Shown: positions 1 to 32,000 of the stretch, one piece after another
Layout: each line of letters starts with the position of its first letter
How positions within the stretch are numbered: position 1 is the first letter of the stretch
NCBI GenBank assembly: GCA_022646745.1
Contig: CP060262.1
Span: 1,890,001-1,922,000, forward strand
Direction: 5' to 3'
DNA from: Planctomycetales bacterium
GTDB lineage: Bacteria; 4484-113; JAFGCY01
Length of the DNA stretch: 32,000 nucleotides
Notes under the pieces: generated by a model
What the model was told of the DNA's origin: nothing
Database searches by the model: none
What the model saw: the letters and a program-made list of their open reading frames with translations, nothing else
Position numbers and translations under genes: made by a program

Positions 1-2737
1 CCGTCTCTGAGAATGAGATCGGCAAGCTCAGTGCTGAGCAGCAGGCACTGCTTTCAGACGCGGGCTGGAACCAGCCCTACATCGTCCCCAAGGCCGGCAC
101 CCCGATCCAGGGCCCGAGCCATGAGATGCTGATGGCACAGCTTCGTGAGATGGCTGAGCGCGGCGTCGAGATGCTGCCCCGCGGCGTCGAGGGAGAAGGC
201 ACGAAGGGAGCCAGCTGGCTGGACCAGCGCGGCTTCAACCCGGGCGTTGACAGTGGCCTTGTGAAGGGCCAGTACAAGCCCGCCGACACCGGCGCCAACG
301 GCGTGCCGGACTTCGGTTGCAACGCCTCCGGTGCGCTGATGGCTGACAACGGCCAGTCCGACATCGAGGACGTGATCTTCGCCTACGGCGGCAGCATGCC
401 GGCCCAGGCGATCAGCTGGGTGGCTGAGGGTCTGTCGACCATCAACCACTTCAACAGCGTCGGTGGTGGTGGTGACGATGCGTACACCGCCGTTTACCAG
501 CTGTTCGCTGACAGCGAGACCGCGAACCCGAGCAACCAGGGCAACAACGACATCGGTGAGATCGGCTACCGTGCCGACCTCGGCCCCTACGGCATCGGTT
601 ACGGCCAGGGCAGCGGCCCCAGCGGCACGCTGTGCGACGGAACCGCCTACGGTGTCCGCAATGCGTTCTGGATGACCTTCAACGAGAAGTTCTTCGCCCT
701 GCCGAGCGGCCAGGCGACTGCCCTGTACAACGTGCTGATCGCCCCCAGCGGTGATGAGGGTGCGGACCAGGTCAGCCCGATGGACACCTCCGCAAACTTC
801 CAGACCTTCTACTTTGGCAACGTGTCCTCCTGCTACGGGGATGCGATGATCGTCGGCATCAACGCAGCTGACAGCGGTTGCGACATGTTCGACGAGGCCT
901 CCAATGCGCCGTGGCAGGACCGTACGGCGGATGGCAACAGCTACCCGAACATCCTGCACAACCCGATCTTCGGCGTGATCCTGGCCCGCTGGGCCGGCGG
1001 CAACGCCAACTCGGACAGCCAGTTCTTCGGCGACGGCAGCTTCCCGAGTGCGGCGAGCATCGTCGGCTGGCCCGTGGCCCGTCCGTTCGCATACAACAAC
1101 GGCGCCGCGCTGCTCAATGCCAACGGTGCCTACTACGCCTTCGGCCAGTTCTTCGAGAAGGGTTTCATGTGGTGGATCGACTACGACCAGAACAGCAACC
1201 CGACCGCGAGCGACGAAGCGCAGATGTACGTCTACGATGGCAACAACACCTTCTGCGAGGGTGAGTACTCCAAGGTCGAGCCCGACGTGTTCTACGGCGG
1301 CGCTGGCGACCTCGGTGTCGGCGTGACCGTTGACGGCGTGCGCTACGGTGCCGGCGACTGGTCCGCCCCGCAGCTGTCCGACGACGGTACCTATTACCAG
1401 ATCGGCATGCTGCTGGACGAGAACACCGGCATCAGCAGCGTGACCATCGCTGCCAGCGCGCACGGCTTCGGCGGTGTGACGGCTGACGGTGCCGATGTGG
1501 GCCACCCCGAGTGGGGCGCCTGCCTGTACAAGCACAGCACATGGTCATGGCGTGACGGTACGGTCACGGCAGCCGGCACGGCCTTCGATCCGAGCCAGTT
1601 CGCCCGTACCCACACCTACAGCAGCAATGCGATCAAGACCAATGTCGAGGGTGTGTACACGATCCGTAACCAGGTCGTGGACGCCGATGACAACATCGCC
1701 TACGGTGACAGCCTTCCGATGCACCTCGGACACGGCGGCGCCGGTGGTGGCGGTGGCGACACCGAAGTCTGGGTCATCCGCAACGACGGCGGTGACTTCC
1801 AGCTCAACCTCGACGCCCTGACCGGCGACCTTGACGCCCTTGGCGTTGGCTACAGCGTGGTCGACTACAGCGCAACCGTCGCTGACGACTTCGCTGCCAA
1901 CCCGAACGCGAAGGTCGCGATCTGGTACCGTGGTGGACCGGGTGGCGCGGGTGAGTCCGCGACCTACACCACCGCCTGGACCAGCGGTGAGATGGACAAC
2001 TACATCCAGCTGATGAGCGACGGCTTCGGCGTGATGCTGATGAGCCAGAACCACGGCTACGATGGAGACCTGTTCTTCACCAACGGCTGGAGTGGCATCT
2101 ACGGTTATGCGACCCTGCCGGCCTCCGTCCCGGATGCCGACCGCCGCATGCCCTGGGCCTCCAGCCTGTGCACCGATGACGGTATCGGTTTCGGTGGAAC
2201 CCTTGGTTTCATCCCGACCGCCCCGAGCAACTTCATCGGTAACCCGAGCGGCGCGAACTTCGGTGCCGACGGTACCAACGCCGCGGAGCGCTACACCGGT
2301 AGTGGTTCCTCGGGTGAGCTGCCGATCAGCTTCGGCATGGCAACCGGCCGCCAGTACTGCGGTATCGGTTACTACAGCTCCTTCTTCGCGGGCTCCTGCG
2401 CAGGTCCGGCCTTCCGTGCCGGTATCGGCCACCAGCCCAACGCGCTTGGCTTCGACCTGGGCTTCCTGTCCTGGGGTAACAGCCAGGCCCCGGATGCCAA
2501 CATCGGCTTCTTCCCGAGCTACAGCCACAGCTTCGGCACCGGCAAGGTGTGGAACGTGGGCTACAGCTGGGCAGGCACCAGTGTGACGGCTTCCGCTTCC
2601 GGCACGATGGACCGCGCCGACCTGCTGAACAACATCCTCGGTTGGCTGGATGACAGCCTGACCTTCGGTGGTGGCGGCGGCGGTGGCGCCGGCTTCGAGG
2701 AGTACGATGGTCCTCCGGAGATCGTCTGCGTGACCCC
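1..2737 (+). repeat. Copy 1 of a >=2.7-kb near-identical intragenic repeat (5' part of the giant lipoprotein genes).
   Basis: The sense-frame protein and several off-frame ORF translations are letter-identical to those at +5356 (e.g. 54-1535 vs 5410-6891, 2062-2586 vs 7418-7942). The only A/B difference I found is T1895 vs C7251 (GCT/GCC, synonymous). The first divergent base is 2738 (g) vs 8094 (c). Confidence 0.9.
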
Positions 2738-4829
2738 GATCGCCTGGGACAAGGTGAACGGTGCTGTGACGCAGGGTACCGCCGGTGTGGGTGGCCAGAA
2801 CTACCCCGACCCGAACGGTTCCAACGTCTTCGGTCCGGATGTGACCCCCGGCTTTGACTACGCTGTTGAGTACGACACCGGCGTCCGCACCCCGGGCGAC
2901 GATGACGGCGGCCTGAATGGCAACGACATGGACTTCCAGTTCCCGTTCTACGGCTTCCTGCAGTGGGACGACACCCTCGGCGCCATCCCCGGCGACGTGG
3001 AGGCTGCTGAGATCATCGATGTCAACTACAGCGGTATCGCCCTGAGCGACATCTCCGCTGACTGGACCAAGTTCTCCGCCCCCTACGGTGGTGTGTTTGA
3101 TCCTTCCGCCCTCGGCCTCCGTCCGGCAGCCGCCTGGTTCCTGACCGAGACCGACAACTTCGGTAACATCAACACCGCCAGCTACGGCGATGCCTTTGGC
3201 CCGAACCTGACCTTCAGCAATGACGACGACCTGGTTGCCACCGAGGCGATCGCGCACTGGGCACAGGGCACGATGTACGGCGGTTCCCCGGCGTACCTCG
3301 CCTGGGCGATGTATCCCGGCCATAAGTCCGTCCAGTTCGACAACGCTGACATCGCCGTGGGTTACTACGGTGAGGGCGACGTGCTGTGGGAGGACTTCAT
3401 CGCCGACCACGACATCCAGGTCGGACGTGACCTGTGGGCCTACCTGCGCAGTGACTACTCCTTCACCACCCCCGGTGAGGGCCGCACGGTTGACTTCGAC
3501 TACAACACCGTATTCGGTTTCAACGGCGACCTGAACCGCAACGGCGTGGCCGGAGAGGCCGCTGACAAGTTCCCGGTGCGTGTCCGCTTCTTCACTGATG
3601 TGGATGCCTACGACGACTACTTCGATGACCTGAACGGTTACCCGAACTTCTGGCCTGATGGCGACTCCTTCATCGAGGGTGGTTGCTACATGGTGGACAA
3701 CGGACTGCCGAACTACCCGGTCAGCATCTTTGACGATTCCGACGAGGATGATCCGAAGGACACCGTCTCCGGCAGTGGCCCGGACTACAACGTCGCCCTG
3801 TACTTCGAGCTGGCCTTCGGCGTCGGCCCGTACGACGTGGAACTCGACTGGGATTACGACTTCATCGGCTGGGGCAACAGCGGTTACACCATGACCCTGC
3901 CCAACAGCCCGTTTGCCAACAATGGCAAGCTTTCCGATGTCGTGAACGTTGACCCGACCCCGGCTGGCGGCGACGGGGACTACTTCTTCGCCCTGCAGGT
4001 GACCGACAGTTCAGTTCCTGCTCGCACGGATGAGTTCTTCTGGCCCGATGCGGTGCCGCTGCAGCCCAGCCTGAGCTACCTTGTGGTGGATGACAGCACG
4101 CAGAGCGGTGACCTGAGCGCCAGCCAGTGCGCCACTGCCCTGACGACCATCTACGGCAGCCCCGTGTCCGTTGTCAACAGTGCCACGCTGAGCCCCGGTG
4201 ACCTGAATGGTTATTCAGTGGTCGTCTGGTGCACCAACCACCGCTTCAACAACTCCGGCGGTACGGGTCCGGGAATTGTCCAGTCTGACTATGACGTGAT
4301 CGCACCGTACATGGACCAGGGTGGTAACCTCGTGATGTTCTGGCCCTGCCAGGGACCATTCAGTGGTACGACGCAGATTTACTACAACCAGGGACAGATC
4401 GACCTGTGCAAGGACTACCTCGGTTACATCAACTCGACCTTCCGGATGTACTACCGCAACGGCACATCCTCAAGCTACGATCCGCACATCACGGATAGCG
4501 GACTGAGTATCGGCCCCGGCGCGAGCAACATGAACTACATTGATCGCAACGGTTCCAACCCCGGATACTACTGCGGATACTTCAATGATTCGGACCTGAC
4601 CGGTTCTGACGCGGCCTGGTCGTTCACGTCCTCCCGCCGGATCATCCAGCGTTACGACTCAAACGGAGCTTCGGAGGGCGGAGTGGCCCTGGTCAACCAG
4701 TTCTACTTCTGGAATTCCGAAGCGACCTCCTCACTGAGCGGTTCCCCGCTTGGTGGCAGTGTCGCAGCGTCCCAGGTGATCATGTTGAAGAACATGCTCA
4801 ACTACATGGACCCGCTGCTGCTGCCCTAG
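1..4829 (+). CDS. Giant secreted lipoprotein, paralog A. 5' end lies outside the window (reading frame 3). Unknown family, C-terminal cassette type 1.
   Basis: The ORF is open from the window edge; codons read from nt 3 (VSENEIGKLSAEQQ...). The ATG at 126 in the ORF track is internal. Nt 1-2737 match nt 5357-8093 of paralog B, which has a lipoprotein signal peptide upstream. Stop is TAG at 4827-4829, followed by a rho-independent terminator. Composition is rich in G/D/N/Y/F/W and poor in K/R, with three poly-Gly linkers. Confidence 0.85.
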   Translation, partial: VSENEIGKLSAEQQALLSDAGWNQPYIVPKAGTPIQGPSHEMLMAQLREMAERGVEMLPRGVEGEGTKGASWLDQRGFNPGVDSGLVKGQYKPADTGANGVPDFGCNASGALMADNGQSDIEDVIFAYGGSMPAQAISWVAEGLSTINHFNSVGGGGDDAYTAVYQLFADSETANPSNQGNNDIGEIGYRADLGPYGIGYGQGSGPSGTLCDGTAYGVRNAFWMTFNEKFFALPSGQATALYNVLIAPSGDEGADQVSPMDTSANFQTFYFGNVSSCYGDAMIVGINAADSGCDMFDEASNAPWQDRTADGNSYPNILHNPIFGVILARWAGGNANSDSQFFGDGSFPSAASIVGWPVARPFAYNNGAALLNANGAYYAFGQFFEKGFMWWIDYDQNSNPTASDEAQMYVYDGNNTFCEGEYSKVEPDVFYGGAGDLGVGVTVDGVRYGAGDWSAPQLSDDGTYYQIGMLLDENTGISSVTIAASAHGFGGVTADGADVGHPEWGACLYKHSTWSWRDGTVTAAGTAFDPSQFARTHTYSSNAIKTNVEGVYTIRNQVVDADDNIAYGDSLPMHLGHGGAGGGGGDTEVWVIRNDGGDFQLNLDALTGDLDALGVGYSVVDYSATVADDFAANPNAKVAIWYRGGPGGAGESATYTTAWTSGEMDNYIQLMSDGFGVMLMSQNHGYDGDLFFTNGWSGIYGYATLPASVPDADRRMPWASSLCTDDGIGFGGTLGFIPTAPSNFIGNPSGANFGADGTNAAERYTGSGSSGELPISFGMATGRQYCGIGYYSSFFAGSCAGPAFRAGIGHQPNALGFDLGFLSWGNSQAPDANIGFFPSYSHSFGTGKVWNVGYSWAGTSVTASASGTMDRADLLNNILGWLDDSLTFGGGGGGGAGFEEYDGPPEIVCVTPIAWDKVNGAVTQGTAGVGGQNYPDPNGSNVFGPDVTPGFDYAVEYDTGVRTPGDDDGGLNGNDMDFQFPFYGFLQWDDTLGAIPGDVEAAEIIDVNYSGIALSDISADWTKFSAPYGGVFDPSALGLRPAAAWFLTETDNFGNINTASYGDAFGPNLTFSNDDDLVATEAIAHWAQGTMYGGSPAYLAWAMYPGHKSVQFDNADIAVGYYGEGDVLWEDFIADHDIQVGRDLWAYLRSDYSFTTPGEGRTVDFDYNTVFGFNGDLNRNGVAGEAADKFPVRVRFFTDVDAYDDYFDDLNGYPNFWPDGDSFIEGGCYMVDNGLPNYPVSIFDDSDEDDPKDTVSGSGPDYNVALYFELAFGVGPYDVELDWDYDFIGWGNSGYTMTLPNSPFANNGKLSDVVNVDPTPAGGDGDYFFALQVTDSSVPARTDEFFWPDAVPLQPSLSYLVVDDSTQSGDLSASQCATALTTIYGSPVSVVNSATLSPGDLNGYSVVVWCTNHRFNNSGGTGPGIVQSDYDVIAPYMDQGGNLVMFWPCQGPFSGTTQIYYNQGQIDLCKDYLGYINSTFRMYYRNGTSSSYDPHITDSGLSIGPGASNMNYIDRNGSNPGYYCGYFNDSDLTGSDAAWSFTSSRRIIQRYDSNGASEGGVALVNQFYFWNSEATSSLSGSPLGGSVAASQVIMLKNMLNYMDPLLLP

Positions 4830-4870
4830 TGCAAGCTGCCTGAGCCTGGTCGGCTGAACTGACCAAACCG

Positions 4871-4900
4871 GCCCCGGAGTCACTGGCTCCGGGGCTTTTT
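4871..4900 (+). terminator. Rho-independent terminator of giant paralog A.
   Basis: Stem gccccggag (4871-4879), loop tcactgg, stem ctccggggc (4887-4895), then ttttt (4896-4900). Confidence 0.8.
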
Positions 4901-5016
4901 CATTTCCGGATGTTGCAGAGAGGAAATTCTCAGCAGATACATATAAGTAAAGTACGGTCAAGTGATCATCTGCTTAATCGGATCAATCGAACCCTTTACC
5001 TTTCCTTAACGATGGG

Positions 5017-5046
5017 GTTATAGTCTAGGTGCACAGCATATAGGTA
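5017..5046 (+). promoter_or_regulatory. Putative promoter and conserved transcript-start block for giant paralog B.
   Basis: GTTATAGT-N6-GCACAGCATATAGGTA sits in an AT-rich island. The same block with the same N6 spacing recurs upstream of paralog C at 15619-15648. TATAGT (5019-5024) is a 5/6 match to the -10 consensus TATAAT. A possible -35, TTTACC, lies at 4995-5000 (N18 spacing). The implied 5' UTR is about 140 nt. Confidence 0.35.
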
Positions 5047-5172
5047 AACGGGCCAACGAACGCAGGAGGAACACGCATGCGTGTCAGTGCCTTAATGGGG
5101 CTACCTAGCGCAATCGCGCGCCATCTTCTTCGTTCTTACCCACTTTCATCCCACACCCTTACAGGAGTTTGT

Positions 5173-8100
5173 ATGAAGACTCATGTGAACTGGTGTAAGC
5201 ACCTCGGGCTAACGCTTGTGGCGCTTACGGTAGTCTTCGTAGCAGCTTCCTGCGGTGGTAACGGCGGTGGTATCTCGGCGAATGTCGAGACCCAGACCGG
5301 TACCTCCAACACCGTGATCGACGGAGGTCGTAACGGTGTTGTATCAGCGGAGCTTACCGTCTCTGAGAATGAGATCGGCAAGCTCAGTGCTGAGCAGCAG
5401 GCACTGCTTTCAGACGCGGGCTGGAACCAGCCCTACATCGTCCCCAAGGCCGGCACCCCGATCCAGGGCCCGAGCCATGAGATGCTGATGGCACAGCTTC
5501 GTGAGATGGCTGAGCGCGGCGTCGAGATGCTGCCCCGCGGCGTCGAGGGAGAAGGCACGAAGGGAGCCAGCTGGCTGGACCAGCGCGGCTTCAACCCGGG
5601 CGTTGACAGTGGCCTTGTGAAGGGCCAGTACAAGCCCGCCGACACCGGCGCCAACGGCGTGCCGGACTTCGGTTGCAACGCCTCCGGTGCGCTGATGGCT
5701 GACAACGGCCAGTCCGACATCGAGGACGTGATCTTCGCCTACGGCGGCAGCATGCCGGCCCAGGCGATCAGCTGGGTGGCTGAGGGTCTGTCGACCATCA
5801 ACCACTTCAACAGCGTCGGTGGTGGTGGTGACGATGCGTACACCGCCGTTTACCAGCTGTTCGCTGACAGCGAGACCGCGAACCCGAGCAACCAGGGCAA
5901 CAACGACATCGGTGAGATCGGCTACCGTGCCGACCTCGGCCCCTACGGCATCGGTTACGGCCAGGGCAGCGGCCCCAGCGGCACGCTGTGCGACGGAACC
6001 GCCTACGGTGTCCGCAATGCGTTCTGGATGACCTTCAACGAGAAGTTCTTCGCCCTGCCGAGCGGCCAGGCGACTGCCCTGTACAACGTGCTGATCGCCC
6101 CCAGCGGTGATGAGGGTGCGGACCAGGTCAGCCCGATGGACACCTCCGCAAACTTCCAGACCTTCTACTTTGGCAACGTGTCCTCCTGCTACGGGGATGC
6201 GATGATCGTCGGCATCAACGCAGCTGACAGCGGTTGCGACATGTTCGACGAGGCCTCCAATGCGCCGTGGCAGGACCGTACGGCGGATGGCAACAGCTAC
6301 CCGAACATCCTGCACAACCCGATCTTCGGCGTGATCCTGGCCCGCTGGGCCGGCGGCAACGCCAACTCGGACAGCCAGTTCTTCGGCGACGGCAGCTTCC
6401 CGAGTGCGGCGAGCATCGTCGGCTGGCCCGTGGCCCGTCCGTTCGCATACAACAACGGCGCCGCGCTGCTCAATGCCAACGGTGCCTACTACGCCTTCGG
6501 CCAGTTCTTCGAGAAGGGTTTCATGTGGTGGATCGACTACGACCAGAACAGCAACCCGACCGCGAGCGACGAAGCGCAGATGTACGTCTACGATGGCAAC
6601 AACACCTTCTGCGAGGGTGAGTACTCCAAGGTCGAGCCCGACGTGTTCTACGGCGGCGCTGGCGACCTCGGTGTCGGCGTGACCGTTGACGGCGTGCGCT
6701 ACGGTGCCGGCGACTGGTCCGCCCCGCAGCTGTCCGACGACGGTACCTATTACCAGATCGGCATGCTGCTGGACGAGAACACCGGCATCAGCAGCGTGAC
6801 CATCGCTGCCAGCGCGCACGGCTTCGGCGGTGTGACGGCTGACGGTGCCGATGTGGGCCACCCCGAGTGGGGCGCCTGCCTGTACAAGCACAGCACATGG
6901 TCATGGCGTGACGGTACGGTCACGGCAGCCGGCACGGCCTTCGATCCGAGCCAGTTCGCCCGTACCCACACCTACAGCAGCAATGCGATCAAGACCAATG
7001 TCGAGGGTGTGTACACGATCCGTAACCAGGTCGTGGACGCCGATGACAACATCGCCTACGGTGACAGCCTTCCGATGCACCTCGGACACGGCGGCGCCGG
7101 TGGTGGCGGTGGCGACACCGAAGTCTGGGTCATCCGCAACGACGGCGGTGACTTCCAGCTCAACCTCGACGCCCTGACCGGCGACCTTGACGCCCTTGGC
7201 GTTGGCTACAGCGTGGTCGACTACAGCGCAACCGTCGCTGACGACTTCGCCGCCAACCCGAACGCGAAGGTCGCGATCTGGTACCGTGGTGGACCGGGTG
7301 GCGCGGGTGAGTCCGCGACCTACACCACCGCCTGGACCAGCGGTGAGATGGACAACTACATCCAGCTGATGAGCGACGGCTTCGGCGTGATGCTGATGAG
7401 CCAGAACCACGGCTACGATGGAGACCTGTTCTTCACCAACGGCTGGAGTGGCATCTACGGTTATGCGACCCTGCCGGCCTCCGTCCCGGATGCCGACCGC
7501 CGCATGCCCTGGGCCTCCAGCCTGTGCACCGATGACGGTATCGGTTTCGGTGGAACCCTTGGTTTCATCCCGACCGCCCCGAGCAACTTCATCGGTAACC
7601 CGAGCGGCGCGAACTTCGGTGCCGACGGTACCAACGCCGCGGAGCGCTACACCGGTAGTGGTTCCTCGGGTGAGCTGCCGATCAGCTTCGGCATGGCAAC
7701 CGGCCGCCAGTACTGCGGTATCGGTTACTACAGCTCCTTCTTCGCGGGCTCCTGCGCAGGTCCGGCCTTCCGTGCCGGTATCGGCCACCAGCCCAACGCG
7801 CTTGGCTTCGACCTGGGCTTCCTGTCCTGGGGTAACAGCCAGGCCCCGGATGCCAACATCGGCTTCTTCCCGAGCTACAGCCACAGCTTCGGCACCGGCA
7901 AGGTGTGGAACGTGGGCTACAGCTGGGCAGGCACCAGTGTGACGGCTTCCGCTTCCGGCACGATGGACCGCGCCGACCTGCTGAACAACATCCTCGGTTG
8001 GCTGGATGACAGCCTGACCTTCGGTGGTGGCGGCGGCGGTGGCGCCGGCTTCGAGGAGTACGATGGTCCTCCGGAGATCGTCTGCGTGACCCCCATCTCC

Positions 8101-10014
8101 TGGAACAAGGTTGATGGTTCCGTGACGCAGGGTACCGCCGGTGTGGGTGGCCAGAACTACCCCGACCCGAACGGTTCCAACGTCTTCGGTCCGGATGTGA
8201 CCCCCGGCTTTGACTACGCTGTCGAGTACGACACCGGCGTCCGTACCCCGGGCGACGATGACGGCGGCCTTAATGCCAACGACATCGACTTCCAGTTCCC
8301 GTTCTACGGCTTCCTTGAGTGGGACGACACCCTCGGCGCCATCCCCGGCGACGTGGAGGCTGCTGAGATCATCGATGTCAACTACAGCGGTATCCCGCTG
8401 AGCGACATCTCCGCTGACTGGACCAAGTTCAACGCTCCCTACGGTGGTGTGTTTGATCCTTCCGCCCTTGGCCTGAACCCGGCTGCCGCCTGGTTCCTGA
8501 CCGAGACCGACACCTTCGGCAGCATCAACACCGCCGGCTACGGCGATGCCTTCGGTCCGAACCTGGTGTTCGACAGCGATAGTGAGTTCGTTGCCACCGA
8601 GGCGATCGCGCACTGGGCACAGGGCACGATGTACGGCGGCTCCCCGGCGTACCTCGCCTGGGCGATGTTCCCCGGCCACAAGAGCGTGAAGTACAACGCC
8701 GGCGGTACCGCCGTCGGTTACTACAGCGAGGGTGGCATCCTCTGGGAGGACTTCATCCGCGACCACGACATCCAGGTCGGACGTGACCTGTATGCCTACC
8801 TGCGCAGCGACTACTCCTTCACCACCCCCGGTGAGGGCCGTACCGTTGACTTTGACTACGACACCCTCGTCGGCTGGAACGGCGACATGAACCGCAACGG
8901 AACCACCGGCGAAGCCGGCGACAAGTTCCCGGTGCGTGTCCGCTTCTTCACCGATGTGGACGTCTACGACGATTACTTCGATGACCTGAACGGTTACCCG
9001 AACTTCTGGCCTGATGGCGACTCCTTCATCGAGGGTGGTTGCTACATGGTGGACATCGGTGACCCGAACTACCCGGTGCTGATCTTCGACGACGCCGATG
9101 AGGACGACCCGAAGGACACCGTCTCCGGTACCGGCCCGTCCTATGACGTGGACCTGTACTTCGAGCTGGCCTTCGGCGCCGGCCCGTACGACGTGGAGCT
9201 TGACTGGAACTATGACTTCATCGGTCATGGCAACAGTGGCTTCACCCAGGCCGTCGGCACCTTCGCCGCCAACGGCAAGAACAACGACAGCGTGAACGTC
9301 GACCCGACCCCGGCTGGTGGAGATGGCAACTACTTCTTCAGCCTCGAAGTGACCGACAGCACGCTGCCGACCCCGACCACCGACAGCTTCTTCTGGCCCG
9401 ATGCGGTGCCGCTGATGCCCGGTGCGCTGTTCTATGACGATATGTCCGCGTACAACACGTACAACGATGCCAACGCCGCCGGCTGGCTGCGTGGTACCGG
9501 CCCGGGCCATAGTGGCGCGGTGAACTGGCATATCGGCCCGCAGTGGGAGACGGCGTTCAACCTGTACAACGGCCAGGCCTGGCACTGCAACGACGGCGCT
9601 GACGGCACCAACGGCGGTACCTACAACGGCGTTCCGAAGTCCACCCTGCGTTCTCCGGCGGTCAACGCTCCTCCGGGATCCGACCCCTGGCTGCACTTCC
9701 GCGCCAACCTGGGCTTCCAGGAGAGCACCACATTCGACCAGTTCTGGCTCGGATGGGACAGCTCCGCAGCTGCCAACAACGAGGCTTCCGCCACATGGAC
9801 CCAGCGTTTCGGTCCGTTCGGCAACTTCGACGCGGCATGGGGCAACAGTGCCCAGACGCAGCTTCGTACCTACAACATCTCCGCCCCGGGCGGTTCCACC
9901 TTCTACCTGATGTTCTCGCTGGAGTCGCTTGACTCGATCGGCAACGCAGCGGATGGTGTGCACCTTGACCCGGTGACCTGCACGGACGGCAACTTCCCCG
10001 ATCCGACCTGGTAA
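5173..10014 (+). CDS. Giant secreted lipoprotein, paralog B (1613 aa). Unknown family, C-terminal cassette type 2 (jelly-roll/MAM-like pattern).
   Basis: ATG at 5173 is preceded by AGGAG (5164-5168). N-terminus MKTHVNWCKHLGLTLVALTVVFVAASCGGNGGG is a signal peptide plus lipobox Cys. The ORF-track start at 5077 adds a non-signal-like extension. Stop is TAA at 10012-10014, followed by a terminator. Confidence 0.85.
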   Translation: MKTHVNWCKHLGLTLVALTVVFVAASCGGNGGGISANVETQTGTSNTVIDGGRNGVVSAELTVSENEIGKLSAEQQALLSDAGWNQPYIVPKAGTPIQGPSHEMLMAQLREMAERGVEMLPRGVEGEGTKGASWLDQRGFNPGVDSGLVKGQYKPADTGANGVPDFGCNASGALMADNGQSDIEDVIFAYGGSMPAQAISWVAEGLSTINHFNSVGGGGDDAYTAVYQLFADSETANPSNQGNNDIGEIGYRADLGPYGIGYGQGSGPSGTLCDGTAYGVRNAFWMTFNEKFFALPSGQATALYNVLIAPSGDEGADQVSPMDTSANFQTFYFGNVSSCYGDAMIVGINAADSGCDMFDEASNAPWQDRTADGNSYPNILHNPIFGVILARWAGGNANSDSQFFGDGSFPSAASIVGWPVARPFAYNNGAALLNANGAYYAFGQFFEKGFMWWIDYDQNSNPTASDEAQMYVYDGNNTFCEGEYSKVEPDVFYGGAGDLGVGVTVDGVRYGAGDWSAPQLSDDGTYYQIGMLLDENTGISSVTIAASAHGFGGVTADGADVGHPEWGACLYKHSTWSWRDGTVTAAGTAFDPSQFARTHTYSSNAIKTNVEGVYTIRNQVVDADDNIAYGDSLPMHLGHGGAGGGGGDTEVWVIRNDGGDFQLNLDALTGDLDALGVGYSVVDYSATVADDFAANPNAKVAIWYRGGPGGAGESATYTTAWTSGEMDNYIQLMSDGFGVMLMSQNHGYDGDLFFTNGWSGIYGYATLPASVPDADRRMPWASSLCTDDGIGFGGTLGFIPTAPSNFIGNPSGANFGADGTNAAERYTGSGSSGELPISFGMATGRQYCGIGYYSSFFAGSCAGPAFRAGIGHQPNALGFDLGFLSWGNSQAPDANIGFFPSYSHSFGTGKVWNVGYSWAGTSVTASASGTMDRADLLNNILGWLDDSLTFGGGGGGGAGFEEYDGPPEIVCVTPISWNKVDGSVTQGTAGVGGQNYPDPNGSNVFGPDVTPGFDYAVEYDTGVRTPGDDDGGLNANDIDFQFPFYGFLEWDDTLGAIPGDVEAAEIIDVNYSGIPLSDISADWTKFNAPYGGVFDPSALGLNPAAAWFLTETDTFGSINTAGYGDAFGPNLVFDSDSEFVATEAIAHWAQGTMYGGSPAYLAWAMFPGHKSVKYNAGGTAVGYYSEGGILWEDFIRDHDIQVGRDLYAYLRSDYSFTTPGEGRTVDFDYDTLVGWNGDMNRNGTTGEAGDKFPVRVRFFTDVDVYDDYFDDLNGYPNFWPDGDSFIEGGCYMVDIGDPNYPVLIFDDADEDDPKDTVSGTGPSYDVDLYFELAFGAGPYDVELDWNYDFIGHGNSGFTQAVGTFAANGKNNDSVNVDPTPAGGDGNYFFSLEVTDSTLPTPTTDSFFWPDAVPLMPGALFYDDMSAYNTYNDANAAGWLRGTGPGHSGAVNWHIGPQWETAFNLYNGQAWHCNDGADGTNGGTYNGVPKSTLRSPAVNAPPGSDPWLHFRANLGFQESTTFDQFWLGWDSSAAANNEASATWTQRFGPFGNFDAAWGNSAQTQLRTYNISAPGGSTFYLMFSLESLDSIGNAADGVHLDPVTCTDGNFPDPTW
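5357..8093 (+). repeat. Copy 2 of the near-identical 2.7-kb intragenic repeat.
   Basis: Same as 1-2737 at offset +5356. See the evidence for that feature. Confidence 0.9.
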
Positions 10015-10043
10015 GGAACTGAGCCTGATCGACTGAATCGATT

Positions 10044-10073
10044 GCCCCCGGGGCATGTCCCCGGGGGCTTTTT
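10044..10073 (+). terminator. Rho-independent terminator of giant paralog B.
   Basis: Stem gcccccgggg (10044-10053), loop catgt, stem ccccgggggc (10059-10068), then ttttt (10069-10073). A second 8-bp hairpin follows at 10079-10100 (cagttgcc-ttttct-ggcaactg). Confidence 0.85.
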
Positions 10074-10110
10074 CATTCCAGTTGCCTTTTCTGGCAACTG
10101 CGACGCCGGA

Positions 10111-10121
10111 TGTGCTATGTT
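10111..10121 (+). promoter_or_regulatory. Possible extended -10 promoter element for the ankyrin gene.
   Basis: tgTGcTATGTT resembles the TGTGYTAGAAT motif upstream of FG-GAP genes 1 and 2. It lies between the upstream terminator and the RBS GGGAGA (10129-10134). No clear -35. Confidence 0.25.
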
Positions 10122-10140
10122 AGCCCCGAGGGAGAAAGCC

Positions 10141-11409
10141 ATGCCGCGATTCCAGCTGATCATCGCCCTGCTCGCAGCCCTGTGCTGCCTCTATGCATCC
10201 TGTGATAAACCTGCCCCGGGTCAGTCCGCAGACGGCCAGGCTACCGCAAAGGATGGGAATGATTCGCCAACCCCTGCCGCTGAAGCCGGGCCGGCGCCAC
10301 AGACGATCAACCCCTCTGAATTGCCGGACCCGGACCACAAGCCACCAAGGCAGTACAATGAGGAGGAACTCGCACGCTTCGAGGAAATGCTTGCGGTTGA
10401 CAGTGCGGAAACCCGCAACAAGCTGGTTGACGACGGGGCAATGCTGGATGCTGACCACCTGATTGACTACATCAGCATGGGCCGGATGAACATCGTGGTG
10501 CGCATGATCGCCTCCGGCATGGACCTGAACCGGCCGGCTGCGAACGGCAAGCTGCCACTGGCTGAAGCGATCCTGCAGAATGACCCGTGGCTGATCGAGC
10601 AGATGATCAAGCACGGCGCGGATCCGACGCTGACTGACGACCCGACTCAAGGCGTCGGTCGCAGCATGCTCCACTATGCCACGAAGATGAATGATGCCGG
10701 CCTGGTGGAGCGGCTGCTTGAGCTCGGTGTGCCGGTTGACATCAGGGACGTCAATGACCAGACACCGCTGGACGTGGCGGCGACCTATGGCGAGACTGAG
10801 GCGATGGCTGTGCTGCTTGACAACGGTGCGGATCCGGTGCGCATGGACAAGGGCGGGAGCATCCCGGTGCTGCTGGCCGCCGGCTATGGACACACGGACG
10901 CGGTGCGCCTGCTGCTGCAGCATGGGGCCGACATCAACTTCCAGCATGAACGGGGTTGGACACCGCTGCTGCTGTCGATCTACTACGATCAACTTGACAC
11001 GGCACAGTACGTACTTGACAACGGTGGCGACATCAAGGCGCAGCTGGAGACGGGCTACGGGGCTGCCGGGATCGCCGCCACACTTGGCGACCCGGAGATG
11101 CTGCGCCTCGTGATCGATGCCGGGGCACCGCTGGATGACATCACCGCCCAGGACGGCCGAAACCTGGTCCATATCTGTGCGATCAACAACCTCGGCAGTT
11201 TCATCCGTGAACTGGCGGAGGCCGGCGTGGACCCTGCAGCAGAGGACAGTGAAGGCCGTACTGCGCTGGAGCTGGCACGCGAAGCGAACGACACGGAGGC
11301 GGAGCAGGTGCTGATGGAACTGACAGGGGCACCTCCGGCACCGCCGGAAACGGACGACCCGGCTGCCGAGTCAGCGGATTCGGAACCACCAGCCGGCAGC
11401 GCAAGTTGA
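10141..11409 (+). CDS. Ankyrin-repeat lipoprotein (422 aa).
   Basis: ATG at 10141 follows a GGGAGA RBS. N-terminus MPRFQLIIALLAALCCLYASCDKP has a lipobox with Asp at +2. A P/A/E-rich linker is followed by about 8-9 ankyrin-like repeats (e.g. GRSMLHYATKMNDAGLVERLLELGVPVDIRD, QTPLDVAATYGETEAMAVLLDNGADP, GWTPLLLSIYYDQLDTAQYVLDNGGDI, GRTALELAREANDTEAEQVL), then an acidic P-rich tail. The ORF-track start at 10042 overlaps the upstream terminator and is rejected. Confidence 0.85.
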   Translation: MPRFQLIIALLAALCCLYASCDKPAPGQSADGQATAKDGNDSPTPAAEAGPAPQTINPSELPDPDHKPPRQYNEEELARFEEMLAVDSAETRNKLVDDGAMLDADHLIDYISMGRMNIVVRMIASGMDLNRPAANGKLPLAEAILQNDPWLIEQMIKHGADPTLTDDPTQGVGRSMLHYATKMNDAGLVERLLELGVPVDIRDVNDQTPLDVAATYGETEAMAVLLDNGADPVRMDKGGSIPVLLAAGYGHTDAVRLLLQHGADINFQHERGWTPLLLSIYYDQLDTAQYVLDNGGDIKAQLETGYGAAGIAATLGDPEMLRLVIDAGAPLDDITAQDGRNLVHICAINNLGSFIRELAEAGVDPAAEDSEGRTALELAREANDTEAEQVLMELTGAPPAPPETDDPAAESADSEPPAGSAS

Positions 11410-11550
11410 TTCGCAACTCTCAGCAACATTGTGACTGTCAGCCCATGGAACGACCGCAGCTGAGAAGGGATAATCAGTTGTCAATTCCAGCGGGAAACTG
11501 GCGCGGAATTGGCCGCAAAAAGCCTGTCCCAGACTGACATGCGCGCGTTG

Positions 11551-11573
11551 CAGGCTCCCTGCTGTGTTAGAAT
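11551..11573 (+). promoter_or_regulatory. Putative extended -10 promoter for FG-GAP/ASPIC gene 1.
   Basis: caggctccctgcTGtgtTAGAAT. A nearly identical 21-23 nt block, caggctctgcTGtgcTAGAAT, occurs at 21903-21923 upstream of FG-GAP gene 2. TAGAAT (11568-11573) is a 5/6 match to the -10 consensus. Confidence 0.4.
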
Positions 11574-11707
11574 CAGACTGGTTGAAATTGAGGAGATCCG
11601 CTCCGTCATCGAGTCTCTCTCAGAGACCGGGCCGCTATTGTTGGAAACGTCCTGCCGGCACCCCCACTGGATGTTCTGCGATGGACCGGATCAAGGCGGG
11701 TAATCAT

Positions 11708-14700
11708 ATGCACAGATACATCTTCGTCGCAGTCCTCGGGCTGCTGCTCTACTCCTGCGCTGACAACAAGGGCCAGCCTCCCGTGAGCGGTGGCATGACT
11801 GCCGGCGGCGGGCAGCAGGCGGGATCAGGCGGCGGGCTGTTCGCCGACATGCCTGAGTCCGATGCCCAGGTCAGCTCCGTCGAGTTCCAGGCGGGCAGCT
11901 CCGGTGGCGCCTTCGTGAAGCTTGAGCCGTCCGAGACCGGGATGGACTTCACCTCCGAGGTGCTGAGCAAGGAACTCAAGCTGGATGCCATTGCTGTGCA
12001 GGCCGGAATGGCAACGGGTGACTACGATGGCGATGGCGACATCGACATCTACCTGTGCGGCATCGAGAATGACAACGCCTTGTACCGCAACGAGGGTGGC
12101 TGGCAGTTCACGGACGTAACCGATGAGGCCGCCAGCGGCCTGCGCATGACCGGCGACATGGCCGAGACCGCGGTGATGGCCGACCTCAACGGCGACAATG
12201 TTCTGGACATCTACGTCGGGGTGCGCGGCGGCGTCAACCGCTACTTCGCCGGCAACGGCGACGGCACCTTCAGCGACCGCAGCGAGGAGTCCGGGCTGGA
12301 CAGCGCACGGTCCACCGTCGTCAGCGCGGTGTTCGACGTTGACAACGACGGCGACCTCGATGTCTACAACGCCAACAACCGCAAGGGCCGAAACGACGAC
12401 CGCAAGATCGAGGACATGCGCAGTGACGGACGCTACTTCAACATGATGAAGAACATGGAGACCGGGGAGGTCAAGCTCGACGAGACCATGCACCCCGAGC
12501 ATTACATGGACAAGGCCGGTAAGATCCGCCTGCGCCCTGACAATGACGACCTGCTGATCAACGATGGCAACGGGCACTTCACCAACGAGGCCCTGGAGCG
12601 CGGCATCCAGCCCGCCGGCTGGGCGCTGAACGCGCTGGCCTGCGACTTCAACAACGACGGCTGGACGGACCTGCAGGTCTCGGGCGACTTCGACACCCCA
12701 GACTGGTACTACATCAATGACGGCAAGGGCAACTTCACCGAGCGCGGTGAGGACATGCTGCGCGTCACCAGTTACTTCGGGATGGGCAGCGACGCCGGTG
12801 ACCTGAACCATGACGGCTGGATGGACTATATGGTGGGTGACATGTCGCCGACCGGCTACAAGGACGGCAAGAAGCAGAGTGGCGACATGAACCTCTCGCG
12901 CTACGAGCTGGTGCACTACGAGCCGCACCAGAACATGCGCAACACCGTGCTGCTGAACCGTGGCGACGGCTGGATGAGTGAGGCGGCCGCACTGCTCAAC
13001 GTGAAGAGCACCGACTGGACCTGGAGCATCCGGCTGGCTGACCTGAACAGCGACGGCATCCTCGAAATCCTGGCAACCAACGGCTACATCAGCACCTCCG
13101 TCGAGTACGACGTGCAGCGCAGGATCAAGGACATGTACGAGGCCGGCGCCAGCATCGAGGAGATCGATGCCTATGAGCTGTCGCTGCCCGCGCTGGAAAC
13201 CGACGACATCATCTTCACGGCCAGCGAGCCGCTGAACTACAAGAAGGCCCCGGACAACTGGGGGATCCACGATCAGGCGGTGTCCTGCGGATGCGTGCTG
13301 CAGGACATGGACGGAGACGGTGACCTCGACTTCGTCGTCAACAACACCGCCGCACAGGTCGGCGTGTACCGCAATGACCTTGACAATGGCAACATGGTGC
13401 TGCTGGACCTGCGCCAGGAGGGCCCAAACCGCGAGGCCGTCGGCGCGCGCGTGAAGGCCTACTGCGGTGACGACATGTTCATGCAGGACGTGATCCTCGC
13501 CCGCGGCTACGCCAGCGGTGAGAGCAGCCGGATCCACCTCGGGCTCGGTGAGCACCAGAAGATCGACGCACTGTGGATCCGCTGGCCTGACAACAAGGTC
13601 GAGGTGCTGCGAGACCTAGATGCCAACATGCTGTACAGCATCAGCCGCGGAAGCAAGCTCGTGGATTATGCAAAGGACCAGCACCAGCCCATGTTCAGCC
13701 AGCAGGCGCTGAACTGGCAGCAGCAGGAACTGGACACACTGGATGCCGAATTCGCGAAGGAGCCGCTGTTGCCGGTGCGCCGCAGCACGCTCGGCACCGG
13801 CCTCGGCGTGGCGGACATGAATGCCGATGGCAACCTGGACATCTACTTCGCCGGCCCGCAGGACCAGCAGGGCAAGCTGTTCACCGGCCGCGCAGACGGT
13901 GGCTTCGCCGGTTCGCCGATGCTGGACGACACGGTGGATGCCCGCCCGGAGAGCATGGGCGTGCTGCTATTCGAGGCCAATGGTGACGGCAGGCCCGACA
14001 TGCTGCTGACCAGCGGCAGCAACGAAAGCGAGGACCAGCCGCAGCGCTACCTGGACCGCATCTACCTCAGTGAGGGCGACGGCTGGAAGGCCGGTGCCCT
14101 GCCGGTTGAGCAGGTGCCCTCCGGCAGCGCCGCCGCCAGCGACATTGACAACGACGGCGACCTCGACCTGGTGATCGCCGGCCGGCTCAAGCCCTATACC
14201 TATGGCCAGGGTGTGCACAGCCACGTGCTGGAGAACGACGGCCAGGGCGGCTTCACGCTGGCAACCGGGCGCATCGCCCCCGGGCTGGCGGACAGCGGCC
14301 CGGTATCGGACATCTGCTTCGCCGACATCAACGGTGACGGCCGCGATGACCTGCTCGTCGCGCAGGAGTTCGGCAGCGTCGAATGGTGGGCCAACAATGA
14401 TGGCAACCTGCTGCGCCAGGGGCCGGTCGGCCCGACCGGGATGTGGCAGTCGGTGGTTGCGGCTGACTTTGACAACGATGGTGACAATGACCTGATCTGT
14501 GGCAACTGGGGCTTGAACACCAAGTACCACCCTTCCGCGGAGAAGCCCTATATGGTGATCGCGGATGACTTCGATGGCAACGGTACCCGTGACGTGGTCG
14601 AGGTCAAGTTCGGCAGCGACGGCACGCTGCTGCCGGGCCGCGGGCGTTCCTGCAGCGGCTATGCGATCTCCACCGTGCCGCAGAAATTCCCGACCTGGGA

Positions 14701-15430
14701 GATGTTCGCCAACGCTACACTGGAGGAGATCTACGGCCCGGTGGACGCGGTATCCGAGAAACTGACTGCCGACCACGTGGCCAGCGCATATTTCGAGAAT
14801 GACGGCAGCGGTAACTTCAGCATGACTGACCTGCCGACGATGGCCCAGGTCAGCTGTGTAATGGGTGTTGCCGTGGGCGATTTCAACAATGACGGCAAGC
14901 TCGATGCCTGGTTGAACAACAACTTCCGCAACACCCAACCCGAGGAAACCCGCTGGGTCTGTGGTTACGGCACGCTGATGCTGGGCAACGGTGACGGCAG
15001 CTTCAACTGCCTGGAGCCGCTGGATTCAGGGATCCGCGTCATTGCTGAAGGGCGCGGGGCCGTGGCTGCCGACTTCAATGGTGATGCCTGCCTGGATATC
15101 GTGATGAGCGTAAGCAATTCCAGCCCGCAGGTGGCCCTGATGGATCCCGCCCGTGCACAGGGCAAGGGCCTGCTGGTCACGCTGACCGGTCCGGCCGGCA
15201 ACCCGGCAGCTGTCGGGGCCAGGCTTGCACTGGAACTGTCCGATGGCCAGGTGCTGCATCGCGAGGTGCAGGCCGGCAGCGGATACCTTTCCAGCTACGT
15301 GGGTCCCGTGCACTTCGGAATTCCCACCGGCAGCACTGCCAGCAAGCTGACTGTCAGCTGGCCGGATGGCAGCACTAGTGAGGAAACGAGCTTCAGCGGA
15401 AACTCTGTAAGCCTCAGCCACGGAAGCTGA
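11708..15430 (+). CDS. FG-GAP/VCBS repeat + ASPIC/UnbV domain lipoprotein, CRTAC1-like (1240 aa), paralog 1.
   Basis: ATG at 11708 gives MHRYIFVAVLGLLLYSCADNKG, a signal peptide with lipobox. Many calcium-binding FG-GAP/VCBS motifs are present (GDYDGDGDIDIY, DVDNDGDLDVY, DFNNDGWTDL, DMDGDGDLDFVV, DIDNDGDLDLVI, DFDNDGDNDLI, DFNNDGKLDAW). Two ASPIC/UnbV-like modules are present (AVGARVKAYCGDDMFMQDVILARGYASGESSRIHLGLG...LWIRWPDN and AVGARLALELSDGQVLHREVQAGSGYLSSYVGPVHFGIP...LTVSWPDGS). Confidence 0.9.
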   Translation: MHRYIFVAVLGLLLYSCADNKGQPPVSGGMTAGGGQQAGSGGGLFADMPESDAQVSSVEFQAGSSGGAFVKLEPSETGMDFTSEVLSKELKLDAIAVQAGMATGDYDGDGDIDIYLCGIENDNALYRNEGGWQFTDVTDEAASGLRMTGDMAETAVMADLNGDNVLDIYVGVRGGVNRYFAGNGDGTFSDRSEESGLDSARSTVVSAVFDVDNDGDLDVYNANNRKGRNDDRKIEDMRSDGRYFNMMKNMETGEVKLDETMHPEHYMDKAGKIRLRPDNDDLLINDGNGHFTNEALERGIQPAGWALNALACDFNNDGWTDLQVSGDFDTPDWYYINDGKGNFTERGEDMLRVTSYFGMGSDAGDLNHDGWMDYMVGDMSPTGYKDGKKQSGDMNLSRYELVHYEPHQNMRNTVLLNRGDGWMSEAAALLNVKSTDWTWSIRLADLNSDGILEILATNGYISTSVEYDVQRRIKDMYEAGASIEEIDAYELSLPALETDDIIFTASEPLNYKKAPDNWGIHDQAVSCGCVLQDMDGDGDLDFVVNNTAAQVGVYRNDLDNGNMVLLDLRQEGPNREAVGARVKAYCGDDMFMQDVILARGYASGESSRIHLGLGEHQKIDALWIRWPDNKVEVLRDLDANMLYSISRGSKLVDYAKDQHQPMFSQQALNWQQQELDTLDAEFAKEPLLPVRRSTLGTGLGVADMNADGNLDIYFAGPQDQQGKLFTGRADGGFAGSPMLDDTVDARPESMGVLLFEANGDGRPDMLLTSGSNESEDQPQRYLDRIYLSEGDGWKAGALPVEQVPSGSAAASDIDNDGDLDLVIAGRLKPYTYGQGVHSHVLENDGQGGFTLATGRIAPGLADSGPVSDICFADINGDGRDDLLVAQEFGSVEWWANNDGNLLRQGPVGPTGMWQSVVAADFDNDGDNDLICGNWGLNTKYHPSAEKPYMVIADDFDGNGTRDVVEVKFGSDGTLLPGRGRSCSGYAISTVPQKFPTWEMFANATLEEIYGPVDAVSEKLTADHVASAYFENDGSGNFSMTDLPTMAQVSCVMGVAVGDFNNDGKLDAWLNNNFRNTQPEETRWVCGYGTLMLGNGDGSFNCLEPLDSGIRVIAEGRGAVAADFNGDACLDIVMSVSNSSPQVALMDPARAQGKGLLVTLTGPAGNPAAVGARLALELSDGQVLHREVQAGSGYLSSYVGPVHFGIPTGSTASKLTVSWPDGSTSEETSFSGNSVSLSHGS

Positions 15431-15458
15431 GGCGACCAATTTTGACCTATATAAGAAA

Positions 15459-15483
15459 GGGAGGGCTACGGCCCTCCCTTTTT
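15459..15483 (+). terminator. Rho-independent terminator of FG-GAP gene 1.
   Basis: Stem gggagggc (15459-15466), loop tacg, stem gccctccc (15471-15478), then ttttt (15479-15483). Confidence 0.85.
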
Positions 15484-15618
15484 CCGTTTCTGTGGGTTCA
15501 AGCGGTGGTTTAGGCGATAATTGAGGCAGTTTAACTAAAATTTTACCTGTTTCAGGGCGTTAAATGATTGTTGTTTCTCATTTTTATTGAGTGTGCTCTT
15601 TCTTTAACAGGCGTCGCT

Positions 15619-15648
15619 GTTATACTTTTTACGCACAGCTTATAGGTA
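15619..15648 (+). promoter_or_regulatory. Putative promoter and conserved transcript-start block for giant paralog C.
   Basis: GTTATACT-N6-GCACAGCTTATAGGTA, the same architecture as 5017-5046. It sits in a long AT-rich island (15484-15650). TATACT at 15621-15626 is -10-like. Confidence 0.35.
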
Positions 15649-15757
15649 CATGGTCAGGGATCGCAACCCTGCTGCGTGCGCTTCTTTTCCCGGGAGTGTA
15701 CGAAGCATAGCTTTTCCAAACCATGGAATACACACCATATCCACAATAGGAGAGTGT

Positions 15758-18700
15758 ATGAAGACTCACGTGAACTGGTGTAAGCACCTCGGGCTTTCGC
15801 TCGTGGCGCTTACGGTAGTCTTCGTAGCAGCTTCCTGCGGTGGTAACGGCGGCGGTCTTTCGACGAATGTCGAGACCCAGACCGGTACCTCCAACACCGT
15901 GATCGACGGAGGTCGCAACGGTGTTGTATCAGCGGAGCTTACCGTCTCTGAGAATGAGATCGGCAAGCTCAGTGCTGAGCAGCAGGCACTGCTTTCAGAC
16001 GCGGGCTGGAACCAGCCCTACATCGTCCCCAAGGCCGGCACCCCGATCCAGGGCCCGAGCCATGAGATGCTGATGGCACAGCTTCGTGAGATGGCTGAGC
16101 GCGGCGTCGAGATGCTGCCCCGCGGCGTCGAGGGAGAAGGCACGAAGGGAGCCAGCTGGCTGGACCAGCGCGGCTTCAACCCGGGCGTTGACAGTGGCCT
16201 TGTGAAGGGCCAGTACAAGCCCGCCGACACCGGCGCCAACGGCGTGCCGGACTTCGGTTGCAACGCCTCCGGTGCGCTGATGGCTGACAACGGCCAGTCC
16301 GACATCGAGGACGTGATCTTCGCCTACGGCGGCAGCATGCCGGCCCAGGCGATCAGCTGGGTGGCTGAGGGTCTGTCGACCATCAACCACTTCAACAGCG
16401 TCGGTGGTGGTGGTGACGATGCGTACACCGCCGTTTACCAGCTGTTCGCTGACAGCGAGACCGCGAACCCGAGCAACCAGGGCAACAACGACATCGGTGA
16501 GATCGGCTACCGTGCCGACCTCGGCCCCTACGGCATCGGTTACGGCCAGGGCAGCGGCCCCAGCGGCACGCTGTGCGACGGAACCGCCTACGGTGTCCGC
16601 AATGCGTTCTGGATGACCTTCAACGAGAAGTTCTTCGCCCTGCCGAGCGGCCAGGCGACTGCCCTGTACAACGTGCTGATCGCCCCCAGCGGTGATGAGG
16701 GTGCGGACCAGGTCAGCCCGATGGACACCTCCGCGAACTTCCAGACCTTCTACTTTGGCAACGTGTCCTCCTGCTACGGGGATGCGATGATCGTCGGCAT
16801 CAACGCCGCTGACAGCGGTTGCGACATGTTCGACGAGGCCTCCAATGCGCCGTGGCAGGACCGTACGGCGGATGGCAACAGCTACCCGAACATCCTGCAC
16901 AACCCGATCTTCGGCGTGATCCTGGCCCGCTGGGCCGGCGGCAACGCCAACTCCAACAGCCAGTTCTTCGGCGACGGCAGCTTCCCGAGTGCCGCCAGCA
17001 CGATTGGCTGGCCCGTGGCCCGTCCGTTCGCATACAACAACGGCGCCGCGCTGCTCAATGCCAACGGTGCCTACTACGCCTTCGGCCAGTTCTTCGAGAA
17101 GGGTTTCATGTGGTGGATCGACTACGACCAGAACAGCAACCCGACCGCGAGCGACGAAGCGCAGATGTACGTCTACGATGGCAACAACACCTTCTGCGAG
17201 GGTGAGTACTCCAAGGTCGAGCCCGACGTGTTCTACGGCGGCGCTGGCGACCTCGGTGTCGGCGTGACCGTTGACGGCGTTCGCTACGGCGGCGGCGACT
17301 GGTCCGCCCCGCAGCTGTCCGACGACGGTACCTATTACCAGATCGGCATGCTGCTGGACGAGAACACCGGCATCAGCAGCGTGACCATCGCTGCCAGCGC
17401 GCACGGCTTCGGCGGTGTGACGGCTGACGGTGCCGATGTGGGCCACCCCGAGTGGGGCGCCTGCCTGTACAAGCACAGCACATGGTCATGGCGTGACGGT
17501 ACGGTCACGGCAGCCGGCACGGCCTTCGATCCGAGCCAGTTCGCCCGTACCCACACCTACAGCAGCAATGCGATCAAGACCAATGTCGAGGGTGTGTACA
17601 CGATCCGTAACCAGGTCGTGGACGCCGATGACACCTTCGCCTACGGCGACAGCCTTCCGATGCACCTCGGACACGGCGGCGCCGGTGGTGGCGGTGGCGA
17701 CACCGAAGTCTGGGTCATCCGCAACGACGGCGGTGACTTCCAGCTCAACCTCGACGCCCTGACCGGCGACCTTGACGCCCTTGGCGTTGGCTACAGCGTG
17801 GTCGACTACAGCGCAACCGTCGCTGACGACTTCGCTGCCAACCCGAACGCGAAGGTCGCGATCTGGTACCGTGGTGGACCGGGTGGCGCGGGTGAGTCCG
17901 CGACCTACACCACCGCCTGGACCAGCGGTGAGATGGACAACTACATCCAGCTGATGAGCGACGGCTTCGGCGTGATGCTGATGAGCCAGAACCACGGCTA
18001 CGATGGAGACCTGTTCTTCACCAACGGTTGGAGTGGTATCTACGGTTATGCGACCCTGCCGGCTTCCGTCCCGGATGCCGACCGCCGCATGCCCTGGGCC
18101 TCCAGCCTGTGCACCGATGACGGTATCGGTTTCGGTGGAACCCTTGGTTTCATCCCGACCGCCCCGAGCAACTTCATCGGTAACCCGAGCGGCGCTAACT
18201 TCGGTGCCGACGGTACCAACGCCGCGGAGCGCTACACCGGTAGTGGTTCCTCGGGCGAGCTGCCGATCAGCTTCGGCATGGCAACCGGCCGCCAGTACTG
18301 CGGTATCGGTTACTACAGCTCCTTCTTCGCGGGCTCCTGCGCAGGTCCGGCCTTCCGTGCCGGTATCGGCCACCAGCCCAACGCGCTTGGCTTCGACCTG
18401 GGCTTCCTGTCCTGGGGTAACAGCCAGGCCCCGGATGCCAACATCGGCTTCTTCCCGAGCTACAGCCACAGCTTCGGCACCGGCAAGGTGTGGAACGTTG
18501 GCTACAGCTGGGCAGGCACCAGTGTGACGGCTTCCGCTTCCGGCACGATGGACCGCGCTGACCTGCTGAACAACATCCTCGGTTGGCTGGATGACAGCCT
18601 GACCTTCGGTGGCGGCGGCGGCGGTGGCGCCGGTTTCGAGGAGTACGATGGTCCTCCGGAGATCGTCTGCGTGACCCCGATCGCCTGGGACAAGGTGAAC

Positions 18701-20587
18701 GGCGCTGTGACGCAGGGTACCGCCGGTGTGGGTGGCCAGAACTACCCCGACCCGAACGGTTCCAACGTCTTCGGTCCGGATGTGACCCCCGGCTTCGATT
18801 ACGCTGTCGAGTACAACACCGGCGTCCGTACCCCGGGCGACGATGACGGCGGCCTGAATGGCAACGACCTTGACTTCCAGTTCCCGTTCTACGGTTACAT
18901 GGAGTGGAACGACGCCCTCGGCGCCATCCCCGGCACCGTGGAGCCCGCTGAGATCGTCGATGTCAACTACAGCGGTATCGCCCTGAGCGACATCTCCGCT
19001 GACTGGACCAAGTTCAACGCTCCCTACGGTGGTGTGTTTGATCCTTCCGCCCTTGGCCTGAACCCGGCTGCCGCCTGGTTCCTGACCGAGACTGACACTT
19101 TCGGCAACATCAACACCGCCAGCTACGGCGATGCCTTCGGCCCGAACCTGGTGTTCAACAACGACACCGACCTGGTTGCCACCGAGGCGATCGCGCACTG
19201 GGCACAGGGCACGATGTACGGCGGCTCCCCGGCGTACCTCGCCTGGGCGATGTTCCCCGGCCACAAGAGCGTGAAGTACAACGGTGGCGGTACCGCCGTC
19301 GGTTACTACACTGAGGGTGGCATCCTGTGGGAAGAGTTCATCGAGGACCACGACATTGAGGCTGGCCGCGACCTGTGGGCCTACCTGCGCAGCGACTACT
19401 CCTTCACCACCCCCGGTGAGGGCCGTACCGTTGACTTCGACTACGGCACCGTGCTTGGCTTCAATGGCGACCTGAACCGCAACGGCGTGTTCGGTGAGGC
19501 CGCTGACAAGTTCCCGGTGCGTGTCCGCTTCTTCACCGATGTGGACGTCTACGACGATTACTTCGATGACCTGAACGGTTACCCGAACTTCTGGCCTGAT
19601 GGCGACTCCTTCATCGAGGGTGGTTGCTACATGGTGGACGAGGGCGACCCGAACTACCCCGTCAGCATCTTCGATGACGCTGATGAGGAGGACCCGACTG
19701 ACACCGTCGCCGGTGCCGGTCCCTACGATGTTGACCTGTTCTTCGAGATCGCTTACGGCGTCGGTCCCTACGATGTCGACCTCGACTGGAACTACAACTT
19801 CGTCCTGTTCGGCGGCAGCGGCAACACCCAGCCCGTCGGCACCTACCCGGCTGCCGGCAAGTGGGGCGAGACCGTCTCCGTTGACCCGACCCCCGCTGGT
19901 GGTAACGGTAACTACACCTTCGCCCTGATGGTGACCGATGCCAACAACGACACCGACGAGTTCTTCTGGCCCGATCCGGTGCCGCTGTTCCCCGCCTGGT
20001 ACTTCGGCGACAACATGTCCGCTTACGCGAACACGAACGACGCCCTGGCCGCCGGCTGGACCCGCAGCAACACCAACGCCACCCAGTGGTACATCGGTCC
20101 CCAGTGGGACGGCTTCTCCGGTCCGTTCTTCGGCATCATGAGCAGCCCGGCTGTGATCGGTGAGTGGGGCGGCCAGATGTGGCACTGCAACGACGGCACG
20201 GGCCTGGAGTACCAGAACAACGCCCAGGCCGGCCTGCGTAGCCCCGCCTTCAACGTCAGCAGCGGTACCCCGTGGCTGCACTACCGCGTCTGCCTCGACA
20301 TGGAGGACCAGACCTGGGAGCACTTCTATCATGGTGCCTCCGGCGGTTCTGCTGCCAGTGCGACCCAGACCACCTGGAGCAACGGCTTCCAGGAGATCGG
20401 TCACACCATCGATGGTTTCGGCGTGAACTCCAGCACCCAGCAGCATTGGCAGATGGGTGGCGTGACCGCTGGTACCCGCTACATCCACTTCCGCTTCACG
20501 GCTGATTCCTCAATCAACTGGTGGAGTGGTAGCCACGTGGACGGCATCTACGTTACCGACGGCAACTTCCCGCCGGTCGGTAGCTAA
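15758..20587 (+). CDS. Giant secreted lipoprotein, paralog C (1609 aa). Unknown family, C-terminal cassette type 2 (divergent from that of B).
   Basis: ATG at 15758 follows TAGGAGAG. N-terminus MKTHVNWCKHLGLSLVALTVVFVAASCGGNGGG has signal peptide and lipobox. It is collinear with paralog B without indels through at least 18678. Stop is TAA at 20585-20587, followed by a terminator. Confidence 0.85.
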   Translation: MKTHVNWCKHLGLSLVALTVVFVAASCGGNGGGLSTNVETQTGTSNTVIDGGRNGVVSAELTVSENEIGKLSAEQQALLSDAGWNQPYIVPKAGTPIQGPSHEMLMAQLREMAERGVEMLPRGVEGEGTKGASWLDQRGFNPGVDSGLVKGQYKPADTGANGVPDFGCNASGALMADNGQSDIEDVIFAYGGSMPAQAISWVAEGLSTINHFNSVGGGGDDAYTAVYQLFADSETANPSNQGNNDIGEIGYRADLGPYGIGYGQGSGPSGTLCDGTAYGVRNAFWMTFNEKFFALPSGQATALYNVLIAPSGDEGADQVSPMDTSANFQTFYFGNVSSCYGDAMIVGINAADSGCDMFDEASNAPWQDRTADGNSYPNILHNPIFGVILARWAGGNANSNSQFFGDGSFPSAASTIGWPVARPFAYNNGAALLNANGAYYAFGQFFEKGFMWWIDYDQNSNPTASDEAQMYVYDGNNTFCEGEYSKVEPDVFYGGAGDLGVGVTVDGVRYGGGDWSAPQLSDDGTYYQIGMLLDENTGISSVTIAASAHGFGGVTADGADVGHPEWGACLYKHSTWSWRDGTVTAAGTAFDPSQFARTHTYSSNAIKTNVEGVYTIRNQVVDADDTFAYGDSLPMHLGHGGAGGGGGDTEVWVIRNDGGDFQLNLDALTGDLDALGVGYSVVDYSATVADDFAANPNAKVAIWYRGGPGGAGESATYTTAWTSGEMDNYIQLMSDGFGVMLMSQNHGYDGDLFFTNGWSGIYGYATLPASVPDADRRMPWASSLCTDDGIGFGGTLGFIPTAPSNFIGNPSGANFGADGTNAAERYTGSGSSGELPISFGMATGRQYCGIGYYSSFFAGSCAGPAFRAGIGHQPNALGFDLGFLSWGNSQAPDANIGFFPSYSHSFGTGKVWNVGYSWAGTSVTASASGTMDRADLLNNILGWLDDSLTFGGGGGGGAGFEEYDGPPEIVCVTPIAWDKVNGAVTQGTAGVGGQNYPDPNGSNVFGPDVTPGFDYAVEYNTGVRTPGDDDGGLNGNDLDFQFPFYGYMEWNDALGAIPGTVEPAEIVDVNYSGIALSDISADWTKFNAPYGGVFDPSALGLNPAAAWFLTETDTFGNINTASYGDAFGPNLVFNNDTDLVATEAIAHWAQGTMYGGSPAYLAWAMFPGHKSVKYNGGGTAVGYYTEGGILWEEFIEDHDIEAGRDLWAYLRSDYSFTTPGEGRTVDFDYGTVLGFNGDLNRNGVFGEAADKFPVRVRFFTDVDVYDDYFDDLNGYPNFWPDGDSFIEGGCYMVDEGDPNYPVSIFDDADEEDPTDTVAGAGPYDVDLFFEIAYGVGPYDVDLDWNYNFVLFGGSGNTQPVGTYPAAGKWGETVSVDPTPAGGNGNYTFALMVTDANNDTDEFFWPDPVPLFPAWYFGDNMSAYANTNDALAAGWTRSNTNATQWYIGPQWDGFSGPFFGIMSSPAVIGEWGGQMWHCNDGTGLEYQNNAQAGLRSPAFNVSSGTPWLHYRVCLDMEDQTWEHFYHGASGGSAASATQTTWSNGFQEIGHTIDGFGVNSSTQQHWQMGGVTAGTRYIHFRFTADSSINWWSGSHVDGIYVTDGNFPPVGS
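15942..18678 (+). repeat. Copy 3 of the near-identical 2.7-kb intragenic repeat (about 99% identical to copies 1 and 2).
   Basis: Offset is +15941 from copy 1 with no indels. Only a handful of substitutions are visible: protein changes NANSD>NANSN, SIVG>STIG, GAGDW>GGGDW, DNIAYG>DTFAYG, plus a few synonymous sites. Confidence 0.85.
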
Positions 20588-20618
20588 GCTGCCTCGAGCC
20601 TGATCGACTGAATCGATT

Positions 20619-20648
20619 GCCCCCGGGGCCTGTCCCCGGGGGCTTTTT
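20619..20648 (+). terminator. Rho-independent terminator of giant paralog C.
   Basis: Stem gcccccgggg (20619-20628), loop cctgt, stem ccccgggggc (20634-20643), then ttttt. Homologous to 10044-10073, including the flanking gagcctgatcgactgaatcgatt. Confidence 0.85.
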
Positions 20649-20684
20649 CATGAATAATTGAAGTAAAAAGGCCGTCTAAGTAAC

Positions 20685-21899
20685 ATGCCCCCGATCCATC
20701 CCGCGATCCGTAACATATCCGTAGCCATCCTGCTGGGCCTGCTGGCTGGCTGTCCCGCCGGGCAAACCGGTGAAAGCGGTTCCACCAATGTGGATGCCGC
20801 CACTGCAGATGCAAACCCCGCAGCCGATGCTGAGAAGCAGGCTGATGCGGGAACAGATGCACAGGCTGCCCCAGCCGGGCAGGAAAACATGACCTGGCGC
20901 GCCTACATCGATCCGAAGATGTCGATGGAGGAGATCGAGGCGCTCAGTGAGGAGGATGCCCGCGCCAAGCTGGAAGAGCTGGGTGTGCCATTCGAGGCCT
21001 TCAACTTCCACGAGGCGATTGAAATGGACCCGCTCGAGCTGTGCGCGCTGTTCCTGCAGGCCGGCATGCCGGTGGACAGCCCCAACATGGCAGGCGTATC
21101 CCCGCTGCAGGCAGCCTCATACCAGCAGAAGATAGAGCATATGAAGTTGTTCATTGAGCATGGCGCGGACATCAACTACGAGGACCCGCGCTTCCGGGCC
21201 ACCCCGGTGGACTTCGCCGTTGGCAGTGGCAACATGGAGGTGCTGCAGATCCTGCTGGACCAGGGGGCCGACCCCGCCGGCGGAAGCCAGTCGCGCCCGA
21301 TCCTGATTGACGCGATCGAGTCCGGCAGCCTGGAGATGTTCAACTTCATCTATGGGAAGTTCCCGGATGTGACAGTGACCGACCGCACCGGCCAGGGTAC
21401 GCTGATGAACGCCTGCCTGACGGGCCACCTGGATATCGCGCAGCGACTGGTGGAGCTCGGGGCGGAGATCAACCAGATTGAGCCGCAGGGAGGCACTCCG
21501 CTGGCGGCGGCGGCCTACCGCGGCAACTGGGACGTGTTCGACTTCCTGCTGCAGCATGGTGCGGACCCGATGCAGAGCTACCGCGGCAACCGCAACCTGC
21601 TGTTCGAGTTCGGCTACCACCAGGACTATCCGCATGAGCTGGCCGAACAGCTGATCGAACAGGGCATGGACATCAACCAGCAGGATGAACGCAGTGGAGT
21701 AACGCCACTGATCAATGCGGCAAACAATGCGAACATGGACCTCGTGAAGCTGTTGCTGGACCATGATGCGGACCCTGACAAGCGCGATGTGAATGGCATG
21801 AGTGCCTGTGACTTCGCGAAGTTCACGGAGAACGGCGACATGGTGCTGCTGTTCAGCAAGTACGGCATCACCAGTGAGCGGGAGTTCCCCCAGCAGTAG
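20685..21899 (+). CDS. Ankyrin-repeat lipoprotein (404 aa), paralog 2.
   Basis: N-terminus MPPIHPAIRNISVAILLGLLAGCPAGQ has a canonical LAGC lipobox. An acidic A/D-rich linker is followed by ankyrin-like repeats (GVSPLQAASYQQKIEHMKLFIEHGADINYED, ATPVDFAVGSGNMEVLQILLDQGADP, GTLMNACLTGHLDIAQRLVELGAEIN, GTPLAAAAYRGNWDVFDFLLQHGADP, VTPLINAANNANMDLVKLLLDHDADPDKRD). Only distantly similar to the 10141-11409 product. Confidence 0.85.
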   Translation: MPPIHPAIRNISVAILLGLLAGCPAGQTGESGSTNVDAATADANPAADAEKQADAGTDAQAAPAGQENMTWRAYIDPKMSMEEIEALSEEDARAKLEELGVPFEAFNFHEAIEMDPLELCALFLQAGMPVDSPNMAGVSPLQAASYQQKIEHMKLFIEHGADINYEDPRFRATPVDFAVGSGNMEVLQILLDQGADPAGGSQSRPILIDAIESGSLEMFNFIYGKFPDVTVTDRTGQGTLMNACLTGHLDIAQRLVELGAEINQIEPQGGTPLAAAAYRGNWDVFDFLLQHGADPMQSYRGNRNLLFEFGYHQDYPHELAEQLIEQGMDINQQDERSGVTPLINAANNANMDLVKLLLDHDADPDKRDVNGMSACDFAKFTENGDMVLLFSKYGITSEREFPQQ

Positions 21900-21902
21900 C
21901 CA

Positions 21903-21923
21903 CAGGCTCTGCTGTGCTAGAAT
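21903..21923 (+). promoter_or_regulatory. Putative extended -10 promoter for FG-GAP/ASPIC gene 2.
   Basis: caggctctgcTGtgcTAGAAT, with TAGAAT at 21918-21923. Shares the block found at 11551-11573. No terminator lies between the ank2 stop (21899) and this site. Confidence 0.4.
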
Positions 21924-22019
21924 GCAGCAGGAGCGGGACTGTTCAGCCCAGGCCGCCCCTGACCAGACATTGAATTCCAGACCGGCAGCCCAACTGCCGG
22001 CGGGCCCGAGAGGAAGGAC

Positions 22020-25000
22020 ATGCGACGGATACTGATTATCTGCGGCCTGGCGCTGATGCTGGCCGCCTCATGCGCTGACAAGCAGCAGGCCGGCAGCGCC
22101 GGCAAGCCCGCTGACTCCACCCGGCAGCAGACAGCCCAGGTTGATGGTGCATCGCTCTATGCCGACTATCCAGCCAGCGACGCCCTGGTGGAACAGCAGG
22201 CCCTGCCCGCCCCCGGGGGCAGCGGCAGCTTCGTCAAGCTTGAACCCTCGGAAACCGGGATGGACTTCGTCGGCCTGGCTGAGAGCCGTGAGCTGCTGCT
22301 GGATGACGTCGGTTCACAGGCCGGCATGGCGGCGGCGGACTACGACGGCGATGGCGACATCGACATCTACCTCTGTGGCATAGAGAATGACAACCAGCTG
22401 TACCGCAATGAGGGCGACTGGAAGTTCACCGACGTGACGGACGAAGTGAACCCGGAGCTGCGCGTGAGCGGTGAGCTAGCTGGCAGCGCGGTGTTCTTCG
22501 ACATCAATGGCGACCGGCTGCTGGACCTCTACGTCGCGGTGCGCGGCGGGAAGAACCGGCTGTTCATCAACGGTGGCGACGGCAGCTTCAGCGAGCAGGC
22601 CGCGCAGTACGGGCTTGACACGGAGCGCAGCACGATCGTGAGCGCGATCTTTGACCTTGACAACGACGGCGACCTGGACATCTACAACGCCAACAACCGC
22701 AAGGGACGCAACGAGGACGGCATGGTGGAGGAGGAGCGTGGCAACGCGCGCTACTTCGGCTTCTTCCTCAACCCGGAGACCGGCGAGCGAATCCTGGACG
22801 ATGAGTCAAGCCAGACGCACTACATGGACAATTCCGGCAAGATCCGCCTGAAGCCCGACAGCGATGAGTTCTTCATCAACAAGGGTGAGGGCAAGTTTGT
22901 CAACGACGCCTCCACGATCGGCGTGCGGCCTGACGGCTGGTCACTGAATGCACTGGCCTGTGACTTCAACAACGACGGCTGGATCGACCTGCAGGTCAGC
23001 GGCGACTTCGACACACCCGACTGGTACTACCTGAACAATGGCAACGGCTACCTCAAGGAGATGGGCCGTACGATGCTGCGTGTCAACTCCTTCTTCGGGA
23101 TGGGCAGCGACGCCGGCGACCTGGACCGCAACGGCTGGATGGACTACATGGTGGGCGACATGTCCGCCACCGGCTACAAGGACAGCAAGAAGCAGAGCGG
23201 CGACATGAACATCTCGCGCTATGAGCTGTCCAACTTCACGCCGCAGCCGAACATGCGCAACACGGTGATGCTGAACCGCGGTGACGGCTGGATGAGCGAG
23301 GCCGCCGCCTTCCTCGGGGTGAAGAGCTCCGACTGGACCTGGAGCGTGCGCCTGGCGGACCTCGACAGCGACGGCCTGCTGGACATCCTCGCCACCAACG
23401 GCTACCTGAATTCCTCGATTGAATATGACGTGCAGCGCCACATCAAGGAAATGCGCGAGCAGGGAGCCAGCCAGGAGGAGATTGACAACTACTGGCTGTC
23501 CACCCCGGGGCTCAAGACGGATGACATCATTTTCACGGCGAGCGAGCCGCTGAACTACGGGAAGGCCCCGGACAACTGGGGGATCCATGACCAGGCGGTG
23601 TCCTGCGGCTGCATCCTGCAGGACCTGGACGGTGACGGCGACCTCGACTTCGTCGTAAACAACACGAACGAGCAGCTCGGTGTGTACCGCAATGAGGTCG
23701 GCAGCGGCAACCAGGTGCTGATCGACCTGCGCCAGGACGGCCCGAACCATGAGGCGATCGGCGCGCGTGTGGTCGCCTGGTGCGGTGGTGAGCAGTACAT
23801 GCAGGACGTGATCCTTACTCGCGGCTATGCCAGCAGCGAAAGCAGCCGGATCCACCTCGGGCTCGGCAGGCATGAGAAGATTGACGAGCTGTGGATCCGC
23901 TGGCCCGGTAACCAGGCCGAGGTGCTGCGCGACCTTGACGTGAACATGCACTACACGATCACGCGTGGCAGCCAGATGAAAGACGTGTCGCAGCCGGCAG
24001 CCCGGCAGACCCTGTTCAGCCAGGAGGAACTGGCATGGGAGCAACAGGAGGCGGATACCTTTGACGCGGAGTTCGACGCCGAGCCGCTGCTGCCTGTGCG
24101 ACGCAGCACGCTTGGCACGGGACTCGGCGTGGCGGACATCAACCTAGACGGGCAGCTGGATGTGTACTTCACCGGTGCGGAGGGACAGGCCGGCAAGCTG
24201 TACCTCGGCCGCGGGGACGGCACGCTGGTGGGCAGCCCGATGCTTGACCAGGTGGTGGAGCCGCGCCAGGAGAACATGGAACCGCTGCTGTTCGAAGCCA
24301 ATGGCGACGGCCGGCCGGACCTGCTGCTGACCAGCGGCAGCAACGAGGAGCCCGGCGGCAGCAACTACTACATCGACAGGCTGGTCATGAACGAGGAGGA
24401 TGGCTTCAAGCTGGGGGTGATGTCCGTGGCCCCGGCTTCCTCCGGCAGCGCCTGTGCCTCAGACATTGACAATGACGGCGACCTCGACCTGTTCATCGCG
24501 GGCCGGCAGAAGCCCGGCGAGTACCTGCGCCCCGAGGTTTCGAACATCCTTGAGAATGACGGTACCGGCAGGTTCACGCTGGCCACTGGCCGGATCGCTC
24601 CCGGCATCACTGAGGTCGGCCCGATCTCCGATGCGATCTTCGCAGATCTCAACGGGGACGGGCGGCAGGACCTGGTGCTGGCGGTCGAGTTCGGCAGCAT
24701 CGAGTGGTGGGCCAACAATGACGGCCTGCTGGTGCGCCAGGGCCCGGTCAGTGCAAGCGGGACCTGGCAGTCGCTGGCAAGCGGCGACTTCGACAATGAC
24801 GGCGACATGGACCTGCTGGCCGGCAACTACGGCCTGAACACGAAGTACCACCCGAGTGCCGACAAGCCCTACCTGATCATCGCGGATGACTTTGACAACA
24901 ATGGCACACGCGACCTGGTTGAGGTCAAGTTCGGCAGCGACGGCACGCTGCTGCCGGGACGCGGCCGCAGCTGCTCCGGTTACGCAATCAACACGATCCC

Positions 25001-25754
25001 ACAGAAGTTCCCGACCTGGGAGATGTTCGCCGACGCCACGCTCGAGGATGTTTACGGGCCGATCGAGGAAGTAGCTGAGCGTTACTCCGCGGAGGAAGTG
25101 CGCAGCATGCTGCTCGTGAATGACGGGCATGGCAGTTTCAGTGCCCAGCCCCTGCCAAAGGAAGCGCAGTACAGCATCGTGTTCGGCATGGCGACCGGCG
25201 ACTTTGACAACGATGGCAACCTGGACGCCTGGCTGAACCAGAACTACCGCAACTCGCAGCCGGAGGAGACCCGCTGGCTGACGGGCTACGGCTGCCTGCT
25301 GCTCGGTGATGGCCAGGGCGGATTCAGAAATGTCGAGCACCTTGATTCCGGCATCCTGCTGAATGCCGAGGGCCGTGGCGCTGTGGCCGCGGACCTGAAT
25401 GGCGACCAGTGCCTGGACATCGTGATGAGCGTCAGCTCGGCGCACCCCCAGGTGGCCTGGAGCCAGCCGGGCAGCAGCCAAGGCCGTGGCCTGCTGGTAT
25501 CAGTGGCCGGGCCGGCAGGCAACCCGACGGGCGTTGGTGCGAAGCTCAGCCTTGAACTGGACAACGGCAGCGTGCTGCACCGTGAGGTGCAGGCCGGGCA
25601 TACCTTCCTGTCCAGTTACGTGGGGCCGCAGCACTTCGGCATTCCGGATGGCAGCAAGCCGCTGAAGCTTACTGTCAGCTGGCCGGACGGCGGCAGCACT
25701 GAACTGGCGGATTTCGGCGATGTCTCGAAGGTGATCGTCAGCCGCGGAAACTAG
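22020..25754 (+). CDS. FG-GAP/VCBS repeat + ASPIC/UnbV domain lipoprotein, CRTAC1-like (1244 aa), paralog 2.
   Basis: ATG at 22020 follows GAGAGGAAGGA. N-terminus MRRILIICGLALMLAASCADKQ has signal peptide and lipobox. It has the same two-fold [FG-GAP propeller repeats + UnbV/ASPIC] architecture as 11708-15430 and is collinear with it. Confidence 0.9.
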   Translation: MRRILIICGLALMLAASCADKQQAGSAGKPADSTRQQTAQVDGASLYADYPASDALVEQQALPAPGGSGSFVKLEPSETGMDFVGLAESRELLLDDVGSQAGMAAADYDGDGDIDIYLCGIENDNQLYRNEGDWKFTDVTDEVNPELRVSGELAGSAVFFDINGDRLLDLYVAVRGGKNRLFINGGDGSFSEQAAQYGLDTERSTIVSAIFDLDNDGDLDIYNANNRKGRNEDGMVEEERGNARYFGFFLNPETGERILDDESSQTHYMDNSGKIRLKPDSDEFFINKGEGKFVNDASTIGVRPDGWSLNALACDFNNDGWIDLQVSGDFDTPDWYYLNNGNGYLKEMGRTMLRVNSFFGMGSDAGDLDRNGWMDYMVGDMSATGYKDSKKQSGDMNISRYELSNFTPQPNMRNTVMLNRGDGWMSEAAAFLGVKSSDWTWSVRLADLDSDGLLDILATNGYLNSSIEYDVQRHIKEMREQGASQEEIDNYWLSTPGLKTDDIIFTASEPLNYGKAPDNWGIHDQAVSCGCILQDLDGDGDLDFVVNNTNEQLGVYRNEVGSGNQVLIDLRQDGPNHEAIGARVVAWCGGEQYMQDVILTRGYASSESSRIHLGLGRHEKIDELWIRWPGNQAEVLRDLDVNMHYTITRGSQMKDVSQPAARQTLFSQEELAWEQQEADTFDAEFDAEPLLPVRRSTLGTGLGVADINLDGQLDVYFTGAEGQAGKLYLGRGDGTLVGSPMLDQVVEPRQENMEPLLFEANGDGRPDLLLTSGSNEEPGGSNYYIDRLVMNEEDGFKLGVMSVAPASSGSACASDIDNDGDLDLFIAGRQKPGEYLRPEVSNILENDGTGRFTLATGRIAPGITEVGPISDAIFADLNGDGRQDLVLAVEFGSIEWWANNDGLLVRQGPVSASGTWQSLASGDFDNDGDMDLLAGNYGLNTKYHPSADKPYLIIADDFDNNGTRDLVEVKFGSDGTLLPGRGRSCSGYAINTIPQKFPTWEMFADATLEDVYGPIEEVAERYSAEEVRSMLLVNDGHGSFSAQPLPKEAQYSIVFGMATGDFDNDGNLDAWLNQNYRNSQPEETRWLTGYGCLLLGDGQGGFRNVEHLDSGILLNAEGRGAVAADLNGDQCLDIVMSVSSAHPQVAWSQPGSSQGRGLLVSVAGPAGNPTGVGAKLSLELDNGSVLHREVQAGHTFLSSYVGPQHFGIPDGSKPLKLTVSWPDGGSTELADFGDVSKVIVSRGN

Positions 25755-25780
25755 TCAGCACCAGTCAATCGATGGCAACC

Positions 25781-25808
25781 GGGAGTGCCTGCGGGCGCTC
25801 CCATTTTT
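25781..25808 (+). terminator. Rho-independent terminator of FG-GAP gene 2.
   Basis: Stem gggagtgc (25781-25788), loop ctgcgg, stem gcgctccc (25795-25802, one G-U pair), then attttt. Confidence 0.7.
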
Positions 25809-26094
25809 CCGCCGGAGGCTGCCCGGGGTGGCGGTGGAAGCGGTCCGGCATTACAATCTATGTACCTGAAACTGCATGGGCCGATGCGGAGTTAGGTGAA
25901 TGTGAACCCGGCTGAAGGATTCGCCGACGCGAATCCCACTAGAAGATCACATCCCCTGCAGCGGCCCGGCATTTGCCCGTCGCGGATCAGTCCCGGCGGC
26001 AGGATGGTGGGCAGGAAGACCCGCGGGCCGCAATCTCCATCCGGCCTGCTCAGATTCCACCGCCATGTAATTCCACAGTCCGCTGAGGAAAGAT

Positions 26095-29000
26095 ATGGGC
26101 CGCAATCTCCTTGTTGGATGCCTTGGCATCCTGATACTGTGCTGTTCCTGCACGAAAGGCACGCAGCAAAGCGCTGACGGCGGAAATGCCACTGGAAAGC
26201 ATGATGCAGGCAAGCAGCTGTCAGCCGCGGTTCCCTATGCCGGCTACCCTGCAAGTGATGCGAATGTCGAGGCCAGTCCGCTTGCGGCAGGCAGCGGCGG
26301 TGGCAGCTTCACACAGCTGGACAGCGCGGAGTCCGGCATCAGCTTCGTCAGTGAAGCGCTGGACAATGACATGATCGTCGATGACATCGGCAGCCAGGCC
26401 GGTATGGCTGCGGCGGATTATGACGGCGACGGCGACATAGACATCTACCTCTGCGGTATCTCGAATGACAACCTGCTGTTCCGCAATGACGGCGGAATGA
26501 AGTTCACAGACGTGACGGACGAGGCCGGAGAAGGCCTGCGGCTGGCCGGTGAACTGGCTGAGAGTGCCGTGTTCTTCGACATCAATGCCGATGGGCGGCT
26601 GGACCTGTATGTCGCGGTGCGCGGCGGGGCCAACCGGCTGTTCGTCGCCGGTGAGGACGGCCGCTTCACGGAGAATGCCGCGGCCTACGGGCTGGCTAGC
26701 GAGCGCAGCACTATCGTGAGTGCGGTGTTCGACATTGACAACGACGGCGACCTGGACATCTACAATGCCAACAACCGGCTGGGGCGCCACGGCAGCGGCC
26801 TGCTGGAGACCGTGCTCGGCGAAAAGCCGGACATCATGTACATCTTCGACGAGGAGACCGGCGAGGTCAGCCTCGGCGGCTCATCGGCCGACCAGTTCTA
26901 CATGGACCCCGTGTTCAAGGCGCGCCTGAAGCCGGACTCGGATGAGATGTACATCAACAACGGCACCGGCTCCTTCGAGGACCGCGCTGCCGAGCTGGGC
27001 ATCCGGCCGCTGGGCTGGTCGCTCAACGCACTGGCCTGCGACTTCAACAATGACGGCTGGATGGACCTCGAGGTGTCCGGCGACTTCGACACGCCGGACT
27101 GGTACTACCTGAACGATGGCAACGGCCGGCTGGTGGAACACGGCAAGGAGATGTGCCGCATCAACTCATTCTTCGGGATGGGCAGCGATGCCGGCGACCT
27201 GGACCGCAACGGCTGGATGGACTACATGGTGGGCGACATGTCGCCCTCCGGCTACAAGGACGGCAAGAAGCAGAGTGGCGACATGTATGAGTGGCGCCAG
27301 GAGCTGGCGACATTCGAACCGCACCAGAACATGCGCAACACGGTGATGCTGAACCGCGGCGGCGGCTGGATGAGCGAGGCCGGCGCGCTGCTCGGCGTGA
27401 AGAGCACCGACTGGACCTGGAGCATCCGCATCGCGGACCTCAACAGCGACGGCATCCACGAGATCCTTGCGACCAACGGCTACATCAGCAAGGCGATCGA
27501 GGTCGATGAGCGCAACCGCATCAAGTCCATGATCCAGGCCGGCCGCAGCCAGAAGGAGATCGAGGACTACATCGTCTCGCTCGGGCCCTTCGTGACGGAT
27601 GACATCATCTTCACCGCCAGCGAGCTGCTGAAGTACTCCAAGGCGCCGGACAACTGGGGCCTGCATGACAACGCGATCTCATGCGGCGCCAGCCTGCAGG
27701 ACTACGACGGCGATGGCGACCTAGACATGATAATCAACAACACCAATGCCGAGGCCGGGGTCTACCGCAATGACCTTGACAACGGCAGCCGCGTGCTGGT
27801 CGACCTGCGCCAGGATGGCCCGAACCAGGAGGCGGTCGGCGCCCGTGTTGTGGCGGTCTGCGGCGACGAGCAGTTCATGCAGGACGTGATCATCGCCCGC
27901 GGCTATGCCTCGACGGAAAGCAGCCGGATCCACCTCGGGCTCGGCGAACACCAGAAGATCGACGCGCTGTGGATCCGCTGGCCCGGCAACCAGGCGGAGG
28001 TGCTGCGCGACCTGGACGTGAACACTCACTACACGATCACGCGCGGCAGCCAGCTGACGGACGTGTCAGTGCTGCCTGAGCACAGCCCGTTGTTCAGCCA
28101 GGAGGAACTGGGCTGGAACCAGGTAGAGGTTGACACCTTCGAGGCTGAGTTCGAGGCCGAGCCGCTGCTGCCGGTGCGCCGCAGCACGCTGGGCACCGGT
28201 GTCGGCGTGGCGGACATCAATGCCGACGGCCAGCTCGACGTCTACTTCGCCGGGCCGGCGGGGCAGGCCGGCAAGCTGTACTACGGCCGTGATGGCAAGC
28301 TCGTGGCCTCGCCGATGCTGGAGAAGGCCGTGGATGAACGTCCGGAGAGCATGGGCGTGCTGTTCTTCGAAGCCAACGGCGACGGCCGGCCGGACCTGCT
28401 GCTGTCCAGCGGCGGCAATGAAGCTTCGGCGGGCAGCACGGAGTACATCGACCGCCTGATGTACAACGAGGGCGAGAAGTTCAAGCTGGCCGGCATGCAA
28501 ATTGGGGCGGAATCCTCCGGCAGTGCCTGCGCCTCGGACATTGACAACGATGGTGACCTCGACCTGTACATCGCCTGCCGGCAGAAGCCCGGCGAGTACC
28601 TGCGCCCCGGCGTCTCGCACATCATGCTGAATGACGGCGAAGGCAACATGAGCATGGCCACCGGACGGATCGCCCCGGGACTGGCGGAGACCGGCCCGGT
28701 GTCGGATGCGATCTTCACTGATGTCAACGGTGACGGGCGGCAGGACCTCGTGCTTGCAATCGAGTTCGGCAGCGTCGAGTGGTGGGCCAACAATGACGGC
28801 CTGCTGGTGCGCCAGGGCCCGATCAGCCCGAGCGGCACCTGGCAGTCGCTGGCCAGCGCGGACTTCGACAATGACGGCGACATGGACCTGCTTGCCGGCA
28901 ATTACGGCCTGAACACCAAGTACCACCCGAGCGCTGAGAAGCCCTACCTGATCATCGCGGATGACTTCGACAACAATGGCACGCGTGACCTGGTGGAGGT

Positions 29001-29823
29001 CAAGTTCGGCAGCGACGGCACCCTGCTGCCGGGGCGCGGCCGTTCCTGCAGCGGCTACGCGATCGCCACCGTGCCGCAGCAGTTCCCGACCTGGACCGAA
29101 TTCGCCAATGCCTCACTGGAGGACATCTACGGCCCGGTGGACCAGGTGGCTGAGCGCTTCTCCGCCGAGGAGGTACGCAGCTGCGTGTTCCTCAACGACG
29201 GCGCGGGCAGCTTCAGCATGCAGCCCCTGCCGAAGGAGGCGCAGTACAGTATCGTGTTCGGCATGGCGACCGGTGACTTTGACAACGATGGCAACATGGA
29301 TGCCTGGCTGAACCAGAACTACCGCAACACCCAGCCGGAGGAGACCCGCTGGCTGATGGGTTACGGCTGCCTGCTGCTGGGCGATGGCCAGGGCGGCTTC
29401 CGCAATGTGGAGCACATGGATTCCGGCATCCTGCTGAATGCCGAGGGCCGCGGTGCCGTGGCCGCCGACCTGAATGGAGACAACTGCCTGGACATCCTGA
29501 TGAGTGTGAGCAACAGCAAGCCGCAGCTGGCCTGGGGCCAGCCGGGCAACATGGCGGGCCGGGGCCTGATGGCCAGCCTCAGTGGCCCGGCCGGCAACCC
29601 GGCGGGCATCGGCGCGAAGCTCAGCCTGGAGCTGGACAATGGCACTGTGCTGCACCGCGAGGTGCTGGGCGGCCATACCTACCTGTCGAGCTACGTCGGC
29701 CCGCAGCACTTCGGAATTCCGGCCGGCAGCAAGCCGGTCAGGCTGACGGTGAGCTGGCCGGATGGAGGCAGCTCAGAAGTAACGGAATTCGCCGAGCCCT
29801 GGAATGTGAACGTGGCCCGCTGA
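26095..29823 (+). CDS. FG-GAP/VCBS repeat + ASPIC/UnbV domain lipoprotein, CRTAC1-like (1242 aa), paralog 3.
   Basis: ATG at 26095 follows GAGGAAAGA. N-terminus MGRNLLVGCLGILILCCSCTKG has signal peptide and lipobox. By eye it is closest to paralog 2, with long identical runs such as KFGSDGTLLPGRGRSCSGYAI and LLLGDGQGGFRNVEH. Confidence 0.9.
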   Translation: MGRNLLVGCLGILILCCSCTKGTQQSADGGNATGKHDAGKQLSAAVPYAGYPASDANVEASPLAAGSGGGSFTQLDSAESGISFVSEALDNDMIVDDIGSQAGMAAADYDGDGDIDIYLCGISNDNLLFRNDGGMKFTDVTDEAGEGLRLAGELAESAVFFDINADGRLDLYVAVRGGANRLFVAGEDGRFTENAAAYGLASERSTIVSAVFDIDNDGDLDIYNANNRLGRHGSGLLETVLGEKPDIMYIFDEETGEVSLGGSSADQFYMDPVFKARLKPDSDEMYINNGTGSFEDRAAELGIRPLGWSLNALACDFNNDGWMDLEVSGDFDTPDWYYLNDGNGRLVEHGKEMCRINSFFGMGSDAGDLDRNGWMDYMVGDMSPSGYKDGKKQSGDMYEWRQELATFEPHQNMRNTVMLNRGGGWMSEAGALLGVKSTDWTWSIRIADLNSDGIHEILATNGYISKAIEVDERNRIKSMIQAGRSQKEIEDYIVSLGPFVTDDIIFTASELLKYSKAPDNWGLHDNAISCGASLQDYDGDGDLDMIINNTNAEAGVYRNDLDNGSRVLVDLRQDGPNQEAVGARVVAVCGDEQFMQDVIIARGYASTESSRIHLGLGEHQKIDALWIRWPGNQAEVLRDLDVNTHYTITRGSQLTDVSVLPEHSPLFSQEELGWNQVEVDTFEAEFEAEPLLPVRRSTLGTGVGVADINADGQLDVYFAGPAGQAGKLYYGRDGKLVASPMLEKAVDERPESMGVLFFEANGDGRPDLLLSSGGNEASAGSTEYIDRLMYNEGEKFKLAGMQIGAESSGSACASDIDNDGDLDLYIACRQKPGEYLRPGVSHIMLNDGEGNMSMATGRIAPGLAETGPVSDAIFTDVNGDGRQDLVLAIEFGSVEWWANNDGLLVRQGPISPSGTWQSLASADFDNDGDMDLLAGNYGLNTKYHPSAEKPYLIIADDFDNNGTRDLVEVKFGSDGTLLPGRGRSCSGYAIATVPQQFPTWTEFANASLEDIYGPVDQVAERFSAEEVRSCVFLNDGAGSFSMQPLPKEAQYSIVFGMATGDFDNDGNMDAWLNQNYRNTQPEETRWLMGYGCLLLGDGQGGFRNVEHMDSGILLNAEGRGAVAADLNGDNCLDILMSVSNSKPQLAWGQPGNMAGRGLMASLSGPAGNPAGIGAKLSLELDNGTVLHREVLGGHTYLSSYVGPQHFGIPAGSKPVRLTVSWPDGGSSEVTEFAEPWNVNVAR

Positions 29824-29851
29824 TAGCGGCAGATTCAACCTGATCTATCGA

Positions 29852-29881
29852 GGGGAGCGTCCATGTGATGCTCCCCTTTTT
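29852..29881 (+). terminator. Rho-independent terminator of FG-GAP gene 3.
   Basis: Stem ggggagc (29852-29858) pairs with gctcccc (29870-29876), then ttttt (29877-29881). Confidence 0.8.
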
Positions 29882-30040
29882 GTTACCCATGCATGACACG
29901 GCTGTCTGCATATGTGAGAAGGGATGCCGGCCTGACTTCCATTACAGGCTTACGAGCTTGACGCTGTACCGCAGGCATCCCTTCCTTCCTTTCCTGCCAT
30001 CCCTTCCAGCATCAAGTGAAACTGCCCGCGATTAGCGCGC

Positions 30041-30067
30041 AAAAAAATGCCCCGGAAAACCCGGGGC
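30041..30067 (-). terminator. Rho-independent terminator of the sigma/anti-sigma operon (minus strand).
   Basis: On the minus strand: gccccgg-gtttt-ccggggc followed by attttttt. On the plus strand this is aaaaaaat at 30041-30048 and the stem at 30049-30067. It lies 55 nt downstream of the anti-sigma stop. Confidence 0.75.
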
Positions 30068-30121
30068 AATAATTGCTGTGGATTCCGGACCAGAACAGGA
30101 TCCGGAGGATTGCTTACTTGT

Positions 30122-30883
30122 TTAGGGGCGGCTGAAGCGGATAAGCAGGTCGATACGGCCCTGCGGATGGTTCACCGCGTATTCATTGACGCTGACCTTG
30201 GAACCGTCAGCGAGCTCGATGGCGGGGCTGCCACTGCCGGGATAACCGGCGGCGATCGCCTGGATCTCGGTCAGGCTGGCCGCGTCAGCACGGATGCTGA
30301 ACTCGGTCGGCAGCCCACCGGGGAAGGTATAGCTGTAACCATTGGGACCCTTGGCACAGACGGCGCCCTCGAACACGCCGAGCTGGCGGTCGAGCTGGTC
30401 CACCAGCTGCATTGCGTTGCGGCTGGCACCGTTCTCGGCACGCTGCAGGGTGCTGTTGAGGAACTGGCTGCTTGAGGCGTTGATCAGGATCTCACTGGAG
30501 CTGTCCTGGCCGTTGAAGCCGGAAGCCACGCCGACGTTGTTCACGCCCGGGCGGTCCATGGCACGATCGTAGATGAACTGGCCGAAGGCCAGGCCGACCA
30601 CGATCAGGGCCACCAGCATGGAACCCGCGAAAGCACGCTGCGGGGTGAAGTTGAAGCGCTGCTGGGGCTCGATGCGCTCCATCAGCTTCGCGCGGAATGC
30701 GCTGGGATGTACCTCAACCTCGGGGCCGCTGGACATCAGCAGGCCGATACGGCGCATCTGCTCATACTCGCGGCGCAGCTCAGGGTCCTGGGCCATCAGG
30801 CGCTCGAACTCCGCCTTGTCGGCGAGTCCGATCTCCCCGTCCAGGTACTCATTGAGCCATCGTTTTGCCTTTGCTCGATTCAC
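30122..30883 (-). CDS. Membrane-spanning anti-sigma factor (253 aa).
   Basis: GTG start at 30883-30881 overlaps the sigma stop codon (GTGA). The N-terminal helical region AKRWLNEYLDGEIGLADKAEFERLMAQDPELRREYEQMRRI is anti-sigma-domain-like but lacks the HxxxCxxC zinc ligands. One TM helix is present (MLVALIVVGLAFGQFIY), followed by a ~140-aa extracytoplasmic domain of unknown type. Its position directly downstream of an ECF sigma gene supports the call. Confidence 0.75.
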   Translation of the reverse strand: MNRAKAKRWLNEYLDGEIGLADKAEFERLMAQDPELRREYEQMRRIGLLMSSGPEVEVHPSAFRAKLMERIEPQQRFNFTPQRAFAGSMLVALIVVGLAFGQFIYDRAMDRPGVNNVGVASGFNGQDSSSEILINASSSQFLNSTLQRAENGASRNAMQLVDQLDRQLGVFEGAVCAKGPNGYSYTFPGGLPTEFSIRADAASLTEIQAIAAGYPGSGSPAIELADGSKVSVNEYAVNHPQGRIDLLIRFSRP

Positions 30884-31482
30884 GCTATGTTCACCTTCTG
30901 CCTTACAAGATCGCGGGCACGGCTGATCCGTGACTTCACGGTGCCGATTGAAATGCCGAGGATCTCAGCCACTTCCTCGTAGCTGAGTTCGTTGATCTCA
31001 CGCATGATGAGGATCGTCCGGTATATCTCCGGCAGGCCCCGCACCGCCTCCATGATGTCCTGGACCAGCTTGCGCTGCTCCACCGTTTTTGCGGGGTCGT
31101 AAGTGGCATCCGGCAGGGTGTCGAGGATCTCGAAGTTCTTCTCCTCGCTCGGTGCCTGCTTCGGCGCGGACACGAACATCCGGCTGAAGCTGGAACGCCT
31201 GCGGGCATGGGTCCGGCAGTAGTTGAGCACGATCTTGTAGATCCAGCTCTCCAGGCTTGCATTGCCCTTGTACTTGCCGATGAACTTGTAGATCCGGACG
31301 AAGATCTCCTGGGCCACGTCCTCGATCTCGTCTATATCACCGAGGTGCTGGTAGACGAGGTTGAACACGTAGCGCTGGTACTTCGACACGAGCTCATCAA
31401 AGGCCCGGTGGTCGCCCTGCTGGCATCGCACGATCAGCTCACTCACCTCGGGGGAGTTGTAAGCCAGATATGCATCTGCCAT
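30880..31482 (-). CDS. ECF-type RNA polymerase sigma-70 family factor (200 aa from the ATG at 31482; alternative GTG start at 31497).
   Basis: Region 2 pattern: HRAFDELVSKYQRYVFNLVYQHLGDIDEIEDVAQEIFVRIYK...ESWIYKIVLNYCRTH. Region 4.2 helix-turn-helix: LPEIYRTILIMREINELSYEEVAEILGISIGTVKSRISRARDLV. AAGGTG lies upstream of the ATG. Confidence 0.9.
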   Translation of the reverse strand: MADAYLAYNSPEVSELIVRCQQGDHRAFDELVSKYQRYVFNLVYQHLGDIDEIEDVAQEIFVRIYKFIGKYKGNASLESWIYKIVLNYCRTHARRRSSFSRMFVSAPKQAPSEEKNFEILDTLPDATYDPAKTVEQRKLVQDIMEAVRGLPEIYRTILIMREINELSYEEVAEILGISIGTVKSRISRARDLVRQKVNIA

Positions 31483-31503
31483 AGCTGCCACTAACACCTT
31501 ATT

Positions 31504-31531
31504 TGAGACTCAGCTGCGGCGAACGGGTTCC
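31504..31531 (-). promoter_or_regulatory. Candidate autoregulated ECF-type promoter.
   Basis: Minus strand reads GGGAACCC-gttcgccgcagctgag-TCTCAAAT, i.e. GAACnn-N16-TCTnA, which resembles sigmaE/AlgU-type promoters. Caveat: the implied transcription start would fall very close to the RBS. Confidence 0.3.
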
Positions 31532-31610
31532 CTAAATCTTCAACATTATTCTGGATGTCCCCCGACAGCGGGCGATAGATTTTAACCGAGCAATTCAGGG
31601 ACGCGGAGAA

Positions 31611-31618
31611 GGGGGGGG
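31611..31618 (+). repeat. G8 homopolymer tract.
   Basis: gggggggg read directly. It lies in the divergent intergenic region, about 130 nt upstream of the sigma start codon. Confidence 0.95.
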
Positions 31619-31623
31619 TTATT

Positions 31624-31672
31624 CAGGGACCAGGGACCGGGGATCAGGGAACGGGGAACAGGGAACAGGGAA
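31624..31672 (+). repeat. Seven tandem heptamers: cagggac cagggac cggggat cagggaa cggggaa cagggaa cagggaa.
   Basis: Read directly. The leading attcagggac (31621-31630) also occurs at 31593-31602. Each unit contributes a G3-4 tract. Confidence 0.95.
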
Positions 31673-31910
31673 CGTGTTGGAGGTGCGCAATCACGCCTGC
31701 GGCGTGACGTACAAAGGGGTGCTGGAGCAGTCTGAATAGTCCGGATAGTCTGAAAAGTGGAAGAAGTGGTTAGTTCTTAGTAGCGGCTGCACCTTGCAGC
31801 CGGACATCAGTAGTAGCAGCGGCGCCCTCGCCGCTGGAGCCGCGAAGCGCAGCTTCGGCTTCGCTTCCGCAACACAGCTCAGCCAGCCCGATCCGTGCTA
31901 GCCTGAAAGA

Positions 31911-32000
31911 ATGATCAAGCTATACAGATTCCTGCTGGATGTATTGCTCGTTGCCGGCCTCACGGTGCTGGTCTCCGGCTGCCCTGCAGGCACAGGCAAG
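31911..32000 (+). CDS. N-terminus of another predicted lipoprotein (3' end outside the window).
   Basis: ATG at 31911 gives MIKLYRFLLDVLLVAGLTVLVSGCPAGTGK, a hydrophobic core plus a canonical VSGC lipobox. The CPAG start of the mature protein resembles ank2 (LLAGCPAGQ). Only 30 codons are visible and the RBS (gaaaga) is weak. Confidence 0.5.
   Translation, partial: MIKLYRFLLDVLLVAGLTVLVSGCPAGTGK

Follow-up and report, generated by a model that had tools for sequence, protein, structure and literature searches.

We judge it slightly more probable than not that the window, by which we mean the whole 32,000-nucleotide stretch of DNA analysed here, holds an island, specific to its lineage, of eight genes that are expressed separately and encode acidic, exported lipoproteins, that the rare giant proteins among them are of an envelope, coat or adhesin type and have had their cores homogenised by gene conversion, and that ankyrin-repeat (ank) and CRTAC1-like propeller (fg) proteins are co-residents. 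What is new is a rare family of large putative lipoproteins without detectable relatives among known families, together with a covarying 3' hairpin specific to that family. The three-protein system that had been proposed for this DNA is not general: it appears in one narrow clade only, as a juxtaposition of surface-protein genes that are probably expressed separately.

ORF listing and translation place the eight genes on the plus strand in the order gA, then gB-ank1-fg1, then gC-ank2-fg2-fg3 (Table 1). The reading frame of gA is open from base 3, and the full-length protein is P0003 (1669 aa; NCBI H7A35_07550), whose tail is identical. Long ORF starts at 5077, 10042, 11564 and 15650 are unlikely to be the true ones; the TTG at 10042 falls within a terminator hairpin. 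The source genome is a MAG labelled Planctomycetales, and close relatives carry the label UBP7. Saline activated sludge (HKST) and the sample AC1.30 are where the related MAGs were obtained. An N-terminal hydrophobic signal followed by a Cys opens all seven products whose N-terminus lies inside the window, that of gA being cut off (examples of signal ends are VAASC-GG, LYASC, LLYSC, LLAGC, LAASC and LCCSC); this Cys is present in every one of the 22 aligned giants, and P0003 keeps it. The lipobox is canonical only in ank2, the other products carrying A-S-C or Y-S-C variants. All eight products are strongly acidic, and the giant is rich in Gly (14.5%) and Asp (8.8%), and its net charge is about -135; its poly-Gly linkers occupy ORF residues 247-250, 672-679 and 983-990. 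The earlier note had described eight same-strand genes in this order, lipoprotein-type products for all three protein types, and an acidic, G/D-rich giant with poly-Gly-separated domains; ORF listing, signals and computed composition agree with it on each point, and support the view that giant, ank and fg proteins are exported, acidic and putatively lipid-anchored.

Table 1. Genes, promoter-like sites and 3' elements in the window, in order of position
Feature	Position	Strand	Remarks
gA, giant putative lipoprotein	1..4829	+	5'-truncated by window edge; A-type C-terminal tail ~255 aa
3' element after gA	4829..4911	+	small covarying hairpin, loop CUGAA, then GC-rich terminator and T-run; R1 68.9 bits
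gB promoter-like site	4995..5024	+	TTTACC-18-TATAGT; -10 box GGTTATAGT at 5016-5024
gB, giant putative lipoprotein	5176..10014	+	1612 aa; equals P0001; B-type tail ~197 aa (9421-10011)
3' element after gB	10008..10083	+	hairpin GAUCGA-CUGAA-UCGAUU and terminator with 10 G-C pairs; R1 78.6 bits
ank1, ankyrin-repeat putative lipoprotein	10141..11409	+	422 aa; Pfam Ank_2 E=1.3e-37; signal and LYASC
fg1 extended -10-like promoter box CTGCTGTGTTAGAAT	11559..11573	+	common to fg2 in the window
fg1, double CRTAC1-like putative lipoprotein (FG-GAP/VCBS and UnbV_ASPIC, twice)	11705..15430	+	1241 aa; terminator 15454-15483
gC extended -10 box TGTTATACT	15618..15626	+	also conserved 5' of the giant genes at 9 other loci
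gC, giant putative lipoprotein	15755..20587	+	1610 aa; B-type tail, 35% identical to gB tail
3' element after gC	20583..20658	+	giant-family hairpin and terminator; R1 76.9 bits
ank2, ankyrin-repeat putative lipoprotein	20685..21899	+	404 aa; canonical lipobox LLAGC
fg2 extended -10-like promoter box CTGCTGTGCTAGAAT	21909..21923	+	from sequence comparison
fg2, double CRTAC1-like putative lipoprotein	22020..25754	+	1244 aa; terminator 25781-25802
fg3, double CRTAC1-like putative lipoprotein	26095..29823	+	1242 aa; terminator 29850-29878
Anti-sigma factor	30122-30883	-	convergent with island
ECF sigma factor	30880-31497	-	convergent with island; pair spans 30122..31497

Both ank proteins are ankyrin-repeat proteins (Pfam E ~1e-37; Ank_2 scores of 128.7 and 125.4 bits, the cut-off being 27.3), and fg1-3 belong to the CRTAC1 / ASPIC-UnbV family, each with 11-12 FG-GAP_3 stretches (247-255 bits) and two UnbV_ASPIC stretches (94-108 bits) in Pfam, and with a profile that matches human CRTAC1 (PDB 9etn) at E=2.8e-16. 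For the giant, Pfam gave zero matches and NCBIfam was likewise empty; with the whole protein and five sub-domains searched against both at E up to 10, the sole match was a sub-threshold TY-Chap3. PDB sequence searches with the profile and with single domains found no match, and Foldseek, run with two AF2 models against PDB and with the N-terminal model against BFVD, returned only generic Ig/FN3-like sandwiches with TM <0.15. That the giant fits no described family, as the earlier note had it, is thus upheld by Pfam, NCBIfam, PDB and Foldseek searches. With pLDDT of 68 and 59 the AF2 models are of middling quality, and they leave the tail unmodelled, so that a catalytic domain in the giant could have escaped detection. 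The family is rare (21 clusters; 135 relatives among 1.84 billion representatives), without annotation and restricted to uncultured lineages of which little is known (UBP7/'Planctomycetales' MAGs).

Giants range in size from 1350 to 2170 aa and have a conserved core of ~1400 aa with exchangeable C-terminal tails. The core is best explained as made up of an N-terminal segment that is conserved, domains that are rich in beta structure and Ig/PKD-like, and a single Rossmann-like alpha/beta module (~300 aa), after which a replaceable C-terminal module would follow. The long tails of other giants hold propellers (PQQ_2 in P0018, a weak SBBP in P0005). Three candidate relationships were dropped: 1) a duplicate of the core's alpha/beta module in the A-type tail, to which hhalign gave a probability of 11%; 2) an LGFP-repeat-like motif seen by eye near 'LGWPV...FEKGFIWWIDYD', which Pfam did not detect; and 3) a 'Rosetta-stone' link from the long-tail propellers of P0018 and P0005 to FG-GAP proteins, for which hhalign found nothing.

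Promoter-like boxes follow one pattern in the giants (TGTTATAMT) and another in fg1 and fg2 (TGyTAGAAT), the inner TGTTAGAAT box of fg1 lying also upstream of fg genes in loci L008 and L012. Between the gB site and its gene come a leader of ~150 nt and, at 5163, an AGGAG RBS. Strong predicted intrinsic terminators lie 3' of gA, gB, gC, fg1, fg2 and fg3. With these internal terminators and with separate promoter-like boxes for the giants, fg1 and fg2, the eight-gene cluster is probably not a single operon or transcription unit. Each giant gene would instead form a self-contained unit made up of an extended -10 box (TGTTATAMT), a leader of 130-200 nt, the RBS AGGAG, and the family's 3' hairpin with GC-rich terminator.

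Besides the window genome, only two close relatives, L008 and L012 (MAG AC1.30), show the giant-ank-fg adjacency. Both blocks of the window have positional orthologues in AC1.30, and one copy was seen in L008; the block is absent from L001-L007, L009-L011 and L013-L020. No ank or FG-GAP/ASPIC gene lies within up to 10 kb of the giant homologues at L001-L007, L009 and L013-L020 (26-41% identity, ~15 loci) or of the second giant locus of AC1.30 (L010), and ank and giant genes are missing beside FG-GAP/ASPIC relatives at all 63 metagenomic loci. The same neighbours did not recur across independent lineages, as they would in a conserved multi-gene system of giant, ank and FG-GAP/ASPIC genes. Where the 3' flank of a B-type-tail giant could be read (five cases observed), an ank gene follows each time; it does not follow giants with other tails. 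Within the window, paralogue identity is 64-71% for fg and only 25% for ank1/ank2; between close genomes, ank identity is 45-56%, with orthologues at 49-56% (ank) and 77-79% (fg). By the paralogue values the two blocks appear to be old duplicates, and since ank evolves at a roughly threefold faster rate, the low ank identity fits co-duplication of ank and fg. The nearest fg relatives outside the clade are at most 43% identical, and fg3 has no counterpart in AC1.30. The earlier note had taken the triad for a duplicated functional unit. Its repeated block stands, twice here and again in the two relatives, but the blocks are not recent copies of one another, and the neighbourhoods outside the clade show no enrichment for ank or FG-GAP/ASPIC genes, so that the functional-unit reading is only partly supported.

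A clade-specific version, in which giant, ankyrin lipoprotein and CRTAC1-like propeller form a surface adhesion or ligand-capture complex in this narrow lineage, is rather unlikely. The order kept in AC1.30 and L008, the ank divergence expected under co-duplication and the same compartment signals on all products speak for it, and the retention of both blocks in two genomes would also fit a genuine functional coupling in the clade. Against it stand the terminator with 10 G-C pairs between each giant and its ank, the conserved boxes that fg1 and fg2 have for themselves, the missing association at the ~15 other giant loci and the 63 fg-relative loci, the occurrence of gA and of the L010 giant without ank or fg, and of fg3 without a giant or ank of its own.

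An ECF sigma/anti-sigma pair adjoins giants in the window and L012, and also in L002, a distant locus, with sigma at 73.5% identity; it brings to mind a polysaccharide-utilisation-like locus for substrate capture or degradation, with glycan-binding or hydrolytic giants, propellers as accessory binders, and control by the sigma factor. Weak Foldseek similarity of the giants to glycoside-hydrolase accessory domains points the same way, as does the fact that PKD/dockerin-like secreted proteins carry the giants' alpha/beta module C-terminally. We nevertheless consider such a locus quite unlikely: Pfam and NCBIfam detect no catalytic family in the giant, the Foldseek TM scores are those very low ones given above, and the window is without TonB-dependent or SusD-like genes. 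Upstream of the sigma gene stands an ECF-like motif, GGAAC-N17-GTCT, of which the window has no second copy, and control of the island by the neighbouring sigma factor was dropped on that ground.

A constant core with a variable C-terminal tail is also the build of polymorphic toxins, and the giant tail might be an effector with the downstream exported ank lipoprotein as its cognate immunity protein or partner. Ankyrin immunity proteins (Imm-ank) of such systems have been reported, in planctomycetes too (PMC3482391). The regular presence of ank after B-type-tail giants would agree with this, as would the invariant Cys, His and Asp positions in B-tails. This reading is nonetheless very improbable. 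Searches of the whole giant and its sub-domains in Pfam and NCBIfam (E up to 10) turned up none of the known domains for trafficking, pre-toxins or toxins, and a B-tail profile found no other B-tail protein in a set of 5.8 billion. An immunity gene does not stand immediately after every tail: gA is followed by a terminator and then gB, and strong terminators separate gB and gC from their ank genes. The tails, moreover, are positionally orthologous between genomes and well conserved (gB tail 81-83% aa, and 83-84% nt against AC1.30 giant X1), whereas ank diverges much faster (49-56%).

By sequence comparison, the giant core shows concerted evolution of textbook quality in at least four genomes. 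The window giants are 99-100% identical in nucleotides across the first ~2.7 kb, where gA and gB differ by a single synonymous change, and their divergence climbs toward the 3' end; gC has scattered, mostly synonymous differences, and a smooth 5'-to-3' gradient of divergence runs through all giant pairs. Paralogues within AC1.30 are 91-100% identical in nucleotides (mostly 96-100%), against 79-89% between that MAG and the window genome, and gC and AC1.30 giant X2 are 87% identical in the last stretch common to both, which immediately precedes the tail. The homogenised core recurs among P0005/6/7 and between the dispersed P0018 and P0021, from two further genomes. Gene conversion would keep the paralogues of one genome near-identical over their 5' 2-4 kb whilst tails and 3' ends stay distinct. 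Mis-assembly or collapsed repeats as the source of the near-identical 5' halves, which the one-nucleotide difference between gA and gB and the frameshifted giant ORFs of AC1.30 might suggest, are scarcely credible given the scattered gC differences, the smooth gradient, and the recurrence of tandem or homogenised giants in independent assemblies (L001, L005-7, L008, L012 and a 2.7-Mb ENA contig).

Directly after the giant stop codon lies a small hairpin followed by a GC-rich terminator. In its alignment 97% of cells are paired, the small helix has changes on both sides in four of six pairs, and the observed covariation score was reached by none of 500 shuffles. The gB element contains a 56-bp repeat that is 98% identical. 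Across the 770 kb searched, model R1 gave 14 matches above 60 bits, every one directly after a giant stop codon and one (L010) from outside the training set. At gathering thresholds Rfam holds no matching family (best sub-threshold score 21.3 bits, against 49.5). Hairpin and terminator together appear to form a new RNA element specific to the giant family.

The reading that we favour is then the following. The giants would be abundant envelope, coat or adhesin-type proteins with a common core for anchoring or assembly, presenting different distal modules; in one narrow clade, ank and double CRTAC1-like propeller genes would have come to lie after B-type-tail giants, and the resulting block would have duplicated before the window genome and AC1.30 split, with ank and fg as co-resident surface proteins rather than obligatory partners. 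It is gene anatomy and composition that suggest the coat or adhesin role, and with it a surface location and high expression. Pfam found no SLH or similar S-layer anchoring module in the giant, and anchoring would go through the lipid-modified Cys. Codon bias, taken as an expression proxy, does not single out the giants. Indirect signs of a coat protein are a strong predicted promoter of their own, the long leader, the 3' stabiliser-like hairpin and an acidic, Cys-poor composition. A bolder form of this reading, which we think unlikely, would make the giants the major S-layer-like coat lipoproteins of a candidate phylum, with a conversion-uniform core, C-terminal modules swapped between core and 3' hairpin, a 3' element that acts as a functional RNA (an mRNA stabiliser or a 3'-UTR-derived regulator), and ank and propellers as accessories to B-type tails in the window's clade. 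Should the giants prove to be main envelope proteins, they would define the cell surface of these organisms, and would offer a clean natural example of modular surface proteins maintained by recombination, with a new cis-acting RNA element.

Known systems offer partial parallels. Like the CRTAC1 / ASPIC-UnbV family (human CRTAC1, 9etn), fg1-3 have FG-GAP/VCBS beta-propeller repeats followed by UnbV_ASPIC; unlike CRTAC1, each consists of two propeller and ASPIC modules in tandem (~1240 aa) and is putatively lipid-anchored. We know of no bacterial function for that family. The periplasmic AnkB of Pseudomonas is an exported bacterial ankyrin-repeat protein, and, as in AnkB and Imm-ank, the repeats of ank1 and ank2 stand behind a signal peptide, beside a large protein with a variable C-terminus. 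The two ank proteins differ in that they are putative lipoproteins, have an extended acidic linker, are set off from the giant by a terminator, evolve very fast and have no toxin domain nearby. The sap S-layer genes of Campylobacter fetus form a surface multigene family in which recombination keeps the 5' regions conserved and the 3' regions variable. In the light of what is generally known of them, the giants are similar same-strand paralogues with near-identical 5' and divergent 3' parts, large, secreted, acidic and Cys-poor, with a long leader and a strong terminator; unlike sap, they have no single invertible promoter, because each giant has its own predicted promoter, and they are putative lipoproteins without a detected S-layer anchoring domain. 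Lastly, stabilising 3' stem-loops or positive retroregulators and 3'-UTR-derived sRNAs are known classes of 3' RNA. The giant 3' element departs from known 3' stem-loops in being specific to one protein family and outside Rfam, and it resembles the stabilisers and retroregulators in that a conserved hairpin and an intrinsic terminator come right behind the stop codon and surpass the neighbouring coding sequence in conservation.

Positions 1-29,823 are filled by eight long forward-strand ORFs. The ORF listing and the Pfam domains bear out the gene order proposed in the earlier note: giant lipoprotein genes (gA, gB, gC) interspersed with genes for ankyrin lipoproteins (ank1 and ank2, ankyrin repeats in both) and FG-GAP/ASPIC lipoproteins (fg1-3, each product with 11-12 FG-GAP_3 stretches and two UnbV_ASPIC domains). 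Start codons were picked by signal peptide and AGGAG ribosome-binding site; the TTG that nominally opens the long ank1 ORF falls within the gB terminator. All products starting in the window carry an N-terminal hydrophobic signal and then Cys (the gA N-terminus is cut off), and all eight are strongly acidic, with net charges of about -135 (giants), -105 (fg) and -40 (ank). The source genome, a MAG deposited at NCBI, bears the label 'Planctomycetales bacterium' (locus tags H7A35_07550/07560). This label, shared by some relatives, conflicts with those of a near-identical relative (UBP7) and of one further match (Firmicutes); the lineage is probably UBP7-like and not a true planctomycete.

Genes and sequence features located in the window
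Feature	Position	Strand	Remarks
gA	1-4829	+	giant, partial (cut by window edge)
3' element after gA stop	4829-4911	+	
terminator hairpin after gA	4870-4896		
gB	5176-10014	+	giant, 1612 aa
3' element after gB stop	10008-10083	+	
terminator hairpin after gB	10044-10068		ten G-C pairs
ank1	10141-11409	+	422 aa
fg1	11705-15430	+	1241 aa
gC	15755-20587	+	giant, 1610 aa
3' element after gC stop	20583-20658	+	
terminator hairpin after gC	20619-20643		
ank2	20685-21899	+	404 aa
fg2	22020-25754	+	1244 aa
fg3	26095-29823	+	1242 aa
anti-sigma/ECF-sigma pair	30122-31497	-	convergent with the eight-gene island
ECF-like motif of ECF sigma gene	31506-31531		GGAAC-N17-GTCT
tandem 7-mer	31624-31673		CAGGGAA x 7.1, divergent intergenic region, about 130-175 nt upstream of ECF sigma start
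lipoprotein-type ORF (MIKLYRFLLDVLLVAGLTVLVSGC...)	about 31910-32000	+	continues past window end

The suggestion that the giant fits no nameable family also held: Pfam and NCBIfam gave no domain match, PDB sequence searches gave none either, and AF2 models submitted to Foldseek against PDB and BFVD returned generic Ig/FN3-like matches only (TM below 0.15). The family is rare: a profile of residues 1-1000 matched 135 of 1.84 billion representatives, and there are 21 clusters at 90% identity. Its alignment contains an invariant lipobox Cys, three invariant Cys, many invariant W/G/D/Y residues and a highly conserved segment, EDEIGSLPAWQQELLSDPGWNQPYI, directly after the linker. The AF2 models (pLDDT 68 and 59) are mostly beta, with Ig-like sandwiches at good confidence and, at mature residues about 645-955, a Rossmann-like beta-alpha-beta module some 300 residues long; they do not extend over the tail. 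The same alpha/beta module occurs by itself at the C-terminus of secreted PKD/dockerin-like proteins and is therefore an independent, unnamed extracellular module. Several of these proteins (P0053, P0063, P0066, P0072 and others) carry it at the C-terminus together with PKD domains and sometimes weak dockerin-like matches.

Contexts of giant homologues were gathered from 20 loci (L001-L020), with neighbours detected by tblastn with ank1, ank2, fg1 and fg2, by Pfam scans and by clustering of all flanking ORFs. These approaches concur that, beyond the window, L008 and L012 alone combine giants with ank and fg genes; the giant of L008 is 80% identical and its genes run fg, then giant-ank-fg, while L012 belongs to the MAG AC1.30. 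No ank or fg gene lies within up to 10 kb of giants at 26-41% identity (L001-L007, L009, L013-L020) or of the second giant locus of AC1.30 (L010), nor in the upstream flank of a close relative (L011), where the contig ends inside the giant. In the reverse direction, an ankyrin or giant neighbour was found in none of 63 metagenomic loci of FG-GAP/ASPIC relatives (at most 43% identical). By the yardstick set in the earlier note, the triad of giant, ank and fg is therefore a feature of one narrow clade and not a conserved partner set, and the note's reading of it as a functional unit is supported only in part. A 'new three-component system' was not supported. A complex of the three proteins specific to the clade would agree with the arrangement common to the window, L008 and L012; we consider it possible, if unlikely.

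Other neighbours recur. Giants lie beside giants (three and a split fourth in L001; two in L005-L007), and a quartet of unannotated membrane proteins adjoins them in L005/6, L007 and L010. Just upstream of the giant, across three lineages, are runs of 4-6 unannotated genes (L005 265-9878, L007 4436-9836, L010 1261-9445) in which polytopic proteins (7-10 predicted TM segments) alternate with proteins bearing a single N-terminal TM segment, none with a Pfam or NCBIfam match; in L007 and L010, PQQ_2 propeller genes are found farther upstream. In L002, a gene for a 994-aa lipoprotein (17657-20641) diverges from the sigma gene; a relative (L019 8979-9917; 31% over 340 aa) sits just upstream of the giant in L019, which makes it a possible further recurrent neighbour.

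Strong intrinsic-terminator hairpins follow all three giants and also fg1, fg2 and fg3; none was found in the ank-fg intervals. Upstream of giants in ten loci an extended -10 box, TGTTATA(C/A)T, is conserved, followed by a 130-200-nt leader and AGGAG. The box CTGCTGTGyTAGAAT is common to the upstream regions of fg1 and fg2, and its inner TGTTAGAAT also precedes fg in L008 and L012. These predicted terminators and separate promoter boxes speak against a single operon and suggest separate expression units. The ECF sigma/anti-sigma pair adjoins giants, convergently, in the window, L012 (20297-21666) and L002 (15934-17306), and the distant L002 sigma is 73.5% identical to that of the window, its giant only 35%. 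Such recurrence would suit a substrate-capture locus controlled by the ECF sigma; the ECF-like motif has no second occurrence anywhere in the window, and we regard this reading as improbable.

Giant tails comprise a B-type (gB, gC, P0002, P0008), an A-type (gA, P0009, P0017 and the start of long tails), tail-less forms (P0010-12) and further classes, with a PQQ_2 propeller inside one long tail. A toxin/immunity-like pairing of giant tail with ank has a precedent in Imm-ank, an ankyrin immunity protein (PMC3482391). A search for the B-tail found no other protein that carries it, and we rate the pairing very improbable.

Identity between the giant paralogues is strongly graded, with divergence growing toward the 3' end. 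Overall, gA is 93-94% identical to gB or gC, and gB 85% to gC. Over the first ~2.7 kb the three share 99-100% of nucleotides, gA and gB differing by one synonymous change and gC from both at 25 positions. In the last 200-255 codons, gA is unrelated to the others and gB and gC are 35% identical. L012 is orthologous to the window (giant-ank1'-fg1'-giant-ank2'-fg2'-antisigma-sigma), with identities of 99% (sigma), 81% (anti-sigma), 77-79% (fg) and 49-56% (ank). The AC1.30 giants match each other at 91-100% (mostly 96-100%) of nucleotides, and any pair of window and AC1.30 giants at only 79-89%. The tails retain positional orthology: in nucleotides, the gB tail is 83-84% identical to that of AC1.30 giant X1, and gC 87% identical to AC1.30 giant X2 in the final common stretch just before the tail. 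The mosaic recurs in three giants arranged in tandem (P0005/6/7, on an ENA contig; 85-96% for about 1000 aa, then 55-80%) and in two giants 1 Mb apart on another contig (P0018/P0021; 93-100% for 600 aa, then about 40%). Gene conversion thus homogenises the core throughout the family. An assembly artefact can scarcely be credited, because identity declines smoothly and independent assemblies show the pattern again. The AC1.30 giants are split into several ORFs by frameshifts (L012 1-4272 and 10001-14765; L010 9896-15015) beside intact 3.7-kb fg genes; decay into pseudogenes could account for the frameshifts, and so could polishing errors where sequence is repeated.

The earlier note had also read the island as two copies of one triad, and this stands in part. 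Orthologue comparison indicates that ank diverges at about three times the rate of fg, so that a 66% fg pair predicts roughly 30% for ank. The observed ank1-ank2 identity, only 25%, is near this value, and the block was thus probably duplicated as a unit within a narrow clade. With fg1-3 at 64-71%, both copies are old, their giants since overwritten.

Directly 3' of the giant stop lies a bipartite element (three copies each in the window and L001, two in L012, one each in L002, L003, L004, L008 and L009). It consists of cUGAGcCUGA, a hairpin of 5-6 bp whose loop is CUGAA, and then GCCCCCGGGG-loop-CCCCGGGGGC followed by a T-run; the terminator stem is GC-only. The giants bearing it are only 32-41% identical as proteins and have non-homologous tails. 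Pairing holds in 97% of cells, both sides have changed in four of six pairs of the small helix, no shuffle of 500 reached the covariation score, and pairing was lost when partners were slid. A covariance model of 13 copies, scanned against 770 kb of fetched sequence, gave 14 matches scoring more than 60 bits. Every one immediately follows a giant gene, including one in L010, outside the training set, and those 770 kb contain no comparable match elsewhere. Rfam holds no matching family, and the element appears family-specific and first described here. The coding tail ahead of it is less well conserved: gB and gC have 55 of 56 bases of the element in common, but only 35% of tail residues. Plausibly it would stabilise the 3' end of a long, highly expressed mRNA, yield a 3'-UTR-derived small RNA, or serve as a distal homology arm for tail-cassette exchange. 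A degenerate copy (L013 3599-3682; 30 bits) precedes a giant gene by about 550 nt; no giant tail can be recognised ahead of this copy, which may be what is left of an upstream one since lost.

The island is an array of paralogous genes for predicted surface proteins, which duplication and gene conversion have shaped. On balance, we lean towards giants as abundant envelope, coat or adhesin-type lipoproteins, with a common anchoring or assembly interface and differing distal modules. Each has its own strong-looking predicted promoter, long leader, consensus ribosome-binding site and dedicated 3' hairpin and terminator. Together with the extreme acidity, the predicted lipid anchor, the Ig/PKD-like domains and cores kept uniform as distal modules vary, this fits such a role. 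The ank and fg proteins would be further surface lipoproteins, co-resident and fast-evolving, and not obligate partners. The giants make up a new and rare protein family, which evolves in concert and has an RNA element of its own. Set against known systems, fg1-3 fall within the CRTAC1/ASPIC family, where their double-module lipoprotein form is unusual, ank1 and ank2 among the ankyrin-repeat proteins, and the giant in no described family.

Follow-up and report, generated by a model that had tools for sequence, protein, structure and literature searches.

We sought to determine how the three giant genes A, B and C, which lie within a stretch of 32,000 nt (hereafter, the window), could be nearly identical to each other over 2.7 kb while the genes accompanying them are deeply diverged. 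The window comes from a single contig of a 4.1-Mb MAG that bears the label 'Planctomycetales bacterium', and the close relatives that were found belong to candidate phylum UBP7. Its features are listed in Table 1. The window translation of gene A corresponds to residues 63-1670 of P0040, and in B and C the equivalents of its (GGY)7 tract are located at about 8023-8043 and 18608-18628, respectively. Read as a pattern only, a lipobox (a hydrophobic stretch followed by Cys) is seen in the giants (VAASC), in ank1 (LYASC) and ank2 (LLAGC), and in FG1 (LLYSC), FG2 (LAASC) and FG3 (LCCSC). Long ORFs on the minus strand overlap the giant cores (54..1535 and 1545..3410, with counterparts in the other copies).

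Table 1. Coordinates of the giant genes, their partners and the sequence tracts discussed in the text (nt of the window)
Feature	Coordinates	Strand	Details
Giant lipoprotein gene A	1..4829	+	H7A35_07555, 1670 aa; first 62 codons cut off by the window edge
Near-identical tract, part of the homogenised core	1..2737	+	A vs B, 1 synonymous difference; A vs C, 25
(GGY)7 tract, second poly-Gly linker of A	2667..2687	+	Sequence reading
Inferred crossover interval in A	2850..2919	+	Six-way variable-site table; Z represented by protein only
Variable C-terminal domain of A	4059..4826	+	Type common to Z (100% aa) and E (46-88%)
Terminator-like hairpin, then T-run	4870..4896	+	3′ of A
Giant lipoprotein gene B	5173..10014	+	H7A35_07560, 1613 aa from annotated start; ORF open from 5077
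B-private patch	8094..8121	+	9 substitutions in 28 nt; encodes SWNKVDGSV; makes A/B identity seem to end abruptly
Variable C-terminal domain of B	9415..10011	+	83% aa to AC1.30 ortholog; 35-39% to the C-terminus of C
ank1, ankyrin-repeat lipoprotein, partner of B	10042..11409	+	Likely start, ATG at about 10117-10141
FG1, FG-GAP/UnbV_ASPIC lipoprotein, partner of B	11564..15430	+	Pfam scan
Giant lipoprotein gene C	15758..20587	+	H7A35_07575, 1609 aa; ORF open from 15650
ank2, ankyrin-repeat lipoprotein, partner of C	20685..21899	+	Pfam scan
FG2, FG-GAP/UnbV_ASPIC lipoprotein	22020..25754	+	Pfam scan
FG3, FG-GAP/UnbV_ASPIC lipoprotein, tandem paralog of FG2	26095..29823	+	Pfam scan

When the copies are compared in register and without gaps (A+5356=B, A+15941=C), A and B differ over nt 1-2737 at a single site, with T at 1895 and C at 7251, a synonymous GCT/GCC change in an Ala codon, and gene C departs over the same span at 25 sites from A and at 26 from B. 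The sequence-only reading of this locus had placed the limits of the A/B identity and its lone exception exactly to the base, and had also correctly reported the few differences of C, the (GGY)7 tract and the diagnostic peptides AWDKVNGAV and SWNKVDGSV. The next A/B difference is found at 2738 (G) and 8094 (C), and the 1123 nt following the tract contain 130 differences, as compared with one in the preceding 2737 nt (binomial log10 P = -67.7).

It had further been proposed that the identity stops abruptly at this base, at a domain boundary. While 2738/8094 is literally the first difference, it opens a B-private patch with 9 substitutions, so that the stop is abrupt only in the literal sense: at 2738-2765 all other close family members carry the version seen in A, beyond the patch A and B are again identical for 101 nt (2766-2866), and identity per 100 nt then falls gradually, through 98, 95, 95, 88, 85 and 76%. 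No donor for the patch could be found on either strand of the window or among 147 family proteins. Position 2738 marks this B-private patch and is not the recombination junction, the real switch being situated near 2850-2919. The drop occurs some 50-130 codons past the poly-Gly linker and not at the linker itself; a drop near this place does recur in a distant genome.

Synonymous divergence, estimated by NG86 with nt 3-2735 taken as the core, amounts to 0.0016 for A/B and 0.030-0.032 for A/C and B/C in the core, rises to 0.28-0.36 in the middle region of the giants, and reaches 0.94 between the C-termini of B and C. For the partner genes, dS is 0.59-0.85 between FG-GAP paralogs and at least 1.3 between ank1 and ank2, with amino acid identities of 64-71% and 27%, respectively, in agreement with the deep divergence noted earlier for these pairs. 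Since the cores and the FG-GAP genes do not differ in GC3 (0.84-0.87), codon bias does not explain the silence of synonymous sites in the core. Rather than being comparably low, the dS of the partners is far above that of the core; this contrast, together with the grouping of copies across genomes described below, upholds the view that the module duplication is old and that the 5′ two-thirds of the giants has been homogenised. Past nt 2737, three-way site partitions form 136 runs versus 181 +/- 6.7 expected (P<1e-4, with adjacent within-codon sites inflating the clustering somewhat), and a six-way variable-site table reveals haplotype blocks common to Z+E, to A+B+C+F, and others, Z, E and F being paralogs that are known to us as proteins. 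Concerted evolution is recognized by such patchy sharing of variants, and also by a homogenised tract with dS far under that of the co-duplicated flanking genes.

An external comparison is provided by MAG AC1.30 (L003), which displays the gene order giantU-ank_a-FG_a-giantD-ank_b-FG_b. At the amino acid level, FG1 is 80% identical to FG_a and FG2 is 77% identical to FG_b, versus 64-66% between paralogs; ank1 matches ank_a at 57% and ank2 matches ank_b at 49%, versus 24-25% between paralogs; and the giant C-termini follow suit (B and U, 83%; C and D, 51%; 35% between paralogs). The giant cores, on the other hand, group by genome, with 98-100% identity between B and C and 96-100% between U and D, the within-genome values being blurred by the error-prone AC1.30 assembly with its frameshifted giants, as opposed to 80-90% nucleotide identity in all cross-genome pairs. 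The change from grouping by genome to grouping by ortholog takes place at about B 9140-9340. Thus, paralogous cores are closer to each other within a genome than to their orthologs, as is typical of concerted evolution, with orthology being set independently by the FG-GAP genes, the ank genes and the C-termini. Orthologs in the window and in AC1.30 show dS of about 0.7-0.8, as compared with 0.03 in the B/C core, indicating that the latter is far younger than the species split.

Copy A has a different history. At least six paralogs are present in the source genome, three of them (A, B and C) in the window, and a further copy, Z (H7A35_07550), is located upstream of A, outside the window. The segment Z-A-B-ank1-FG1-C measures about 27 kb (locus tags H7A35_07550-07575, proteins UNM09906-UNM09911). 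Gene A had been regarded as part of a duplicated ank/FG unit; instead, it sits in a tandem array Z-A-B, with B following directly. In full-length A numbering, A and B do not differ by a single residue over positions 1-975, and the comparison of protein sequences, on which both the A/Z identity and the crossover interval rest, reveals no differences between A and Z over residues 1012-1670 (the last 659), out of 36 amino acid differences between Z and A overall. A is B-like through about residue 1011, the last B-like marker being VTP (codons 1009-1011, nt 2841-2849) and the first Z-like marker G1035. It is, however, Z-like and unlike B at 976-983, B-like and unlike Z at 1009-1011, and Z-like thereafter, so that one crossover is insufficient and a minimum of one further small event has to be assumed. 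The C-termini fall into discrete types (Z/A/E, B/C and F), and no alignment is possible between the C-terminal domain of A and that of either B or C. Misaligned pairing of tandem paralogs followed by crossing-over is known to yield a hybrid gene between its parents, as in Lepore-type hybrids, and Z-[B5′::Z3′]-B is the exact product expected from such misalignment, with the difference that a second event is needed to account for the extra small patch close to the junction. Judging from these sequences, the probable origin of A is an unequal crossover, or a hybrid duplication, of very recent date. The near-identity of A and B, which had been attributed to homogenisation of old copies, is better accommodated by such an origin, given that its 5′ part is that of B and its 3′ part that of Z.

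Similar profiles were found in other genomes. L013 contains three tandem copies of 1905 aa, in which g2 and g3 show 1 nt difference in 2930 and g1 and g2 show 10 in the first 2770 nt; these copies diverge past the poly-Gly linker, and the spacers upstream of them have no more than 46-68% in common. The three tandem copies in L014 exhibit a weaker form of the 5′-identical, 3′-divergent profile, and in four co-resident paralog pairs the N-terminal part is 85-100% identical at the amino acid level, versus 15-60% at the C-terminus.

We consider it likely that recombination between copies keeps overwriting the core, while the 3′ ends and the partner genes diverge as old duplicates. Recombination itself we infer from the patterns left in the sequences, namely the profile of identity along the genes, the contrast in dS, the mosaicism, the switch in grouping across genomes and the recurrence in other genomes. 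Each giant is composed of a constant core (residues about 62-1010, with two poly-Gly linkers), a mosaic middle (about 1010-1400) and, at the C-terminus, an exchangeable domain of about 200-260 residues. Gene conversion, between copies in tandem as well as dispersed ones, and unequal crossing-over inside the tandem array, would overwrite the core and thereby keep the copies in one genome 96-100% identical in this part, leaving the 3′ end and the neighboring ankyrin and FG-GAP/ASPIC lipoprotein genes to diverge like any old duplicates. The 3′ limit of conversion would be set by sequence divergence and possibly by selection on head-specific functions. Copy A would represent the newest product, formed when the cores of B and of the upstream Z crossed over.

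Part of this picture could in principle be produced by assembly or polishing, since a false extra repeat loop through the shared core would give precisely such a hybrid as A, and the source is one 4.1-Mb contig, presumably obtained from long reads with polishing; the existence of A and its single-nucleotide difference from B could then stem from a spurious loop, or from short-read over-polishing that homogenised multi-mapped repeats. We regard such an artefact as quite unlikely. B and C keep their 26 differences, and Z keeps its 36 residue differences from A, indicating that homogenisation by polishing was not general, and the divergence of roughly 15-35% expected of old paralogs could not be erased in this way. 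Moreover, A is no clean two-parent join, as seen from its alternation between Z-like and B-like states around residues 976-1011, and an independent ENA contig (P0036) encodes an A-type combination with slightly different switch points. A matching profile is present in three other independent assemblies (L003, L013 and L014), and the short-read MAGs KDL29, KDL30 and KDL44, from the same or close populations, break inside the giants, as would be expected of real multi-copy cores, so that the unique N- and C-terminal ends come to lie on different contigs and the core is collapsed into contigs of 1.0 and 1.5 kb.

In another scenario all copies were duplicated recently and their 3′ ends were replaced afterwards, with new C-terminal domains and partner genes grafted from outside and with no ongoing conversion. 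The decoupling of core and tip would then resemble the Rhs model (PMC2935791), and the discrete tail types, as well as the fact that A is itself a recent duplicate, speak in its favor. However, the tails of B and C and their ank and FG-GAP genes have positional orthologs in AC1.30, with their order preserved, and therefore both modules, including the tails, are older than the species split, which the cores postdate. In addition, identity fades through the mosaic middle without a sharp graft junction, neither orphan tips nor mobile-element genes are present in the window, and GC3 of the tails is native-like, making this scenario highly improbable. Extreme purifying selection on the core, extending to synonymous sites because of an overlapping gene or RNA structure and operating without recombination, is hardly credible: the core is indeed kept across the family and is overlapped by long antisense ORFs, but it shows only 80-90% nucleotide identity between genomes and 37-56% amino acid identity in more distant relatives, and is therefore free to change. 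Antisense ORFs of this kind are expected by chance at 65% GC, and similar ones extend over the diverged FG-GAP genes. Finally, selection would be unable to group paralogs by genome.

Comparison with known systems shows several points of resemblance. In Rhs genes, recombination between cores yields new core/tip combinations and rearrangements (PMC2935791), and the giants are likewise large and multi-copy, with a long conserved core, discrete exchangeable C-terminal domains, core/tip decoupling and a small gene right after B and C. Where a toxin gene would have its small immunity gene, B and C have ankyrin lipoprotein genes, which diverge in step with the tails, while A is followed directly by B. 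The giants differ from Rhs in having lipoprotein signal peptides (assigned by pattern) and no orphan tips, in that their tails and downstream ankyrin genes are vertically kept (83% and 57% aa) instead of being hypervariable, and in that A and Z have no downstream ankyrin gene. A search of A, B and C for YD/RHS repeats yielded no Pfam match of any kind and no YD-like motif; the PxxxxDPxGL core/tip motif is absent from the giants, and their C-terminal domains contain no toxin domain recognizable by Pfam or PDB-sequence searches, which led us to reject an Rhs or YD-repeat toxin. A CdiA contact-dependent inhibition toxin was likewise rejected, as there is no VENN motif, no haemagglutinin or TPS domains and no CdiB-like gene in the window. 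A DGR was dismissed because the tails differ wholesale, to the point of being unalignable, and the changes in the B patch are not adenine-specific, with G, A, C and T all taking part; the window contains no second copy of this patch that could serve as a template repeat, and no reverse transcriptase was detected among the Pfam-scanned ORFs (eight giant, ankyrin and FG-GAP genes plus a sigma factor and a neighboring ORF).

The babA, babB and babC genes of Helicobacter pylori are in part near-identical, owing to intragenomic gene conversion, and in part divergent, and give rise to chimeric genes. In bab genes the 5′ and 3′ ends are conserved and the middle is variable. The giants are similarly surface-protein paralogs, partly homogenised and partly divergent, with chimeras; unlike bab, they are constant in the 5′ two-thirds and variable at the 3′ end, and they belong to an unrelated family, are far larger, and form tandem arrays with partner genes and with no known host-adaptation context. 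Recombination between bab paralogs is dealt with in reviews (e.g. PMC4552749, PMC5483490). A survey of long-lasting concerted evolution in prokaryotic paralogs, such as tuf and amoCAB, lists 26 genes, most of which are described as key members of important pathways (Wang & Chen 2018). In contrast to these cases, the giants are an uncharacterised rare family, and their conversion is limited to part of the gene, alongside a variable domain.

The giants are therefore a clean but not unprecedented example of concerted evolution, a kind of process that is already known. As a bacterial case limited to part of a gene it is unusually clean, in that the ankyrin and FG-GAP partners, duplicated along with it, and its own tail serve as an internal clock dating the duplication, and the modules with orthologs in a second genome serve as an external control. 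Recurrence in distant members defines the architecture of the family, in which a constant core with two poly-Gly linkers is followed by a mosaic middle and then by an exchangeable head, and draws attention to a conserved three-gene surface module of giant, ankyrin and FG-GAP/ASPIC lipoproteins in UBP7/Planctomycetes-like bacteria of activated sludge. The core repeats also explain why short-read MAGs break at giant genes. It should be kept in mind that, for arrays of this kind, both the number of copies and any chimeras among them call for long-read validation.

The giant proteins, predicted from sequence to be lipoproteins of about 1600-1670 residues, constitute an uncharacterised family without a known family match, which is also rare, with 109 representatives among 1.84 billion proteins. 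It is conceivable, though rather doubtful, that they form a surface system with a constant scaffold and a swappable head, in which core recombination would be a selected means of re-assorting putative ligand-binding C-terminal heads; these may correspond to a MAM/Eph-like jelly roll in B and C and to an alpha/beta domain in Z, A and E, and some head types may be paired with matching ankyrin and FG-GAP/ASPIC lipoprotein partners. If true, this would add a recombinational head-shuffling system in an uncultured phylum, built on a core for which neither a known family nor a known fold gives a match. Searches of Pfam, NCBIfam and PDB sequences with the giants, and with their C-terminal and inter-linker domains taken separately, returned no significant match; the C-terminal domains had no Pfam match at E<=10, and one PDB-sequence match at the chance level (E=0.5, B domain). 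A clan-CD (caspase-like) peptidase domain between the linkers, prompted by the motifs SQNHG and AGSCAG and by a clostripain domain (Peptidase_C11) in the relative P0025, was rejected as unsupported, because the family alignment shows conservation of neither the His nor the Cys, and because P0025 has its clostripain domain in another part of the protein. The C-terminal domain of A was also considered as a repeat of the inter-linker domain, and discounted on finding only a weak collinear BLASTP signal (E=0.26). An AlphaFold model of B residues 60-1000 (pLDDT 71) had no Foldseek match at E<=1e-3 and gave only generic Ig/FN3/PKD matches and partial matches to GH42 domains. The model of B residues 960-1613 (pLDDT 69, poor in the last 200 residues) yielded, for the model as a whole, partial matches to MAM and Eph ligand-binding jelly rolls with a probability of 1.0.

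Comparison of the three giant genes for predicted lipoproteins in an ungapped register (A+5356=B, A+15941=C) reproduced the sequence-only reading: over 1-2737, A and B are the same except at 1895 T / 7251 C, a synonymous change (GCT/GCC Ala), and the (GGY)7 tract lies at 2667-2687. Over this span, C shows 25 differences from A and 26 from B. The single A/B difference in 2737 nt is followed by 130 in the following 1123 nt (log10 P = -67.7). Sliding identity is ~100% in the 5′ 2.7 kb and 76-98% in a mosaic middle extending to ~nt 4060, past which the giants are unalignable (~30% identity); after nt 2737, three-way A/B/C site partitions are clustered (136 runs vs. 181 ± 6.7 expected, P<1e-4). Synonymous divergence (dS, NG86) in this 5′ core is 0.0016 for A/B, 0.030 for A/C and 0.032 for B/C, and reaches 0.28-0.36 in the middle region and 0.94 in the B/C C-terminal domains, whereas the partner genes are as deeply diverged as had been proposed, with dS of 0.85 for FG1/FG2, 0.73 for FG1/FG3, 0.59 for FG2/FG3 and at least 1.3 for ank1/ank2, which share 27% amino acid identity. 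Since GC3 of the cores is similar to that of the FG-GAP genes (0.84-0.87), codon bias is no explanation for the identity at silent sites.

Features of the window and giant paralogs of the same genome
Feature	Coordinates	Strand	Locus tag	Remarks
Giant Z			H7A35_07550	just upstream of window
Giant A	?..4829	+	H7A35_07555	truncated by left window edge
Hairpin	4870-4896			terminator-like, in spacer 5′ of B
Giant B	5173..10014	+	H7A35_07560	ORF open from 5077
ank1	10042..11409	+		ankyrin repeats
FG1	11564..15430	+		FG-GAP / UnbV_ASPIC
Hairpin	15454-15483			terminator-like, in spacer 5′ of C
Giant C	15758..20587	+	H7A35_07575	ORF open from 15650
ank2	20685..21899	+		ankyrin repeats
FG2	22020..25754	+		FG-GAP / UnbV_ASPIC
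FG3	26095..29823	+		FG-GAP / UnbV_ASPIC
253-aa ORF	30122..30883	-		without Pfam match; 4-nt overlap with sigma factor gene
ECF-type sigma factor gene	30880..31497	-		Sigma70_r2/r4/ECF domains
Giant E			H7A35_15075	elsewhere in genome
Giant F			H7A35_15895	elsewhere in genome

Both modules of the window recur, with gene order conserved, in the metagenome-assembled genome (MAG) AC1.30 (L003; JAWLAZ010000001.1, 1-20004, on a 1.88-Mb contig), where they read giantU-ank_a-FG_a-giantD-ank_b-FG_b; both of these giants are frameshift-broken, probably due to long-read errors. Amino acid identity of the FG-GAP proteins is 80% for FG1~FG_a and 77% for FG2~FG_b, vs. 64-66% between paralogs; the ankyrin proteins yield 57% (ank1~ank_a) and 49% (ank2~ank_b) vs. 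24-25%, and the giant C-termini 83% (B~U) and 51% (C~D) vs. 35%. Ortholog dS between the two lineages is ~0.7-0.8. Partner genes and tails therefore pair as orthologs, and the module duplication is older than the split of the two lineages. The cores, against this pattern, group by genome: nucleotide identity is 98-100% for B-C and 96-100% for U-D, but only 80-90% for every cross-genome pair, and the grouping by genome turns into an orthology signal at ~B 9140-9340. Such grouping is what operationally defines concerted evolution (PMC6053082). The earlier interpretation, in which an old module duplication was followed by homogenization of the 5′ two-thirds of the giants, is right in its main thrust, and needs correction on two points, what A is and what the break at position 2738 represents.

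The giant family is rare (109 representatives in 1.84 billion proteins at E<=1e-3). The same profile recurs in it: in four further genomes, co-resident paralog pairs share 85-100% of amino acids over their N-terminal part but 15-60% at the C-terminus. A 2.38-Mb ENA contig (L013, 10001-25718) carries three tandem copies of 1905 aa, in which g2 and g3 show 1 difference in 2930 nt and g1 and g2 show 10 within the first 2770 nt, with differences becoming dense from ~nt 3170, ~130 codons past the poly-Gly linker at residue 924. Its upstream spacers are only 46-68% alike, so the identical block lies within the gene rather than marking a fresh duplication of the whole unit. Another array of three tandem copies (L014, 10001-26501) has the same, albeit weaker, profile. 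Members of both arrays, with at least three full-length tandem copies and spacers of ~500-770 nt, are 37-40% identical to B at the amino acid level, and the flanks shown contain no ankyrin or FG-GAP genes. A dispersed copy in AC1.30 (L001; JAWLAZ010000005.1, 9899-15018), 86% identical to B, also lacks these partners, which are thus not obligatory for every copy; its neighborhood includes genes for a phosphonate-binding protein and a DUF58/VWA protein.

The source MAG (H7A35_ tags, 4.11-Mb contig) harbors at least six giant paralogs. Their amino acid identity is 92-100% at alignment columns ~100-550 (one 50-column window is 80% in Z pairs) and ~100% at ~550-1000, and collapses beyond ~1350 into three tail types (Z/A/E, B/C and F). 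Haplotype blocks are shared among them in shifting combinations: Z+E stand against A+B+C+F at residues 70-315, Z is unlike all others at 396-416, and ISA at 1009-1011 is common to Z+E. Gene A is itself a composite, being identical to B over residues 1-975, which include the signal peptide, and to Z over 1012-1670, including the whole variable tail; all 36 residue differences between A and Z precede 1012. The order Z-A-B, with A as B5′::Z3′, is what would be expected of one unequal crossover between the Z and B cores. The junction is bracketed by the last B-like marker, VTP at 1009-1011 (nt 2841-2849), and the first Z-like residue, G1035 (~nt 2919), and two silent changes private to A, at 2867 and 2888, would place it before 2867.

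A/B identity does break at 2738, as described; the break, however, is not the junction in A but a B-private patch (8094-8121; 9 substitutions in 28 nt) with four amino acid changes (AWDKVNGAV to SWNKVDGSV), after which A and B are again identical for 101 nt. A's version is carried by Z, A, C, E, F and other close relatives retrieved, and neither the window nor 147 family proteins yielded a donor of the patch. Short private clusters are also seen in C, e.g., 8 differences in 52 nt at 16954-17005. The proposed domain boundary is partly supported, as a region rather than a single base: the drop recurs ~50-130 codons past the second poly-Gly linker.

Near-identical copies could also be produced by misassembly, and most exposed to such an artefact are the reality of A as a copy and its exact match to B. 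Contigs break inside the giant genes in the short-read MAGs KDL29, KDL30 and KDL44, which come from the same or close populations and are apparently the UBP7 MAGs obtained from saline activated sludge (PMC8495973). In these, the core is collapsed onto contigs of 1.0 and 1.5 kb, while the unique ends, N- and C-terminal, lie on different contigs; a few of the pieces match Z or F at 100% identity. An A-type protein (P0036) on an independent ENA contig shows the same combination with slightly different switch points, although it may be a short-read chimera. The core-by-genome pattern is present in four independent assemblies. Overall, indirect evidence favors real copies.

While concerted evolution is well known as a process, the giant family and its three-gene module are uncharacterized. 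Searches of whole giants and their parts against Pfam, NCBIfam and PDB sequences gave no match. The defining features of Rhs, CdiA and DGR systems were not found; Rhs is the closest analogue in evolutionary logic, since core and tip are decoupled there as well (PMC2935791). AlphaFold gave moderate-quality models (pLDDT 71 and 69). Foldseek returned no match at E<=1e-3 for the N-terminal 940 residues; a jelly roll somewhere within the C-terminal 650 residues matches, with probability 1.0, the ligand-binding domains of the MAM and Eph type. A lipobox-like Cys ends the hydrophobic N-terminal stretch in 7/7 complete proteins. Together with the conserved ankyrin and FG-GAP/ASPIC partners, themselves predicted lipoproteins, the jelly roll and lipoprotein-like N-termini point to a putative binding or adhesion module of the cell envelope whose heads are exchangeable. 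The inter-linker segment (B residues ~648-946, window 7111-8010, and the corresponding segments of A and C) behaves like a self-contained domain, found C-terminally after PKD domains in ~30 other proteins and without a Pfam model. The C-terminal domain of A (4059-4826) shows weak collinear similarity to it (BLASTP E=0.26), with start, middle and end motifs in the same order, and may be its remote internal duplication.

The closest relatives in a GTDB-based collection are labelled UBP7 (HKST-UBA01) or "bacterium", the NCBI label of the source being Planctomycetales bacterium, and its taxonomic placement is uncertain. GC content is 64.8% in the homogenized core (1-2849), 62% in the mosaic middle, 58.6% in the A tail and 64% in the B and C tails; the excess of the core over the middle and the A tail would fit GC-biased conversion, but the B and C values leave this far from conclusive. 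The spacers upstream of B (4830-5172) and C (15431-15757) are AT-rich (51% and 44% GC) and show no mutual relation except from ~50 nt ahead of the start codon, or close to it, onward. Both come after a terminator-like hairpin, so separate promoters for the giant genes are probable. The FG-GAP array is directly followed by the sigma factor gene paired with the 253-aa ORF, which occupies the position of an anti-sigma factor.

Follow-up and report, generated by a model that had tools for sequence, protein, structure and literature searches.

The giant lipoprotein genes of this bacterium form a six-copy family in which homology-dependent ectopic gene conversion has very probably homogenised the 5' part of the genes, an effect that fades across positions 2738-3700 of the window (the 32,000-nt stretch of DNA that was analysed). 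Synonymous divergence between the copies varied ~100-fold along the gene. As in other cases of concerted evolution, paralogs within a genome resembled one another more than they resembled their orthologues (in the N-terminal region and in 2738-3700), the dS of the converted part was far below that of the flanks (0.002-0.03 vs 0.6-1.3), and discordant sites were clustered and accompanied by significant shared tracts. The patchwork in 2738-3700 is real and carries a recombination signature, which supports short-tract exchange (~25-110 nt) among the paralogs.

Gene family and locus organisation

The host is an uncultured activated-sludge bacterium, represented by a single-contig MAG that NCBI names "Planctomycetales"; its relatives carry the label UBP7. 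Three paralogs (A, B and C) were encoded on the same strand in the window (Table 1), and the genome as a whole encoded six, each of ~1,610-1,670 aa. All six proteins, including the three from outside the window (H7A35_07550, _15075 and _15895), were full length. Since these last three were known and compared as protein alone, the six-way comparison was carried out at the protein level only. The first-pass annotation had described a three-way mosaic; this label was incomplete because the genome has six paralogs.

Table 1. Positions of the features discussed, numbered from the first base of the window.
Feature	Positions	Strand	Remarks
Giant lipoprotein paralog A (P0030, full protein 1670 aa)	3..4829	+	5' end cut by window edge; type-1 C-terminal domain
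Homogenised 5' tract of A	3..2737	+	Equivalents 5359-8093 (B), 15944-18678 (C)
Poly-glycine linker GGGGGGGAG, junction of N-terminal region and middle domain	2667..2693	+	Seen in DNA and protein
Mosaic transition zone of A	2738..3700	+	B 8094-9056, C 18679-19641; apparently partly homogenised, putative short conversion tracts
Tract identical in B and C, A deviating	3042..3151	+	B 8398-8507, C 18983-19092; GENECONV-like permutation p 0.008
Tract identical in B and C, A with private patch	3234..3342	+	B 8590-8698, C 19175-19283; GENECONV-like p 6e-4
3' third of the first-pass region	3701..4061	+	B 9057-9396, C 19642-19960; divergent, orthologous; includes Ig-like beta-sandwich
Type-1 C-terminal domain of A	4062..4826	+	Unrelated to B/C; common to H7A35_07550, _15075, _15895
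Giant lipoprotein paralog B (P0001, 1613 aa)	5173..10014	+	Type-2 C-terminal domain
B-only patch, SWNKVDGSV (AWDKVNGAV in all other copies)	8094..8121	+	8 changes in 28 nt
Type-2 C-terminal domain of B	9397..10011	+	C copy 19961-20584; predicted jelly-roll
Conserved 3' element and rho-independent terminator after B	10021..10076	+	Copy after C at 20596-20651, 98% identical
Ankyrin-repeat lipoprotein D and FG-GAP/ASPIC-UnbV lipoprotein E, companions of B	10042..15430	+	Pfam
Giant lipoprotein paralog C (P0023, 1609 aa)	15758..20587	+	Type-2 C-terminal domain
Ankyrin-repeat lipoprotein F and FG-GAP/ASPIC-UnbV lipoproteins G and H, companions of C	20685..29823	+	Pfam

The reading frame of A was open from base 3, and P0030 was the protein that matched it. 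The true starts of B and C were each marked by an AGGAG ribosome-binding site followed by an ATG, and the homology between these two genes began right there; each also encoded its own signal peptide, which in B was the lipoprotein signal MKTHVNWC...VFVAASCGG. Strong terminators followed all three copies in the window. Further along, at 30880-31497, the window also contained an ECF sigma factor gene. The 3' element conserved after B and C was 56 nt long, and a terminator related to that of B followed A at 4870-4896. Relative to A, coordinates were offset by +5356 in B and by +15941 in C, and the three intervals compared in the first-pass annotation, the first of which is 2738-4061 in A, were therefore homologous. 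Perfect identity between A and B stopped 44 nt 3' of the poly-glycine linker. This coincidence with a domain linker may reflect selection rather than the mechanics of recombination.

The giant lipoproteins had no match in Pfam, NCBIfam or PADLOC, and PDB sequence searches with the whole proteins and their sub-regions were also empty. When the middle domain was used for an exhaustive profile search, no more than 44 cluster representatives out of 1.84 billion were recovered, and a metagenome scan returned only relatives of ~30% identity. The AlphaFold2 model of the N-terminus (pLDDT 48.7) had no significant Foldseek match; in the model of the middle region and C-terminus (pLDDT 62.6) the usable parts were the Ig-like sandwich in 3701-4061 (pLDDT ~88) and the C-terminal jelly-roll alone. 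The predicted type-2 C-terminus, a moderate-confidence model, resembled MAM, gingipain cleaved-adhesin and ephrin-receptor ligand-binding domains (Foldseek probability 1.0, E 3e-4 to 2e-3, target-normalised TM ≤0.52), and the type-1 domain matched nothing in PDB or Pfam. A, B and C are probably surface-exposed binding proteins.

Divergence gradient and proposed explanation

In the first 2.7 kb of the genes dS was 0.002 between A and B and 0.03 between A or B and C; only one site differed between A and B, and C differed at 25 sites, which were clustered. The dS values rose to 0.19-0.25 in 2738-3700 and to 0.63-0.89 in 3701-4061. The flanking co-duplicated genes, among which companions D and E of B served to date the duplication, gave values of 1.3 for D-F and 0.6-0.85 for E/G/H. 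GC3 was flat along the genes, with no rise in the converted part, a result that was uninformative about conversion rather than contrary to it; GC-biased conversion was rejected on this ground.

In the explanation that we favour, the 5' 2.7-2.9 kb of the paralogs has been repeatedly overwritten by one another, and among the three tandem copies this effect is strongest. The N-terminal region is covered by long tracts, and past the poly-glycine linker only short ones (~25-110 nt) pass, so that in 2738-3700 segments shared recently alternate with others that diverged long ago. Conversion beyond ~3700 has been negligible since the species split, with the orthologous 3' middle region and C-terminal domain of each copy under purifying selection. 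The recombination would presumably be RecA-mediated, the boundary may be set by selection that keeps the C-terminal specificity modules distinct, and the net outcome would be a common scaffold whose binding ends differ between copies. The evidence for recombination is indirect and comes from a single assembled genome for each lineage. The N-terminus, first described as a scaffold that stays constant, is not a passive one: by the dS values and the contrast between orthologues and paralogs, it is what this process, concerted evolution, has chiefly produced.

Mosaic structure of the middle region

There were 223 informative sites in 2738-4061, with A as the odd copy at 86, B at 62 and C at 75. 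These patterns fell into 111 runs, compared to 148.4±7.0 expected by permutation (z -5.3); the clustering persisted when a single pattern was counted per codon (z -4.5) and when synonymous-only codons were used (35 runs vs 44.4 expected, p 0.009; z -2.5). Analysed separately, 2738-3700 gave 55 runs vs 83.6 expected (z -5.5), and the test was not significant for 3700-4061 taken alone (z -1.6; per codon z -0.7). The mosaic that had been proposed for all of 2738-4061 was thus upheld in 2738-3700 and not in 3701-4061.

When the DNA of a fourth paralog was added, all three 2-2 splits were present (40, 17 and 12 sites), and the number of runs was 25 vs 40.2 expected (p 4e-5). PHI with site-count windows was not significant for the four sequences, whose splits gave a significant runs test; applied to eight sequences, PHI gave p<0.001. 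The first-pass annotation had read the alternating affinity of C for A and B as a sign of recombination, and this reading was borne out: the runs, GENECONV-like and four-paralog tests were significant, and the pattern recurred in AC1.30.

The peptide motifs on which that reading was based were found exactly in the claimed pair, and not in the third copy, in 16 of 17 cases; the remaining one, given as FGFNGDL..., reads LGFNGDL in C, a slip of one residue. The idea that C is a simple recombinant of A and B did not survive. All three copies are mosaics: in a 3SEQ-like test B as the child gave a signal at least as strong as C. Identical tracts were shared by each of the pairs B-C, A-B and A-C. Several of the patches in which C equals A or B also occur in other paralogs and in the outgroups; they are ancestral states adjoining changes private to A or B (in B, SWNKVDGSV). 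The A version of the 3234-3342 patch was common to the orthologue P0034, and the B/C state was common to the outgroups. The private patch of A (3284-3383) reads QFDNADIA..DV.

Orthologues and paralogs in other genomes

Identity in the N-terminal region was 0.989-1.000 within this genome, 0.98-0.995 within AC1.30, the second species used for comparison, and only 0.854-0.865 between the two. Grouping by genome persisted in 2738-3700 (0.86-0.92 within genomes vs 0.80-0.855 between), and from ~3700 on the copies grouped by orthologue, C being closer to AC_L007b (0.870) than to B (0.747). In the 3' third and C-terminus, B and AC_L007a were 0.78-0.81 identical. Because dS rises along the gene and the grouping changes from genome to orthologue, 2738-3700 is best read as a partly homogenised transition zone. 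The mosaic was replicated in the AC1.30 trio (z -8.1), and a distant three-gene array also had the 5'-to-3' gradient, in weaker form. These comparisons indicate that the paralog duplications are old, older than the split from the second species, and that the 3' middle region and C-terminal domain of each paralog are stably inherited across strains and species.

Independent short-read contigs from other samples reproduced the synteny from A to B and from B through the ankyrin and FG-GAP genes to C, and in them individual patches had been swapped after the strain split. One of them, L005, was 0.94-0.99 identical to B across 1.5 kb, and L008 corresponded likewise to A. Within the genome, A consisted of the N-terminus of B and the middle and C-terminal parts of the distant paralog H7A35_07550, with no mismatch in 412 variable columns.

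Alternative explanations

The hybrid structure of A may reflect a recent swap in a module-swapping system, in which the 5' 2.7-kb region, and possibly the 56-nt 3' element, act as portable homology arms for six expressed loci, and in which whole middle/C-terminal 'specificity cassettes' as well as sub-domain patches may be exchanged among the loci. We consider such a system unlikely; if it did exist, the population would hold many combinations of giant surface lipoproteins, with possible consequences for substrate or partner binding or for escape from phage. The apparent new combinations L010 and L011 were rejected, since they were zero-mismatch patchworks on short-read contigs and probably chimeric.

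The first-pass annotation had gone further and proposed that the process generates combinatorial diversity. The corresponding model, a dedicated system resembling antigenic variation in which shuffling of the middle domain is selected for new combinations, would fit with a mosaic that is real and recurs in two genomes, with patches that vary between the orthologues of close strains, with lipoproteins whose C-terminal folds are predicted to be adhesin-like, and with a variable part flanked by a conserved 5' region and 3' element that could be homology arms. It is nevertheless quite doubtful. The dN/dS ratio, which bears on the diversifying selection expected of a silent-cassette system and was measured on assembled sequences rather than population reads, was ~0.3 for paralogs (omega in 2738-3700 was also ~0.3) and 0.06-0.17 for orthologues. 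Furthermore, the 3' middle region and C-terminal domains stay orthologous across species, the copies are full length and separately terminated with no silent cassette among them, and L010, the only new combination seen elsewhere, is most probably a chimera of assembly. The window contained neither a recombinase nor a reverse transcriptase, and its only inverted repeat was a 33-nt, 76% chance match. The comparisons made here thus do not support the claim that combinatorial diversity is the purpose of the process, for which no evidence was found.

Specific machineries were rejected on similar grounds. The silent-cassette model was incompatible with full-length copies, of which B and C have their own translation and secretion signals and all three in the window their own terminators. 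A diversity-generating retroelement was dismissed since there was no reverse transcriptase among the window proteins and the substitutions in the mosaic were of every type, chiefly at third codon positions, and not adenine-specific. A shufflon or invertible segment was excluded by the lack of a recombinase and by the location of all copies on one strand, and a polymorphic toxin of the Rhs/CdiA kind by the empty Pfam, NCBIfam and PADLOC searches and the MAM- or cleaved-adhesin-like type-2 fold.

Import of patches from other strains or species by homologous recombination, that is, allelic exchange at each locus, is improbable as the general cause. No donor for the private patches at 8094-8121 in B and 3284-3383 in A was found among this genome's paralogs or the other sampled sequences, and dS between A and its orthologue L008 rose locally to 0.56; these two patches may be due to strain import or to local bursts of change. 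However, similarity in the N-terminal region and in 2738-3700 was greater within than between genomes in two species, a contrast for which intragenomic exchange is the sole explanation, and the tracts shared by all three pairs and the A/B/H7A35_07550 hybrid structure also favour intragenomic exchange.

It is highly improbable that short reads mis-mapped among the repeats at the polishing step, or path-hopping in the assembly graph, produced the patchwork and made the 5' parts identical. The assembly analysed is a single-contig MAG, the related short-read scaffold L010 looks chimeric and short-read MAG contigs break within these giant genes; against this, gene order, spacing and the paralog-specific middle and C-terminal sequences recur in the independent assemblies L005 and L008, AC1.30 has the same pattern, every reading frame is intact, and C keeps its clustered 5' differences, which blanket polishing would have removed. 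Finally, old duplicates without recombination, shaped by extreme N-terminal constraint and lineage-specific bursts of substitution in the middle region, might account for the clusters that are lineage-specific derived patches, but this reading has a negligible probability and is already refuted by the range of dS, by the clustering at synonymous codons, and by N-termini that are 14% apart between species and ≤1-2% apart between paralogs whose C-termini predate speciation.

Comparison with known systems

The closest analogues of gene conversion in this family are babA/babB and homA/homB of Helicobacter pylori. The passages on these genes in PMC3960876 describe babA/babB(/babC) and homA/homB as complete, expressed paralogs at separate loci that encode outer-membrane adhesins; one segment is alike within a strain (concerted) and the other is alike between strains (PMC3960876, citing Pride & Blaser 2002), and intragenomic gene conversion, most likely RecA-dependent, gives rise to chimeric genes (PMC3960876). 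The polarity differs, in that the 3' membrane-anchoring segment is homogenised there and the 5' 2.7 kb here. The proteins studied here are unrelated to these adhesins, being ~1,650-aa lipoproteins without a known domain, and their host is free-living, uncultured and from wastewater; they are not known to be linked to phase variation or host adaptation.

Duplicates such as tufA/tufB and the rRNA operons are kept near-identical over their full length by recurrent gene conversion. The giant lipoprotein genes share with them recurrent conversion and paralogs that are closer than orthologues, and differ in that homogenisation is partial, with a graded boundary by the domain linker, and in that the C-terminal domains are unrelated. 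Neisseria opa and Treponema pallidum tpr are families of several full-length surface-protein genes per genome, with conserved and variable regions and segmental recombination between copies, and in these respects resemble the present family. Both evolve under diversifying selection imposed by the immune system, and repeats make opa phase-variable as well; in contrast, purifying selection acts on the orthologues here, and neither the genes nor the sequence before them contained a phase-variation repeat.

Silent-cassette variation, as in Neisseria pilE/pilS, Borrelia vlsE, T. pallidum tprK and Mycoplasma genitalium MgPa, also produces mosaics by short-tract conversion, confined as here to a defined region of a surface protein. 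Such systems require a single expression site and promoterless, truncated donor cassettes, whereas every copy here is a complete gene. Polymorphic toxin or Rhs-type loci combine a constant N-terminus with a variable C-terminal tip and a downstream partner gene. The large conserved N-terminal region, the alternative unrelated C-termini and the small gene after B and C are similar; however, there was no Rhs/YD, VENN or other demarcating motif and no toxin domain, the type-2 C-terminus is predicted to resemble a binding domain, and the downstream ankyrin proteins are themselves lipoproteins, with none after A.

Implications

Gene conversion is an already known process and no new mechanism is revealed; the giant lipoprotein family is undescribed, and its setting is a barely studied, uncultured lineage and a protein family without annotation. 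Its genes offer a clean case of partial concerted evolution that fades from 5' to 3' just past an inter-domain linker, and the orthologues in the second species date the gradient. Short-read assemblies break within these genes or probably join them into chimeras. A tree based on the 5' part is misleading on orthology, which the last ~1 kb alone carries, probably together with specificity.

Recombination among paralogs in the middle region

The first-pass annotation had read the middle region of the giant lipoprotein genes (2738-4061 in A, 8094-9396 in B and 18679-19960 in C) as a mosaic in which C matches A and B by turns. The three segments were found to be homologous, and 16 of the 17 quoted motifs matched exactly as claimed; the other carried a one-residue slip. 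Odd-one-out sites in 2738-4061 (n = 223; A 86, B 62, C 75) formed 111 runs, compared to 148.4 ± 7.0 under permutation (z = -5.3). Significant clustering was also observed with one pattern per codon (z = -4.5) and when only synonymous codons were counted (35 runs versus 44.4; p = 0.009), so that protein-level selection alone is an insufficient cause. A GENECONV-type test gave B = C over 3234-3342 (p = 6e-4) and 3042-3151 (p = 0.008). With L011, a paralog-like gene from a short-read contig, as the fourth sequence, all three 2-2 splits were seen (40, 17 and 12 sites), in 25 runs versus 40.2 expected (p = 4e-5), and PHI on eight sequences was significant (p<0.001). The motif check and the site statistics confirmed the alternating affinity, and the runs, GENECONV-type and PHI tests support recombination among paralogs as its cause. 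The signal lay in 2738-3700; there was no significant clustering in 3700-4061 taken alone.

Gene layout and synonymous divergence

A, B and C lie on the same strand. B is followed by D (ankyrin-repeat lipoprotein) and E (FG-GAP/ASPIC-UnbV lipoprotein), and C by F (ankyrin), then G and H (FG-GAP/ASPIC). A strong rho-independent terminator closes each giant gene, and B-C homology begins exactly at the AGGAG ribosome-binding site and the ATG of the lipoprotein signal peptide (MKTHVNWC...VFVAASCGG), which indicates that A, B and C are three complete, independent transcription units. A 56-nt element 3' of the B and C stop codons (GAGCCTGATCGACTGAATCGATT, a 10-bp GC hairpin and a T-run) is 98% identical between the two copies, whereas the 600 nt of coding sequence just upstream are only 50-66% identical; it also occurs 3' of B's orthologue in a relative's contig (L005), and may serve as a homology anchor at the 3' end or as a 3' UTR with a regulatory role.

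Synonymous divergence climbs 5' to 3' along the giant genes (A-coordinates): dS was 0.002 (A-B) and 0.03 (A/B-C) in the first 2.7 kb, 0.19-0.25 in 2738-3700, 0.63-0.89 in 3701-4061 and about 1 in the C-terminal domains. The companions gave 1.3 (ankyrin, D-F) and 0.6-0.85 (FG-GAP, E/G/H). The modules are old duplicates, but the giant genes look freshly copied in their 5' parts. E, G and H are 70-76% identical overall (locally 65% to 84%); their dS shows that they, unlike the adjoining giant genes, are not being homogenised.

Coordinates of features in the window
Feature	Position	Strand	Remark
Giant gene A	3-4829	+	Frame open from base 3; 5' end missing at window edge
Giant gene B	5173-10014	+
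Giant gene C	15758-20587	+
E	11564-15430
G	22020-25754
H	26095-29823
56-nt element, B copy	10021-10076
56-nt element, C copy	20596-20651
56-nt element, related version	4843-4900
B-only patch	8094-8121		8 substitutions in 28 nt
ECF sigma factor and 253-aa protein	30122-31497	-
ECF sigma-factor gene	30880-31497	-
Heptamer array	31624-31673		CAGGGAA, ~7 copies, imperfect
Lipoprotein gene	from 31903
Antisense ORF over A	1545-3410	-
Antisense ORF over B	6901-10056	-
Antisense ORF over C	17486-20488	-

Concerted evolution in a second species

The genome AC1.30 is a second species with ~86% nucleotide identity to the source genome. Identity in the N region was 0.989-1.000 within the source genome, 0.980-0.995 within AC1.30 and 0.854-0.865 between genomes; the corresponding values for 2738-3700 were 0.86-0.92, 0.945-0.994 and 0.80-0.855. 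Both segments therefore group by genome, and the 3' third of the middle region and the C-terminal domain group by orthologue (C versus AC_L007b, an AC1.30 copy, 0.870; C versus B, 0.747; C-terminal domain of B versus AC_L007a, another such copy, 0.78-0.81). This combination identifies concerted evolution by gene conversion in the 5' segments, and the middle region spans the switch at about 3700 from concerted to divergent evolution. The AC1.30 trio carries its own mosaic (z = -8.1). Frameshifts break its copies (L007 1-4343 and 10034-14836; L003 10046-15063) into several ORFs, a sign of either pseudogenes or indel errors in long-read assembly.

At the protein level A combines the N-terminus of B with the middle and C-terminus of the paralog H7A35_07550 (0 mismatches in 412 variable columns), a hybrid that points to a recent long-tract event. 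Independent short-read contigs again had A adjoining B and a spacing of 5,743 nt between B and C, and in them single patches were replaced after the strains split. A distant relative (~40% amino acid identity) has a tandem array of three giant genes (2,124-2,166 aa; L002 1-16375). Between its second and third copies, identity falls from 82-96% in the 5' half to 62-78% in the 3' half, a weaker gradient; tandem arrays with 5'-biased similarity thus recur in the family.

The closest match is babA/babB and homA/homB of H. pylori, in which intragenomic conversion, probably dependent on RecA, homogenises one segment within strains and gives rise to chimeric genes, while the other segment remains orthologous (PMC3960876). 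The polarity is reversed in the giant genes. The process is already known; the novelty lies in the family.

Diversity generation

The proposal that this recombination generates combinatorial diversity was not supported, given low dN/dS, ancestral motif states and the lack of variation machinery. Between paralogs dN/dS was about 0.3 in the middle region; between orthologues (B versus L005, A versus that in contig L008) it was 0.06-0.17, in middle and C-terminal domains alike. When motif states were polarised with other paralogs and outgroups, AWDKVNGAV and KYN.GGT..GI proved to be common, ancestral states, and SWNKVDGSV in B and QFDNADIA..DV in A private patches, the latter already present in A's orthologue. 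What looks like alternation in C is thus in part a matter of A-specific and B-specific patches taking turns. The B-only patch lies right where the divergent zone opens; all the other paralogs and the outgroups carry the A/C version, and no donor sequence was found. Nor did the three-way framing hold, since the genome has six paralogs (A, B, C, H7A35_07550, H7A35_15075 and H7A35_15895).

A dedicated diversity system is unlikely: the window lacked silent cassettes, any recombinase or reverse transcriptase, and inverted repeats, and its substitutions were not A-biased. As models, DGRs, shufflons and polymorphic toxins were dismissed along with silent-cassette systems, each for want of a defining feature. 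The gene at 374-5386 (P0026) of the short-read contig L010 (ENA scaffold WANG18-1_SAMN08389244 scaffold_5414) is a patchwork of segments from all six paralogs without a single mismatch, and is most likely an assembly chimera rather than a new combination; L011 is a similar patchwork with fewer joins.

An undescribed protein family

No part of the giant proteins had a Pfam, NCBIfam, PADLOC or PDB sequence match, and the family is undescribed and new. Homologues are rare (15 clusters among 5.8 billion proteins in a word-indexed search; 44 representatives of the middle domain among 1.84 billion in an exhaustive HMM search), and HMM matches beyond short fragments are large proteins in which the match falls at a similar position. 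The source genome is a single-contig MAG of 4.11 Mb that bears the label Planctomycetales; for related MAGs the label is UBP7.

Each protein begins with a signal peptide, followed by a pair of N-terminal regions with a Gly-rich linker between them. A second linker, of poly-Gly, leads to the middle domain (~435 aa), and the C-terminal domain is of one of two mutually unrelated types: type 2 in B and C, type 1 in the other four paralogs. AlphaFold2 models were moderate or poor (pLDDT 62.6 and 48.7), with an Ig-like sandwich ending the middle domain and the type-2 C-terminal jelly-roll usable. The predicted jelly-roll resembles MAM, the gingipain cleaved-adhesin domain and the ephrin-receptor ligand-binding domain, and the giant proteins may tentatively be regarded as surface binding proteins.

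Neighbouring features

The giant genes are overlapped by very long ORFs on the antisense strand, the largest reaching 1,051 aa; these ORFs were rejected as genes, being expected by-products of 63-65% GC with a GC3 of about 0.83. The ECF sigma factor (Sigma70_r2/r4) adjoins a 253-aa protein without a Pfam match, probably its anti-sigma factor, and the pair is a candidate regulator adjoining the lipoprotein gene cluster. The heptamer array, a possible slippage-prone regulatory repeat, sits in the divergent intergenic region between the sigma-factor gene and the next lipoprotein gene.

Follow-up and report, generated by a model that had tools for sequence, protein, structure and literature searches.

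Giant lipoprotein paralogs of a Planctomycetales bacterium combine a near-identical scaffold with alternative C-terminal domains and a conserved 3' UTR element

Three large paralogous genes, here called A, B and C, lie in the window, the whole stretch of 32,000 nucleotides that was analysed. Their 5' parts are nearly identical, a short motif is shared late in their coding sequences, the C-terminal tail that follows differs in type between A and the other two, and homology is found again behind the stop codon. The question raised by this locus is whether the motif and the 3' untranslated region (UTR) are homology handles through which the tails are exchanged, or whether each tail is a stable part of the gene that carries it.

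1 to 4829, + strand, paralog A (H7A35_07555, P0097, 1670 aa), whose first 62 codons precede the window
5173 to 10014, + strand, paralog B (H7A35_07560, P0001, 1613 aa)
15758 to 20587, + strand, paralog C (H7A35_07575, P0108, 1609 aa)

The Planctomycetales MAG codes for six paralogs genome-wide, including these three. Paralog B has a signal peptide ending in VAASCGG and is a probable lipoprotein; the Cys-Gly-Gly lipobox-like signal is conserved across the family. The family is rare (17 clusters in one search, 81 matches at E<=1e-3 in another). Pfam and NCBIfam hold no model for it: whole proteins have no match above cut-off, and A, B and C compared to Pfam at E<=0.1 yielded no family except a chance TY-Chap3 match. 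The lineage-restricted giant lipoproteins documented here form a so far uncharacterised family. Its members, of 1,600-1,900 aa, are probably N-terminally lipidated and either secreted or attached to the surface.

The motif TTCTTCTGGCCCGATSCGGTGCCGCTG is present in exactly three copies on the + strand of the window (4035-4061, 9388-9414 and 19961-19987), where shuffled sequences lead to an expectation of 0, and FFWPD[AP]VPL is found in 6/6 paralogs of the genome. A previous sequence-only reading had reported this 27-nt junction in all three genes. Its count and its positions in A and C are correct, while the copy of B had been placed at 9397-9423, which is 9 nt off; the tail of B is therefore encoded by 9415-10011 and has 199 aa, not 196. 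In each protein the motif ends the final Ig-like domain.

3708 to 4061, + strand, final Ig-like domain of A, ending in FFWPDAVPL (4035-4061), start approximate
9061 to 9414, + strand, final Ig-like domain of B, ending in FFWPDAVPL (9388-9414), start approximate
19640 to 19987, + strand, final Ig-like domain of C, ending in FFWPDPVPL (19961-19987), start approximate

An Ig-like domain closed by the same motif is found also in unrelated proteins, including PQQ and beta-propeller proteins. The polypeptide ends 0-6 residues past the motif in at least 9 family members and in ~14 non-family proteins. FFWPDxVPL is thus assigned, from sequence comparison, to the C-terminal segment of the Ig-like domain, with a Pro-containing linker next to it, and the domain boundaries suggest that it forms the last strand. 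In the structure models pLDDT at the motif is <50 for A and drops from ~61 to 38 across it for B. The motif is also a local island of nucleotide identity: among codons conserved in amino acid, 7/7 are identical in A, B and C within the motif versus 43-67% in the preceding 300 nt, a contrast chosen post hoc and of roughly p=0.01-0.06. Its rare codons CCC and GAT persist in orthologs. Since conservation at synonymous sites is somewhat above that of the surroundings, the motif may have a role at the nucleotide level. It is probably a structural domain end, not a dedicated recombination or cleavage signal.

The segments encoded beyond the motif are of two types.

4062 to 4826, + strand, A-type C-terminal domain of A, 255 aa, alpha/beta, ThuA-like / class-I glutamine-amidotransferase-like
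9415 to 10011, + strand, J-type C-terminal domain of B, 199 aa, all-beta, weak choice-of-anchor C/J similarity
19988 to 20584, + strand, J-type C-terminal domain of C, 199 aa

The proposal that the tail of A is unrelated to those of B and C holds: no cross-match was obtained between tail A and the profile of the B/C tails, nor any significant similarity between tail A and the rest of B, and an alpha/beta ThuA-like domain faces two all-beta ones. The tails of B and C are homologous but strongly diverged (35% identity, E=1e-27), in line with the same reading. None of the tails matches Pfam, even at E<=10, or NCBIfam above cut-off. The A-tail model has as top PDB matches the structures 4jqs and 4pxy of the ThuA-like protein BACUNI_01602 (E=1.7e-4, TM about 0.5), followed by flavodoxin, GATase folds and the IFT52 N-terminal domain. 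A ThuA-like fold is accordingly the one predicted for the A-type tail, its likeness to ThuA-like / GIFT-type domains being found at the fold level only (9-13% identity, overall pLDDT of 55, no Pfam match). The poor model of the Ig domain with the B tail (pLDDT 47) has all-beta secondary structure. J-type tails match the choice-of-anchor C/J profiles (NCBIfam TIGR04362, NF038128) at E=1.4e-4 for two members and at 0.035 for C, all under the curated cut-offs, and the J-type profile had no match among PDB sequences; the modelled J-type tail is probably an all-beta jelly-roll. A resemblance by eye between tail A and an internal domain of the same protein was not borne out by a significant BLASTP match and was set aside.

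Across the family the position after the motif is occupied by no tail, by an A-type, J-type or A+J tail, by an SBBP beta-propeller or by PKD, and tandem jelly-rolls are found as well. The A and J domains are in tandem in P0009 and P0010 (profile search), an architecture present also in P0035 and P0036. Homologs thus display strong tail diversity at the same position, the outcome that the sequence-only reading had called for. The A-type and J-type tails are distinct old domains, for which ligand binding is a putative function. The A+J architectures bring in a first alternative, namely that the ancestor had core, A and J domains and that A-only and J-only proteins derived from it by in-frame deletion, with differential domain loss only and no exchange. 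Their presence in several deep branches, the E<=1e-60 with which the A and J profiles match their counterparts in the A+J proteins and the retention of the UTR behind all tail types speak for such losses. The SBBP propeller, PKD and tandem jelly-roll tails require gains too, however, and the hybrid gene 07555 described below shows that tails are also redistributed by recombination. Loss as the only process is possible but rather doubtful; it is compatible, as one step, with the explanation that we favour (see below) and does not replace it.

The divergence of A, B and C starts hundreds of nucleotides upstream of the motif, not at the motif. Their DNA identity is ~100% up to about window position 2700 (2.7 kb exactly identical, bearing in mind that 100% identity of long MAG repeats may be inflated by assembly or polishing), falls to 80-95% by ~3700 and is 57-71% over the 200 nt preceding the motif. 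Residues ~100-1000 of the six paralogs are 88-100% identical in mosaic patches, with divergence after ~1000, and this mosaic near-identity indicates gene conversion. Gene A is a hybrid with a 5' part from B and a 3' part from the upstream gene 07550. At the protein level it is 100% identical to B in columns 0-900 and 96% in columns 900-1000, and its identity to 07550 is 97-100% in all columns from 500 onwards, the two differing only in columns 0-500 (73-97% identity); conversion tracts for the set that includes 07550, 15075 and 15895 were mapped on protein only. Recombination therefore does reshuffle tails, but within the long core: the crossover of this hybrid, the only one mapped, sits in the long identical core and not at the motif. 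A similar hybrid, P0111, is found in an independent ENA assembly.

Other genomes repeat this picture. The first core bin of AC1.30 is 95% identical between its A-type and C-type genes, versus 85% and 77% between these and the orthologs from the window genome. For the Ig bin, identity between the two is down to 53%, while C-type orthologs from different genomes reach 88%. L002, an independent genome with a 2.4-Mb contig, has three tandem copies ~100% identical over 4 kb. Its variable block comprises the last Ig domain and the A domain, with the motif inside, and starts ~100 aa upstream of the motif. The scaffold thus appears homogenised genome-wide by gene conversion, even across unlinked loci and across modules whose age shows in neighbouring ankyrin genes of only 25% identity, while the distal Ig and tail modules stay distinct. 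An artefact of assembly or polishing in a repeat-rich MAG, in which identical 5' regions exaggerate the contrast between body and tail, would fit with three copies exactly identical over 2.7 kb and with the short-read MAGs of relatives, which break these genes at contig ends. It does not suffice as the only cause, since independent assemblies agree on the pattern (the 2.4-Mb contig, ENA contig P0111, and AC1.30 at 95%, not 100%). Mosaic single differences between copies are also preserved, and we hold this explanation to be highly improbable.

The distal modules of B and C extend into the genes that follow them.

10141 to 11409, + strand, ankyrin lipoprotein after B
about 11708 to 15430, + strand, FG-GAP/ASPIC lipoprotein after B
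20685 to 21899, + strand, ankyrin lipoprotein after C
22020 to 25754, + strand, FG-GAP/ASPIC lipoprotein after C
26095 to 29823, third FG-GAP paralog

Genes of the ank1 and fg1 types trail B-type genes and those of the ank2 and fg2 types trail C-type genes at 5 other loci, in every genome checked, the ankyrin genes of the two modules being only 25% identical to each other. Paralog A is directly followed by paralog B, with no immunity-like gene after A, and the gene context of P0017 and P0006 has no conserved neighbours. The ankyrin and FG-GAP genes are partners of B- and C-type modules only. In these modules Ig domain, tail, UTR, ankyrin gene and FG-GAP gene form orthologous units across at least 4 genomes. 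In the near relatives L007 and L012 the B and C orthologs share 98% identity with the window genes in the Ig bin, and the tails of these orthologs match the J-type profile at E<=1e-65. A six-frame HMM search for orphan cassettes located no A, J or core domain outside genes A, B and C. The A-tail profile compared to 5.8 G proteins retrieved only contig-end fragments of orthologous full-length genes, with no orphan cassette and no other context.

These data bear on antigenic or phase variation, where silent donor cassettes overwrite a single expressed copy, as in pilE/pilS, vlsE or msp2. Copies with identical 5' and variable 3' parts, together with active gene conversion, are features of such systems. 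Here, however, every copy is full-length and comes with a start, a lipoprotein signal peptide and a terminator of its own, the six-frame search revealed no truncated donors, and the variable parts, far from being hypervariable, are conserved from genome to genome, which leaves this explanation with hardly any credibility. Variation by a diversity-generating retroelement or by silent cassettes is unlikely because no partial copies exist.

Behind the stop codons, the box GAGCCTGRTCGRCTGAA recurs at 4842, 10021 and 20596, 6-12 nt past the end of the coding sequences, and is part of a larger element.

4839 to 4903, + strand, 3' UTR element of A: GAGCCT box, hairpin 4848-4864 (loop CUGAA), terminator 4870-4896 and U-tract
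10018 to 10075, + strand, 3' UTR element of B: box 10021-10026, hairpin 10027-10043, terminator 10044-10068
20593 to 20650, + strand, 3' UTR element of C: box 20596-20601, hairpin 20602-20618, terminator 20619-20643

The return of homology after the stop codon is thereby confirmed, box and terminator hairpin being found behind all three genes. B and C are near-identical over ~57 nt of post-stop DNA, whereas A shares only the box and hairpin architecture. The hairpin covaries: 90% of cells pair and 4/6 pairs changed on both sides, the observed score is reached by 0/500 shuffles, and the signal collapses in slid controls. The hairpin also appears in the MFE structures of four variants. The element is kept between family members that are only 31-40% identical, and the conservation of a covarying hairpin and terminator at this level of protein identity needs no explanation by recombination. 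Its pattern has 9 matches in genome and metagenome collections, 7 of them with enough upstream DNA to judge, and 7/7 of these sit 4-13 nt after the stop of a family-type gene. In the window only the three gene ends match its covariance model. Rfam has 0 window matches at gathering thresholds, the sub-threshold ones being terminator-driven. The element is predicted to be a family-specific structured cis-RNA, composed of a 6-bp hairpin with a CUGAA loop and an abutting intrinsic terminator. The hairpin may play a role in mRNA 3'-end formation, stability or regulation. Seen only behind this family in 596 Gb of genomes, this ~60-nt hairpin-terminator is a candidate new cis-regulatory RNA motif.

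The CdiA-CT / Rhs-CT polymorphic toxin systems are characterised by VENN or PxxxxDPxGL motifs, by immunity genes and by orphan modules. In these systems a large and conserved N-terminal body precedes a short conserved sequence and a variable C-terminal domain (PMC3150448), a layout that is formally common to the genes studied here. The sequence-only reading had on this basis proposed a polymorphic C-terminal-domain system in which binding-domain tails are exchanged by means of the motif and the 3' UTR, equivalent to VENN or PxxxxDPxGL. The layout that it described, in which alternative tails lie between a conserved body with a short conserved junction and a conserved 3' UTR, is sound and extends family-wide, diverse tails being bracketed by a conserved strand and a conserved UTR. 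Its view that the tails are not toxins agrees with the finding of nothing toxin-like. The nucleotide-identity island at the motif, the ~55 nt of UTR homology behind every tail type, active recombination among paralogs and the cognate, fast-evolving ankyrin gene next to each of the B and C tails also fit the proposal.

The function of handle does not follow. The motif closes the Ig domain of unrelated proteins, the variable block begins upstream of it, both here and in the independent genome, and the sole mapped hybrid crosses over in the core. Ig domain and tail of B- and C-type genes co-segregate across genomes as stable orthologous units that include the downstream genes, tails are near-identical in related strains, and the orphan cassettes predicted by this proposal were not found. 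VENN is absent from 6/6 paralogs, in which no PxxxxDPxGL or RHS/YD-like repeats were detected, and the big proteins have no RHS Pfam match. Features of the CdiA body (TPS, FHA) are absent from A, B and C in Pfam searches at E<=0.1, and ankyrin and FG-GAP genes, not CdiB, are nearby. In place of a toxin and immunity pair, the neighbours of B and C are exported ankyrin lipoproteins conserved as orthologs. The family therefore differs from CdiA-CT / Rhs-CT in having no TPS, FHA or RHS body, toxin domain, polymorphic immunity gene or orphan modules, and its tails are instead of few, old types kept between strains. Exchange of tails through these handles is, overall, unlikely. The same low standing is given to the idea that the Ig-domain end and the UTR hairpin-terminator are paired anchors for swapping binding modules among paralogs or strains, with the hairpin serving also in post-transcriptional control. 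If true, this would be a polymorphic C-terminal system of surface proteins, not of toxins, in an environmental lineage related to Planctomycetota.

We consider it probable, instead, that stable Ig and tail modules are carried on a scaffold homogenised by gene conversion, the motif being a domain end and the UTR an RNA element of the family. The scaffold (about residues 100-1000) would be kept near-identical within a genome by ongoing gene conversion and unequal crossover. The paralog-specific distal region would end in the Ig-like domain, with an optional C-terminal module beyond, and domains would have been repeatedly gained or lost in evolution at the motif. Each tail would be inherited in a stable unit together with its Ig domain and 3' UTR, a unit that in the case of B and C also includes the ankyrin and FG-GAP genes, while new combinations of scaffold and tail, such as gene A, would arise by recombination in the long identical core. 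Judging by this pattern, the organism may present a single scaffold with several alternative ligand-binding tips.

This organization recalls that of LigA and LigB of Leptospira, which are likewise paralogous surface lipoproteins. Big_2 domains define Lig proteins proper. The family studied here has neither Big_2 domains nor similarity to Lig sequences, and the likeness is one of analogy, not of sequence family. The upstream region and the first about 1.9 kb are identical between ligA and ligB while the C-terminal parts differ, ligA goes back to a duplication of ligB in which the C-terminal region was lost, and lig genes are documented to recombine with each other (PMC7821625). The lipoprotein signal, the ~100% identity over 2.7 kb that then falls and the existence of tail-less members are the corresponding features here, in six copies with an identical core and alternative or absent C-terminal domains. 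The present proteins differ in being much larger, with a non-repeat scaffold and tails that are whole different folds, in the conserved 3' UTR hairpin of their genes, and in a host that is environmental and not a pathogen. They provide a clear environmental example of LigA/LigB type evolution, with a directly visible hybrid paralog. The UTR hairpin-terminator, a by-product of this analysis, may be more novel than the protein finding.

The window encodes three giant paralogous, probable lipoproteins, A (H7A35_07555), B (H7A35_07560, at 100% identity, from a Planctomycetales MAG whose contig spans 4.11 Mb) and C (H7A35_07575). Each long reading frame holds in frame a 27-nt motif coding FFWPD(A/P)VPL.

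Long ORFs carrying the motif in frame
126..4829 (cut at the window start), + strand, paralog A
5077..10014, + strand, paralog B
15650..20587, + strand, paralog C

They probably belong to a multigene family whose scaffold is homogenised by gene conversion and whose tips, formed by the last Ig-like domain and the tail (the region after the motif), are long-lived and paralog-specific. Such tips would probably differ in what they bind at the cell surface. The family is itself undescribed and its evolutionary arrangement is of a known kind. It is rare (17 clusters among 5.8 billion proteins), a profile search of 1.84 billion representatives giving 81 matches, 36 of them below 1e-30, and neither Pfam nor NCBIfam has a model for it. 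All members start with a signal peptide with a conserved Cys at its end followed by a Gly-rich stretch, read as a putative lipoprotein signal. The genome codes for six paralogs (07550, 07555, 07560, 07575, 15075 and 15895), all with FFWPD[AP]VPL; 07550 adjoins the window on its upstream side while 15075 and 15895 lie at distant loci.

The + strand carries three copies of the motif sequence TTCTTCTGGCCCGAT(G/C)CGGTGCCGCTG, starting at 4035, 9388 and 19961, against a chance expectation of none. The sequence-only reading had the first and last positions right and placed the B copy 9 nt off, at 9397; the true start defines the B tail as 9415–10011 (199 aa). DNA identity among the copies is ~100% up to ~2700 of A, 80–95% to ~3700 and only 57–71% in the 200 nt 5' of the motif, which is thus a small island within an already diverged region and not the edge of a conserved block. 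Its amino-acid-conserved codons are identical in all three genes (7/7 vs 43–67% nearby), a suggestive excess for a comparison picked post hoc (p about 0.01–0.06), and they are retained, rare CCC and GAT included, in orthologs of other genomes. A weak hairpin from a terminator-like scan (9406–9425, GTGCCGCTGATGCCCGGTGC) overlaps the 3' end of the B motif, probably by chance.

Aligned across the family, the motif forms the final conserved stretch of an Ig-like domain with the pattern Y-x-F-A-L-x-V-T-D ... aromatic-x-W-P-x-x-V-x-L, then x-P. It marks a domain end, since the Ig-like domain stops there both in nine family members that terminate 1–5 residues past it and in unrelated proteins (P0047–P0091) that share the [YF]-x-W-P-x-x-V-x-L ending, often at their extreme C-terminus. 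Searched by itself, the Ig-domain profile also picks up unrelated proteins such as PQQ and SBBP beta-propeller proteins, and P0047, from outside the family, has three tandem copies. Pfam has no model for this free-standing module, the final Ig-like domain ending in [YF]xWPxxVxL. Because two structure models leave the motif without confident resolution, we only infer that it is the last strand of the domain.

The 255-residue A tail has no significant match in the remainder of B, and the B and C tails (199 residues each) are 35% identical (E=1e-27), in agreement with the earlier view that A is unrelated to a strongly diverged B/C pair with one fold-type pattern. HMMs for the A-type and J-type (B and C) tails, applied to the region after the motif of family members, uncovered the tail diversity that the same reading had proposed to look for.

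Tail classes in family members
none after the motif
A-type alone
J-type alone
A then J (P0009, P0010, P0036; P0035 and P0039 similar by eye)
A then SBBP beta-propeller repeats (P0029)
PKD domain then repeat-rich region (P0033)
other or tandem jelly-roll-like domains

Structure prediction also separates the two types. The A-type model, confident in its first half only (pLDDT 80–92), has a beta-alpha-beta fold best matched in the PDB by ThuA-like 4jqs/4pxy (E=1.7e-4, TM about 0.5), followed by flavodoxins, IFT52-N and GATase domains. Quality is poor for the J-type model (pLDDT 47), which is all-beta; weak profile matches to choice-of-anchor C and J support a putative jelly-roll-like binding domain. 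Nothing toxin-like was found in either tail, as had been anticipated. An internal region of B (DTEVWVIRNDGG...MDRADLLNNILGWLD, window ~7100–8000, residues ~645–950) resembles by eye the A-type tail (4062–4826; LSYLVVDD...VIMLKNMLNYMD), hinting that the scaffold contains a second ThuA-like domain; no significant match to the A-type tail came from BLASTP of this region.

Exchange of C-terminal cassettes through the motif would follow the manner of polymorphic C-terminal-domain systems such as CDI and Rhs, which have demarcation motifs and orphan modules. The layout of the giant genes is the right one, but divergence begins in the wrong place, ahead of the motif, toxin or immunity features are absent, and Ig domain and tail are co-inherited in B- and C-type genes. 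Orphan cassettes, which the sequence-only reading had proposed to look for, are missing: HMMs run over all six frames of the window found no additional Ig, A or J fragment, and the A-tail profile search retrieved only contig-end pieces of full-length orthologs, with no other protein context. All the defining features of CDI and Rhs systems (PMC3150448) that were tested are absent; the CdiA/Rhs analogy is thus not sustained and cassette exchange is improbable. The evidence also goes against antigenic variation from silent cassettes, which is extremely unlikely.

The co-inheritance extends to neighbouring genes. B-type genes in all other genomes examined have ank1-type and fg1-type genes (ankyrin and FG-GAP/ASPIC lipoproteins) directly 3' of them, C-type genes have genes of the ank2 and fg2 types there, and A-type genes have neither.

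Genes downstream of the J-type giant lipoprotein in the module (ankyrin lipoprotein, then FG-GAP/ASPIC lipoprotein)
10141–15430, after B
20685–25754, after C
also at L001, L007, L009, L010 and L012 in other genomes

Identity within the window is only 25% between ank1 and ank2 and 64–71% among the FG-GAP genes, which makes the B and C modules old duplicates in which only the big genes were homogenised, at their 5' end. Evolution is much faster in the ankyrin genes than in the genes beside them, ankyrin orthologs being ~48% identical where FG-GAP orthologs reach 71–78%.

Homogenisation of the scaffold is visible among the six paralogs, which are 88–100% identical in mosaic patches over residues ~100–1000 and diverge progressively past ~1000. 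For example, 15075 is 07550-like in columns 100–400 of the protein alignment and B-like in columns 400–500. Paralog A is identical to B over columns 0–900 (100%; 96% over 900–1000) and matches 07550 at 97–100% from column 500 onwards, columns 0–500 being the sole part that differs from 07550 (73–97%). At protein level A is a hybrid, the product expected if a 07550-type gene and B underwent unequal crossover inside the shared core, an event that explains why B stands directly 3' of A. A similar hybrid (P0111) is present in an independent ENA contig; an assembly artefact, against which the evidence speaks, is very unlikely. In genome AC1.30 the first core bin of A-type and C-type genes is 95% identical, vs only 85% and 77% to the window-genome orthologs; in the final Ig bin the two are 53% identical, and C-type orthologs across genomes 88%. 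This comparison shows concerted evolution. In an unrelated 2.4-Mb contig (L002, 10001–25718) three tandem 1,905-aa copies (core + A + J) are ~100% identical over 4 kb, 39–63% over the last Ig domain and A-type domain, a variable block within which the motif sits, and again 75–96% in the J-type domain. Differential loss from an A+J ancestor, a possible but doubtful account, probably contributes; it leaves the other tail types and the hybrid unexplained.

The closest analogue of a homogenised scaffold with distinct tips is LigA/LigB of Leptospira, with no sequence relationship to the window family. The lig genes are identical in their 5' region from -266 to +1890 and differ in their C-termini, ligA having derived via loss of the C-terminal region, with recombination among lig genes (PMC7821625).

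Homology resumes after the stop codons, as first noticed, with the box GAGCCTGRTCGRCTGAA at 4842, 10021 and 20596 and a strong terminator hairpin behind it. Over ~57 nt of this region B and C are near-identical, and A has only the box and the architecture in common with them.

3' UTR elements
4839–4903, behind A
10018–10075, behind B
20593–20650, behind C

The family-specific element, the most novel of the locus, combines the box GAGMCU, a covarying hairpin of 6 bp (stem ATCGN/N'CGAU, loop CUGAA) and a GC-rich terminator. It is also found at L001–L004 and L007–L015, and is retained behind family members with different tails whose proteins are only 31–40% identical to B. Six matches came from 596 Gb of genomes scanned for the exact pattern and three from metagenomes with a looser one; in all seven of these nine with enough upstream DNA to judge, the element lies 4–13 nt past the stop codon of a family-type gene. 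In the small hairpin 90% of cells pair, with double-sided changes at 4/6 pairs; the observed covariation is reached by 0/500 shuffles, and slid controls collapse. Single-sequence folds give hairpin and terminator in four variants. No Rfam family matches the element, whose conservation is explained by function as an RNA element; we infer a role beyond termination. The covariance model finds no match behind the gene of tail-less P0006. In the window it marks exactly the three gene ends, and elsewhere two extra copies, at L013 377–434 and L002 15926–15983, the latter a second, weaker one in the first intergenic region. Translations of 30122–31497 (- strand), where the locus ends, show by eye what appear to be a sigma factor of ECF type and a putative anti-sigma factor.
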